Made by a program: the position numbers and the translations under genes. DNA of 64,000 nucleotides from contig NC_057716.1 of assembly GCF_004010195.1 (NCBI RefSeq), forward strand, positions 26,253,132 through 26,317,131, read 5' to 3'. The notes below the pieces were generated by a model. The model made no database searches and was not told the origin of the DNA. It saw only the letters and a program-made list of their open reading frames with translations. This document shows positions 1-64,000 of the stretch, piece after piece (positions within the stretch are counted from its first letter, which is position 1; each line of letters opens with the position of its first letter). Source of the DNA: Chiloscyllium plagiosum (lineage: Eukaryota).

Positions 1-90
1 GAATGTGCCCAAATCATGAGGAAAGTCTGAAGAACCAAATAGTGAAATTTCAAAAAAGCCCGTGTTCCTTGTCGCGCTTCATTGAGGTGG

Positions 91-207
91 GAGAAAGTGA
101 GGACTGCAGATGCTGGAGGTCAGAGTCAAAAAGTGTGGTGCTTGAAAAGGCAGCATCCGAGGAGCAGGAGAGTCAATGTTTCGAGCATCAGCTCTTCATC
201 AGAAATT
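91..207 (-). mobile_element. Short non-autonomous PLE-like repeat with minimal hammerhead ribozyme
   Basis: Reverse complement of 173-202 = CTGATGA AGAGC TGAT GCTC GAAA CATTGA (core, stem II, GAAA); flank ctgcagatgctggag...gcagcatccgaggagcagg is shared with copies at 22.3, 44.3 and 56 kb. Confidence 0.75.
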
Positions 208-596
208 GAAGTGCCTGCCTCACTTTCAAAATCAACTTAAGAGTTGATGCTCAACTACTGTCTTGAAGGACTAGCAGGTAGGGGAAAAGGATTTTTAAAA
301 GGAGGTCCATTCAACAATGCAATAGAATACTTTTTTGAAGAAATTTCTTAAATTGTTAGATTCAAGAACTCCCCACAATCAGCAACTGTTTTGAAAGTTG
401 TAATGTAAAAACACGAATAAAGAAAACAAAGTTGTCGTTTCTGACATTGGATAGTAACACTCGTGTTCTGTGGTATTTTATCAGTTTCAAACTTATGATT
501 TTTTTCAAATGCTGGATATCAGAAAGGGGGTGTTGTTTAATTGCGTGTGCTCTTTGTAAACTGGTTAAACCATGACAAATGTTTTTGTGTTCTTAG

Positions 597-702
597 GATC
601 GTCTGGAAGTAGGTGGTGTACAGGCACACAACACTCGCAGCAGTAATATTACTAGCCAGTGGCATACCCAGTCCTCCGGCGCCAGAGAGAGAGCAACAAT
701 AG
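597..702 (+). CDS. PARD3B: PARD3B internal coding exon A (106 nt, phase 0->1)
   Basis: Acceptor gtttttgtgttcttag|, donor |gtaagc; open frame DRLEVGGVQAHNTRSSNITSQWHTQSSGARERATI; the terminal G joins CA of the next exon (Ala). Low sequence conservation, so assigned by phase chain and position. Confidence 0.75.
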
Positions 703-845
703 GTAAGCAAGCCTGTGTTGCAATGGAAACAAATTCATGTGCCCTGATCGACCAAAGTTTTGGGGGCTGGTTGCTTAGACTAGATGTTATACGCTCAAGC
801 AAACAAATTGATGTATTCCTCTGATTCAACAATTAAATGATTCCT

Positions 846-1152
846 TTAGTGAGAGGGGCATAACCTTAAGATTAGAGCAATGTTCTTCAGGGACAATGTC
901 AAGAGGCACTTATCAGGTTGTACACTTGCTTGCTGAGCTAGTAGATTTGTTCTTAGACGTTTCGTCACCATGCTCGATGAGCCTCCATCACTGATGATGT
1001 CACCTAACATGGTGACAAAACATCCCAAGAGCAAATCTACCAGCTCAGTGAGCAAATTTACAACCTGATCTACAACCTGAACTACAAATCTTCTCCAAAA
1101 TCTCAAAGGAAGCACTTATTCCCACAACAGGAAGTGAAGGTCTGGAACACTC
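846..1152 (+). mobile_element. CR1 LINE 3' remnant interrupted by a PLE hairpin
   Basis: agaggggcataaccttaagattaga (RGHNLKIR-like) ... gtgaaggtctggaacactc (VWN.L-like), split at ~912. Confidence 0.5.
912..1106. mobile_element. Inverted-repeat (hairpin) Penelope pLTR remnant with hammerhead cores
   Basis: 912-~970 is the reverse complement of ~1010-1067; + strand CTGATGA TGTCACC TAACAT GGTGAC AAAAC; tail actacaaatcttctc matches the PLE terminus at 26101; flanking gcacttat is duplicated. Confidence 0.75.
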
Positions 1153-1160
1153 ATGCTAAT

Positions 1161-1525
1161 TTTTAAAAAAATTAATTCACTTGCTGTGGGCATCACTGGC
1201 TGGGCCAGCATTTATTGCCCAGCTCTGAGTTGTCTAGAAGGCAGTTAAGTGTTAACCAAGTCGCTGTGGATCTGCAGTCACATGGAGGCTAGACCAGGTA
1301 AGGGTGGCAATTTCCTTTTCTTAAAGCACATTTGTGAACCAGCTGTTTTTTTTTCTGACAACCGATAATGGTTTCATGGTCATCATTAGATTCCTAGTTT
1401 CAGATATGTTATTGAATTCAAATTCCACTAATCTGCCATGACAGGATTTGAATCCAGGTCACCAGAACATTAACTAGGTCTCTGGATGAATCATCTTGCA
1501 ATTATATTACTAGGCCATCACCTCT
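1161..1525 (-). mobile_element. Shark tRNA-derived SINE, second family (non-HE1)
   Basis: Reverse complement of the copy at 53358-53740 (head gtgatggcctagt...ggattcaaatcc, tail aataaatgctggcc...gaattaattttttaaaaa). Confidence 0.7.
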
Positions 1526-2110
1526 ATCACCGTACCGACAAAAACTGTTGAGCTGTAGACTTAATTGAAAATTTAAAAACTTGAATGATAGTCTTACCAA
1601 ATAAAAGGCTATGTAGGATTCTGGAAACAGGCACATAGATGAGGTAAGACATGGATCAGCCATGATCTCACCGAATGGACTAATTTTGTTCCTGTGCAGC
1701 AAGTTTGAGTTACATTAATGCATTCTACAAATAATTAATGCCTGAATTAAATGCAATGTTTTTAAAAAAAGGAGGAAAATTTATAGGTGGTTAAAGTGTA
1801 CAAATTGCAGGCTATTAATTTGTATCTGTGGTTCCATTCATTGCCGAAAGCAGCCAGTTGAAGATGAATAACCTGCCTTATAGATTTATAGACATTTCTA
1901 GGTTTGGAGATCGGCAGGAAGATTCTTGGAAGGACCTTACCTTGAAAATCACATACAAGGGGGAGAGTTGAGGGTAAGCTGGATCACACGGAGCAGCTGG
2001 GAGGAATGTGCTTGATGGACCATGTGACTGCACTGTCTTCTGTACTTTGTAGTTGTTATGTTCTCCTCTTTGCAAACTGTGTTACTGTGTTCAGATCACT
2101 GATGAAGATG

Positions 2111-2340
2111 AAAACAAAGAACTGCGGAGCTGGAAATCTGAAACAAAAACAGAAAAAGCTGGAGAAACTCAGTAGGCGTGGTAGTGTGGAGAGAAAGCTG
2201 AGTCAATGTTTCGAGTCCAAAGACCTTTCTTCAGAACTGGATCTGAAGAATAGTCTCTGGACCCAAAATATTGACTCTGCTTTCTCTCTCCAGTTCTCCA
2301 GAAGAGATACCGAACCTGAAGCTTTATTCAGCAATTGCTG
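2111..2340. mobile_element. Inverted pair of hammerhead-bearing short PLE-like repeats
   Basis: Minus core 2203-2234 (CTGAAGA AAGGTC TTTG GACTC GAAA CATTGA) and plus core 2243-2274 (CTGAAGA ATAGTC TCTG GACCC AAAA TATTGA), with complementary flanks. Confidence 0.7.
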
Positions 2341-3172
2341 AAGGAAAAATCTTGCTCCCATAAGAAACAACTGCAGGAACAAACCATGCATACCCCATGC
2401 CCTCTCCCCTCAAACCTATCTCCACCATTCATTAAGATTATGGTTAATCTTCAATCTGTGCTCCACTATCCCGTTGGTCACCATGTCCCTTGATTCCTCA
2501 CATTTGGTAAAAGCTTTTGATTTCAGCCTTGAATATCCTATATAGTGACATAGGTTCACTTTGCTGCTCCCTTCCTTTTTACATGCTTTCTTAATATTTC
2601 CTGCTAGTTCACTTTCATGTTTATTTTCTGCATCTTTATCACCTCTTGGTTTCTGAAACTAAAAACTCAGGCTTACAACTTTTCTTGGCAAGATTAATCT
2701 GACAATAGTATTACATTTTTTTAGGAGCAGGTGGATTTTTATCACAGAGTTTTAATTAGTCAATAGAATGCACATTTGTTGAGAATTTTGAAATTATATT
2801 AAAATAAGTGTTTGCCATAAGGCATGCACATGATTTTGCTGGCAGTCTCATATGTAAGGGCCAAACCAGAATAATCTCCTTATGTATTTAACTTCTTTTT
2901 CACTCACTCAACCAACTGCATCCAGTCTACCATCCATATTGAGCTGTGTTATGAATATCAGAAAACCAATAAATCTCCAACTGTGGTGTCTATTTTCCTT
3001 TCCTAGTCCACTGCATTCATTGCCATCCTCAACATTGCTGATCTTCATTCCTGCAGTAACCCAGGCTCTTAGTACACTCAGTGATGCATTTCCACAGGCA
3101 CTGATGGTCTAATATCTGCTTCAAGCACTCAGAAAAGGGAAGAGAGAGCCTGCGTTTATATAGCACTGGCTT

Positions 3173-3500
3173 ATTAGATTAGATTAGATTAGATTAGATT
3201 ACTTACAGTGTGGAAACAGGCCCTTCGGCCCAACAAGTCCACACCGAACCGCCGAAGCGCAACCCACCCATACCCCTACATTTACCCCTTACCTAACACT
3301 ACGGGCAATTTAGCATGGCCAATTCACCTGACCTGCACATCTTTGGACTGTGGGAGGAAACCGGAGCACCCGGAGGAAACCCACGCAGACACGGGGAGAA
3401 CGTGCAAACTCCACACAGTCAGTCGCCTGAGGCGGGAATTGAACCCGGGTCTCTGATGCTGCGAGGCAGCAGTGCTAACCACTGTACCACCGTGCCGCCC
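3173..3500 (-). mobile_element. HE1-type V-SINE, full length, young
   Basis: tRNA-like head with A/B boxes (tggtacagtggt; ggttcaattcc), V-domain tgtgtggagtttgcacgttctccccgtgtctgcgtgggtttcctccgggtgctccgg, CR1-like tail ending (TAATC)n. Confidence 0.92.
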
Positions 3501-4154
3501 ACTATGTTCGGAGTGTTACCAAAGTACTTTCATTCGTTGAGTTAATTTCATGAAGTACATGTTGGCAGAATACTCCCTTACTAAGCAGAAAACTGGGATC
3601 ATCATCATCATTTTTCACATGAGATCTGCCACCAGGTTATAATACTGTCGTTTGTCAAATGGAACAGGATATTGATGGGGAATTGTATAAAACCTTGGGT
3701 TCGTATGTGTCCCTATGTTCTCCACATTCATGTTCATGGCAATTTCTCTGCTTTCAGTTGTGTAATAATGTCACCAATCTCTGCCACCCCTAGCTCTCAT
3801 TCAATTTAGGGCTAAATAGTGTTTCTGTTGAAGGTCTATGCCTACAAGGCATTCTTTTGAAGGAATTGAGTTCTCCAGGAAAATGGGCACTTTGTTACTC
3901 TTGTCAACCTCCTCAGTGGTGTTTTGCATTAAGACATTTTCAGTCTTTCTGGACACAAGCTTCTTGACTGAAGGAATGTGTCTGTATGGCATGTGAATGT
4001 AATCACAGTTGATTTGTGTATCTTTATTCTACTGGAGTGAACCTGCTTCAAATCACTCCTCATTTACCCTCCATATTTAGAATTTAATGCACAAATTGTT
4101 TCTAGATCTATCAGTTTCCAGGATACTATTTTACAGTCTTGTTTATGTTTACAG

Positions 4155-4260
4155 CAAATGATGAGGGGGAGGTTGAAATTCCACCTCTGCTTCCACCACA
4201 TCCTGATGAAGAAGAGGCCATGGGAATATACAAAATGTGGTCTTTTCGCGAAGATAAGAG
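4155..4260 (+). CDS. PARD3B: PARD3B internal coding exon B (106 nt, phase 1->2)
   Basis: Acceptor tttatgtttacag|, donor AG|gtttgt; frame (A)NDEGEVEIPPLLPPHPDEEEAMGIYKMWSFREDK(S); resembles the Par3-family Pro-rich segment after PDZ3. Confidence 0.82.
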
Positions 4261-4387
4261 GTTTGTAACCAGAAGTTAACCCTAGTCATTAACTTGGTAA
4301 TATAGTAAATGTAGCTTGCTGGTGGTGCTGATTAAACCTCTGCTCGTTAATTTAGATTCTCACTGCTGGGTGAAAGAAAGTCAGAAA

Positions 4388-4590
4388 GTCTGTCTTTATG
4401 TAGCACCATTCACGATCTCAGAGCATCCCAAATCTCTCTCAGCCATTAAAGTACTTTAAGTGTGGAGTCACTGTTGTAATATAGGAAATGTGGCAGCCAA
4501 TTTGTACACAGCAAGGTTCCACAAACCGTATTGCAATAATAATCAGATCATCTGTCAAGCGATCTTGTTTGATGAATGAATAGTGAGTAC
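4388..4590 (-). mobile_element. DeuSINE (SacSINE1-like) remnant
   Basis: gtcactgttgtaatataggaaatgtggcagccaatttgtacacagcaagg... matches the recalled Deu-domain consensus. Confidence 0.6.
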
Positions 4591-5268
4591 AAATGCTTAG
4601 GAGGAAGTAATTAAAACTTCAACACAGAACTAAAAATATTGATAATTGATGACTGTTTACTCTGGAAGTCAACATTTACTCTTTAACTGGGTAAAATTGA
4701 GGAAATGAATAATGGAAATCCCTGGCACATGTGCTATCCACTTAGGTGCCATGTCGTTCAATCTGAAGTCTCTGCAGAGTGACTAATGTGCTATTGTGTT
4801 TTTAGAATATTTGTCACTGCTAGATTGTGTGTATTAATAATTTATACTGTGAGATTGGCCTTAAAAATACGCCTTTGACTGAATGCCACGCATATTGCAG
4901 AACAATAGCCCAACTCATATGCCACTGGGCACCATTTGAGTAGCTATTCTGTTATTGCAAGGGTTGTTATTGATGACAGCACATCAGTCAGTCATTTCTT
5001 TCATTTTCTCCCTGGAGTGCTATTTGTACTTAAACCTCTGGAGTAGGACTTGAACTCTCAAACTTTTAATTTGGAGGCAAAATGCCTACCAACTGAGCAG
5101 TGGCTGACCGTGTAACCAGTTTGTAGATCAATCCACTGGATCAATAAATTCCTAAAACTTTGACCCATGTTTGCCATTCTACAGCTAACTCAATGTGACT
5201 ATCTGATATGAGGTTGCAGCAGTAAATTACTTCACAGGAAAGGTTTTAATTGTGCTTGGCTCCCACAG

Positions 5269-5399
5269 TTCTGACCAGAATTCTGCTTCACAATCGCTGC
5301 ACCAAAGACCGACGGCTGGAGTTGCAGAATATCAGGCCAACAATACTGTGCAGCGGCAGTCTCCTGGCAAAATCAGCGGTTCCAAGAGCATGGATTTGG
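5269..5399 (+). CDS. PARD3B: PARD3B internal coding exon C (131 nt, phase 2->1)
   Basis: Acceptor ctcccacag|, donor G|gtaagg; frame SDQNSASQSLHQRPTAGVAEYQANNTVQRQSPGKISGSKSMDL, ending in the Par3-family SKSMDL motif (ORF track 5252..5440). Confidence 0.9.
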
Positions 5400-8300
5400 G
5401 TAAGGGCCAAGTATCCAACCTGTCACTCAAACAAAACTAATTAAAGTAACAGAACGCGGAGAAGATAAATTAAAAATAGTTTGCACCCTATTGTTGTTTA
5501 ACATGCAAAAACTGAGTGGATCATAGATGTCCATCTGAACCCCCAGGATTAAATGAAATCCTGGTGGCTTGCCCTGCCATCTGTAGTTTTCTTGTAATCT
5601 ATACTGTGAGTTTAATAAGATGAAAGTAGTATTAATGATGGTTAAAAGTAACACCAAAGATGCGAGTTGACTGAAATTGAGCAGATATTCCTTTGATATC
5701 ATGGTGGACTGTGCCCTTTATAGAATTCACAGGGAAGTATAATTGGGTGGTGACTATTAAGCTCTTTATATTAGAGGTTTAATCACGTCAGTCTGGCCTA
5801 GACCCCTCTTTGCTTCCCACTCAGTCTCGTTACCATTAGATTCCATTCTGAAAGGCGCCTCTAATAACAATGAGTATTGCAAAGTGACTGCAAGAGATAG
5901 CAACAATAACTTGCATTTACAGAGTATCTTTAGTACAATAAAATGCCCCAAGGACATTCAGATAAAATTGATACCATGGCTATAATGAGATAGGAGGATG
6001 GGTGGTCGAAAGCTTGCTGAGAAAGGCAGCTATTAAGTGACTTCTTAAATCAGCAAGGAGCAATGAAGAGATTTCAGAGGGAAATCTCAGACAAATCAAG
6101 TCACAGCTGCCAATGATGGGACTTGTGCAAGTGGAATCAACTGTACCTTCTGTTTCATGCACAATCAATCATAATTCAAAATGAACCCTTCCATTATTTG
6201 CGAAAGAGCACCAGGTTGGAACCTGTGGTACAATGGTTCTTCCCGCTATTGGGATCAAGGTACTTTTGGGTGGCAGATTGTTGGGTGCAACTTGCTCATT
6301 GGGAGTGCCGTAGAAAACAGCTAGTATTTAATCTATGTTGTGGTATGTCAGAGGCAAATAAAGATGCTGGCATGTTTTGTATATGCCTGAGCTGTAATTT
6401 GGTTGCAGGGTCACCCAGTTGTTGGTAGAATAGCATAATTTATCTCTCTTCCTGTTCCTTCTGCCAAGCTAGGCTTGGTAAACAAACCTCTACATTTACT
6501 GGTCAGTGTCAGAATCCTGTTTCTGGGGTGACCAGATAAAAATCTACCCAGTTCTCCCCCCTGTCATTTTTTTATGGCCAGTCTTCTGATGTTAGTGGAG
6601 GCTGTGGCAGGTGGGTGAATTGGCATTGTCAAGTCAGGCAGTAGTGAGATCAGGTTAGGTAGGGGCATAGGAGGAAGTTAGATGGCCTGGCCACGTCAGG
6701 TTACGTTTGGGGATAGCAGACAATTGCAGAAGCAGTAGGATGGGATGAGTGATGGTGGGGTCAAGTCAAGAGTGGAGTTGGCTGGTGGGGTTTGGTTCAG
6801 GTATGAGGTGGTGAGTCTGATGGAGTGATCTAGTTGAATGGCGCAGGGGAGGGTGTGAGTGGCAATTCAGTGGGGAGTTGTCAATTGTCTGGTCACCAGG
6901 AGTTAGCCTACGATATTTCTGTCTTAACATTTCCAGGGTAACTATCCAGATAAGTCAGTCAAAAGTCTCAACTTCAACTCAAAGCTGGAGGCTTTTTTTC
7001 CAAAGTTCCTGGGGAATGAGGGAATTGCCCCATGACCTCAGTGTGTTAAGATCTCCAGGAGCTCCCAAAGTATGTATCTGATTTTAAGTTCAGTCTCCAA
7101 TCTGGACAAGTGTGTGAAGTAAAAATTCTTACAGATATTTGCATGGTCAGTGGCATGGAACCTCTTAAAAGCAACAATTTTAACATGCACATGAAATCAC
7201 GGTTTAGAAAATGTGGCAAATTTCAGTAACGTGGCAGCCTTATAAGGCAATTGAGAAATCATTGTAGAAAAAAAAGTGTCATTTGTGGTCTTGCATTGCA
7301 GTTTGCTTTGAGCAATGCTGCTTTAACATTGAGTGACACACTCCTAGCTTCTTTCCATTTCAAATGCGGCCAGAATCCCTATAATCTGCCGAACCTGATT
7401 CCCTGTAATTATTCTTTGAATTCAGAGAGCTCTACTTACTTTAGACATAATTATAATGGGCAATCTCTGGACTGCACAGAAGCCAAAATCATTGCTCGTG
7501 ACGCTGATGCAAGATATAGCTGTATAAAGTGGACATTATGGTTGCTTTTTATTGGACAAGACTTTTAATGTACATATCGTTGTTAATCCCTCAAAGAAGT
7601 TGGATATTGTGCTTGTGAGCTTCCATTGTGCAACATTTATCGTGGAGGTGAATTTACCTTGTAGAACCATACCCTTGCCTACCTGTTAATGTGAAAGAGC
7701 TATAATGTTTGTCATACCTCACTGTTCTTTCCTAGCCTGTGCTGCAATTCTCCTTTTAAGTATATATTCAATTTCTTTCTCTAAATTAAACTTAAATCTG
7801 CTTCCACTCCTTCTCAGGTAGCATATTCCAGATTCTTAAAAATGTTTTGTCTCAACAACTCATTATTAATGCAATGTCCTGAATTTCTTATTTATTGTCT
7901 AATGTGCATGCCTACTAATGAGTCATGCTCCCGTCTGTAAAAGCAGTTTCTCCCCGTCTTTTGAATCAAAATCCTATCGAACCTTTTGTGCTGTAAGAGA
8001 GCCACCCTGACAAGAAGCAGACCTTTTTCAATAATATATATCTGGTGTTTGTTGGCATTGTTAATAAAACCAAATTGTCCCAAAGCAGCTTTATTACGTT
8101 TGACTGAGGTGGGTATGCTGCTGTTGGTAAATATGTACATTCCAGCACTTTTACTCAGCGATAATGAAGAAGCAGTAAATTAGGCACAATTAAGGATAGT
8201 GTAAATGAGAGGACAGACTCAGAGGGCTGAGTGGCTTGTTCTTGTGTTCCTATTCCTGAGGCAAAGTGCGTTTTTCAGAAAACACAGGATCAGCAGGGAA

Positions 8301-9216
8301 AGCTGAGAGTTAGGTGGGGGAGAGAATGCAATCAATCACAAATTGAATTTTGGTATTAATTTGGTGCGGAGTGTCTTGCATGGAAAGGCATGCGCAGCTG
8401 AGCAATTGCTTTGCAACCAGAATATCTGTCACAGGTTGCTTTCCGTTTTGAAGTCCCTGCTTGGAACAGTTAAATCCAATAGGTCAGGTGCATTCCTTTG
8501 TAAGTTCAAGTGTCTGGTCAGATACTGTGAGGCTGTAGTTTGGATAATGGCTGTAAGTCATTAGGGCAGCACTCTCCAGATGAACTCTTACGGTTGGACA
8601 TTGATTTATGACCCACTGCTTTCTCTTAATCATTTCTTTCAAGTGCATGTCTAGCTGAGACTAAGAAAAGACAATATCATCTTGCATAAAACCTGGACAA
8701 GCAGTTCGCTCGATATGCCATGTTCACTTTCACTCAGAAATGCTTGCATGGCTACTAAAAGCACCCTGTAGTGTTCAGAAAAGGACAGAGCAATGGTGAT
8801 TTTTTTTTGCCTGCAAGCCTTAAAATGTAAATTGGTACCTGGAACCTAAGAGGTGTCAGTGACAATGGGAAATTATAAATATTGCATATTTTAAAGTATA
8901 AACATGGTGGTAATAAATATGAAACTTCAGCTGCTTGATGAGAAGGGATCCAGTACAATTAATGGTCACACAGGGTTGCTCATGCTGAATATGGAGGTTG
9001 CATGTTGGCAAACTCTGGAGAATTAATTTTAATCAAACTCACTGAGATGGAAGTTTCTTCAAATGTTGGTTTTGTCCCCAGCACAATGTTGTTCTCCACT
9101 GACGTCAATAGAAATCAACTCAGACTATAAAACATATCACTTTGGAAAGAATTTACTAAAATTTCCACTGCTCTGTCTCTTTATTTTTTGTTGCTGATGT
9201 ATATTTTATTGTGATG

Positions 9217-11470
9217 TTTATTGTAACTGGCGACTTCAATCAAGCCAATCTAAGGAAGTTGTTGCCCAAGTACTACCAGAACATTTACCTGCCCCATCAG
9301 GGGCCCGAACATTTTAGACCACTGCTACACCACTGAGAAGGCTGCCTACCACTCCATCCCTCGCCTTCATTTTGGGAGCTCTGACCACAATGCCGAGTTT
9401 CTTCTCTCAGCTTACAGGCATAAGCTCAAGCAAGAGACCCCCTCGCAGATACAGGTCCAGTGCTGGTCAGAGCAAGCGAAGGATCAACTCTGATGCTGTC
9501 TGGAATCTGCTGATTGGGCCATGTTCAAACAGTCTGCAGGTACCTTGGACAAATACGCCACCACCGTCACAGACATTGTTAGCAAGTGTGTAGAGGACTG
9601 CGTACCAAGAAAGTCAATCCGAGTGTTCCCTAACAGGAAACCTGGATGAATCAGGACATAGAGAACCTGCTAAAAACCAGGTGTGCGGCCTTCAGATCAG
9701 GCGACCCACTCAAATATAAGGAATCCAAGTATGACCTTTGTTGAGCCATTAAGACAGCAAAGGACCAATTCCGATCCAAACTAGAGACCCAGACACCTGG
9801 CGACTATGGCAAGGACTGAATGAAATCACAGGTTCTAAAAAGCGACAGTGCAAGATAGCAGACAATGACACATCCCTCCCAGATCATCTGAACGCATTCT
9901 ATGCTCGCTTTGAGCAGAAGTTTGGCGGAGAGGTAACATCTATTTCAACAAATCCTGATGAACCTATCCCACCAGTCACTGTATCAGAGGTTTGATCAGT
10001 TTTCCTTCGTGTGAATCCAAGGAAAGCGATGGGACCAGATGGAGAAGCAGGCCGTGCAGTCAGAGCAAGCACAGATCAATTGGCAGAAGTCTTCTCGGAC
10101 AGCTTCAAACTCTCTCTGCAGCAGGCCACTGTCCCTGCGTGTTTCAAGAGAGCCAACATCATCCCTGAGCTTGAGAAGGCTCATGCAGCATGTCTTAATG
10201 ACTACCGCCCAGTAGCCCTAATCTCAGTGGTCATAAAAGGCTGGTCATGGCATTAATCAACTCCAGACTCCCCACTACTCTTGACCAACTCCAATTTGCC
10301 TATCGGACCAACAGATCAACATCAGATGCCACATCAGTTGCTCTTCACTCCTCCCTAGAACATATTGACACAAAGAACAGCTACATAAGAATCCTACTCA
10401 TTGACTACAGTTCAGCCTTCAACACTATCCCCTCGATCACTAAACTTAGTGATCTTGGACTAAGCCCCACTCTCTGCAACTGGATCTTCAAGTTCCTGAC
10501 CCCCATGCCACAATCAGTGAAGATTGGGGACAATATCTCATCCTCAATAACACTCAACACTGGAGCCCCCCAGAGTGCGTACTCAGCCCCCTACTGTACT
10601 CACTGTATACCCATGACTGCATTGCCAAATACCAGACTAATGCCATTTACAATTTTGCTGATGACACCAACATAGTCGGTTGAATCTCAGATGACTGCGA
10701 GGTGGAAGACTGGAAAAATGGTGCACTGAGAACAACTAGCTCTCAATGCCAGCAAAACCAGAGAACTCATTATTGACTTTCAGCGGGATGTTACTCATGC
10801 CCCCCCTACACATTGACAGCACAGAGGTGGAATAAGTGGAGAGTGTCAAGCTCCTGGGAATGGTCATCCACAACAAGCTCTGTTGGACTCTTCATGTGGA
10901 CACATTGGTTACAAAGGCCCAACAACATCTCTTTTTCCTCAGACAGCTGAGAAAATTTGGCAGGATGGCGGATACCCTTGTCAACTTTTATAGGTGCGCC
11001 ATTGAGAGCATTCTGTCTGAATGTATCACTACCTGATATGGCAACCGTACCATTCAAGATTGGAGACGGTTACAGAGAGTGGTGAATTCTGCCCAGACAA
11101 TCACAAAGGCCAACCTCCCATCTATAGAATCCATCTACCAGGCCCACTGTCAAGGAAAGGCTGCCAGCATTCTCAAAGATCCATCCCACCCTGGCAACGT
11201 TTTTCTACAACCTCTACCATCAGGGAGAAGGTACAGAAGCCTGAATACACAAACCAGCCAGTTTCGAAACAGTTTCTACCCTACTGTTGTTAGAATACTG
11301 AATGGACTCACAAACCCTTAATATTTGCCTGTACCTGTGTTTTTGTTTTGTCACTGTTTATCTATTACTTACTTATCAGTACTGTTTAACTATGTGATCT
11401 GCCTATATTGCTCGCAAGGCAAAGCTTTTCGCTGTGCCTCAGTACACATGACAATCAATTCAATTCTATT
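9217..11470 (+). mobile_element. Rex1/Babar non-LTR retrotransposon, 5'-truncated, frameshifted
   Basis: APE C-terminus (GDFNQANL...LDHCYT...SDH); RT motifs [55 protein letters not shown]; C-terminus FYRCAIESIL, LPSGRRYRSL; tail atgacaatcaattcaattctatt. Confidence 0.9.
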
Positions 11471-11601
11471 TTTCCCTGCACACTGCTTTTCCAGTAGCAA
11501 ACCTTGCCCAAATGGATGGGGTGTACAACCTCAGCTGTCCAAGACTCTGCTAAGTATCTTTCCTGTGAAAGAAAATGATTTAGGTACAAGAAACCCTTCA
11601 G

Positions 11602-11766
11602 NNNNNNNNNNNNNNNNNNNNNNNNNNNNNNNNNNNNNNNNNNNNNNNNNNNNNNNNNNNNNNNNNNNNNNNNNNNNNNNNNNNNNNNNNNNNNNNNNNN
11701 NNNNNNNNNNNNNNNNNNNNNNNNNNNNNNNNNNNNNNNNNNNNNNNNNNNNNNNNNNNNNNNNNN
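11602..11766. other. Assembly gap (165 N)
   Basis: Run of N. Confidence 1.
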
Positions 11767-11789
11767 TGACTGATTTGTTAACTTTGGCT

Positions 11790-12096
11790 CTATATTCCTT
11801 CATATTATTGCCTTGTTCATCAAGATTCAATATGCCTCTGCCTTCAAATATTTAAAGATTCTGGCTCTGTTGCCTTTTGAAGAAGAGAATTCCAAAGTCA
11901 CATAACTATCTGAGAGAAAAAAGTGTTTCCTCATCTCTGTTTTAGATAGTTGACCGCTTATTCTTAAATGATGACCCCTATTTTTACATATAAGAGAAGG
12001 CATACTTTCTACATTCACCCAGTCAAGTCTCCTTAGGATTTTATATCTTTCAAAATTGTTGCCTCTGACTCTTAAACTCCAGACGTTAATTATCAC
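11790..12096 (-). mobile_element. CR1 LINE 3' remnant
   Basis: ORF 11827..12096: YKILRRLDWVNVE...RGHHLRISG...KTEMRKHFF. Confidence 0.75.
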
Positions 12097-12099
12097 ATA

Positions 12100-12470
12100 C
12101 TATTTGACAGAGATCTGCAGAGGCAGGTCATCAACACTCACTGAAGGAGACAAGTACAGAGCCAAAGATTGTTCCAGCTCGAATTCCTGAGCTTCAGCCT
12201 AAGCAGCTGAAGGCAAGTCTATGAATAATGGTGATACTGGGGAACATGCGAGAATCCAAATTGGAGAGAGACAGGCCTCAGAGAGTTATTGAGCTGAGGA
12301 ACTTAGGGATGGGAAAGCAACAGAGCGATTTAAGTTTGAGATGATAAATTTAAAATTGAGACTTTTCATCTGAGAGCCAGGGTAGGTTACCAAAGATAGT
12401 ATGGTGAGCAAGATTGGATGTGGGTTAAGATATGAACAGTAGAGCTTTAGATGGGCTTAAGCATATGGAA
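12100..12470 (-). mobile_element. Old L2-like LINE remnant
   Basis: Degenerate purine-rich segment with gcctaagcagctgaaggca, typical of the antisense L2 3' region; recognised by eye only. Confidence 0.4.
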
Positions 12471-13899
12471 AGCAGAAGGCCACCTGTTTCTATGATAGTT
12501 CACGAATAACTTCAGCACATTGAAGGTCTTAAATTTTCTAATCAGCAATCTGCAATATGTTTTAAAAGAATCAAATTCTTCCTGTAGTGCTGGATACACT
12601 ATGGTACCTATTCAGTTAATGTTGGCTACATGTGGCTAAATACTGGATAAAGTTATGTTTTAATATTCCATATCAGTTTGGGTTGTTAGGAGTATTTTGT
12701 GGAACAGCAACAGCCCTAATTTGTTTGATTTCTGATTTATAAACCAGTCTCAGCACTATACAGCACATAGAAATCTAGATTTACAGCAAACATGAAATAA
12801 AAGATCATTTATCATCTCTGTGTGATCAGATATTCATCCTCTTCACTTGTTAGTAAATTTTTCAGCTGAAGTAAATCACTGCTTACTACATGGGGCTGCA
12901 CAGTTTGAATTTGGCAGGTTAGGTTATGGGAAACTGTGGCAATTTGGTGGCTCCTAAATGATTGTTGCCACCAAACCCGTTTTGTCACCTTGTTCCAGGT
13001 AGTGCCTGATTAATCTGCCACTGATTTAACATCTTCCTGGGTTATGGTTTGTTTGAGGGTTAGCCGTAGAAGTTACAAGTGATCTTTGAAAGACAGGCAA
13101 TCCTATTCTGTAGGTGACTTAATTTGGTTTTTCTTTTGGAAGAAATATATTCTTGTTGAATGTGACGCATTGAGGGGAAATCTGAAGGGGTCAGTGCACC
13201 CTCTGAAGTTTGGCGCTGATGGCAACAATTTGACTGTCCCATGCGCTTTATCTATTAATCCCCTCCACAACCATACCCACCAACTCTCCAGCCATGTATA
13301 AATACTACATCAATACATCATCACAAATGTACGAATAATGATGTTTAGGATCGAGGTGGGGGGGAAAAGCAATGAAATAGGAATTCCCGGTTGTATCATC
13401 AGCTTCTTGCCGCTAAGAAATTTGAATCACTGTAGAAGCAGTGTGAGGTCACGACTCAGCCGCTAATGAATTCTATTGAATGCTTCAAAATTGTCAGAAT
13501 TTACTGAGTGAACATTTTGGCCTGGGCTGATCAAGCTGGTTCAGTTGGCTTTGTGTTCCATTGTTGGGCAAGGGTGAAGCCAGTTTGTGTGGGTATTTGT
13601 GATCCCTGTTCAGATAGAATCCCACCACTGCGCCACTCCCCTAGCCAAGGTGGAGTGAAGATAATTTCAGAATCATTCTGATGATTAATTCTTGACCATG
13701 AACATCTGTCATGCATGAGGGCTTGCATGCTTTGAATAATGCATCCCGATCTGGCCCTGTCTTATAGAAAGGAAGTTGAGACACTGGAGAAGGTGCAAAA
13801 GAGATGAATTGCGAGATATGCCAGACCAAGCGATTGTAACCATCATTAAAGCCTGAACTGGGCTCTGTAGTATGGAAGGGAAAAAGAGCCTTTAAAATG

Positions 13900-14220
13900 G
13901 GCAGGGTGGAGAGAAGATGTTTTCACTCTGCAGGAGCCCAAAACTTGGAGTAAAAAAAAAAGAAAATCACAAATAAATCCATCACGGTCTTCAAGAGAAA
14001 CTTTGTTATCCAGAGATTGTTTGGACTGTGGAAACTCGTGATCAAATGGAAAAGTTAAGATGGATGGAGAGATACTTTTAATGAGAGTCAGGAAAAGTAG
14101 GGAAGAGAGAAATTAATTGAATGGTAGGCTGACAGACTAAATAAATAAGAAGAATAAATAAATAAGGAGCTTAAACACTGAAATGGGCCGGTTTCTGTGC
14201 TGCAAGTTCAATGTAACTCT
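13900..14220 (+). mobile_element. CR1 LINE 3' remnant
   Basis: agagaaactttgttatccagagattgtttggactgtggaa (RNFF.QR...WN-like) and 3' tail gggccggtttctgtgctg. Confidence 0.55.
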
Positions 14221-14914
14221 GCAAGGGATGACAGACAGAAACAAAGTAAGTTCGGTGACCATAGGTGTTTTCATCAGTCTGTGTGTGGTTCATGAAAGCA
14301 GTGTGTAGTTTTAAACCTTCCTGGCGCCCCCCTGACTGCAGCTGCTTGAGTGTTGTGTTGCGACTGCAAAACACAATTTCACATTTAACAACGGTAAATA
14401 ACACTGCATCAAAGTGAAAATATAATCTGTGGACACTGAATAATTCATGGTGTTACCTGTTACTTGTTCTGATTAGCATAAATCACTGAATTTATTTGTT
14501 TACATTAATATTTAAGTATGTATGCTACGTACAAATGTAAAAAAAAGCTGAGCATTGTTTGCCCTAAAGGCTCAGGTTAGTGGATGACGGAATGTATCTG
14601 GTGATTGTTGACCCATTTGCCTTCCTTTGCAAGTGCAAAAGTGGTCAGGTGATTACAAAGTTGACTGCTTTAAAATAGATGATGTGAGGGAAACTGTGAC
14701 AAGCCATTTCCAGTGTCGCTCTTTGAATACTGGTCTTGCCGTGGAAACAGAAAGAGAAAAATCTGAATGGCAAATTTGATAGGCACACACAGGCAATATA
14801 TAAGGAGCACTGAACAGGAGGAGTGATGATTGAATTTGTGATGAACTAGAGTTGAATTGGAACTTGGAGACATGGGGCAATTAGCATGGAGGGGCTATCA
14901 TGGAGTGTGGAAAG

Positions 14915-15205
14915 AGAGATTTGCATTTATCCAGCGCAATCTCAGGAAAGTCCAACACTTCTTTGCTGTATGTTAATTTTTAACAATTCTAGCTAACTTG
15001 GCAACATAGTAGCCACCTTCTGCTCAGCAATGATCACAAACTGCAATGTTATAGTGATGTGATCTGAAAAACAGCACCTCCAGCAGTGCAGTACTCCCTC
15101 AATACTGCAGTGGAGGGTCAGCTTACATTTGTGCTCCAATGTCTGAAATAATGCTTTGAACTCAGTGTTCTTACTCTAAGGCCAGAGTGCTATCAACTGA
15201 GCTTA
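14915..15205 (-). mobile_element. DeuSINE (SacSINE1-like) remnant
   Basis: acagcacctccagcagtgcagtactccctcaatactgcagtggagggtcagc...agagtgctatcaactgagc. Confidence 0.6.
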
Positions 15206-15266
15206 ATGGAAAAGGAGAACTTATTCTAAAGAGATTTTAATCATGTCTTTTCTTTGTGCTTTCCAG

Positions 15267-15311
15267 TGGCGGATGAAGGCAACGTTAGATCTCTAGCAGT
15301 GCTTCAATCTG
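15267..15311 (+). CDS. PARD3B: PARD3B 45-nt coding exon D (phase 1->1)
   Basis: Strong acceptor tcttttctttgtgctttccag|, donor G|gtaaga; only phase 1 is open: (V)ADEGNVRSLAVLQS. Matches recalled human PARD3B DLVPDESKVHSLAGQKS better than PARD3 DLGIADETKLNTVDDQKA. Confidence 0.88.
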
Positions 15312-15829
15312 GTAAGATGTTATGATGTTTATCTTTGCAATAATTTATTCCCAGTGGCTCAATGTTTGGTCAAAGTCTGATTTATTGTGTTTCTTAATTT
15401 TGTTTTACTTTCATAAAATATTTCCTGTTTTCCATTAAATCTGGTACTGAATTCAAGCCTGCAGTCGGATTTACTTCGTTCAATATTGCGGCATTTAATC
15501 ATATGGTGTGAAATTTGAAGCATCCGCCATTCTTTTGAATGCTAAGCATCATGTCCCTTACTACACCACAGTCCAGCTAACATCCCCTTTCAACTTTGCA
15601 CAGCTGAGCACAGTTTAAGGAGCAGGAAGAACTCTTCATTGCTATTTGAAGGGGTCACTGGTTAGTTGCTTGTTGATATTATATGATTGTTACCTTGCTG
15701 TTCAACTCATTGAGATCGATAGGGAATGGCTTGGCAGATGCTCAAGATTTTTGTCATCCTTAAGGTCTCCACACAGCCATTTGTGATTGTAGCCATTTCT
15801 CTTGGAACACAGCATGACTTGTCGAATGA

Positions 15830-16400
15830 ATTTGATTGATCTGATTTATTGTAGTCACGTTTGCTAAGTACAGTAAAAAGCATTGTCTTGCAAGCAGTAC
15901 AGGCAGTTCATAACAAGCAAGGACATACAGATCATAAGCTGCATAAACAGAGTGAGGTAGACAGGTTACACTGCACAGGAGGTGCGCAAGCAAGGTCAAC
16001 ATTACTTCAGTCTAATAACAGCAGGGAAGAAGCTGTTCTTGAACCTGTTGATGTGGGTGTGTGTGTGTGTGTGTGTTCAAGCTTCTGTATCTTCTACCTG
16101 ACAGAAGAGGTTATAGGAGAGCATTACCGGGTGGGAAGGGTTTTCAATGATGGCAGCCTTTCCGCAGCAATGAGAAGTGTAAATGGACTCAATGGATGGG
16201 AGGTTGGCTTCCATGATGGTCTGGGTTGTGCGCACGATCTTCTGTTGTTTCTTACATTCTTGGGCAGAACTGTGGCCTTCCAAGGCCATTGTGCATCTGA
16301 TAGTATGTTTTCTATGGTGCATCAGTAAAAGTTGATGAGGCCATGGACATGTCGAATTTCCTAAGTGTCAATGGAAGAAGAGGGGTTGAAGTGCCTTAAC
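15830..16400 (-). mobile_element. Rex1/Babar 3' remnant (contains a GT microsatellite)
   Basis: ORF 16077..16322 (EANLPSIESIYTSHC.GKA) parallels the Rex1 C-terminus at 11079; tail gatttattgtagtcacg. Confidence 0.75.
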
Positions 16401-17089
16401 AGAGGCCACCTGGAGCAGGGCAAGTTTCTTGCAGAGGGAACAGGGTGTCAAGAATTGGAGGGCTGCTAAAGAATCCCATTTATTCAAAAAAACTCCCTGA
16501 AACTTAGCCAGGAATCATAAGCTGACCACTACTGTGCAATTCTGGGCACTGATGTTGACTCTGGTTGGGGATCTCATGCTTGTACTTGCCAGCTGTGGAG
16601 CTGACTCAGTAATATTCCTGTGAGCAGCCTCCTGGTTGGCCATCTCTGGACTCACCGTCCAATAAAGGAGTGTGGATGGGACATGGGCGCTGGCAACCCT
16701 GAAGCCCTAGTCACATTGTGTGCTCCCATGGCAAGTCAGCAAGTGTGCGTGGGATGGATATGTATATAATTGAAAACCAAGGGTACTAAGCAACTTGCCC
16801 TCTCTGGATAGTCCATTGGGAACACGCAATCTGTCAACATCCCTATGGTGGGAGCTTAGAGACTCTAGCATTGATGGGCTACCACCAGGAAAATGCCAGT
16901 GAGCCAGAAAAGTGGCCCATGATAGGCGAGAATGGTCAATTATTTAAGCTCCACTTGGTAGGCATCAGAATATGAAGATGGTGTCACTGGGAAACATCAC
17001 TGTCTGCCGGTCATGACTAAATGCCAAAGACTGCAACTTTCCCAACTGTCCTGCCACCTTGGGACTGGGAAATTTATGCTTCAGAAAAG

Positions 17090-18250
17090 ACATTCTCACT
17101 GAAATCTTCCACACAGTGCAACCACAACCTCAGAGCAGGGAAGGAATGGCATTGTTGATGTTTGTGAAGGTGACTGCTGCAATGATCTTTCTTGCATCCC
17201 CATTCCTTCTAGGCTGAGACTGGAGATATTTGTACAGTCTCACAGTCTGTCATCTATTGATGCTTAACAGAGGTGACTGACGTTCCCCATTCACTCGGAG
17301 CTCATTATGCTTCATTCTTTCATGCCTGGGGGAAATGGCTGGAATGAGATTGTGGATTCATAGGGATTTCAGGATTCCCATGGTGCAGAGTGACATTGAC
17401 TGACTTGCACATCCCTTTGCAGGTGCCGCATGGCAAATCATCTTCTGCTGAAACCAATAGGAATTTCTGTTGCTTTATATTCAGCTAAGACATGCCAAAG
17501 GCAGAGAATCATGAGGACCAATACTTGTAATCCACCGACTGCCATTGTGCCTTGACTCCGAAGGAGTCTTTACATCAGCTGCTTTCGAGCCAGCCAGTAC
17601 AGTGCAACAATGGGAGTAGTGCAGGGTAGTTACGTCTATCCCTGAATACGTGGGTGGTAACATGGGTGTGTAATCTATACATACGTGCACACTCTGCAAT
17701 GTGGTAAAACAGACCTGTGCGTGAAAATGAAATAATGTGAGTACTTATGTGTCAAGATTCATAATGTTCTAATGAAGACTGTGTGAACTGGGGTCTGGTG
17801 TGGGTGGTCAGACCATATGGAAAAGCCCCAGCGCTGCGATGCTGTAAGTAATGTTCATTTGAATTGTTTTTATCTGACTAGAATGGCAATTCTCTAACTA
17901 TGTCCTACATTTAACTTATTCTTTAAACATTGTAATGTAAAAGTAATGCAAGTACTTTTCTCTTTGTTCCTATTTTGTAGCTAAGGTTTGTTCCTAGATA
18001 CTTGTACCTAAGATGGCGCCATAAGAGGCGACATTGTAAACTGTTTCATTGTATTCCTATTCTTCCGCACTTGAGTACACGTGAGAATAAAGGATATTCC
18101 ATTCTATTCTCCATCGTGGGAGGCAGTCCCAGTCACCAGCGATATGGCAAGACGCTCACATGAGGAGGAGCGATACGAGGAGAAGATTTAAAAAGCCTGT
18201 TTTCTAGCCGATTCTCTGTAAGAACTCAATCCCAGTACAAGACTGTTGAC
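17090..18250 (+). pseudogene. Decayed PIF/Harbinger DDE transposase (HARBI1-like)
   Basis: Across frameshifts: VKVTAAMIFLAS...TGDICTVSQSVIY*CLTEVTD; GISGFPMVQSDID/(CT)HIPL; IQL...QRQRIMRTNT.NP..CH.A; FEP...W; YPLNTWVVT. These align with the recalled Harbinger consensus (VKVTAALNFFASGSFQ..GD.CG.SQ; AGFP.VQG.IDCTH; NVQLVCD; YPL.TWLMTP). Interrupted by Rex1 at ~17850-18110. Confidence 0.72.
17850..18110 (+). mobile_element. Rex1/Babar-type 3' UTR fragment nested in Harbinger
   Basis: gtacctaagatggcgcc...gagtacacgtgagaataaagg...attctattct, similar to the 3' tail at 11440-11470. Confidence 0.55.
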
Positions 18251-18759
18251 TGCAATCCTAATTCTCCAGATGCCACCAACCCATTACTTTGCTTCCAGCT
18301 GTCACTCACCATCACAGCATCTGCTTGGCCACAATGCAGGCACAAACTCAAGTTTTAGAAATAAACTTACTTATACATGATAAGTAGTCCAAAACAGATT
18401 TATAAATGAAATCATTTCATTTTCCATGCAGAAGTCAACGACTCACACCGGTGTAAGCCCTATCCTATGCTCCTTAGCAAACTACTCCAGTGGCTGTGGT
18501 ATGGCTGGTGGAAGGCTGTTATCTTTCAGTAAAGGTGAAAACAGATAACCTTGGAAATTACCTCGAGCAGCCAGTCTGATTTTTTTACTCACAATGGGTC
18601 ATGAACAAAAGCAGTTTTGGGCTGATTGGTTGGCAGACACTGGCAGACTGGCCAGAATGGGAGGATGAATGTTAGCTTCCTGAGGTTTGGTCATTCCTCT
18701 GGAGCGTTGCCTTGGCAATCCTAGTAGTTCTTTTGCGGACAGCTTGTTGGATTGATTTT

Positions 18760-19015
18760 TAATTTGATTTGATTTATTATTGTCACATGCCTAGGTACAG
18801 TGAAAGATTTTGTTTTACCTGCAGTACAGGCAGATCGTACTGTACAAAATGCTTTAGAGTAATAGAATAGAGTGAGGAATACAGTATTACGCCTGCAGAG
18901 AAGGTGCACAAAGAGTGAAATCAGCATTAATTTTAAAATTTGAGGGGTCCATTCAGAGGTCTAATAACAGCGGCGAAGAAGCTGTTCTTGAATCTGTTGG
19001 TGCTTGTGTTTAAGC
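18760..19015 (-). mobile_element. Rex1/Babar 3' remnant
   Basis: gatttgatttattattgtcacatg..tacagtgaaag; aagaagctgttcttgaatctgttgg. Confidence 0.7.
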
Positions 19016-19839
19016 TATCATAAACTACCATGATATCGTCAGACTCCTTTTAAGCCTTTAATCCACAGCCATGATGACAAGTGGTTTGGCCTTTATGACT
19101 TTAGCTGAAGCTTCTACTGCCACACTCTACCTTCTGCTGGAAGTTGCTACTGCTGCAGTGGGAACTGTGATGTCAGACGCTGTTTGAGTCTACAAGTGTA
19201 TGGAGGAAGTTATCTATCACTTCATATTCGAGAAATTGGACATCCAGCTCAGTGCAACACCTGGACCAAGTTGGTACTGGCCTCCTCCATGCTTCTCAAT
19301 GTGGATGCATTTTGTTATATATAAGAACGAGACGCTTATTTCTGAGCAGCCCCATTGAAGTTTTCACGTTCTCCTCTGCCGCAGAACTTTCACATGACCT
19401 CATCTCCTGCTGAGCTGGCATCTGTGTTGCCCTTGTCTCCTGCCCTGTGTACAAGTCACTTGTTGCCTGATATCTCATCATGTGCAATTTCTGCCTTTCT
19501 GTTGGCCCCTAAGGTACATTGAGTTGCCACCATCTGTTCCTGTGATTGTATGCCTAAAATTAAGAGAGAGTGCTACGTCTTCACCATCGCTGCTCCCCTA
19601 TGCTTTCTCCACTGCCTGGCCAGGTTGCATATCTTGAATATTTGACATGAGAAAGGCAGAAGTAAGGGACATGCTTCATGGAGTAGGTGTGAGGTAAGAC
19701 ATGTGGTTTGCCGGCCAGAAGAAATTCGGGGTGAGGACAAGTGGAAATTGGGAAAGATGTTTTGATATGAGCGTACCAGCATCTTGAATATTCTCAGCCC
19801 TTCTGCTGGCCACTGCCTCAGCAGTGACCATCACAGTTC

Positions 19840-20285
19840 AGGATATGCTGATTCCTGGGATGAAGACATTGTCCTATGAGGAAAGGTTGAGCAAATTAGA
19901 CCTATTGGGATCATTGACGTTTAGACGAATACGAGACAATCTTATTGAAACAAAGAAGATTTTGCAGAGGCATCACAGATTCTGCAAGGACGTTGTGGGG
20001 GTTTGTAGAGAAAGCTCTGCTTTCAAAGTAAGGGGGTCTCCCATTTGAGATGAAGAAGAGGAGGAATTTCTTCTCTGAGGGTCATTAATCTTTGGAATTC
20101 TCTTACACAGAGCATCGCAGAAGCTGGAACATTGTCTAATTCAGTCTTAAAAAATATTCAGATTTTTGATAATCAAGGGAGTCCATGGTCATGAAGTGTT
20201 GACAGAAAAGTGGACTTAATGCCACAATCAACTAAATCATGATCTTACTAAATGGTGAAGTATTTTCAATGGGCTCAATTGGTTT
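19840..20285 (+). mobile_element. CR1 LINE 3' fragment
   Basis: ORF 19824..20048: LIPGMKTLSYEERLSKLDL...RRIRDNLIETKKIL. Confidence 0.8.
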
Positions 20286-20879
20286 GTTCAGGATTTTTTT
20301 TAATGATGAGTAATGGGCAGTGCTGCCTACAACATGGGGATTAAGCCATGCAGACACACCCATAGTTTTACATATGTGTACTTTGCCTTTAAGAAAGTTC
20401 ACCCTCTAGGACTTTGTGTGCTATGTAATGTTGCGACTCTGCCTGTCAGTTCGTTGTGTGTCTGAAAGCTGCACACACTGAACTAAGTTGATTGTTGTAA
20501 TGCCTGCTTCAGAACTTCTTATGTGTTTTACTATCTTAAATGAACTAACCCACTCAGTTAATTGATCCCCGACAAGTGATTGATTATTCGACCATAACTG
20601 TTACCACGGAAGGCGGTGCATCAGAGACTGTTTTGTAATCTGTAGGCTGATGCGGCTGTCCTAGTTGACCAGCCTGAGAGAGATATGGGGGTGAGGCTTG
20701 CAACATCGCTACATGTGTGAGGGTACATTTAAGGAGCACCTGGAACACGTGAATGCCAGGAACGAGTCCTGCCTGACGGAGTTATTGGTAACTGAAGGTG
20801 GTCTAGTGAATTGAGCACAGTGTGATGCAGTGTAGTGCTGTCGGTACCATTGATGATAATGAATTGATCTAGTCCACCA

Positions 20880-21070
20880 ATGTGAGGTTACTCAACTCTG
20901 CATCCAGGTCCTTGGGGTTTTATTTCTGACATTATCATTCACACCTACCCAAATCCACTCCTTCCTGAGCATGTATCAAGAGGGCCTCCTGGTGAATATT
21001 AGATATCTGCCTTGCTTTGCACCTTCTCCATAATGGCTCCAGTGTGATCTCTTTTGAGAGGATGACGATG
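20880..21070 (-). pseudogene. Decayed Myb/SANT-like DNA-binding ORF (Harbinger second gene)
   Basis: Minus strand: SKEITLE(A)IMEKVQSKADI*...MLRKEWIWVGVNDNVRNKTPRTWMQS*, matching the Myb/SANT-like pattern FS...LE.L...V...R..L...W..VA..VN....PRTW.QC; convergent with the transposase. Confidence 0.6.
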
Positions 21071-22230
21071 CAAGATTGAAAACTGATGCATCTTTTATAA
21101 CTGGTCATGGAATACATAGCTCATCCTTCTGCAGAGCTGAAGGAAATACCTCCATTTGCGTGCCACCTTCCGCAATCATCAGACATCCCAATGTGCTTTA
21201 CAATCATTGAAGCGTGTCATTATTGTCGTATTGCGGACAGCACCATTACTTGTGATACTAGACCTTTTTGTGGCATAATTGCAGATTTACGTCGTGGTCA
21301 TTTTGAACCTTAGTCAATGGATATTTTCTTAGGGCAAAACTCTAGTCTACTTTGTGTCCGACTTGTTTGTTAATAGAAACCATATTAGTCCAACCATCCA
21401 AAGATTAACCGGCAAATTTATAAGTGAGAGGATAATCCGATGACCTAGCTTGTATTTTGCTGAAGGGATAAAACAAAAATGATTCATTTCATTCTGGATT
21501 ATTCCCCTCCCTGCTATGTACCTCGAGGAAATAGAAAATCATTAGCAGAGATATAAAGTCTCTGCAGCAGAATAAACTTCCCATTGTGATCGACAGGGGG
21601 ATAAAGTCTGAGGTTTTGGAGCAGTGTGTTTTAGGAACTGATCCTGCCGCAAACTCCCCATTGTGGCAGTAATATCCATTTAATAGTGCATCATGTTGCG
21701 ATCCATATTCCCCATTCTCATCAGTGCACAGCATAATCTATCAAAGGGACATCACTGTCCCTGTAACTGTGTTAGGCAAGTTTTTTTTTGTTCTTAATCT
21801 ATTTATGAGTGCACATCATATTGTGTTGCTTGTGGGTGATGCCAAAATAGTACTTGACTTCCAAAACAGTCCCCCACTGAAAAGGGTGTTGATATTCTTG
21901 TAATTATTAGTTCTTGCCTCGAGTTTTTCCAGCAGAAGTATTCTAACTTGACCTGTCCTGCTTTGCAAATAATAAAATCTCTTTGCCCAGCAGAGTCATG
22001 GTATTTTGTTCTTGATATAGGTTTCCTTTTACGGATAGCTGATAAACACCTAACTTATCGTCCTAATCAGCTGTGTTTTTTGTTTGGAGCAGGGCATCTC
22101 GTTAGTGATCCACTTTTAGTTGGACTGTTCTCTGCACTTTTTACTTTACAAATTGTTGGGAAGGCATGCTGCTAATGATGCTGTTAGGGCAACATTTGTG
22201 ACCTAATTAATTGATGGGACCAGCAGTTCC

Positions 22231-22445
22231 AAAATAAAAATTGCTGGAAAACCTCAGCAGGTCTGACAGCTTCTGTTGAGAGAAATAAGAGTTAACATTT
22301 TGTGTTGAGTGACCCTTCCTCAGATGCTGAAGCAGGGCTTATACCCAAAACGTCGATTCTCCTGCTCCCCGGATGCTGCCTGACCTGCTGAGCTTTTCCA
22401 GCAATTTCTGTTTTGGTTGCTGATTTACAGCGTCCACAGTGCTTT
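22231..22445. mobile_element. Inverted pair of hammerhead-bearing short PLE-like repeats
   Basis: ttgctggaaaacctcagcaggtc ... gacctgctgagcttttccagcaa is an inverted repeat; minus core CTGAGGA AGGGTC.. and degenerate plus core CTGAAGC AGGGC TTAT ACCC AAAA CGTC. Confidence 0.7.
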
Positions 22446-23139
22446 AGGGCGAACAGTACCATTACTTAAAGAAATGCAGTTCAGAGTTTGAGTGATGGAG
22501 AAGGAAATAAGCTGTGTTTGAACCAAACTGTGTACATACAAGGAAAGGTTGTATTAAAAGAGAAAGAAGAGACTGAAAAGAAAACCAAAAAGAAGAAGTG
22601 ACCTATTTAAAAAGTCTCTCCGAACAATTTACCACCTGATGGAATGAGACTCTGCAGTTTAAATTGAATCTCTCTTGATTGGAAAGTGAACATCGACATT
22701 GCATTACTCATGAACGAATCATTGAAAAAGTCTCTCAAACTATTAATTACTGAACCTAAATTTCTGTGGCAAGTTCAGTGAGCGATTAATGTTCAAACTT
22801 TCAAAGGCCAAAAGAAAAGGTTTTTCCAATGCCAAATTGCTGCTGGGTGAGACAACTAGCAAAAAAAATCAACCAACATGTTCTGATTTTTACTGCCTCA
22901 AATTGCTTGCCGATTTGCAAATTAATTACAAGGCAGTCTGATACTTTTACAGCGAAGTCCCACCTAAACAGTGCATGGTAAGTATTCTGTTCCATGAAAT
23001 TCTTGTATGTTCATTATAAGGTAAATAAAAACCACAGAATCAAGGAATCCATTAACAAGCCCTAGCCGATGCGATTTGGTGGATCAACAGTATGGGGTTG
23101 AGCGTGGATCAGGTGGCAAAAAGATATACAAGAATTAAA

Positions 23140-23555
23140 ATCAGAACTGAGAGCTTGTAACAGAAAAGATTGAACAGGTAGGTGCTCTCTCCAATGAAAA
23201 GGGAAGGCTGAGGAGCTCACCTGACAGAGATCCTCAAAATGAGGAATGAAGAACAGATGTTTGCATTGTGGAGGAAACTAAAACAACGGTTCATAAATAT
23301 GCCGTTGAAGCTCACAATTCCTTTAAGACATTCAGGGGGAATGACTTTGCCTAGAGATTGGGTGAAATTATGGAACTCGGTGCTACAGGGAGCTATTGAG
23401 AGCAGATGCATTCAATAGAAAACTAGATTAATACAAGGGATTCGAAGATGGTTTGATGGAGTTAGATGAAGTAATGTGTGGAGGTGATTCTAATGGAGCA
23501 TAAACACTGGAACAGGCCAGTTGTTTCTGTGCTGTAAAATCCTGCGTTGTACTAT
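23140..23555 (+). mobile_element. Old CR1 3' remnant
   Basis: gaaaagggaaggctgaggagctcacctgacagagatcctcaaaat (EK.RLR..L.E..KI); tail ggccagttgtttctgtgctgta. Confidence 0.6.
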
Positions 23556-23994
23556 GTAATTGCAAATTGTTTCCTTGCAACAATTGCTTTGCTTCTCTGT
23601 TTTGTTCTTCAGAATATCTTTTATATTTGCCGTGCTCTGCTTCATAGCTCGATGCTCCAAGCGTCTCATGATGCACACACTATGATCTCACAGACATGCC
23701 AGGATGACACCTGCCAAAAAGGCAGGGATTCCCCTTTCAGTGCATCTGTTCAGTAGCATTACTGGCAGCATGTTCAGTCCATTCAGAGATCCAGCACTGG
23801 GACCTCTATATCTGCCAAGACTTCATTGTGCTGTTATCATTTAGCGGAACTGACCTGTAAAGCTCTTCAGTGAGAACCTTAGTCTTGATTTTCAGGAGTC
23901 TGTTTACTCCAGAGACCCAGAATATGTTAAAAGAAATGAATGACAGCTGGAAACCATAAGAATTTTAGATATGATTGTTGCTTTACATTATTCA

Positions 23995-24042
23995 GTGTGT
24001 GTGTGTGTGTGAATGTGTATATTATAGATATATACATATATA
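23995..24042. repeat. (GT)n/(TA)n microsatellite
   Basis: gtgtgtgtgtgtgtgtg...atattatagatatatacatata. Confidence 0.8.
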
Positions 24043-25723
24043 ATACAGAGAGAACAAAACAAAAAACCAGGAGGAATAACCAGACTGCAGTTTAATCATA
24101 TACGTTCAGGTGAGGTTCATTACTGTGCTGAAGCTTCACTCCTGGAGATTACAGTGCCATCTGAACTCACTTCAATTAGATTACAGTCTTGTAATTCACT
24201 CCCTGCTGCAATCCATTCTGTATTTTCTAGAAATATGTCTTGTTAGGGAAACCTAAAAGAATTGGAATTAGATCAGTATGTGAGCAGCAGCTGGATTCAG
24301 TTACCCCATCCATTTCTGCAAGCAAGGAACAGAGTTATTAATGCTGGTGATTCCTCTAGTTTTCCTGTGATAGATTAGTCCTTAATGTTTGGCAGCATGC
24401 ATGCGGAATGCAGTTGTTGAGGAGTTGGTCACAGCATCATATTCAGTAGTTCCAGCATTCATTGTTGACTCACTTCTACACTTTGACTTCTTATTAGAAA
24501 GTCAGTCGTTTATTCTTCTCCTCCATCACCCATTTTTATTAACAGAAAAGTGCACCTCCTTAAGTCATCCAGCCTTATTCCAGCAGCTCTAATTTTTTTT
24601 CTCCAGATGTCTACCTCTAAGAAATGTGCCAATTTACTAACAGTTATGTGGTTTTCTTAAAGAGATGCTGATGCTGGTGAAGTATGTAGTTGATTTAGTT
24701 TGGCAGCTGAGTTGACAAAAGAGATTTAGTGCATTTCTCCCCCCAGAGCTGGCTTTTCTAAAGGCTGAGACTGACTTTGAAGGTCTTCAATAGAATGATC
24801 TTTGCCCCTTTCAATTAAAAACCGAAAGCTGGGAACCAAACCAGATGCACCAATGGTTTTATTGTTTTGGCTTTCAACCTGAAGTTCAAACACATAAGTT
24901 CAAGTCCCAGCCTCACCTGATGCTTGAAATTACAACCTGTCTTCAGGTATTTATAGCTGGGAATTTTGATGGCAACGGAGTGTTCCCGACTTCGCCTTGG
25001 ATGAGAGACTCTTTCAGGAGCACTCTTGCTTTTCTGCAGCAAGAGGGAGCTGTTTGTGGTCAGTCACACTTTGGCATTTATAACAGAAAGAAAGACTTTT
25101 ATAATTGTATGTTTACATAGCATCTCTCATACTTCAAAATGATCTCAAATATTTTACAGCCAACCAAGACCACAATTATCAGTTCCATACACAGTTCTTC
25201 AGATAACGAAGAGGTCTGTTGCCCCGTAAAGCAAGAAGTAGACAATATTCAGGTTTGACCTGAAAAATGCCAACACATGAACTACACTGCTGTCAGGCTA
25301 GAGACAGCTCCAGCAAAATCACTTCCCTTTGAAATTCAGTGGCATTTCCATCACTAACTATCAATATTATGATGCTCATTGTTGACCATAAACTTAACTG
25401 GAGCAGTCACTCAACCAGTGTGGCCCATTCAGAGGTTGAGTCTTCTGCTGTGATTGACTCACCCTGATGTTGTGGAGATGCTTGTGTGCCCTGACCATCC
25501 CTTGAGTGATGCTTTGGGAACTCTGTACTCCTGGTAGGGCCCCCGGTGGCGAAACGGTCAGTTGGGGTGGCAGACAAAGCAAGGTTCAAAAAATCCTCAA
25601 TAGCAGAACAAGTGAAAGAAGACTCTGCATTTCAGTGACTGTGAAGGAGGAAGAAGGCAGCGGTGGTAAGAAGGTCTCAGTCATTATGGCTCAATGCATA
25701 ACTGAATGCTGACCATTAACCCA

Positions 25724-25979
25724 GGGGTGGCACATTGGTTCAGTGTGGGCACTGGTGCCTCACAGCACCGGGAACCCGGGTTCAATTCCAGCTTTGGGTG
25801 ACTGTATGGAGTTTGCACACTCTCCCCGTGTCTGCTGGGTTTTCTCCAGGTGTTCCAATTTGTACTCTCAGTCTAAAGATGTGTCGGCTAGGTGGATTGG
25901 CCATGGTATATATGAGGTTACGGGGATGGGGTAGAATGGGTAGAATGGCCTTTTTCCACACGGTAGAGATCCTATGATC
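25724..25979 (+). mobile_element. HE1-type V-SINE, diverged
   Basis: Head ggggtggcacattggttcag...gggttcaattcc; V-domain tggagtttgcacactctccccgtgtctgc. Confidence 0.8.
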
Positions 25980-26164
25980 CTAACCCGTTATAAAGGGGAG
26001 GTGGTATCCTAAAGTCCCCACATGCAGCAAAGTCGCACTCAGGTTGGTCTTGCAGAAATGAAGAATTGGCATTGGGATCAGGAATGTGATCAAAGTTTGT
26101 GAGAAGATTTGTAGCTCGGTTGCTCGTTGTTGTGGTTCTGTTCGCCGAGCTGGGAATTTGTGTT

Positions 26165-26204
26165 GCAGACGTTTCGTCTCCTGTCTAGGTGACATCCTCA
26201 GTGC
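26165..26204 (-). ncRNA. Minimal type I hammerhead ribozyme in PLE pLTR
   Basis: Reverse complement GCA CTGAGGA TGTCACCT AGAC AGGAGAC GAAA CGTC TGC: intact core, stem II, palindromic ACGT, 3-bp stem I. Confidence 0.75.
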
Positions 26205-26481
26205 TTGGGAGCCTCCTGTGAAGCGCTTCTGTGTTGTTTCCTCCAGCATTTATAGTGGTTTGTCTCTGCCGCTTCCGGTTGTCAGTTCCAGCTGTCCGCT
26301 GCAGTGGCCGGTATATTGGGTCCAGGTCGATGTGTTTGTTGATAGAATCTGTGGATGAGTGCCATGCCTCTAGGAATTCCCTGGCTGTTCTCTGTTTGGC
26401 TTGTCCTATAATAGTAGTGTTGTCCCAGTCAAACTCATGTTGCCTGTCATCTGCGTGTGTGGCTATTAAGGATAGCTGGTC

Positions 26482-27126
26482 NNNNNNNNNNNNNNNNNNN
26501 NNNNNNNNNNNNNNNNNNNNNNNNNNNNNNNNNNNNNNNNNNNNNNNNNNNNNNNNNNNNNNNNNNNNNNNNNNNNNNNNNNNNNNNNNNNNNNNNNNNN
26601 NNNNNNNNNNNNNNNNNNNNNNNNNNNNNNNNNNNNNNNNNNNNNNNNNNNNNNNNNNNNNNNNNNNNNNNNNNNNNNNNNNNNNNNNNNNNNNNNNNNN
26701 NNNNNNNNNNNNNNNNNNNNNNNNNNNNNNNNNNNNNNNNNNNNNNNNNNNNNNNNNNNNNNNNNNNNNNNNNNNNNNNNNNNNNNNNNNNNNNNNNNNN
26801 NNNNNNNNNNNNNNNNNNNNNNNNNNNNNNNNNNNNNNNNNNNNNNNNNNNNNNNNNNNNNNNNNNNNNNNNNNNNNNNNNNNNNNNNNNNNNNNNNNNN
26901 NNNNNNNNNNNNNNNNNNNNNNNNNNNNNNNNNNNNNNNNNNNNNNNNNNNNNNNNNNNNNNNNNNNNNNNNNNNNNNNNNNNNNNNNNNNNNNNNNNNN
27001 NNNNNNNNNNNNNNNNNNNNNNNNNNNNNNNNNNNNNNNNNNNNNNNNNNNNNNNNNNNNNNNNNNNNNNNNNNNNNNNNNNNNNNNNNNNNNNNNNNNN
27101 NNNNNNNNNNNNNNNNNNNNNNNNNN
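26482..27126. other. Assembly gap (645 N) inside PLE
   Basis: Run of N. Confidence 1.
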
Positions 27127-27421
27127 AGTGTGGCTAGTCCTTTGGGATGCGGCATATCCTCATTCCGATGTCTTTCCCTTAGGCATCTGTTGATGAAATT
27201 GCGGGGGTATCCGTTTTTGGCGAATACATTGTAGGAGGTTTTCATCCACCTATATCCACCATGGCATTCATCCACAGATTCAATTAATAAGCACATCGAC
27301 CTGGACCCAATATACTGGCCACTGCAGCGGACAGCTGGAACTGACAACCGGAAGCAGCAGGTACAAATCACTATAAATGCCGGAGGAAACAACACAGAAG
27401 CGCTTCACAGGAGGCTCCCAA

Positions 27422-27461
27422 GTGCTGAGGATGTCACCTAGACAGGAGACGAAACGTCTGC
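27422..27461 (+). ncRNA. Minimal type I hammerhead ribozyme in inverted pLTR (sense to host pre-mRNA)
   Basis: CTGAGGA TGTCACCTAGACAGGAGAC GAAA CGTC TGC. Confidence 0.72.
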
Positions 27462-30262
27462 AACACAAATTCCCAGCTCGGCAAACAGAACCACAACAAT
27501 CAGGAATGTGAATCGGGGAGAACCTTAAAAAATAAAAAAAGTGCTGGAGAAACTCAGCAGGGGCACCATCTGTGGATGGACAAACAAATTAACATTTTGA
27601 ATCCAATTTGTTTCTGTGTATTTTTTTATTTTAGATCCCTAACATCCATAGTGCCATACTTTTAAGTTAGGCCCTAGTCAAGAATCTGTGTGCAGGCAAC
27701 AGATGCATGACCATCATTACACATTGGTGTTGGAGAGAGGTATCATTGGGCAACAGCATCTGTGACTGGGTGGTCCCCTTCAGAATACCCTTTGCACGCT
27801 CAAATGGGGAAGGGGCTGGGAAAGGTTTCTCTTGAACCAGGCTGACCTACTTTCCCCTGGGGTCAGGGAGCCACACCATGTGGGATTGCCTTTGTTTTTT
27901 GGTCAAAGAAAGAATGTTCAATTTTACAAATTGGAGTAGTGGAGCCTTCATGGATTATGTTAATGTCAGAGAGGAGAACTGCTGTCATAGCTCATGAATT
28001 CTCAGGACTCCATGGGGGTGGAATACAAAATCTATTGTGAAGGTAAGACTCTTAAGTTCAGGGAGATGGTTTTGCCATCTGGAGTAGGATCTTGAATGCA
28101 CTGTCTGAACTCCTCAATCATGTACGTGAATGGCTCATGACCATGCATCTCCAACTCAGCCATAATTAGTATGCCACAGAATAGGAAGTACATAAATTAT
28201 TAGGTGTTGAGGGATATGGTAACATAGGGTAATGTTCCCGAACTAGTCATCCAGGTTCAGTAATGTTCTTTAGTGAAACAAAACTGCTTTCTGTGACTCC
28301 AGACCCACAGCAATGTACTTGACTCTTAACTGCCCTCTGAAATGACCCATCAAGCCACTCTGTTATTATCAAGACAAAGACTCCCGATCAGCTTCTTGTA
28401 GTTGATTAGGTATGGACAATAAATGCTGGTCTTACAGGCATTCCAGACATCCTGGGAGGTCAGCACAAGCCAACGTGAAAATTCAAAAATAGGAAGGTTA
28501 AAAGTGAGCACATTCTTAGACGTCTGTCTGACATCCATGTAGTTTATTAGATATTCTGCTTTCCACACTGCAGTAGTTTTACCTCTCAGTCATGGAGTTA
28601 AAGGTGAAGCTGCTGAAAAGAGAAGTTGCAATCAGTTTCTCCAGTGCAATAATAGTTTCCAGTATAAACAACAAAAAAAGCTCCTTTTGAACAGAAATTC
28701 ATGCTACCACTATTAATATTGATCCAATTACTTTGTATGAAGCATATCCTGTACTGGGTTACCTTGGATTTGGCGGGCAGTCTGATGAGGGTTTACATTT
28801 TTGAAGCTGCTGTTCCTAATAATATGCCCTTTTGCATTGCCAATAGCTTGGGGGCCTGAGTGTATAGTTTGGAAAAGGGAGAGGACTACGTGCCAATAAA
28901 ATGACACATTTGTTGCTGGGTTAATCTGTTACAGCATTTGTTAAGCTACTTTCAGGCATTTGCTTTTAACCTTTCATCTGCTAGCAGCTCCAGGGAAATC
29001 TATGCTCCCTGGTCAGCCATTTCTTGTGCTAAAGAATTCAGCTCAAAACTCAGCAATGCTGAAAATATTCCCTAATACTAGAGTAAGCGTCCAAGTCAGA
29101 TGACGGAGAACCTTTATTACTATCATAACATTCTTCTACTGAAACATGTATATGTCTACTCTAAGGCACAGAATCGATAAAGAAAGAACAAACATGCATT
29201 TACATAGCTTTTTGCACAGTCTGAGTGTTAAGTATAGTTGGCATGAAGCCAAGCTGATGAAGTATAAGAGAAAATAAATTGTGCGAAAATAGATTCCTCA
29301 TGAAGGCTCAAAGTTTTGGGAGGTCTTAACAGATTTGATTATCCAACAATTCAAATTAAGCAATTTAACTTAATGCAAGACATTCAAACTATTAAATCAT
29401 CTCAATTGAACAACTTATCTTCGTCGATTTAGTGACTGTGCCATGAGGCGTTTAGACCCAACGTTCTGGAATTCCCTCTCTAATCCTTTCCATTTCTCTT
29501 CTGACTGTACATGTACAAAACTCAGCTCTTCGACCAAGTATTTGGTCAATGGTCTTAACAACTTGTCATCAGACTATATCAAGTGTTGTCTGATAAAACT
29601 CCTGTGATGTTCCTCGAGATGCTTAATTAGTTGATGCTGCATAAATCCAAGTTATTGTAGTGCTCTGGTCACCCTAACCTACAGGACCATTTTCTAACTC
29701 TGGTATTTGGAAGAAAAGTTTGATTTATGTAACCTCTTCCATTTCCTTCAATGACTCAAAACCCTTTTGAGCTAATGAATTACTTTGAAATAGAGTCCCT
29801 GTTTTTAACTGATAAAAAAGACAAAGAGCAAAGTCCCACAAGTGCAATGAAATAGGCGATTCATGTGTACTTGGTGAGATTGGTTAAGCAGAGAACTCCT
29901 TCCCATTTTTGTCCATTGGACTGGGTCTTAATTTAGTATCTCATCTAAATGAATAATGCAGCACTTGATTGTTTGTTGAAGTCCTAAGTGGGATGTGAAT
30001 GTTTGAATTCTGCTAGACATTTCTGTTAGTTTCTTCAACATTTTAAAAAATGATTTGTTGTCCATGTCAATGCAATTGTTCATCATTAAGGAAGTGAAAA
30101 ACATTTGTTGGTGATTCTGGTGATGCTCTGCAATATCTACAGACTCCCATCTGTTATTAGAGCTGCCACAACTAAACAGTGTTAATGTAGTAGAAACTAG
30201 CAATGGAGTGTTCAAAACATGAAACATTTTTAACCCACCCAAATCTTGGAAGCTCAGGGTGT

Positions 30263-30365
30263 ATGTGGGGATTACAAAGTTAAAAATCACACAACACCAG
30301 GTTTATTTGAAGGGCTAGCTTTCGGAGCACTGCTCCTTCATTAGGTGGATGAGGAGCAGCGCTGT
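30263..30365 (-). mobile_element. Short hammerhead-bearing repeat (family of 37780)
   Basis: acaaagttaaaaatcacacaacaccagg; reverse complement CTAATGA AGGAGC AGT GCTCC GAAA GCTAG (core mutated), followed by a partial inverted copy. Confidence 0.7.
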
Positions 30366-30494
30366 GCCTTTTACTTTAATGGCTATTTGGAGCTTTTCCG
30401 ATACTCTCTTGTTTGTATCTTGTCTTGTGCAAATCTGTCCTGGACATTTGCCAATGTATTATACCGAGGTGCATGTCTTGGCTGATCCAGTAAC

Positions 30495-30865
30495 TCACTG
30501 ACCCCTTAGTTGTGGGATATAAATTCCACTCCAGAGACATGGATAGATAATCAAGACATTCAGTGCAGTATTGTGGGAGTGCTATAATGATGAATGTGCC
30601 ATCTTTCGACAGAGATGTTAAACCAAGGTAATCATAAATGTTTATGCTGTACTGTTTTTACGAAGAATTGGACAATTATCCCTGGTCTCTTGGCTAAAGT
30701 TGTCTCTGAATAGGTGGATGATTATAGTCATGTCTCTTGTTGCCCTTTGTGGGAGTTTGTCTTGTGCAAGTTGGTTACCTGTTCCTTACATTATGAACGG
30801 TACTTTAAAAGGATTTAGTTGGCTGCAAAGTGCTTTTAGATGTCTGAAACCTTGAGAAATACTGT
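30495..30865 (+). mobile_element. DeuSINE (SacSINE1-like) remnant
   Basis: ccactccagagac...cagtgcagtattgtgggagtgct...gtgccatctttcgacagagatgttaaaccaagg...tgtgggagtttgtcttgtgcaagttgg. Confidence 0.6.
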
Positions 30866-31959
30866 GGAAGCCCTTTTTTTCATTACATTGTCATATCTCA
30901 TGCTGTTGGAATGAGCCAAGCATGTTTTCGTTCTAATGCAACTCATTCTTAAAAGTAAATAATTAATGTGTGGCCATAAGTGTTACATAGGGTTTACTTG
31001 TGATCTCTGTCTTTTTGAACCATAAAGTTCATTGCTGTTCTTCTCCAGTGTTAATGTTCAGTGTTATCACACATGTTAATATCATCACTGTGAAATCATT
31101 TTCATGTTTTGTGGATGTTGTGCTACAAATAATCAAAGTCTCATACAGCAGATAAGGAAACCATTCAACCAATGATGGAATCTTTGAGAGAGTTATTCAA
31201 TTAATTTTTTCTAGCATCCCTGCAACATTTTGCTTTCAAGTATGTATCCAATCCTCTTTTGAAAGTTCCTTTTGAATCTGATTTCACCATCCTTTCAACC
31301 AGCGTGTTCTGAATTATAATGGCTCGCTGCTCAAGAAAAATTCTCATCTCCCCTCTGGTTCATGCAATAGTTTTCTTTAAAACAAGCTCTGGTAGGTTAG
31401 GGTTTCATTTCCACATCAGCATCAACAATCTGTGTATTTTTACTTTTAAAATGCATGACTTAATTTGAGCATTGGGTTCTGACTTTAATTACAATACTGG
31501 TTGTGAAACTTGAAATCTGTGATCCTCATCCAAGCACAAAGTAAAGAGTTGTGTTACATGCAACTGTGACCTCCCCCAAATTCTTTGCTTCTCATGACTT
31601 AACTTCTTCCCAGAGCGTCCAAAGGCAGCAGCATATCAAGTACATTACTTCTAATTGTTACTCCACTGCCCCGTGATTGTGCCACTTCAACGTAAGTTTC
31701 CACTCAAGATTCCTGCTTCCAGTTTTAAATTGGAAATTATGCTGGGAGCGTAATCTCTGGATTGGAGCTGCGAGGCATGGCTGAATTCCAAAGGGAGAAT
31801 TGTTCAAGTGAGATGCTATTAGAATGTCAGAACTGCAACTAATACAAATATGCTGGGTTAAGTAAGGAAGAAGAGACAAGAAATGCATAAATTAATAGCA
31901 GCAAAATGTAATGGGGAATGTTTTAGTGGATACGACGAGATATCAGGAAGTAGCGAACT

Positions 31960-32215
31960 GGCTGGAACATTTGTTCTCTTATAGCGAAGGCTAGAAGGTG
32001 ACCTTATAAAGGTCTTTAAAATTATGCAAGGATTTGACTGAGTAGTAATAGAGAAATTATTTCTACATGTGGCGGAAGGGGGTCCCAACCAATGAACCAT
32101 AAATAAAAGATGGTCACTAATAAACTCAGAAATAATTTATGAGAAATTTCTTTTCCCAGAGGACTGATGATAATGTGTAACTTCCAACAATGTGGAATAG
32201 TTAAGTCAATCAAGA
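31960..32215 (+). mobile_element. CR1 3' remnant
   Basis: gcgaaggctagaaggtgaccttataaaggtctttaaaattatg (RRL.GDLI.VFKIM). Confidence 0.65.
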
Positions 32216-33171
32216 AATACTGTGTATTTAAAATGCTTCTTTTGGCTAATTGATCAATTCTTCTGAGCAAACCATTCTGGACTAAATTATACATTTAGAC
32301 CACTATAGGCATGCAGCAGGGCATTGAGTGATTTAGACAAGGAAAATCCTATGGTTTACGCTGAGCAATTTAATCTTAAAAAAGAGGCAAAGTTAGGACA
32401 TCATGTTTAGCTCAGGGGTTACCAAGCTGGTGTGCTCACTTTGCAAAAACAGCTATGCAAAGCTTTTAGGGAGATTAGAGATGAGGTCTATTGCTCTTAA
32501 TTGCTGAAAAATCTGGCTCTGGAAGAGACTTTGGCATCCATGTGCAGATGGTTGTCTCGCAATCCTTTCAGATCTTCGTTTCTATTTCAAAATCCCAGTG
32601 AGTCAGAGGATGAAATTCCCTGCCTGGTAATCAAGGGGTGCTTTGTGAATAGCCACATGTGCAGACGCAATAATTTTGACCTGCAAGTTCCCATTCCCAC
32701 AACACCATCACCCCATTTGTATAGACCACTGGCTTTCATTAGGTACACTCACTAATAAATACTGCCTAACTGGGCCATGTCCTGGGTGTTACTATTCCTC
32801 AGCAAAAGCTAGAATTTTCATGAGGAAAGGGAGCAGTCGTCCTCATTGATTATGATTGGTTGTATGCAGGGGCAGCATGGTGGCTCAGTGGTTAGCACTG
32901 CTGCCTCAGCGCCAGGGACTCTGATTCGATTCCTGCCTCGGGAGTCTGTAGAGTTTGCACGTTCTCCCAGTGTCTGTGTGAGTTTCCTTTGGGTGCTCTG
33001 GTTTCCTCCCACAATCCAAAGATGTGCAGGTTAGGTGAATTGGCCAAGCTAAATTGCCCATAGTGTTCAGGGATGTGTAGGTTAGGTGCATTAGAACAAA
33101 GAACAAAAAAAAAGCATTGGAAAAGGCCCTTCGGTCCTCCAAGCCTGCGTCAATCCAGATCGTCTACCTAA

Positions 33172-33480
33172 GGGCGGCATGGTGGTTAGTACTGCTGCCT
33201 CACAGTGCCAGAGACCCGGGTTCAATTCCTGCCTCTGGCAACTGTCTGTGTGGAGTTTGCACATTCTCCCTGTGTCTGCGTAGGTTTCCTCCGGGTGCTC
33301 CGGTTTCCTCCCACAGTCTAAAAATGTGCAGATTAGGTGAATTGGCCATGCTGAATTGCCCATAGTGTTAGGTGAAGGGGTAGATGTAGGGGAATGGGTC
33401 TGGGTGGGTTGTTCTTCGGAGGGTCGGTGTGGACTTGTTGGGCCGAAGGGCCTGTTTCCACACTGTAAATAATCAAATTT
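33172..33480 (+). mobile_element. HE1-type V-SINE
   Basis: Full head, V-domain and tail. Confidence 0.92.
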
Positions 33481-33491
33481 AACACTGCAGT

Positions 33492-33813
33492 GGGCGGCAC
33501 AGTGGTACAGTGGTTAGTACTGCTGCTTCACAGCGCCAGAGACCCGGGTTCAATTCCTGCCTCAGGCGACTGTGTGGAGTTTGCACATTCTCCCTGTGTC
33601 TGCGTAGGTTTCCTCCGGGTGCTCCGGTTTCCTCCCACAGTCTAAGAATGTGCAGGTCAGGTGAATTGGCCATGCTAAATTGCCCATAGTGTTAGGTGAA
33701 GGGGTAAATGTAGGGGAATGGGTCTGGGTGGGTTGCGCTTCGGCGGGTCAGTGTGGACTTGTTGGGCCGAAGGGCCTGTTTCCACACTGTAAGTAATCTA
33801 AATCTAAATCTAA
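33492..33813 (+). mobile_element. HE1-type V-SINE (tandem with previous)
   Basis: Full head, V-domain, tail taatctaaatctaaatctaa. Confidence 0.92.
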
Positions 33814-36800
33814 ACTTGTCACCTGTTTTCTAAAGGTCTGTATCCCTTTGTTCCCTGCCCATTCATGTATCTGTCCAGAATCATCTTAAATGACGCTATA
33901 GTGTCCGCCCCTTCCACCTCCACTAGCAAAATATTCCAGGCACAATCACCCTCTGTGTAAAGAACTTGCCACACATGTCTCCCCGAAACTTTTCCCCTAT
34001 CACTTTGAACTCGTGGCCCCTAGTAATTGAGTCCCACACTCTGGGGAGAAAAGAAGTTTCTTGCTATCCACCCTGTCTATTATCTCTCATGATTTTGTAG
34101 AATACAATCAGGTCCCCTCCTCAACCTCCATCTTTCTTATGAAAATAATCCTAATCTACTCAATTTATCTCCATAGCTAGTGCCCTTCATACCAGGCAAC
34201 ATCCGGGTGAACCTCCTCTGCATCCTCTCCAGCTCACTGTTGGGAGGCTTATAATACAGCCCCAACATTGTTACCGCTCCCTTCCTATTTCTGAGCTCTG
34301 CCCATATTGCCTCACTGCTCGAGTCCTCCATCGTGCCCTCCTTCAGCACAGCTGTGATATCTTCTTTGACCAGTAATGCATCTTCTCCATCCCTTTCATC
34401 TTCCTCTCTAACCTGCCTGAAGCATCTATATCCTGGGATATTTAGTTGCCAATCATGCCCTTCCCTCAACCAAGTCTCAGTAATATCAGTAACATAATAC
34501 TCCCAGGTACTAATCCAAGCCCTATGTTCATCTGCCTTACCTACTACACCTCTTGCATTAAAACAAATAGTCAGGGATAAATGTAGAGTGATAAATTCGG
34601 GGATGGGTCTGGGTGCGTTACTCTTCGGGGGGTCGGTGTGGACTTGTTGGGATGCTATGATTCTTTAAGTAGACACAGACTGAAACTATGCTATTTGTGT
34701 TAGAAGCTAGTGATATGACTGTGATAGACAGAATGCGCTGATAATCAAGCCCCACTATTCCATGAGTTAATCCATTTGTATAAGTGTTTTGATTCAATTA
34801 CCAAAATGGCTAATTGTGTCTCTTTAATATGACAATAAAAGAGGTTTTCATACTTTTAATCCCGAAACAAATCCACTCAGACAGCACAAAAGATAACAAA
34901 GGCTCTGTGGAGATTGTATTTTGAAAGTAGGAGAAAAAGACTTTTTGGCCAATGACCTGAAATACAAAAGATTAAAAGTTTGACAAATTTTCACCGTCCA
35001 TTTGGTTTCTTCTTGATGAAGTCAAATTACTGACAGCTATAGACCGATGGAAGCTCTTCGAGACAGTGGTTGGTTTGGAGGTAAATCAAGCTGGTTACAA
35101 GTCTTTATAAATGTGCTCACTGTTTAGCTTCTCAGGATTGAGAAGGTAGTCAAAATAGTGAAATGTGAAAGTTTGATCAGGTTCTCAAGTACTTCAAATG
35201 AGAGGGCGTAGAGGTTTTTCACCCTTCTGTTCAGAATCGAAAACAAGACCGGGAAGAGTTCCAAGGCACAGGGGCCCAGTAGTAGCCTCCAACCCAGGTT
35301 TTCCAGCAATTACGTACAATAAACTGGACCTCTTATCTCCCTAAATCTTTGTGTAACTGTTTTTCCAAAGTCACTTGAGCTTACTGCAGATAGCAAGTGA
35401 ATCACAGCCCATACTCTCAACTGTTAATTTCATTGCTTTGTTTTACCAAAAAAAACCATTTTTAATCCAAAAAGTGTCCAAACCATTCAATATCTTCCAG
35501 TTTTTCCATACAGTCCATGCATGTAGTCTCAACACTAATAATGTAAATCTGTAATTAAATTCTTCTGAAAGTGTGCGAACATTGGTTCTAGTTCTGTTTT
35601 CCACAGTTCCTCTGAGAGCACAATGTCAAAAGCCATTCAGGCTGAAGGATAAGAAGTAAGAGATGAAGAAAAGGTGATGTCCGGCCGAACTGATTTCTTT
35701 CATAAATTCTATTGATGATAATGTAGCAATGAACAGAATTCATTAAGTTCTACATGGACCCTGGAGCATTCTATTTCCTCATGTTCTACTGGGGCCAGTA
35801 TTTTTACGAAGATGCTATTGCATCTATATCTGTCAAATCAATTGACGTTTCCTCTGTAAAGACTCAACTCTGAGGAAAAGACTTGCCATTTAAATTTTAC
35901 GTGGGTGTTAAGAGGAGGAATGCACTGAGTGAAACTAAGGATAATAGAGAAAGACCAGTGCCTGATATATGGGAACATGTGGCGAGACAGGAGATTTGCA
36001 CTGTTGACCCTCATCTTTTGAAAGTTATTGATTATTTCTGGGTGGGTTACATTTTTTAATATAGGCTCCTTATTTGAGGAACTCCCTCCATGGAGATATC
36101 GATAGAAATGGCATTGATGCATTTAAAAAGAAGCTACATAAGTATATATGGGAGAAAGGAACAGGACTTTATTTTGACAGGGTTAAATGAAGTGAGTGCA
36201 GCTTAAATATCAGCCTTCATCATCAGGCCAAATGGTCTGTAAAGTAAATCGAATTCTGTGATGCCAGTTCTATGTAATTCCATGTCATCCACTGTCCTGT
36301 AAAGCATCTGAGGTGCTTTTTGTGTCACACATGAGTGCTGTGTAAATATAATTGTCTTAAACCTTTATTGCTGGATTTGATATACTCGTCTGTTGCTGTA
36401 TACAAAGGTTCCTTGGTAACTAACCAGTTGACACATGTACCTGTCAGTACTTGATGGAGCGGATGGAGTATGTTGCTAAGGGAGGAAGGGGATGATAAAA
36501 TTGTTGGATCAGTGCTCTGTACACTGCTATCAATTGAATCTTCCTAATAGAACTGTAAAACTGCTGGATCATGAGTGCTTTGCAAGAATTTCAATTCCCT
36601 AAAACTGTACAGCAGTGCCTTCCAAACTTTCTCCCACCCTGTGATCCCATTTTCCAATTTGCAAATTAGCATAAGGCAAACTGGAGGATTCTAAATGGGC
36701 TACTCAGCTGTTAGTACTGGTTTGGAGCTTCACTGTAGCCATTGCTACCTTGGAGTTCACGATCCCAAAATTTCATCTTGCAACAGTACTGGGGGCCACA

Positions 36801-37779
36801 ACCCAGCATTCTGGGAGCACTTCTGTGCAAATTACAGAGGCAACTAGAATAAACTCTGTGTTGTGTCTTCTGTCAGATTTGGCAAAGGCAATCCAATTCA
36901 TGTCAAAATGGTTTATTTCAGGTAGTTTATTGCCAGCGCCTCTGCAACTTTCACTTTTGCATCCTGAGACGCATCTCATCCGGTCTCTGTGATTTATCAA
37001 CTATAAAGATCAACAGTATTTGCAATTATCAACCACCTTATCAATTTAAAACAATTCTAGTGACTGACTTTCCTTCTCTGTCATTGTGGCCTGGGCATAA
37101 TCTCGTATTATTTTGATGTTATTAATCACTGATTCTGTGTTCCAAGTATCTTACCAAGATAAAAGCAAAGAAAAACTGTATTTGGGTAGCTTCTTTCATT
37201 ACCTTTGGACGTCTCACATGAAGCCATTTTTGTTAAAAAGTGTAGTCTCGCTGAATGGAGATATCAATGTGTCACTGTAGGAAATATGGCAATGCTGTCC
37301 TTGCTTTAGACTCTTTGACCAGCTTATGAATTAAAATCACTTTACCGAAGTGCCCTTGTCAATGAAGTGGACAAAGGGACACAGAATTCAGTTTGTCATT
37401 CAACATGATTTTATTGACCAAATATTCCTTATTTAAAAACACCATGTAAGCATTTCCAAATTCACAAAATATTTGCTGTTTAGCTCAATCCATGTAAAAA
37501 AGGGATATTAGCCACAGCAATCCATGAAATCGAGCTGTGCTGGTGGGGAATGTCCATCCACTCTGGCGTAGGACTGGTTCTCTTGTATGAAGGTAGGTTT
37601 TGCAGGGCAGATCCTCTCTCTCGATTTGTCATGCTGTCTGTCACATGATTTCTGGCTCTGTCTGGCCCAGTCCAACACTGGCACCTCCACATCACAGATA
37701 CTCCTCAGCCACTGGCTGGGAGTCAAGGCACCTGGCTGTCTGTTCAAAACTTCTCCAATACACAGCCCTCATGCTGGTT

Positions 37780-37909
37780 ATGATTTGGAGATGTCGGTGT
37801 TGGACTGGGGTGTACAAAGTTAAAAATCACACAACACCAGGTTATAGTCCAACAGGTTTAATTGGAAGCACACTAGATTTCGGAGCGACGCTCCTTCATC
37901 AGGTGATTG
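37780..37909 (-). mobile_element. ~130-bp hammerhead-bearing short retroelement with 11-bp TSD
   Basis: Reverse complement of 37873-37902 = CTGATGA AGGAGC GTC GCTCC GAAA TCTAG; tcatgctggtt at 37769-37779 and 37910-37920. Confidence 0.8.
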
Positions 37910-38089
37910 TCATGCTGGTTGTAATTAATTCCCCTTGTAACCTGTTTGACCATGGGGTTTCCACTGTTCTTCGTCGCCAAAAGCTGCTGGCTGCTACTTA
38001 ATTTAGTTTAGTCAATTTTCTGTCAGGCCTGATTTCTCTGGCTGTGCATTAATTTGGAAGGTCCAATTTTGGGCCAGTGGTTGCTTGAT

Positions 38090-38385
38090 CACAACAGCCA
38101 GTTTTCACGTAGCAAACTCCCACTAAGTGTAATGAAGTAAAGATAATCTGTCTTTTTTAAAGTGATGTTTAGAATGATTCTTCATATCATGCCATCAGAT
38201 ACTTTATGCCCAGCTAAGGGGACTTCTGTTTAATGGGATATCTGAAAAATGGCACCTCCAACCATGCAGCAGTCCTGCAATATTCATTGGAGCATTAGCC
38301 TAGATTTTCAGTTCAACACTCGAGTGGGGCATCAACCCGTAACCTTCTGACTCTGGTGAATATGTTCCCACTGTGCCACAACTGA
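38090..38385 (-). mobile_element. DeuSINE (SacSINE1-like) remnant
   Basis: cagccagttttcacgtagcaaactccc...ggcacctccaaccatgcagcagtcc...aaccttctgactc. Confidence 0.55.
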
Positions 38386-38696
38386 TACCCTACGACTGAT
38401 CAGGTTATTGTGGCTATTTTTAAAATGTAAAGACACAACTTTTACATAATAATGAATGAGCAGGTTAATAGGTTAACACAGTTTGAGAACTTCCCTCTTC
38501 TGAAGACTAGAATGTCAGCTGGATTTGTGCTCCTCCAGAATTCTGTTATTTCTTCCCAGCTCAACCCCCTTCCCACTTATAACCTTGACATTTCCTGGTA
38601 TACAATGTCCATCTATGACCAGATTGCACCCTCAATCAATTCTCCTGTTTTCTCCTTCACCTTTTTATCTTTGTTCATGTACTTCCTTTCTTCTTG

Positions 38697-39175
38697 ATTT
38701 TGATTTTATTTAATACTCACATGTACCAAGAAACAATGAAAAGTTTTGTTTTGCGTGCTAACCAAACAATTCAGACCTTATATAAGTACATCAGGATAAT
38801 AAAACAGAATATAGAATGTAGTGTTGCAGGGAATGATCAACTCTAATAAATGAGAGGTCCGCTCATCAGTCTGAAACAGTGGGAAAGAAGCTGCTCTTAA
38901 ATCTGTTGGTATGTGTTTTCAATGCAAGGAAGGTTGTGATGGACTGGACTGCATTCACAACTCTGCAACTTCTTGTGGTCTTAGGCAGAACAGTTGAGTT
39001 AGCAAACTGTGATGCATCCAGATAAGTTGCTTTCTATGGTGCATCTGTGACAATTGGTAAGAGTCATTGTAGGCTTGCCAAATTTCCATAGCTTTCTGAG
39101 AAGTAGAGGCATTGGTGTGCTTTCTTGACTGTTGCGTCAACCAGGACAGATCATTGATATTTCCCTTTCGGAACT
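38697..39175 (-). mobile_element. Rex1/Babar 3' remnant
   Basis: gggaaagaagctgctcttaaatctgttgg; tgctttctatggtgcatctgt (FYRCTIES on the minus strand). Confidence 0.7.
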
Positions 39176-39513
39176 TCCCCCTCTGTTTCTCTTTCAGAGG
39201 CAGGATTCTGTTCAGTCAATCCATCCTATGCCAGTGTTCTTTAACTTAAAAATAGGAGAAAATATGACTGCTGGAAATTGTAGATGAAGCAGTTGTTTGT
39301 GGCTAGATCACTGATCTTTTCATTTCAGTTTCAAACCAAAGCATGCTGACTTCTGGTGATTGAACAGGTACTTAAAAGTCTTCCAATGTCTATTGAGCTA
39401 TTTCCTTTCTATCTTCCTTATCATTTTTCTAAACTAGCTTTCCAGCCATTACTACCTCTTACGAAGATTGACTCCTTGTTGAGGTGAGTTTCCACAACTG
39501 CAAGTCACCTTGC

Positions 39514-39610
39514 AGACCTGAAGAAGGGTTACATCTGAAACATTGACTTGTTCACCACCTGACGCTGCCAGGCTTGCTGTGTTCTTCCAGCCTCCTGCTT
39601 GTCTACCTTG
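39514..39610 (+). mobile_element. Short PLE-like repeat with hammerhead core (sense)
   Basis: CTGAAGA AGGGT TAC ATCT GAAA CATTGA followed by ...ctgacgctgccaggcttgctgtgttcttccagc. Confidence 0.65.
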
Positions 39611-40067
39611 TATGTTGGCTTGCAATCACAGCTGAGCAGAGTCTTGTGTACGTAGGTGAATTTCAGGCATGGGTACCAGTTAGTATTGAAGAGTGAGAGC
39701 CTTGCAGTTCCCCCCAATCTGCCCTTCAGCCTAATGCTCTGCCGTCACAATCATTCGTAACACGTTCAGTCCTGCCTAGCTAAGGTTATCTAGCAAACCA
39801 GAGCAGTGATCAGCTACTTTCTGGACCATTAGGATGCTCAAGATCAATCTTCAAACAAGAACCTGTGTAGATAAGTGGGGAATTGTGGGGAAAAGATGTG
39901 GCTGAGCTGAACCTTGCTTCTATCCACAGCATTGTCCATTTCAGCAAGGGTTACTTGATGGTGAGAGTCGGACCAAGGTCTGGGTACTGAAGCAGATTGC
40001 AACCTCTTTCTCTACCACCAGATTAACTAGCTGAGCAGAGGCTAGGTTAATATTGCTCAATGAAATT

Positions 40068-40404
40068 ATAGAATCCCGACAGTGTGGAAGCAGGCCATTT
40101 AGCCCATCGAGTCCACGAAATGGATCCCATCCATACCCACCCCATTACCCTATAACCCTGCATTTCCCATGGCTAATCCACCCCAGCCTCCACATCCTTG
40201 GACATTACAGGGCAACTTGGCATGGACAATTCCCCTAATCTGCACATCTTTGGGCTATAGATTGAACCCGAAGCACTTGGAAAGAGAACCCACGCAGACA
40301 CTGGGAGAATGTGCAAACTCCACACAGACAGTCACCTGAGGGTGAAATGGAATGCAGATCCCTGTTGCTTGAGGCAGCAGTGCTAACCACTGAGCCACCG
40401 TGCC
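40068..40404 (-). mobile_element. HE1-type V-SINE, diverged
   Basis: gaatgtgcaaactccacacagacagtcacc...ggcagcagtgctaaccactgagccaccgtgcc. Confidence 0.85.
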
Positions 40405-41044
40405 ATTCTGTGGAATAGGGAATGTGGCAATCATTCCGCTCTTTCTAACCAGCTCAGTCAAAAGTACCTTTTAAACAGACTGTGCATTGTCACTTCAAAA
40501 CTTTTTCTTTTTGTTGCATTTTAATTCGTGGAGGCTGTGAAAAAGCCAGGATGGAATAGGAGGTTACAATGGCTGGATTCTTGATTTCAATGTGTTTTTC
40601 TCCCTACACTTCAAGCAGGAGTAAGAGGACTGTTTCTCCAACAAGCTAGCCTCTTCATCAATCTCTTGTCAGGACCCACACCTTGTCCCATTCACTGAGA
40701 ACTACACCCCTCAACCCCTCCTGGCCGAGTGATGTCCGTTTATCACTTTCCCCTCCATCCACCCACACAGATTTGACTGAACTTTGTTTCTGGTTGGCTT
40801 CCTGACCACGTCAATTCCCAACAAGACTGTCAATTGAGTTGCTAATTAGACAGGAATCTTGTTAGAGAAAAGAAAGGTACAGGTCGACTTGCTACTAACT
40901 TCCGCAAAGGCCATACTTCCAAGTTCCATTCTGAAAATCCATATCCACCCTGTTCAGTCCCCTCTCATTACTGCTGTACCCCTAGATATCATTGAGAAAT
41001 ATTGGCAGCTGCTAATTTATACCTCAGCCCCTCTTCCATCATAT

Positions 41045-42900
41045 AGAACAAAGAACAAAGAAAATTTACAGCCCAGGAATAGGCCCTTTGGACCTCCAAG
41101 CCTGAGCCGATCCAAATCTACTGTCTAAACCTGTCGCCCAATTCCTAAGCATCTGTATCCCCCTGCTCCCCACCTCCTCGTGCATCTGTCCAGACGTATC
41201 TTAAATGAAACTACCGTGCCTGCCTCTACCACCTCTGCTGGCAACGCGTTCCAGACACCCACCACCCTCTGCACGAAGTACTTGCCGCGTGTATCCCCCT
41301 TAAACTTTTCACCTCTCACCTTGAAAGTGTGACCTCTTGTTATTGAATCCTTCACCCTGGGGAAAAGCTTATCTCTATCCACCCTGTTGATACCCTTCAT
41401 GATTTTGTAAACCTCAAACAGGTCCCCCCTCAATCTCCTTTTTTCTAATGAAAACAAACCTAACCTACTCAATCTGTCTTCATAGCTAGCACCTTCCATA
41501 CCAGGAAACATCCTCGTAAATCTTCTCTGCAATCTCTCCAAAGCATCCAGATCCTTTTGGTAATGTGGCAACCAGAACTGGACACAGTATTCTAAATGCG
41601 GCCGAACCAACCTCTTGTACAATTTTAACATGACCTGCTAGCTCTTATACTCAATACCCTATCCAATGAAGGCAAGCATGCCATATGCCTTCTTGACCAC
41701 TCTATCCACCTGTGTAGCAACCTTCAGGGTACAATGGACCTGCACTCCCAGATCTCTCTGCTCATCAACTTTTCCAAAGGCTCTTCCGTTCGCTGTATAA
41801 AAAAAGCTCTAGAATTAGACTGGTCTAAATGCATCACCTCACATTTGTCTGCCACTTCTCTGCCCAACTCTCCAGTCTATCTATATTCTCCTGGATTCTT
41901 TGACAGTCCCTTATGCTTTCTGCTATTTCCCAATCTTCTGCATCTGCAAACTTATGTCTATCACAAACATCAGTGGTCCCAGCACTAATCCCTATGGAAC
42001 ACGACTGGTCACCTTTCTCCATTTCGAGAAACTCCCTTTAACTACTACTTTCTGTCTCCTGTTGCTCAACCAGTACTTTATCCACTTAGCTAGAACACCC
42101 TGCACACCATGTGACTTCACTTTCCTATTAGTTTACCACTGGGAACCTTATCAAACGCCTTACTAAAGCCCATGAATGTGACATCAACAGCCCTTCCTTC
42201 ATCCATCAACTTGGTCACTTCCTCAAAGAACTCTATTAAGTTGAAAGGCACGATCTCCCCCACACAAAATGATGTTGCCTATCGCTGATAAGCCCATTCT
42301 TTTCTAAATATAAATAGATCCTATCCCTCAGCACCTTCTCCAGCAACTTTCCCACCACTGATGTCAGGCTCACAGGTCTGTAGTTACCAGGAATATCCCT
42401 ACTACCCTTCTTGTACAGGGGTACAACATGAGCAACCTTCCAGTGCTCCGGCACCTCACCTGTGTTTAAGGGTGCCGTAAAGATATCTGTCAGGGCCCCA
42501 GCTATTTCCTCTCTTGCCTCCCTCAGCAACCTGGGAGAGATCCAATCTGGTCCTGGGGATTTGTCCACCTTAATAACCTCTAGCATACCCAACACATCTT
42601 CCCTACTTCTCTAATCTCAACATTCATCATGTTCCTCTCTTCAGTGAACACTGATGCAAAGTAATCATTCAGAATCTCACCCATTCTCTCAGGTTCGACA
42701 CGTAGCCTTCCTTCATTATCCTTTAGTGGACCAGTGCTTTCTCTAGTGACCCGCTTGCTTCTTATATAAGAATAAAATGCTTTGGGATTCTCCTTAATTC
42801 TGCTCGCTAAAGCTATTTCATGACCCCTTTTAGCCCGCTTGATTCCTCATTTAAGATTGGTCCTATTCTTCCAATATTCCTCCAGGGCCCATTCTGGTCT
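41045..42900 (-). mobile_element. CR1 (HER1-like) LINE, 5'-truncated with internal deletions
   Basis: ORFs 42236..42595 (KSPGPD.ISPRLLRE...GNYRPVSLTSVVGKLLE), KFADA, 41125..41631 (LYKRLVRPHLEYCVQFW...RGHTFKVRG); tail (AGAACAA)n. Confidence 0.92.
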
Positions 42901-44148
42901 TAGACCATCTTCATCCCCGACAGAAAACCTTTGTTCTCTCAGTACTTTGTGACACAGATCATTAAAGATTTACTGGCAAGGTTTGTTTTAACAAGAGGAA
43001 TGTTCACTTTAGAAAGTGAAATGACTTTTATTTTATATAAACGTTTATTAACTTCTGATGAGGAAGCCTTTTATTTTCAGTGCAGCTCATTTGTAGATTT
43101 CTTAAGTAAAGCAAAAGGATTTTCTAAGTTTTTATACATTAAAAAATATAAAAGTCCTGCTTGCTACTGTGGAGACAGAATCCCTTGGTGCATTCATGGT
43201 GTAGTTACAATATTAAAGGCTCAAGTAATATAGTTGTCAGTGCCAACACTGCAATATAAGCCAGCTACATTATTGCTAATTATTCGTTTTCTTCTATTTT
43301 ATTGACATAATAAAATTGCCTGGGGTTTTTTTAATCTCTGCTGTAAATTTGAGTTGATGCTTTGGGCTGCAAGCTCTGTATTCAATTTTCCCGATGGTGA
43401 CTGGACCAAAACAATAAATAGACCATTGCAAGCCAGTCGAAACAGAGCCTTGTGTCTATCCTCTGATTAAATCAGACAGTAATGAATGATTATTGTTGTG
43501 AACAATATGCAGCTCAACAATAAATTTGATCATGATGAGAGCCAGAAAGCTGTTGTCTAAACCCAAAATTAACAAGTGCTTCAGAATGTGAATATCGACT
43601 TATTGAGGAGTTGTTGGCTTACTTTCTCTTCCTTATGTTTTTCTTGCTGTGTGGGATACTGCAGTAGGCCCTTATTTGCATCTGGTCTGTGGGTTCAATT
43701 TACATCAAATTGATGTGTCTTACAGCTGCAGTACACTACAGGGAGCAGTCTCGTCAGTTTGGCATTAACTAAAGGCGTATTTTTTTCACTGGCTAACGAC
43801 GTGAGTTTGAAAGCTTTCAAGAAATCATGCCACTTGTCAGGAATAACAAAGTTCAAATCTATTTCCAGTTCTTGAGAATTTTAAAATGCTAATCGCTGAA
43901 TGCATTGTGCAATCGTGAACTTTCCATACAGTCACCTGGACAAAGATTCCTTGCTCTGAGTGGAGTTCCTGTTTTCTCAGGGTATTTTTTGCTCATGTCT
44001 AATTACATGGATTTGTGCCTTCCTCTGGGTAAGGGTGGCACTGTGGATTCATTGTTTTATTGAATGGAGGATGATTTATTAGATGAATGACCAGGGAGAG
44101 ATCATGCTTGTTCACCATAACAAAGACTTCCAATTCTAACCCTGTCTC

Positions 44149-44252
44149 GTGATGTGGAGGAGCCGGTGTTGGATTGAGCTGGACAAAGTTAAAAAGCTTC
44201 CAAATAAACCTGTTGGACTATAACCTGGTGTTGTGTGATTTTTAACTTTGTC
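44149..44252. mobile_element. Inverted fragment pair of the 37780 repeat family
   Basis: tgatgtggaggagccggtgttgga...acaaagttaaaaa followed by the reverse-complement arm ...ctggtgttgtgtgatttttaactttgt. Confidence 0.65.
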
Positions 44253-44341
44253 AACCCTGTATCAGACAGTTCTCATCTGAACTTTTGTTATTTCCGCACT
44301 TGACTCTTGCAGTGCTGTCCTGGCCAGTTTCCCACTTTACA

Positions 44342-44432
44342 CATTCCTGAAGAAGGGCTAATGCCTGAAACGTCGATTCTCCTGTTCCCTAGATGCTGCC
44401 TGACCTGCTGCGCTTTTCCAGCAACACATTTC
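44342..44432 (+). mobile_element. Short PLE-like repeat with intact hammerhead core (sense)
   Basis: attc CTGAAGA AGGGC TAAT GCCT GAAA CGTC gatt...gatgctgcctgacctgctgcgcttttccagc. Confidence 0.78.
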
Positions 44433-44961
44433 CAACCCTCCAGTAAACCTCAGTTCATTCAAAAGTCTACTGTCTTCATCTCCATTCATGAACAACCCTT
44501 TAACATTATTTGAAAATGAGCAGGTAATTCCCTTGCTCTGGATAGCATTCCTCACTTAAACAGCGCTGCCCAGAAGATAGATTCACTTGTTATTCATCTC
44601 ATAGCCTTTTGTGACACTGTGGGTTGTGCAAAAATGGCTTGTGCATGCCCACAATAACATCGATAATTATTCCTCAAAAAGTAAGTAATTGGATATACCA
44701 CCTTACTCTGTAAAAGGTGTTGCATTACTACTATTGCTTTGATATGAAGTGCTTCAGAATATAATGGGTGACGTGATCAGATGATTTATGATTTTTTTTA
44801 TATAATGCATCAACAGCTTGAAATTATATAAGAGTGTTATCAAACATGTAAGAGATGTTAGTGCAGGGATAGATTCTAAGGAATGCCTTCAAGGGCAAGA
44901 AAGAGCAAAGTGATGTTTAGCGAGACATTCCAGAGTTTTGGTTGAAGGAGGCCCAGCTGAC

Positions 44962-45521
44962 CATAGGAGGAAAGATGTTGTGAAACTTGAAAGGGTTCAG
45001 AAAAGATTTACAAGGATGTTGCCAGGGTTGGAGGATTTTAGTTATAGGGAGAGGCTGAATAGGCTGGGGCTGTTTTCCCTGGAGCGTCGGAGGCTGAGAG
45101 GTGACCTTATAGAGGTTTACAAAATTGAGGGGAATGGATAGGGTAAATAGACAAAGTCTTTTCCCTGAGGTTAGGGGAGTCCAGAATTAGAGGGCATAAG
45201 TTTAGGGTGAGAGGGGAAAGACATAAAAGAGACCCGAATTAGAGGACATAAGTTTAGGGTGAGAGGGGAAAGACATAAAAGAGACCCGAGGGGTCTCTTT
45301 TCACGCAGAGGGTGGTACGTGTATGGAATGAGCTGCCAGAGGAAGTGGTGGAGGCTGGTACAATTGCAACATTTGGGTGGGTATATGAATAGGAAGTGTT
45401 TCGAGGGTAATGGGCCAGGTGTTGGCAGGTGGACTAGATTGGGTTGGGATATCTGGTTGGCATGGACGTGTTGGACCGAAGGGTATGTTTCCGTGCTGTA
45501 CATCTCTATGACTCTATGACT
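44962..45521 (+). mobile_element. CR1 LINE 3' end with internal 52-bp tandem duplication
   Basis: RKDVVKLERVQKRFTRMLPGLE...RRLRGDLIEVYKI; tail (CTATGACT)n; duplicated 45184-45235/45236-45287. Confidence 0.9.
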
Positions 45522-45754
45522 AGAAATGAAGGAAAATGCACGGTTGGGATCGAGGACCTTTCAGAAGTGGGGAGGTAATGAGGTGCTGGATAATAAGCAC
45601 TCTATCTCAGGGACTACCTTCGCCATTTCATCAAACTTGTAAAATTATGTTAAATGAGCCAAATATCATAGAGCAGATTACATTTGTGTGAAATGCCCTG
45701 ATTTGAAACTACTGGTTAAGTACTGCTTTAATTTTAAGATTGTCATAGTTATTT

Positions 45755-45890
45755 GCAAATCTCACCATGGCCTGGCCCTCCCTATCCCTGTAATCCCCTC
45801 AGCCTATAACCTCCTGAAATACTTGCACTTTGTCTAATTCTGGCTGCTTGAACAATGAAGGCACTATGTAAATGCAATTCGTTGAAGTTG
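45755..45890 (+). mobile_element. L2 LINE 3' remnant
   Basis: catggcctggccctccctatccctgtaatcccctcagcctataac (HGLAPPYL..L.PY-like); tail ggcactatgtaaatgcaattcgttg. Confidence 0.5.
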
Positions 45891-47689
45891 TTTCATCACA
45901 TCTGTTGTAGTCAGCTAGACTGCAGTAGATGTAGTAATTTTAAATTCTTACACAAGAACCTTTGCATTCTTATTGCACAACATGATACTGTCTTGCACAG
46001 TGATCACTTAAGGCAAACCAGACCTGAGACTGATACAAAAGTAACAAGTCAAACTTGTGCCACTTGACAATGTGACCCTTGTCTCTAAAGGCCGTCTGGC
46101 TACAGTTGGAATCTTTATGATAAAAAGAATATTTTTTCTATCTCAAGTTTGACACCTCTCTGCAACAGCACACTTCGCATCAAGATAGATCTATTAATAA
46201 GATGCAATTATAAGACAGCGCGACCTTATCAGACCACCTCCTTTGCCCCTTATTGCATTTAGTTTCTATGGCCCTTGTTAAATAATGAGCTGTATGAAGC
46301 AAGTGTGAAGGAATTTTGTTTTCTGTTGGAGGCCAAGCCTTTTTTTTTGTATAATAGCGTTCTTAGTTTTTTTTTAATGAGTTCCTTAATCATCCTGGTC
46401 CGAACAGCATTGAGCAGAGTGTTGCAAGTTCTAAATAGCACATTAAAAGTGCCAGCTTCTCATCATAACAAGGGAGTAACTACAGTACTTGCTGATACTG
46501 GAACAGCACAATAATTCACTTTTCTTAGTCAACTCACTAAAATGCCACTACAAACTGAGCCAAATAGCATCCCACTACAACAACATTTCATCACTGAACA
46601 TTGAACATAGAACAGTACGCACAGGAACAGGCCCTTTGGCCCAGATGTTGTGCCGAACATGATGTCACGTTAAACTAATTCTTTCTGCCTCCATTCCTCC
46701 ATTCCTTATTCATGTGTTTATTTAAAAGCCCCTTAATCACCCCTATCATATCTCACTACACCACCACCCTTGGCAGCACTGAATGCCTCAAAAGCCCACT
46801 GACAATCGGCCCCATTCCTTGTAACACATGCATATGTCAGCTGTTGGTTTCAGTGAAGGTGACCGTGCGTGGATTCATGTTGGAGCTCTTTAGCTACGTG
46901 TTCCTTCATCATAGCCTTATCTGCACTGAGGTCACTCTGGAGAAAGAGCACTGCGTGGCGATTGACATGCTTAAGGCCATGACCACAGGAACCAGATAAA
47001 TTGTATCGTGGATGCCAGCAGCAATGTTATTATTTAAGTTTATAAGTTATCAATGCCTATTGTTTTACTAAGGAAAGGCAATCCAGGTAATTTTAAGATA
47101 GTAGAGTATGTTTGTTAACTTTAGCACTCAGAGACCAGTTAGTATTTCTTGAGAAAGTTCAACTGCATTTTCAGGTGCCCATTGCTTATAGTTTCAGTCA
47201 TATGTTCAGCTCTTTGTCTTATCAAATACTGAAAAAACTGAAGATCTTGCATTAAATTTGATCTTTTGGGACTCTCAGAAATATTGTAAAGGTAATGAAG
47301 CAATGTCTACCTGTGTACGACAAAATCTGGGCAAAATCCAAGCTTGGGGTAATAAGTGTCAGTAGATATATGGGAACACCATCAGTTGCAGGTTCCTCTC
47401 TTGGTCCTTTACCATCCTGACTTGGAAATACCAGTTTATCACTTGTCTAACCGCATTGTGGGAGCACCTTCACCACTTGGACTTCTTCAGTTTAAGAAGA
47501 CTTCAATTTAAGAAATAGGTGCCTGAAGATGTGCTTGATCTTTCTCGAGATATTAACTAGTCGCTGAGCACTGAAGGCAACAACCATACTCTACTATCTT
47601 AACATTATGTTCTTGAGGGCAATAAGGGATGGGCAGTAAATGCTGGCCCTAACACCACAATCCCACCTGTGAGTAGAGAAAATAAGTAC

Positions 47690-48065
47690 TTGACAAAGTG
47701 TAGTTAGTCTGTAATGCAGGAAATATGTAAAACGATTTGCAAAGAGCAAGACTCCATATATAACAGTATGATACGGATGGACAACTTGTTTTAGCAATGT
47801 TAATTGAGGGTTGCATTTTGAGTTTGGTACTGAGGAGAACTCCTGTGCTGTACTTTGAAGAATGACAAAGAATCTTTGCATCCACCTAAGAACGCCCCAG
47901 TTTAACATGTCTTCTGAGCAATAGTATTCTAACAATGTAGCACTCCCTTGCCAATACACTGGGGTGTCAGCCTGGAATCTCACCTTACGCCTCTGCAGTA
48001 GGGATTTGAAACCAGAGCCTGCTGACTGGTGAGGTGAGAGGGCTAAATACTGAGCCGCAGCTGAT
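47690..48065 (-). mobile_element. DeuSINE (SacSINE1-like) remnant
   Basis: tgtaatgcaggaaat...atctttgcatccacctaaga...gtagcactcccttgccaatacactggggtgtcagcct. Confidence 0.6.
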
Positions 48066-50083
48066 GTCTGCAGACATCCTGATTCTCAAATAATGTGTGG
48101 GATTTCTTTCTATTTGCTTCGAACATTTCTGCTGATTGGTTATAAAACTGTAGAATGGTGGAGGTTGGGACATTTGAAAATCATCCCATTATTTGGTGCT
48201 GAGTCTTTTCTATTTCCAGATGTTTTGGGAAGGTGAATATATTGGTCAGTCTACAGTAAGAGCATGGTGAGGGTCATATGGAGGAAGTGGGCCAAGGGAC
48301 AAAGCTCTAGGAATGTATTAAGCCAGAGTTGGCAGCTCTCAAGCCACGTGGCTTCAGCATATCCTAATTTTGATGAGGAAACTGAAGAATTAATAGATCG
48401 GTTTGAATCATGACTTCTCTTAATGGTAGTCACAAAGATGTTTGTTATCTAGGTTATCTCGCCTCTCAACAAAAGAAAGGCATTTAATAATTACGAAGAA
48501 ACCATTGAAACGAAATTTGGGCGTGAAAAGATAATCCTTGTCCTAAAGATTCTTTTGAAAACTCAACCATTCAGTACAAATTATAATCATGTCTAGCACT
48601 CTTTTGTTTAGTCCGTTTCAGTTCATTGTTATTTAAAGAGCAAGAGTTGATGCCATTTTCTGGGTTATTGAGCTGAAATTGTAAGGAAGATGAATTAACA
48701 CATGCCACTGATGCTGAGGTAATGACTCCCAGGCTGATGATAATCTAGTTCTTTTACACCAATAAAGTCAGTAAGCCATTCAAGCCAGTACCCTGATATC
48801 ATCAGCTGCATTGCCTGAGCAGAAATTATTCATAATTGAATGGAACAAAACAATGGGATGTGAATCTTATTAATTATTAAGAAGCTGTTTCGGTTTTTTA
48901 AAAATGATTTCCTGATGGTGAAAGTCCTTCCTTAAATAAATTATGTTTCTTTGACTGTAAAGATTCTTTTTAACCTGCCTTATCCATGCTTTAACATGTT
49001 GATTGAAGGTGGGTATGGTTGCTGATGGATTGGATTCTAACCGGTTGAGGAATTGATTTCTCACAGACATTGGCTAGAAAGTTTAGTGGTGGGGGTGCAT
49101 TTAATTAGCTGGGTGGTTGGTCGAAAGGAACGTCTCCACCAACTTGGGTCAAGAGCAGGAAGACCCATGGATGACTTTCTTGCCCCGACACTAATTGAGG
49201 TACGTAATTTAATGCCCCCTTAAAACTGTCTCTGGCATTAACTCAGTGATGGGCAGAGAACTTGCCATGCAGAGAGCACAAAAAGCAAGTCCGTCTGGAG
49301 TAATATCTGTTCCCCTGGAGGAGGTCCTCCATTAAAAGGCCTGATAAAGTGACTTGGCGTTGAGAAGAGGAGGTCTAGACGTGCCGAGAGCTAATGTCTG
49401 GCTTTCCTGCTGGCCCTCACTTCCTGTGCAGCCCACCAATCAATTTATCTCATTTGCCATCATCTGTCTCTGACCTGGGATCCAATGGCAATCCCAGGCC
49501 CCTGTGGATGTCATGCCAACATTAAGCATCACCTTCTCAGTGATGCTGTGACTCCATAGGAGTCTGCGAAACCTTCAACCTGGGGTTGGCCTCAGTGGGA
49601 GATAATGCTGAAGGCCTTTTCAGGTGGTTTGACCATGCTGGGCTCTATAGTCTCCTTGATTCCGCCACCTGCCCATCCTCCATTCCCCACAAAGATTTTT
49701 CTCCACAAGGTTCTGACAGATTATTCTGCTCGTTTCAAAAGAGCACTCTTAATGAATGCCATTACTATTGTTAATATTATGATCGTGCAGAATTGACAGC
49801 CAGAAAAGACCAATTAATTCAGCCGTTCTGCGGCACAGCTTAATGGTTAGTGCATCTTGACTGGTTATTTCCCTTTGGTTCTCCGCCATACTTCCCAAAC
49901 TCCTGCAATGAGACAATCGAGACCTTTGGTGTGACTTAGAAGCACCATATGCTGTCTTCCAGTAAAAAAAAGAGGAGGGGTTACCTTTGAGCTTTGTTGG
50001 TACTGTTGCAATGTAGGAGTTTAGCAGTCAAATTTTCAAGTATGCAGCACACTCATCCAAACAAACAACAACATGACAACGTC

Positions 50084-50424
50084 GTAGAATCCCTACAGCA
50101 TGGAAGAGGGCTGTTGAGCCCATCAAGTCTACACGAATCTTCTGAAGAGCATTCCAACCAGACCCTTCCACCCTATCCCTATAACCCTTCACCTCCCATG
50201 GCTAATCCACTTAGCCTGCACATCCCTGGACACTATGGGCAATTTAACCAGGCCAATCCACCTAACCTGTACATCTTTGGACTGTAGGAGGAAACTGGAG
50301 CACCCGGAGGAAGCCCACCCAGACACAGGGAGAATATGCAAATTCCACACAGACAGTCATCTGAAGATGGAATCAAACCCTGGTCCCTGGCACTGTGAGG
50401 CAACAGTGCTACTACTGTGCTGCC
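50084..50424 (-). mobile_element. HE1-type V-SINE, diverged, nested in a DeuSINE remnant
   Basis: V-domain and head; the flanks 49990-50083 and 50425-50710 are Deu-like. Confidence 0.82.
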
Positions 50425-50730
50425 AATGTCCTGATGATCTGTGTTTAAGTCTTGATGGAAGAATGAATAGCACATGGGACACTATTGCTAACTGACCTGG
50501 GCTTCTTTGAAATACTGAAATAATGGGATTTTAATAGAACTTTTCCAAAGTCAATGCTTCTGAAAGTACAGCACTTCCAGTGAGATGAAACCTAACTGTG
50601 GTGATCTGACCATAGCATTCAGATGGCTAGTTCACTGGAGTTAAGTTTCATCCCACATCCTTCTAAGTCAGAGATGAGAGGACAACTATTTACTGAACCA
50701 TGACTGACCCTGAGAATGACCTGGTGTACG

Positions 50731-50857
50731 AAAATCAAAATGCTGCAGATGCTGGAAATGTGAAATAGTAACAAGAAGTGCTGGAGAAACTCAGTAGGTC
50801 TGCTAGCATCTGCGGAGAGAGAAATAGTGTTAACATTTCAAGTTCATATGACTTTTC
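50731..50857 (-). mobile_element. Degenerate hammerhead-family short repeat
   Basis: tgctgcagatgctggaaatgtgaaa...gtgctggagaaactcagtaggtctgctagcatctg...ttaacatttc; same family as 2111. Confidence 0.65.
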
Positions 50858-51839
50858 TATGGAGTGCTTATTTTTATTGCATCTCTTTTAGTTATTGTCT
50901 GTAGTGCTGGAGCCTTCCTTTTACTCCTGATTGCCAGGATTGTAATCTCATCTGTGAAGAACTGTGGGCACAAGCTGCATGGGTTGCTATCTTTCCACAA
51001 TGCTCGACACTTGGGTGTCAATGCATGTGCAGTTGTTAACGGTTTTTCAGTCAGTCTAAGAAGTTTGTGCTCCAACAACAGTAACAAAGGCAACGTTAAC
51101 AGCTCAAACATCTGTAGTTAGCCTTCCTCGTAACTTTTGTGGCACAAGATGCGACTGTGGAACTTGTTAAGGCAGACATATGTTCCACGCCAACATATGT
51201 TGAAAGTTATTGTTGTTCAGAGTTGATTTCAATGGGTTTTGAATTGTGGCCAAAGCTTAGCCTCAACACAAAGGGAGATTCAGTTTCCAAGGCATGTGGG
51301 TGCTAAATAAGACATTATTTTGTTTTTTTTTGCGTGTGGCTGGAATGTAAATTATCTGCATTGCTCTTCTTTTCCATTGTCCCCTGCTGAGCTCAGAATT
51401 CCCCTGAAGCCTGCCAACAGTATAACTCAGAGCCTAAGCTGGTACTACTTTTGGTTTTGGGTTAAATTCTCTAGCTCCTTGAGAGATATTCACAATCATT
51501 GCTTGGATTTATATTTGTCTCTTTCTGTGGGTGGTCCATCCTTCTCAGGGCAATGGATTATGCAGAAGGATCCATTTTCTTTGTGTCAAACTCACTTGAT
51601 TCATTGCACTAAAAATATCACTCATGTTCCATAAACGCTTGTTTGATTGCCAGTGAAAGAAGAAAAAAGGTTTGAGGAGATGAATGTGTATTAGCCTCCC
51701 ACTTCCATTCCCAACATTGACTGTGCACTAAAAAGCTGGTTTTATTGACTTGCGCCAATTTTTCTAACTTATCCGTATGATATGGAATGACTGGAATTTT
51801 TCCTGCATTACTGTTTCTCAGCAGACACTGTGACTTGTG

Positions 51840-52175
51840 CTAATGTCTTTTGGATAGTGTTCCAGAAACCCGGGCTAATGCCAGCATGGCAGCTGGTGGT
51901 TTTTGAATTCAATTTATATAAAAACACAGAACATTAAACTTGGTTTCAGCTACAGTCACCACGGTGACCATTGCTGATTGTTGTAAAAATCCGTCTGGTT
52001 CACAAATGACATCTGCTGTCGTCACCCGGTTTGTCGGACATGTAACTCCAGATCCATGGCCCTCTAGCTGACTCTTAACTGCCCTCTGTAATGCCTCCAG
52101 CAATTCTATCAGCTCCAGGGCAATTAGGGGTGGACAAAAAATGGTTGCCTTGCCAGCATCCCATAAATGAGTAAA
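51840..52175 (+). mobile_element. Shark tRNA-derived SINE, second family, diverged
   Basis: gcagctggtggtttttgaattcaat...tctggttcac...actccagatcc...gactcttaactgccctctg. Confidence 0.65.
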
Positions 52176-53084
52176 AGGAAGCAAACAGTGACTGCACTTC
52201 ATTATCTCTCATGTATTTTGAGATAACTTTAAGTCATATAAGGAGTCACAAGACTTTTTTTTAAGTGCCTGTCCTTAATTGTTTTATGGAAAGTTAGTGC
52301 TTAGCTGCTTTCTTGGACTACTGTAGCAGTTCAAGAAAGCAGCTCAGCACTAACTTTCCACAGAACAATTAAGGATAGCTACAGTAGTTCAAGAGGTGCT
52401 TCCCACATTGCTAATATGTTGGACTCTCAGGATTTTAACCCGGTGACTATCGTGTCTCTGAGTAAATGTTTGTTTCATTTGGAATTGTTTGGCGCAATGA
52501 TAGTGTAATATCCAGGTCAACGTTACCTTCAATTGACTCAATGTTATGGACAGAAGAAAAGGAAAAGCAACAGAACTTTCTTCGCATATGCATAACCCAA
52601 ACTGATCATATTTCTGCTTAATTTGTACCAGGTGCACTATTTCCCAGCAAATTTATCATTTGTCAAATTCTGAGTCATTGCATGAAAACCATCATTGAAT
52701 CCAGGCTGCAAAAACAAAGGCCTACAAAGCTGAATAAAAACATCCCCGAACTTGGGCATGTCTATATTAATACAATTAGATACTGTATCTCCCACTTTAT
52801 TACCAGACTCCGGATGGTGTTTCTGGTATAAATATGTTGGAATTCTTTCAAGTGGATGTCATTTAAGCTTTTATGAAGTTTCATATTGTTTTGTACTTGT
52901 TAAGTGGGGAGAAAGTTTCTCTGGCTTGGGACTTGCGAAACTGAACTGCTGATGTTACCAGGGCACGGGTGGAAGTTAAAATCTCAACTTTCTCTCTTGG
53001 TGGTCCCTCAAAATGATGAGGACGCTCACAAATGTATAAAAAACGAACGGGAGTTGATTATTCCACCCACCGAGCCTATTTTTC

Positions 53085-54527
53085 TATTTAATATGATTGA
53101 TCTGATTTGAACCAAACTTCACCTTCTTGTCTACACCACCAATTTTTTTTACTCCTTTGCTTCACAAGAATCTATCTTCCTCTGTGCCTTAAATATATCT
53201 AAAGATTCTGCTTCCACCACCTTACCAGGAAGAGTTTCAAAGCCTCATTCTCTCCGAGAGAAATAGTTTTGCCTTATATCGGTTTAAAATGATTCCTTAT
53301 TTTGAGACAGTGACCCCGAGTTCTGCCACCTCCCATAAGAGAAAGCATCCTTCACATGGGGAGGTGATGGCCTGGGTGGTATTATCACTGGACTATTAAT
53401 CCAGAGACCCAGGTAATGTTTTGGGCACCTGGGTTCAAGTCCCGCCACGGCAGATGGTGGAATCTGAATTCAATGAATATCTGGAATGGACAGTCTGATT
53501 CAATAAATATCTGGAATTAAGAGTCTAATGATAACCGTTGAATAATGAATTAATTGTTGATTGTTGGGAAAACCCACCTGGTTCACTAATGCCCTTAAGG
53601 GAAGGAAACTGCCATCCTTACCTGGTCTGGTTCCTACATGTGGCTCCAGACCCACAGCAATGTGGTTGATTTTTAACTGCCCTCTCAATAAATGCTAACC
53701 TAGCCAGCAATGCCGTCATCCTGTGAATGAATTAAAAAAAACACATCCACCCCTCAAGGACTCATACATTTCAATCAAGTCACTTCTAAGCTCCAGCGCA
53801 TATAAGTCTAGCTTGACTAAACTTTCCTCATAAGGCAACCTGCTCATTCCAGGTCTTAGTCTGCTTAAATTTCCTCTGAACCTTTTCTGATGTATTTAGG
53901 TCTTTGCTTCAATAAGGCAACCAGTAAGGTAATAGTAGTCCAGGTGTGTTTTCACAGGTGTCCTGCAAAACTGAGACATGATAATATCCTTACTTTGTTA
54001 TTCAGTTTTCCTTGCTGTAAATGATAGCACTCTATTCGCTTTCCTAACTATCTGCTTTACGAGTGGACTGACATTTTGCAATTCTTGCATGAAGGACACT
54101 CAGATCCCTCTGCCTCTCTGAACTCTGCAAGCTCCCACCATTGAGATTTTATGGTTCTTGTTTATTCTTCATGCCAAAAGGATGATTGCACATATTCCAC
54201 CATTATATTCCATTTTCAAAATCTTTTCCCTCTCTCTTAAGGAGGCTACAAATGGATATAAGTAGGTTATTGCCTATTCACAACTGCTTCCTGCTTATCT
54301 TTGTGTCATCAGCTTATCTGGCAACCATCTCTTCATCCCAACCATTTATATAAATTGTAAAGAGCTAAGGTTGCAGCACCGATCCCTGTGGTACACGATT
54401 ATTTATATCTTGCCACCAGAAAAAGACTATTATGTCTATTTTCTGCCTCTCAATAACCAACCAATCCTTTATCAATGCCAATATCTACATCAGGAGCATT
54501 TATTTTCCACAGTAATATTTGATGTGC
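53085..54527 (-). mobile_element. Old CR1 LINE, 5'-truncated, interrupted by a SINE
   Basis: Degenerate RT/C-terminus on the minus strand (gtgtcatcagcttatc = (K)ADDT; gcaccgatccctgtggtacac = VPQGSVL). Confidence 0.75.
53358..53740 (+). mobile_element. Shark tRNA-derived SINE, second family, full length
   Basis: A-box tggcctgggtgg, B-box ggttcaagtcc; body ccacctggttcactaatgcccttaagggaaggaaactgcc; A-rich tail. Confidence 0.8.
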
Positions 54528-54561
54528 GCTTGTGATTTCCAGAAGGCATTTGATAAATGCA

Positions 54562-54870
54562 GTGGGTGAACAGTGACAGCCTTTTTCCCAGGATGGCAAT
54601 GGCAAGCACGAGGGGGCATAGCTTCAAATTGAGGAGTGATAGATATAGGACAGATGTCAGAGGTATTTTCTTTACTCGGAGAGTAGTAGGGGTGTGGAAC
54701 GCACTGTCTGCAACAGTTGTAGACTTGCCAACTTGATGGCCATTTAAATGGTCATTGGATAGGCATATGGACGAGAATGGAATAGTGTGGGCTTCAAATT
54801 GGTTTCACAGGGTGGTGCAACTTCAAGGGCTGAAGGGCCTGTACTGCATTGTAATGTTCTATGTTCTATA
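54562..54870 (+). mobile_element. CR1 LINE 3' end
   Basis: acgagggggcatagcttcaaattgagg (TRGHSFKLR)...FFTRRVVGVWNAL; tail (TTCTATG)n. Confidence 0.85.
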
Positions 54871-55225
54871 TTATTGGTTGTTGCTCTTCCTCAGCACCTT
54901 GCTTCCAATAAATTGGTTCAATGTTATTTTCCCTCCACAAAGCAAAGTTGACTTTGTCTAATTATTTTGAACTTATCCAAGTGCCCTAACATGACATTTT
55001 TAGTAATACGTTATAACATTTTCCAATTGAAGCGAACAGAATGGAAGATGGGGGAAACATTATGGCTGTAAGAGCTGCTCCTTTTTTGAGGTAGTTTAGG
55101 TGTTGGAGGTGACCTCCTCGAATTCCAGGAGCAGTAAGCTGTTTTATAAGCTGTTGCATTGTTTTGGAACTTTGGGGGAAAAAAAATCAAAAGAATGGCA
55201 CAAAAACAGGAGGAAGAGAACAAAA

Positions 55226-55534
55226 CACGGTGGCACAGTGGTTAGCACTGCTGCCTCACAGCGCCTGAGACCCGGGTTCAATTCCCGCCTCAGGCGACTG
55301 ACTGTGTGGAGTTTGCACGTTCTCCCCGTGTCTGCGTGGGTTTCCTCCGGGTGCTCCGGTTTCCTCCCACAGTCCAAAAGATGTGCAGGGTCAGGTGAAT
55401 TGGCCATGCTAAATTGCCCGTAGTGTTAGGTAAGTGGTAAATGTAGGGGTATGGGTGGGCTTCGCTTCGGCGGGTCGGTGTGGACTTGTTGGGCCGAAGG
55501 GCCTGTTTCCACACTGTAATGTAATCTAATCTAA
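55226..55534 (+). mobile_element. HE1-type V-SINE, young
   Basis: Near-identical to the 3173 and 61456 copies. Confidence 0.92.
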
Positions 55535-55950
55535 AAAAAAAGCCGAGGCCATATGGTCAGTGTGTGTGAGAGAGAGAGAGAGAAATAAACCTACACTGCT
55601 GTCTGACACAGCAGTGAATCTGCACAGCTACTGCCCTTGTTGTTGGAGTTCTAGTATTTCTGGGACATAGGAGTGTGTCTAAGAAAAATTAACAACCAGT
55701 GAAATTCACAGTGACCTTGAAGGAAACTGTGTGGGAGAGCTCATAGCACAGGAGCAGATAAGTGCATGGTTTTTAAGTGTAATCTTGCTGTATTTTTTTA
55801 ATAGTGAGTAGAGTGGGTTCTTTTTGGTTATATGTTTTAGTGAGATCTGTTTCTTGATTAAAATTTAAAAATACAAACCATAGCTTCTAAGTTAGCCAGG
55901 AGCAGTGTTTCTTTTTAGAAAAGTAAGACTGTGCTGGTTTCTGTCATGAC

Positions 55951-56126
55951 TAGAGTAGTGCTGGAAAAGCACAGCAGGTCAGGCAGCATCTGAGGAGCAG
56001 GAAAAATCGGCATTTTTGATGAATGGCTTTTCCTTGCTCCTTGGATGCTGCCTGACCTGCTGTGTTTTTCGAGTATCACTCTGATTTTGACTCTAATCTC
56101 CAGCATCTGCAGTACCTACTTCTGCC
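55951..56126. mobile_element. Inverted pair of hammerhead-family repeats, centre deleted, nested in CR1 5' region
   Basis: gtgctggaaaagcacagcaggtcaggcagcatc ... gatgctgcctgacctgctgtgtttttcgagtatcac is an inverted repeat. Confidence 0.72.
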
Positions 56127-57006
56127 TGTGCTATTTTCTGGAGATGGTTAAGGTACAAAGATGGCCTTAAGTGGTCATCCTGTGGTCTTCCTGTGGGATG
56201 TCCGAGATTAGGGAGAATTTCCATGTTACTGATGAGTTATGTCGTAGTGTGTTTGGTTGCAAATCTATCAGATCGCATGGGTCAGTTGGAGATACAGTTC
56301 AAGGCAACAGGGAATTTACAGGAGCTAGGGGGTGTGATGGATGGCAGTTAAAGGAAGGGAGAAAAACTGCACGTAGAGTCAGGTAGATGGGTTACCACCA
56401 GGAAAGGTAGGAGAGCAAGCCAGGTAGTGCATGAGTCTCCTGTGGCTATCCCCGTCCCAAACAAGAAAGCTGTTTTAGAAAGTGTAGGGAGTGATGGACT
56501 CTCCGGGGAATGTAGCACAGACAGCCAAGTTTCTGATAATGAGACTGGCTCTAATACAATGAGGTAGACGTCAGGTTCCAAACAATCGATTATGATAGGG
56601 GATTGTCCAGTCAGAGACACAGGCACTCGTTTCTGTGGCTGACAGTGTGAAGTTAGAATAGTGTGTTGCCTCCCTGGTGCCAGGATCAAGGATATCTCAG
56701 AGAGTGCAGAATATCCTCAAAGGGGAGAGGGATCAGCAGGAGGTAGTTGTACACATTGCAACTAGGAAGGAAAAAGATTCAGATTCTGAGAGGAGAATAT
56801 TGGACATTAGGCAGGAATTCAAAAAGGAGGTTCTTGAGGATAGTAATATCTGGATCACTACAGGTGCTATGAACTAGTGAGGGGAGGAGGATAGAGCAGA
56901 TGAATGAGTGTCTGAGGAGCTGGTGCATCTCTTCTGCGGTAGAAGTGACCTTTACAAGAAGAACAGATTGCACCTGAATTGGAACTGGAGTAATATACTG
57001 GTGGGG

Positions 57007-57336
57007 AGATTAGATTCCCTACAGTATGGAAACAGGCCCTTTTGGCCCAACAAGTTCACACTGACCCTCCGAAGAGTAACCCACCCTGACTCATTCCCCT
57101 ACCCTATATTTACCCCTCACTAATGCACCCAACACTACGGGCAATTTAGCATGGCCAATTCACCTGACCTGCACATCTTTGGATTGTTGGAGGAAACCGG
57201 AGCACCCAGAGGAAACCCACGCAGACGCGGGGAGAATGTGAAAACTCCACACAGACAGTCACCTGAGGCAGGAATCGAACCCAGGTCCTTGCCGCTGTGA
57301 GGCAGCGGTGCTAACCACTGAGCCACCGTGCCACCC
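57007..57336 (-). mobile_element. HE1-type V-SINE nested in CR1
   Basis: Full head, V-domain, tail agattagatt; attag duplicated on both sides. Confidence 0.9.
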
Positions 57337-60300
57337 ATTAGCGAAAGCTGCTTGGAAGGATTTAAATTAGTAAGGTGGGTGGGACCTAGGGAGATAGTGA
57401 GGAAAGAGATCATTCTGAGACTGGTACAGTTGGAAAAGGAAGCAAGTCAAACAGGCAGGGTAGTTAGGAGCAAAGCAGAGAACAAGGTAAATTAAACTGC
57501 TTTTATTTCAATGCAAGAGGCCTAACAGGGAAGGCAGATGAACTCAGGGCATGGTTAGGAACATGGGAATGGGATATCGTAGCAATTACAGGAATGTGGC
57601 TCCAGGATGGACTGGCAGCTTAATATTCCAGTATACAAATTCTATAGGAAGAATAGAAAGAGGTGGGGTGTGGTGTTTTTGATCAGGGATAGCATTACTG
57701 CTGTTTAGGGAGGATATTCCTGGGAATACATCCAGGGAAGTTAATTGAGTGGAACTGAGAAATAAGAAAGGGATGATTACCTTATTGGGATTGAACTATA
57801 GACCCCAAATAGTCAGCGAGAAATTGAGAAACAAATTTGTAAAGAGATTTCAGTTATATATAAGAATAGTAGGGTGGTAATGGTAGGGGATTTAAATTTT
57901 CCAGACTTAGACTGGGATTGCCAGTGTTGAGGGTTTAGATGGAGAGGAATTTGTTAAGTGTGTATAAGAAAATTTTCTGATTCAGTATGTGGATGTACCA
58001 ACTAGTGAACGTGCAAAACTTGACCTACTCTTATGAAATAAGGCAGGGCAAGTGACTGAGGTGTCAGTGGGGGAGCACTTTGGGGCCAGCGACCATAATT
58101 CTATTAGTTTTAAAATAGCGATGGAAAGGATAGACCAGATCTATAAGTTAAAGTTCTAAATTGGAGGAAGGCTAATTTTGACGGTATTAGGCAAGAACTT
58201 TCAAAAGTTGATTGGTGTGGATGTTTGCAGGTGAGGGGTCGTTGGAAAATTGGAAGCCTTCAAAAATTAGGTAATGAGAGTCCAGAGACAGTATGTTCCT
58301 GTTAGGGTGAAGGGCAAGGCTGGTAGGTCTAGGGAATGCTGGATGACTAGAGAAATTGAGGTTTTGGTCAAGAAAATAAAAGAAGCATGTGTCAGGTATA
58401 GACAGCAGAGATCGAGTGAATCCTTAGAGTACAAGGGCAGTAGAGGTATACTTAAGAGAGGAATCAGGAGGGCAAGAAGGGGACATGAGATAACCTTGGC
58501 AAATAGGGTTAAGGAGAAACTAAGGGGATTTTATAAATACATTAAGAACAAGAGGGTAACTGAGGACAGAATAGGACCCATCAAAGATCATCAAGGCAGC
58601 CTATGAGTGGAATTGCAGGACATTGAGGAGGTAGTAAACGGGTACTTTGTGTTTACTGTGGAGAAGGACATGGAATGTGGGTAAACAGATGGTAACATCT
58701 TGAAAAATGTCCAGATTACAGAAGAGGTGCTGGATGTCTTAAAACACACAAAGGTAGATAAATCCCCAGGACCTGATCAGGTGTAACCTAGACCTCTGTG
58801 AGAAGCTGGGAAAGTGATGGCTGGGCCCCTTGCTAAGATATTTGTATCATCGATAGTCACAGGTGAGGTGCTGGAAGACTGGAGGTTGACTAACGTGGTG
58901 CCACTATTTAAGAAAGGTGGTGAGGGAAGGTCAGGGAATTATAGAGCAGTGAGCCCGACATCGATGGTGGGCACGTTGTTGGAGGGAATCCTGAGGGACA
59001 GGATTTGCATGTATTTGGATAGGCAAGGACTGATTAGGGATAGTCAACATGGAGTTTTGCTTAGGAAATCATGTCTCACTAACTTGATAGAGTTTTTTTT
59101 TAAAGTAAAAAGAAGATTGATGAGGGCAGAGCGGTGGATGTGATCTATATGGACTTCGATAAGGTGTTTGACAATGTTCCTTATGGTAGACTGGTTAACA
59201 AGATTCAGTCACATGGAATAGAGGGACACCTAGCCATTTGAATACAGAACTGGCTCAAAGGTAGAGAGTGATGGTGGACGGTCACTTTTCAGTCTAGAGA
59301 CTTATGACCAAAGATCAGTGCTGGGTCCACTGCTTTTCATCACTTATATAAGTGATTTGGATGTGAACATAGGAGGTATAGTTATTAAGTTTGCAGATGA
59401 TACCAAAATTAGAGGTGTGGTTAACAGAAAAGAAGGTTACCTTAGAGTACAACAGGCTCTTGAGCAGATGGGCCAATGGGCTGAAGAGTGGCAGTGGAGT
59501 TTAATTTAGATAAATGTGAGGTGCTGCATTTTGGAAAGGCAAATCAGACGAGGACTTATACACTTTAATGATAAGGTCCTGGGGAGTGTTGCTGAACAAA
59601 GACACCTTGGAGTGCAGGTTCATAATTCCTTGAAAGTGGAGTTGCAGGTAGATAGATACAATAGTGAAGGTGGTGTTTGGTATGCTTGCTTTTATTTGTG
59701 AGAGCATTGAGTGTAGGAGCTGGAATGTCATTTTGAGGCTGTAAAGGAGATTGGTTAGGCCAATTTTGGAATATTCTTTGCAATTCTAGTCTCCCTCCGA
59801 CCTGAAATGTCAACTCCCCATCTCCTCTGATGCTGCCTGACTTGCTGAGCTTTCGCCGGCTCTTTCTTTTGCCCACCTTTATATTCCATTATCAGTTCTT
59901 CACTCACACTTCCTAATGGAACAATGCCTTCCTTGTTAACCATATTTTTAAAAAAGTATTATTAGAAACTCTTATGATCTGTTTTTGTATTTCTGGCTTA
60001 GCTTCCAGCCTATGTGCTTTTTTGTCATTGTTTACAGTTTTAATATTCTGTCTAATCTGACCTGCCACCTGACATTGCACTATCATATCTGTTTTCTTTA
60101 ACTTTAATCTTTTTAGTTAATCACAGATGTCGGGTCTGTTCCTTGGAAATTTTCTTTCTCATTGGAATGCTGACATATCACCTTAAATGTGTGTTTCTGC
60201 ATCTCAATTGAACACCCTCCACCCTAATTACAACCCCCCCCCAACCAACCACCGTAATCTAGCAAACAGTGATCCTCCTGATGTATCTGGACAATGAAGA

Positions 60301-60399
60301 AACCTGGGTTATGTATCACTGATACCTGAGAGAATTCTGACTCACAAGGACTGCCGCCTCTTTCATTCTTGTATACCAGTGTTTCTGTGTTCTTTAACA

Positions 60400-60910
60400 C
60401 TTAGTATCAATCTCTTTGTCTTTCACTCTCATTCATGTATTGTTTCTATTTTATCTTTCCTCACATTCTTTTTCTCCTGCTCTTTCATTCCTTTTTTTCC
60501 AAAACTCACTTTTAATGTTTTAATTATTTCTATGGTTCCTTTTTTCCTCCCCTTCAATTGACCCTCCGCATCTCATTTACTCACTTGCCCCCCACCCTTC
60601 CCTCTTCTCCTCTCCCCTTCCCCTCACTCCTACCCCACTTGTTTCCCTTTTGCAATTTTGCCTTTCTCTTCCTCTTGCCTCCCTCCAACCTCCTTCACAC
60701 CAACCGCTCTGATTCTCAACTCCCTCTCTCTCTCACTGTATCCCTTAGTCTTCCCTTTCTCCCATCCTTCCCTTTCCCCCATTATCTTCCCTTATTAGTT
60801 CTTGCTATAAATCTTGCTCTCCTTTTGCTTACATACTGATTCTCTCTGCTTTCATTTGCCCTTTTGACTCGGTCTTTAGTCCTCCTGCTCTTTTCTTTCT
60901 TCTCTCCTTT
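60400..60910. repeat. Low-complexity CT-rich tract
   Basis: ~500 bp of strongly pyrimidine-biased + strand. Confidence 0.75.
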
Positions 60911-61455
60911 TGCTCAGCCATAAATACCTTCCAAGAATGTTGTAGACGTTACCCAGCTAAGTGAAATCAATAAGCAAGTTTCAGAAAGAGGAAAAACAGT
61001 TTTGCGTTTTTTTTTCTTTATATTATGAATGAGCATCAGAGCATCATGCAGGAGGAAATGTAGTTTTAGATAAGGGCGGAAAGACTGCTTGGTGATGACT
61101 GGAGAGGAAAGTAATTGACATTTATTTGAATGACGTTTTTATCTGCAACTTCTCAATTTCTGTGTGAAGCTTTGATTACAGTAAAAGAGTGTCAAAGATT
61201 CTGGAGATGGTGGAATTTGCAGAGAGAGTTTGAGATGAAACTTTTTATTAGCCTTTCATAGCAAGTTAGTGGGAAGTTTAAATTCATAAAATATAATTTC
61301 TGTTGTTATTTATTGAAATTAATTGCATGTCCAATTCAGATAGAACTTCAGCGATTGCTTAATCTACTGTAACAACACCACCACACTGGACAGATCAATT
61401 ATTGCATTTGCATGACAAAAAGTGACAAAAAATAATTACAACCTATAATTCCAGT

Positions 61456-61777
61456 GGGTGGCACAGTGGTTAGCAATGCTGCCTCACAGCGCCAGAGACC
61501 CGGGTTCAATTCCCGCCTCAGGTGACTGGCTGTGTGGAGTTTGCACGTTCTCCCCGTGTCTGCGTGGGTTTCCTCCGGGTGCTCCGGTTTCCTCCCACAG
61601 TCCAAAGATGTGCAGGTCAGGTGAATTGGCCATGCTAAATTGCCCGTAGTGTTAGATAAGGGGTAAATGTAGGGGTATGGGTGCGTTTCGCTTCGGCGGG
61701 TCGGTGTGGACTTGTTGGGCCGAAGGGCCTGTTTCCACACTGTAATGTAATCTAATCTAATGTAATGTAATCTAATC
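61456..61777 (+). mobile_element. HE1-type V-SINE, young
   Basis: Head, V-domain, tail (TAATG/TAATC)n. Confidence 0.92.
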
Positions 61778-61810
61778 CATTGCTAAGAGAGTGCAGAATT
61801 GATTATAAAT

Positions 61811-61905
61811 AAAATCAAAGTGCTGGAGAAACTCAATAGGTCTGGCAGCATCTTTTGAGAGAGAAGCAGAGTTACTATTTCAAATCGAATACGACTTCTC
61901 TCCAA
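61811..61905 (-). mobile_element. Degenerate hammerhead-family short repeat
   Basis: gtgctggagaaactcaataggtctggcagcatc...gagagaagcagagtt. Confidence 0.6.
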
Positions 61906-62234
61906 AATGAAATTGATCTCTAGTTGTGTGTTATAAACGTGGAAGAAGCATTGCTCAGATTTCCATAGGTCATTTAATTTTTCTGCTGCTTATTTCCTTC
62001 CTTTTGTTTAGTTCTGAAATATTTTTCAGCAATCAAGTGCCCCTGTGAGGAATGTCAGTCATCTTGCTGCCGAATTATACTGTTCTTCAGCACACATCAA
62101 CTCAATTAACCCTCAGATGCCTGATATGATCATGGTGCACTAAGCAGATTAACTGCTTCAAATGGCACATTTGCTCAAAAATAACCAATCAGAATCTCAT
62201 ACTGAGATTAATCTCAGTTTACGATGAGCAGTTT

Positions 62235-62460
62235 AATCTAGAATTAAGTCTAATGATGACTATGAACCTGTTGTCCATTGCCAGGAAAAGCCCATCTGGT
62301 TCATTCACTTCCTTTAGGAAGGAAACTGCCATCCTTACCCGGTCTCACCTACATGTGACTACAGACAGACAGCAATGTGGTTGACTCTTAATTGCCACCT
62401 GGGCATTTAGAGATTATCAGCGACCCCCCCCCACATCTGTGAATGACTTTTTATAAAAAC
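62235..62460 (+). mobile_element. Partial shark tRNA-SINE, second family
   Basis: gtctaatgatgac...ccatctggttc...ggaaggaaactgccatccttacc...agcaatgtggttgactctt. Confidence 0.7.
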
Positions 62461-63016
62461 CTGAACCTTCATCTACATAAAGTCCTTTCCAATGCCCTCC
62501 ATCATCTTTAAGACCTGCAAGCTCCCCTTATTCTCCATTAGTGTCAAAATAATTGCCTTGGCTTCAAATGACTTTACCCTGGTCTTTGCCACCACCTGTT
62601 CCCTCTGCTTGTATAAATCTGACCTATGCATTTCTTTCCCATTCTGCCACTGACTGCCACTCATCCATCTCCTGAAAAGGTCTACCTATTCCTCCCACCT
62701 TGTGAAGCTCCCTTGATCCCTGCCTGTTCCTGAAATCAAATCTCCTCACATGAATTGGTTTGAGATGGCCTTCTTGTGCCTGTGAACTTGAGCTGCTGAG
62801 AATTATGGAGTTTCTGACTTCCAAGGATTTCTGTGGGGGTGGAGGGGAGGGGAGTGGAGGGAGGGTGCGATGGTGAGGATATAATGGAAAACTGATACTT
62901 ATCCCATTGAGATGTAGTTATTCAGCCCCTACCTCTGTGCTGGAAGACTCTATTTCAATTCACCTACTCTGGAGGTGTACCGAAAAGACCACAAACAGTC
63001 AGAACAGAAGTAATCT

Positions 63017-64000
63017 GTAAGACCATAAGACATAGGAGCAGAAATTAGGCCATTCGGTCCATCAAATCTGTTCTGCCATTCAATCATGGCTGATAGGTTT
63101 TTCAATCCCATTTTCCTGCTTTTTCCCCATAACCTTTGATCTCGTTGGCAATCAAGCACTTATCTATCTTTGTTTTAAATATACTCCAAGACCTGGTCTT
63201 TATAGCCTTCTGTGGCAATGAATTCCACAGATTCACCACTCTCTGGCTAAAGAAGTTTCTCCTTATCTTAGTTCTAAAAGGTCTTCCCTTTACTTTGAGG
63301 CTGTGCCCTCGGGTCCTCATCTCTCCTGCCGTTGGAAACCATCTTCCTGACGTCCACTCTGTCCAGGCTGTTCAGTATTCTGTAAGCTTCAATTAAATCC
63401 CCCCCCCCCCCCCTCTCCCCCCAATCGTTCTAAACTCCATGGAATATAGTCCCAGAGTCCTCAATTGTTCCTCAAATGGTAAGCCTTTCTTTCCTGGGAT
63501 CATCCTCGTGAACTCCCTCCCAACCCACTTCAGGGCTAGTATATCTTTCTTGAGGTGTGGGGCCCAGAGACTTAAAAAGGCTCAGCAGTACACCCCTGCT
63601 TTTATATTCCAGTCCTCTCGAGATGAATGACACATTGTATTTACCTTTCTAATTACCAACTTATTCTGCAAGTTTACCTTAAGAGAAAGCTGGACTAGGG
63701 CTCCCAAGTTCCTTAGCACTTCAGAATTTTCTCCCCGTTTACAAAATAGTCCATGCCTCTTTTTCCTCCCAAAGTCCATGACCTCACAATTTTCCATGTT
63801 GTGTTTCAACTGCCACCTCTTTGCCCACTCTCCTAACCTAAATCTTTCTGCAGCCTCCCCGCCTCCTCAATAGTACCTGCCCCTCCACCTATCTTTGTAT
63901 CATCTGGAAATTTAGTCAGAATGCCCTCAGTTCCTTCATCCAGATCATGAATGTATAAAGTGAAAAGTTGTGGTCCCAACACTGACCCTTGTGGAACATC
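63017..64000 (-). mobile_element. CR1 LINE 3' part (continues beyond window)
   Basis: ORF 63102..63320: RTRGHSLKVKGRPFRTKIRRNFFSQRVVNLWNSLPQ; VPQGSVLGP at the window end; tail taagaccataagacatag. Confidence 0.9.

What the first reader, a model, noticed from the sequence alone, without database searches (positions are those of the whole stretch)
91..61905. Dispersed family of short hammerhead-ribozyme retroelements throughout PARD3B introns
Seen in sequence: at least 12 short (90-230 bp) non-coding repeats at ~91, 912, 2111, 22231, 30263, 37780, 39514, 44149, 44342, 50731, 55951 and 61811. They fall into at least three sequence families. Most keep a CTGA.GA - short stem II - GAAA - NUH core, with a (near-)palindromic ACGT/AGCT/ACAT in place of stem III. 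Stem II differs among families while pairing is kept (GAGC/GCTC, GGGC/GCCT, GGAGC/GCTCC, GTCACC/GGTGAC). Established: minimal type I hammerheads of this form are hallmarks of Penelope-like elements and retrozymes and are thought to cleave as dimers. Inference: these are non-autonomous ribozyme-bearing retroelements mobilised in trans by PLE RT/GIY-YIG, at roughly one per 5 kb here. That would imply a very large and probably under-annotated ribozyme population in this shark genome.
Basis: partly seen in the sequence, partly recalled or inferred. Interest (0 to 1): 0.75.

Follow-up and report, generated by a model that had tools for sequence, protein, structure and literature searches.

The report
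Shark Penelope retroelement ends carrying hammerheads
The short repeats in this shark gene's introns are real, but they are broken-off ends of Penelope-type jumping genes (shown for one family, likely for the other two) that carry an already described tiny motif predicted to cut its own RNA, and most copies are mutated and likely inert, so this is ordinary apart from its abundance.

Summary
All 12 named repeats exist; I found 3 more (15 insertions, one per 4.2 kb) in three families inside PARD3B. The hammerhead claim is overstated: 5 of 12 named loci keep the invariant core letters, and none keeps core, G10.1-C11.1 and the palindrome together. 'ACAT' and 'GGGC/GCCT' are likely CpG decay, not variants. 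Families A and C show the same arm-and-tail anatomy, but no parent ORF could be linked. They are not tandem retrozymes. Core letters decay as fast as neighbouring letters (10/88 vs 47/360). One poly(A) RNA run shows no read ends piling up at the predicted cuts (weak test). Minimal hammerheads in dispersed, truncated PLE ends are published (Cervera and De la Pena 2014); I found no paper on sharks beyond a one-species screen. This scan already reported the same thing in many other windows of this and other shark genomes. Verdict: new member of a known kind; interest 0.2.

The parts
95..207 (-). Family A1 stub with tail; core C3 at 202, invariant letters intact, palindrome broken (ACAT)
912..1099 (.). 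Family B (older subfamily) two-armed insertion: + arm with tail (C3 991, G12 changed to A), - arm without tail and without the 5' half of the core; 8-bp flanking direct repeat; hairpin z about -13
2111..2288 (.). Family A2 two-armed insertion: - arm with tail (C3 2234, core letters intact, stem II closing pair broken), short + arm (C3 2243); 8 nt between the two cores
22229..22445 (.). Two-armed insertion joining an A2 arm (-, C3 22323, no tail) to an A1 arm (+, C3 22327, tail); 3 nt between the cores; both cores broken
26090..27498 (-).
27527..27607 (-).
30266..30366 (-). Family C stub, tail-less, G5 changed to A, stem II 5 bp intact, AGCT kept; very short inverted second arm
37781..37909 (-). 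Family C stub with tail; core intact (C3 37902), stem II 5 bp, helix I 3 bp, palindrome broken (ATCT); starts 7 nt before C3; 11-bp target duplication
39516..39610 (+). Family A3 stub; core letters intact (C3 39518) but stem II has two G-U pairs in four and ACAT
44150..44251 (.). Family C two-armed insertion without any hammerhead core; - arm with tail, + arm without; 8-bp flanking direct repeat
44342..44431 (+). Family A1 stub, tail-less; core intact (C3 44347), ACGT kept, G10.1-U11.1 in place of the family's G-C
50732..50865 (-). Family A2 stub with tail; core broken (3 mismatches)
55952..56121 (.). Family A1 two-armed insertion; + arm with tail and internal deletion of the core, - arm tail-less; no intact core; hairpin z about -14
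59785..59863 (+).
61807..61905 (-). Family A2 stub, tail-less; core broken (3 mismatches)
597..701 (+). PARD3B coding exon (host gene)
   Evidence: 86% to whale shark PARD3B
4154..4258 (+). PARD3B coding exon (host gene)
5269..5399 (+). PARD3B coding exon (host gene); AG and GT read from the sequence
15266..15310 (+). Probable short PARD3B exon (12 of 15 residues, collinear, E 0.6)

Best explanation
These repeats are short 3'-end stubs and two-armed (inverted) stubs of Penelope-like retrotransposons whose end repeat carries a minimal type I hammerhead motif, shown for family B and likely for families A and C, and most copies are likely dead, neutrally decaying DNA rather than working ribozymes. 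How it works: (1) shown: a parent element with one RT + GIY-YIG ORF ends in the hammerhead; in family B the ORF's stop codon lies in stem II and an ATG begins at A9, as published for the anole Poseidon element. (2) Established for PLEs: the protein nicks AT-rich DNA and starts reverse transcription at one of two internal sites 30-40 nt apart, which gives ends with or without a tail; shown here as two 3' end positions in all three families. (3) Inferred: copying usually stops early, leaving 90-230-bp stubs; a second, inverted arm is added during insertion, so each hairpin is formed anew. (4) Inferred: the template was mostly uncut RNA, since arms keep both sides of the predicted cut. (5) Inferred: selection kept the motif in the active parents (hence covarying stem II between families), not in the copies. 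(6) Untested: the parents' hammerhead would cut weakly, as a dimer or with the element's protein.
For: Element 26090-27498: 93% identity over 98 aa to a Chiloscyllium punctatum protein with RT and, in relatives, GIY-YIG matches; loose read ends on both sides of the gap and at 27233 continue the same ORF; 13-bp target duplication (0 of about 2,950 random flank pairs reached 12). Summed contig depth falls from the 3' end towards the RT piece (1.8M, 1.6M, 0.46M in X1), a 5'-truncation gradient. Two 3' end positions with unrelated AT-rich flanks: B at 26090/91 and 26126/28, C at 44249 versus a continuing tail, A1 at 44427-31 versus a continuing tail. Of 7 two-armed insertions 6 have exactly one tailed arm; this anatomy is described for PLEs in PMC8557442 (passages) and PMC11167929 (parts 1-2). 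No hammerhead repeat is tandem (0 of 17 rows). Core mismatches 10/88 against 47/360 downstream letters in 8 A arms, Fisher p=0.86. Among laid A1 copies the only core column varying in 12% or more is N7, so the parent family had an intact motif.
Against: No ORF could be tied to family A or C: no genome is held and no copy here extends far upstream. The GIY-YIG motif itself lies in the assembly gap, and Pfam matches of the relatives are below curated cut-offs; no RT tree was built. The decay test is small, leaves out arms without an alignable 5' core half (55951 x2, 27527, 59790) and the single A3 copy, and majority-of-three underestimates A1 divergence. Only 4 of 15 insertions have a flanking direct repeat of 8 bp or more, and 8 bp is reached by about 2% of random pairs. 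Family-B RNA reads are about 8:1 in element sense, so some family-B RNA may be real element transcript in which the ribozyme could act.
Confidence: 0.82

Rival explanations
1. Families A and/or C are dedicated non-autonomous elements (short hammerhead RNAs with their own transcription) that borrow PLE RT/GIY-YIG in trans.
For: No coding sequence next to any of the 13 A or C insertions; many arms begin within 1-14 nt of C3; depth of laid A1 copies is about 10-fold lower just upstream of the core (44341 vs 44351). Non-autonomous PLE derivatives exist (PMC8557442 passage on Chlamys; bioRxiv 10.64898/2026.07.22.740005).
Against: Same tail and inverted-arm anatomy as family B, where the ORF is shown; every two-armed junction differs; a minority of A1 copies continue upstream in shared sequence (rows 44339, 44341); not tandem; the depth drop is confounded by alignment clipping at two mismatches.
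Confidence: 0.13
2. Some copies are kept by selection as working intronic ribozymes that cut or regulate the PARD3B pre-mRNA.
For: 3 of the 7 arms with intact core letters are on the host sense strand (27425, 39518, 44347); domesticated intronic hammerheads are known in amniotes (PMC6155905 passage).
Against: All three are impaired: 27425 has two G-U pairs in helix I and a 93% complementary antisense arm 0.9 kb away, 39518 has a weak stem II and no palindrome, 44347 has G-U closure and a 2-bp helix I; a same-family partner for dimer formation is not adjacent; no excess core conservation.
Confidence: 0.03
3. The hammerhead resemblance is chance within ordinary unrelated repeats.
For: No Rfam hammerhead match up to E=10; the one-mismatch descriptor is not clearly above shuffles; predicted minimum-energy folds of 60-nt monomers and dimers do not give the full hammerhead fold.
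Against: Exact descriptor 7 vs 0-3; three families unrelated in sequence share core, the extra base before 10.1, G-C closure and a 4-nt palindrome; the motif sits at the end of a PLE ORF where it is published to be.
Confidence: 0.02

Closest known systems
Minimal hammerheads (min-HHR) in pLTRs of metazoan Penelope-like elements (Cervera and De la Pena 2014, PMC4209133; parts 1-2 of 4 read, supplement file 2 searched, file 1 not searchable)
   Same: Core, extra base between 9 and 10.1, G10.1-C11.1, palindromic 15.2-16.2, no helix III loop; several consensus families per genome; mostly dispersed single motifs 'probably related to truncated PLEs'; pairs on opposite strands 100-700 bp apart.
   Different: Sharks are not named in the parts read or in supplement file 2. 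Density here (7 intact-core arms in 63 kb) would extrapolate to far more than the 4,000 (coelacanth) and 9,000 (Xenopus) reported. Helix I here is 2-4 bp and stem II 4-6 bp.
Poseidon element of Anolis carolinensis, PAc (Frangieh et al. 2024, PMC11167929; parts 1-2 of 4 read)
   Same: RT + C-terminal GIY-YIG; ORF start at stem II of the hammerhead; two RT start sites giving an optional tail; AT-rich targets; no RNA-seq reads beginning or ending at the cut.
   Different: PAc was tested in vitro (protein-assisted cleavage, uncut RNA as main substrate); nothing here was. Shown for family B only.
EN+ PLE insertion anatomy (Craig et al. 2021, PMC8557442; 12 passages read)
   Same: Heavy 5' truncation, inverted truncated copy, 30-40-bp tail at one end.
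   Different: Most insertions here are reduced to 90-230 bp; no partial tandem is seen in this window.
Non-LTR retrozymes (Cervera and De la Pena 2020, PMC7229834, 12 passages; Li et al. 2026 bioRxiv 10.64898/2026.07.22.740005, parts 1-3 of 5)
   Same: Short non-coding type I hammerhead repeats tied to PLEs; the 2026 preprint reports them in one chondrichthyan.
   Different: Retrozymes are head-to-tail arrays of about 170-400-nt units with mostly canonical hammerheads and circular RNAs; these are solitary or inverted stubs with minimal motifs.
Penelope-like element expansion in whale shark introns (Weber et al., bioRxiv 10.1101/443036; 2 passages read)
   Same: PLEs are already annotated as abundant in carpet-shark introns.
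   Different: The passages read do not mention ribozymes.

Membership tests
EN+ Penelope-like element, Penelope/Poseidon clade | Single ORF with RT followed by C-terminal GIY-YIG (family B) | tested here: met
   Window pieces 91-93% identical to residues 249-282 and 366-463 of P0001 (RVT_1 E 3e-6); relatives P0006, P0009 carry RVT_1 and weak GIY-YIG matches; loose ends continue the ORF into the gap
EN+ Penelope-like element, Penelope/Poseidon clade | Single ORF with RT and GIY-YIG (families A and C) | not testable with these tools
   No genome held; no copy here reaches upstream coding sequence
EN+ Penelope-like element, Penelope/Poseidon clade | [quoted passage not shown] | tested here: met
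   Read by eye in P0001 against the definition in PMC8557442; no tree built; family B only
EN+ Penelope-like element, Penelope/Poseidon clade | Hammerhead in the terminal repeat at the ORF junction | tested here: met
   Stop codon at 26185-26187 inside stem II, ATG at 26195
EN+ Penelope-like element, Penelope/Poseidon clade | Inverted truncated copy next to the insertion | tested here: met
   7 of 15 insertions are two-armed, in all three families
EN+ Penelope-like element, Penelope/Poseidon clade | Optional 30-40-bp tail at one end | tested here: met
   Two 3' end positions in all three families; exactly one tailed arm in 6 of 7 two-armed insertions
EN+ Penelope-like element, Penelope/Poseidon clade | Target-site duplication | tested here: inconclusive
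   13 bp at 26090 and 11 bp at 37780 are clear; 8 bp at 912 and 44149 borderline; 11 of 15 not above chance
Minimal type I hammerhead (min-HHR) | Invariant core CUGANGA, GAAA, UH | tested here: met
   Exact in 7 of 20 arms, 5 of 12 named loci; intact in the majority of laid A1 and C copies
Minimal type I hammerhead (min-HHR) | Extra base between 9 and 10.1, and G10.1-C11.1 | tested here: met
   Extra base in all arms with a core; G-C in 4 of the 7 intact-core arms and in the A1 and C majorities
Minimal type I hammerhead (min-HHR) | Palindromic 15.1-16.1 for dimer helix III | tested here: met
   ACGT (A, B) or AGCT (C) in family majorities; kept in 3 of the 7 intact-core arms
Minimal type I hammerhead (min-HHR) | Helix I of 4-5 bp | tested here: inconclusive
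   2-4 contiguous pairs in the intact-core arms
Minimal type I hammerhead (min-HHR) | Self-cleavage | not testable with these tools
   No read-end pile-up in one poly(A) run, a library that could miss it
Non-LTR retrozyme | Head-to-tail tandem units each with a hammerhead | tested here: not met
   0 of 17 tandem rows involve these families
Non-LTR retrozyme | Monomer of about 170-400 nt | tested here: not met
   Single arms are about 50-140 nt for A and C; B runs into an ORF
Non-LTR retrozyme | Abundant linear and circular monomer RNAs | not testable with these tools
   Only poly(A) single-cell reads were available
Rfam hammerhead families | Covariance-model match | tested here: not met
   None of 11 matches up to E=10 is a hammerhead

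The most novel reading that the evidence does not exclude
Shark genomes hold several hundred thousand hammerhead-bearing PLE stubs, and their ends record the PLE copying reaction: most short arms are run-off cDNAs of the uncut 5' end of the element's mRNA (starting a few bases before C3, not at the cut), and two-armed insertions are made from two separate RNA molecules, as the A1/A2 chimera at 22229-22445 shows, fitting a dimeric RT-endonuclease that primes on both nicked strands. The run-off idea is reused from earlier notes of this scan; the chimera was seen here.
Probability: 0.35. Interest if true: 0.5.

Novelty: new member of a known kind. Interest (0 to 1): 0.2.

Why it matters
If the window is typical, hammerhead-bearing PLE ends are among the commonest short repeats of this shark genome and should be annotated as PLE stubs, not as microRNA-like hairpins or new ribozyme elements. 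They are not evidence of a large working ribozyme population. Their value is as a very large natural record of where PLE reverse transcription starts and stops, which bears on the open question of what the PLE hammerhead does.

Tried and rejected
Whole-genome count and extension of A and C: not possible, no genome held. Rfam scan: no hammerhead; the miRNA-like hits at 55960, 44178 and 2194 are the two-armed hairpins. Pfam on 30 window ORFs: the two PLE pieces gave no match on their own; two LINE-like RT pieces matched RVT_1. Short Par3 motif hunts (recalled motifs) found no exon; the exons came from a composition ranking and homologue search. One-mismatch descriptor: not discriminating. Minimum-energy folding of monomers and dimers did not give a full hammerhead fold and was not used. 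Empty-site test for 26090-27498: no skipping joint among the 15 shown (187 not shown); one contig of organism C crosses the left junction by 63 letters, so the insertion is likely shared and gives no empty site. No RNA holder listed for the stretch searched; run X22 laid 0 reads on 44090-44480, no test; X21 had no depth on unique flanks, so this locus's own RNA was not sampled. Summed contig depths were not used as copy numbers. Look-ups of earlier findings by sequence and near this place were empty. The 2017 RNA Biology paper on dimeric cleavage (recalled) is not held and is not used. Paper searches: hammerhead ribozyme+Penelope+shark (1 hit, 'shark' only for the motif's name); hammerhead+ribozyme+Penelope-like (37); Penelope+shark genome+intron (3); Penelope+Neptune+Chondrichthyes (1); bamboo shark+Penelope (2); hammerhead ribozyme+cartilaginous fish (1, unrelated). 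Dfam and Repbase were not available; supplements of the 2026 preprint are closed and may list shark families.
Full report
Setting. The window is carpet-shark DNA: a translated piece at 26188-26481 is 93% identical to a Chiloscyllium punctatum protein and an exon at about 5269-5399 is 91% identical to whale shark PARD3B. tblastn places PARD3B coding exons on the + strand at 597-701, 4154-4258, about 5269-5399 and probably 15266-15310; the next residues are not found, so 15.3-64 kb is likely one long intron. Locus 91 lies before the first exon seen, 912 and 2111 in the next intron, the other nine named loci after 15310. No whole genome is held, so all counts are for this window or for public reads laid on it.

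The observation. Self-comparison and profile searches place all 12 named loci in three families and add three insertions: A (subfamilies A1: 91, 22231+, 44342, 55951; A2: 2111, 22231-, 27527, 50731, 61811; A3: 39514; unplaced 59790), B (912, 26090-27498) and C (30263, 37780, 44149). That is 15 insertions in 63,190 called bases, one per 4.2 kb. An exact descriptor gives 7 hits against 0-3 in 12 shuffles, 6 of them in these families; with one mismatch 14 against 4-12. Rfam finds no hammerhead up to E=10.

State of the motif. I tabulated 20 of 22 arms (the two left out, at 30263+ and 44150-, are too short to hold a core). Seven keep all invariant letters: 91, 2111a, 26090a, 26090b, 37780, 39514, 44342. 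Among the 12 named loci that is 5; three more have one mismatch in the best arm; four have lost the core. Only the two arms of the missed element combine core, G10.1-C11.1 and the palindrome, and both have a mismatch in stem II. Reads laid on 44090-44480 show what the parents looked like: at 44366 most copies read C (4.9M of 6.1M depth in X1), restoring GGGC/GCCC; the only core column varying in 12% or more is N7; and the loose-end consensus before 44196 is an intact family-C core with GGAGC/GCTCC and AGCT. So the covariation between families is real and belongs to the parents, while ACAT and GCCT are likely decay at CpG. In 8 A arms core mismatches (10/88) match downstream mismatches (47/360), p=0.86; the test is small and omits five A arms as stated in the Against line.

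What it is. The insertion at 26090-27498 settles family B. On the - strand it reads: inverted tail-less copy of the 3' end (27498-27260), 26 nt of filler, an RT C-terminal piece (27233-27126), an assembly gap, the GIY-YIG C-terminal piece (26481-26188), the hammerhead and a tail, between 13-bp direct repeats. The matching protein P0001 has an RVT_1 match and relatives have weak GIY-YIG matches; read ends on both sides of the gap and beyond 27233 continue that ORF. The linker lacks the Neptune-type cysteine motif (one search read against PMC8557442), so Poseidon-type, without a tree. The ORF's stop lies in stem II and an ATG starts at A9 and stays open to the end of the tail, like the anole element PAc (PMC11167929). 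A zebra shark protein, P0009, reads through the 912 subfamily sequence (12 of 17 residues, E 0.14). Laid contigs show two 3' end sites 36-38 nt apart with unrelated AT-rich flanks and depth falling towards the RT piece. Families A1 and C show the same two-site 3' end, and 6 of 7 two-armed insertions have exactly one tailed arm. This is the published PLE anatomy (PMC8557442). None of the repeats is tandem, so they fail the retrozyme definition (PMC7229834). For A and C no parent ORF could be reached, so a non-autonomous parent remains possible.

Where arms begin. Read: 37780 starts 7 nt before C3 inside an 11-bp duplication; the two cores are 3 nt apart at 22231 and 8 nt apart at 2111; 30263, 39514, 44342 and 55951b start within about 14 nt of C3; 912b, 55951a, 27527 and 59790 start inside stem II; both 26090 arms run into the ORF; only 44149+ starts near the predicted cut, ambiguously. 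So nearly all arms with a core span the cut and were likely copied from uncut RNA, as found in vitro for PAc. Earlier notes of this scan read such stubs as run-off copies of a capped 5' end; I reuse that as a lead and could test it only on these few arms. The 10-fold depth drop upstream of the A1 core fits it but is confounded by clipping at two mismatches.

RNA. In one poly(A) single-cell run (X21, about 2% read) 667 reads lay on family B, 13 of them 99% alike or more, so most come from other loci; they are about 8:1 in element sense at the hammerhead and 13:1 on the RT piece, if the first mate is antisense as usual. A and C reads (3,240) are near strand-balanced (C 505:497; A 755:1174) and all run on into other sequence. 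No place has many molecules beginning or ending, at the cut or elsewhere. This library cannot show non-polyadenylated or circular RNAs and fragments its cDNA, so the result is weak; it agrees with the anole RNA-seq result.

Effect on the host. Three intact-core arms are on the PARD3B sense strand, each impaired, and four of the two-armed insertions fold into long hairpins (z -8 to -14) that would mask the motif. Cleavage of the pre-mRNA is unlikely.

Known or new. Cervera and De la Pena 2014 described these motifs in fish, coelacanth and Xenopus PLEs, as thousands of dispersed single copies and opposite-strand pairs, with low in vitro activity. PLE expansion in whale shark introns is in print, and a 2026 preprint screened one chondrichthyan for PLEs and retrozymes. 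Six paper searches found no description of shark min-HHR families; Dfam, Repbase, supplement file 1 of the 2014 paper and the preprint's supplements were not seen. The scan itself has reported this pattern in many windows of this genome and in other shark genomes; the genome-wide counts and U6 fusions in those notes were not tested here, and Rfam finds no U6 in this window.

Verdict. Observation partly confirmed; interpretation partly supported; best explanation truncated PLE ends with decaying minimal hammerheads (0.82); new member of a known kind; interest 0.2.

Noticed in passing
22229-22445: The two arms come from different subfamilies (A2 arm 78-80% to other A2 copies, A1 arm 88% to 44342, 71% to each other), with cores 3 nt apart. 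One cDNA folding back cannot make this; it needs two templates or a second insertion into the first.
   Followed up: partly
52269-52378: Near-perfect 110-bp palindrome (z about -16) unrelated to the three families and single in the window; possibly a MITE or another two-armed insertion.
   Followed up: partly
26482-27126: The assembly gap is 645 N, but the ORF missing between the flanks is only about 83 codons, so the gap is oversized or hides a further repeat.
   Followed up: partly
44400-44424 and equivalent A copies: Family A carries a CTGAC followed by a pyrimidine run and CAG, resembling a branch point and 3' splice site in element sense; could allow exonisation. Not tested.
   Followed up: no
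P0003, P0007, P0008, P0011, P0013, P0014: Several predicted shark proteins named after host genes end in or contain family-B endonuclease sequence: exonised PLE pieces or annotation read-through.
   Followed up: no
3161-3504, 25721-25911, 32865-33807, 40069-40405, 50085-50420, 55226-55535, 57007-57340, 61451-61785: An abundant tRNA-type SINE-like family, young (up to 96-97% alike), with a tandem of 324-bp units at 33182-33807.
   Followed up: no
9750-10680, 41044-42855, 58271-59500, 63100-64000: LINE fragments with RT-like frames (RVT_1 at 10202-10672 and 42239-42610).
   Followed up: partly
47088-47188 and 47509-47607: A pair of related 100-bp stretches 320 bp apart, which look inverted; possible arms of an old DNA element.
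   Followed up: no
29254-29288: The one exact descriptor hit outside the repeat families; long AT-rich loop, no UH, probably chance.
   Followed up: partly
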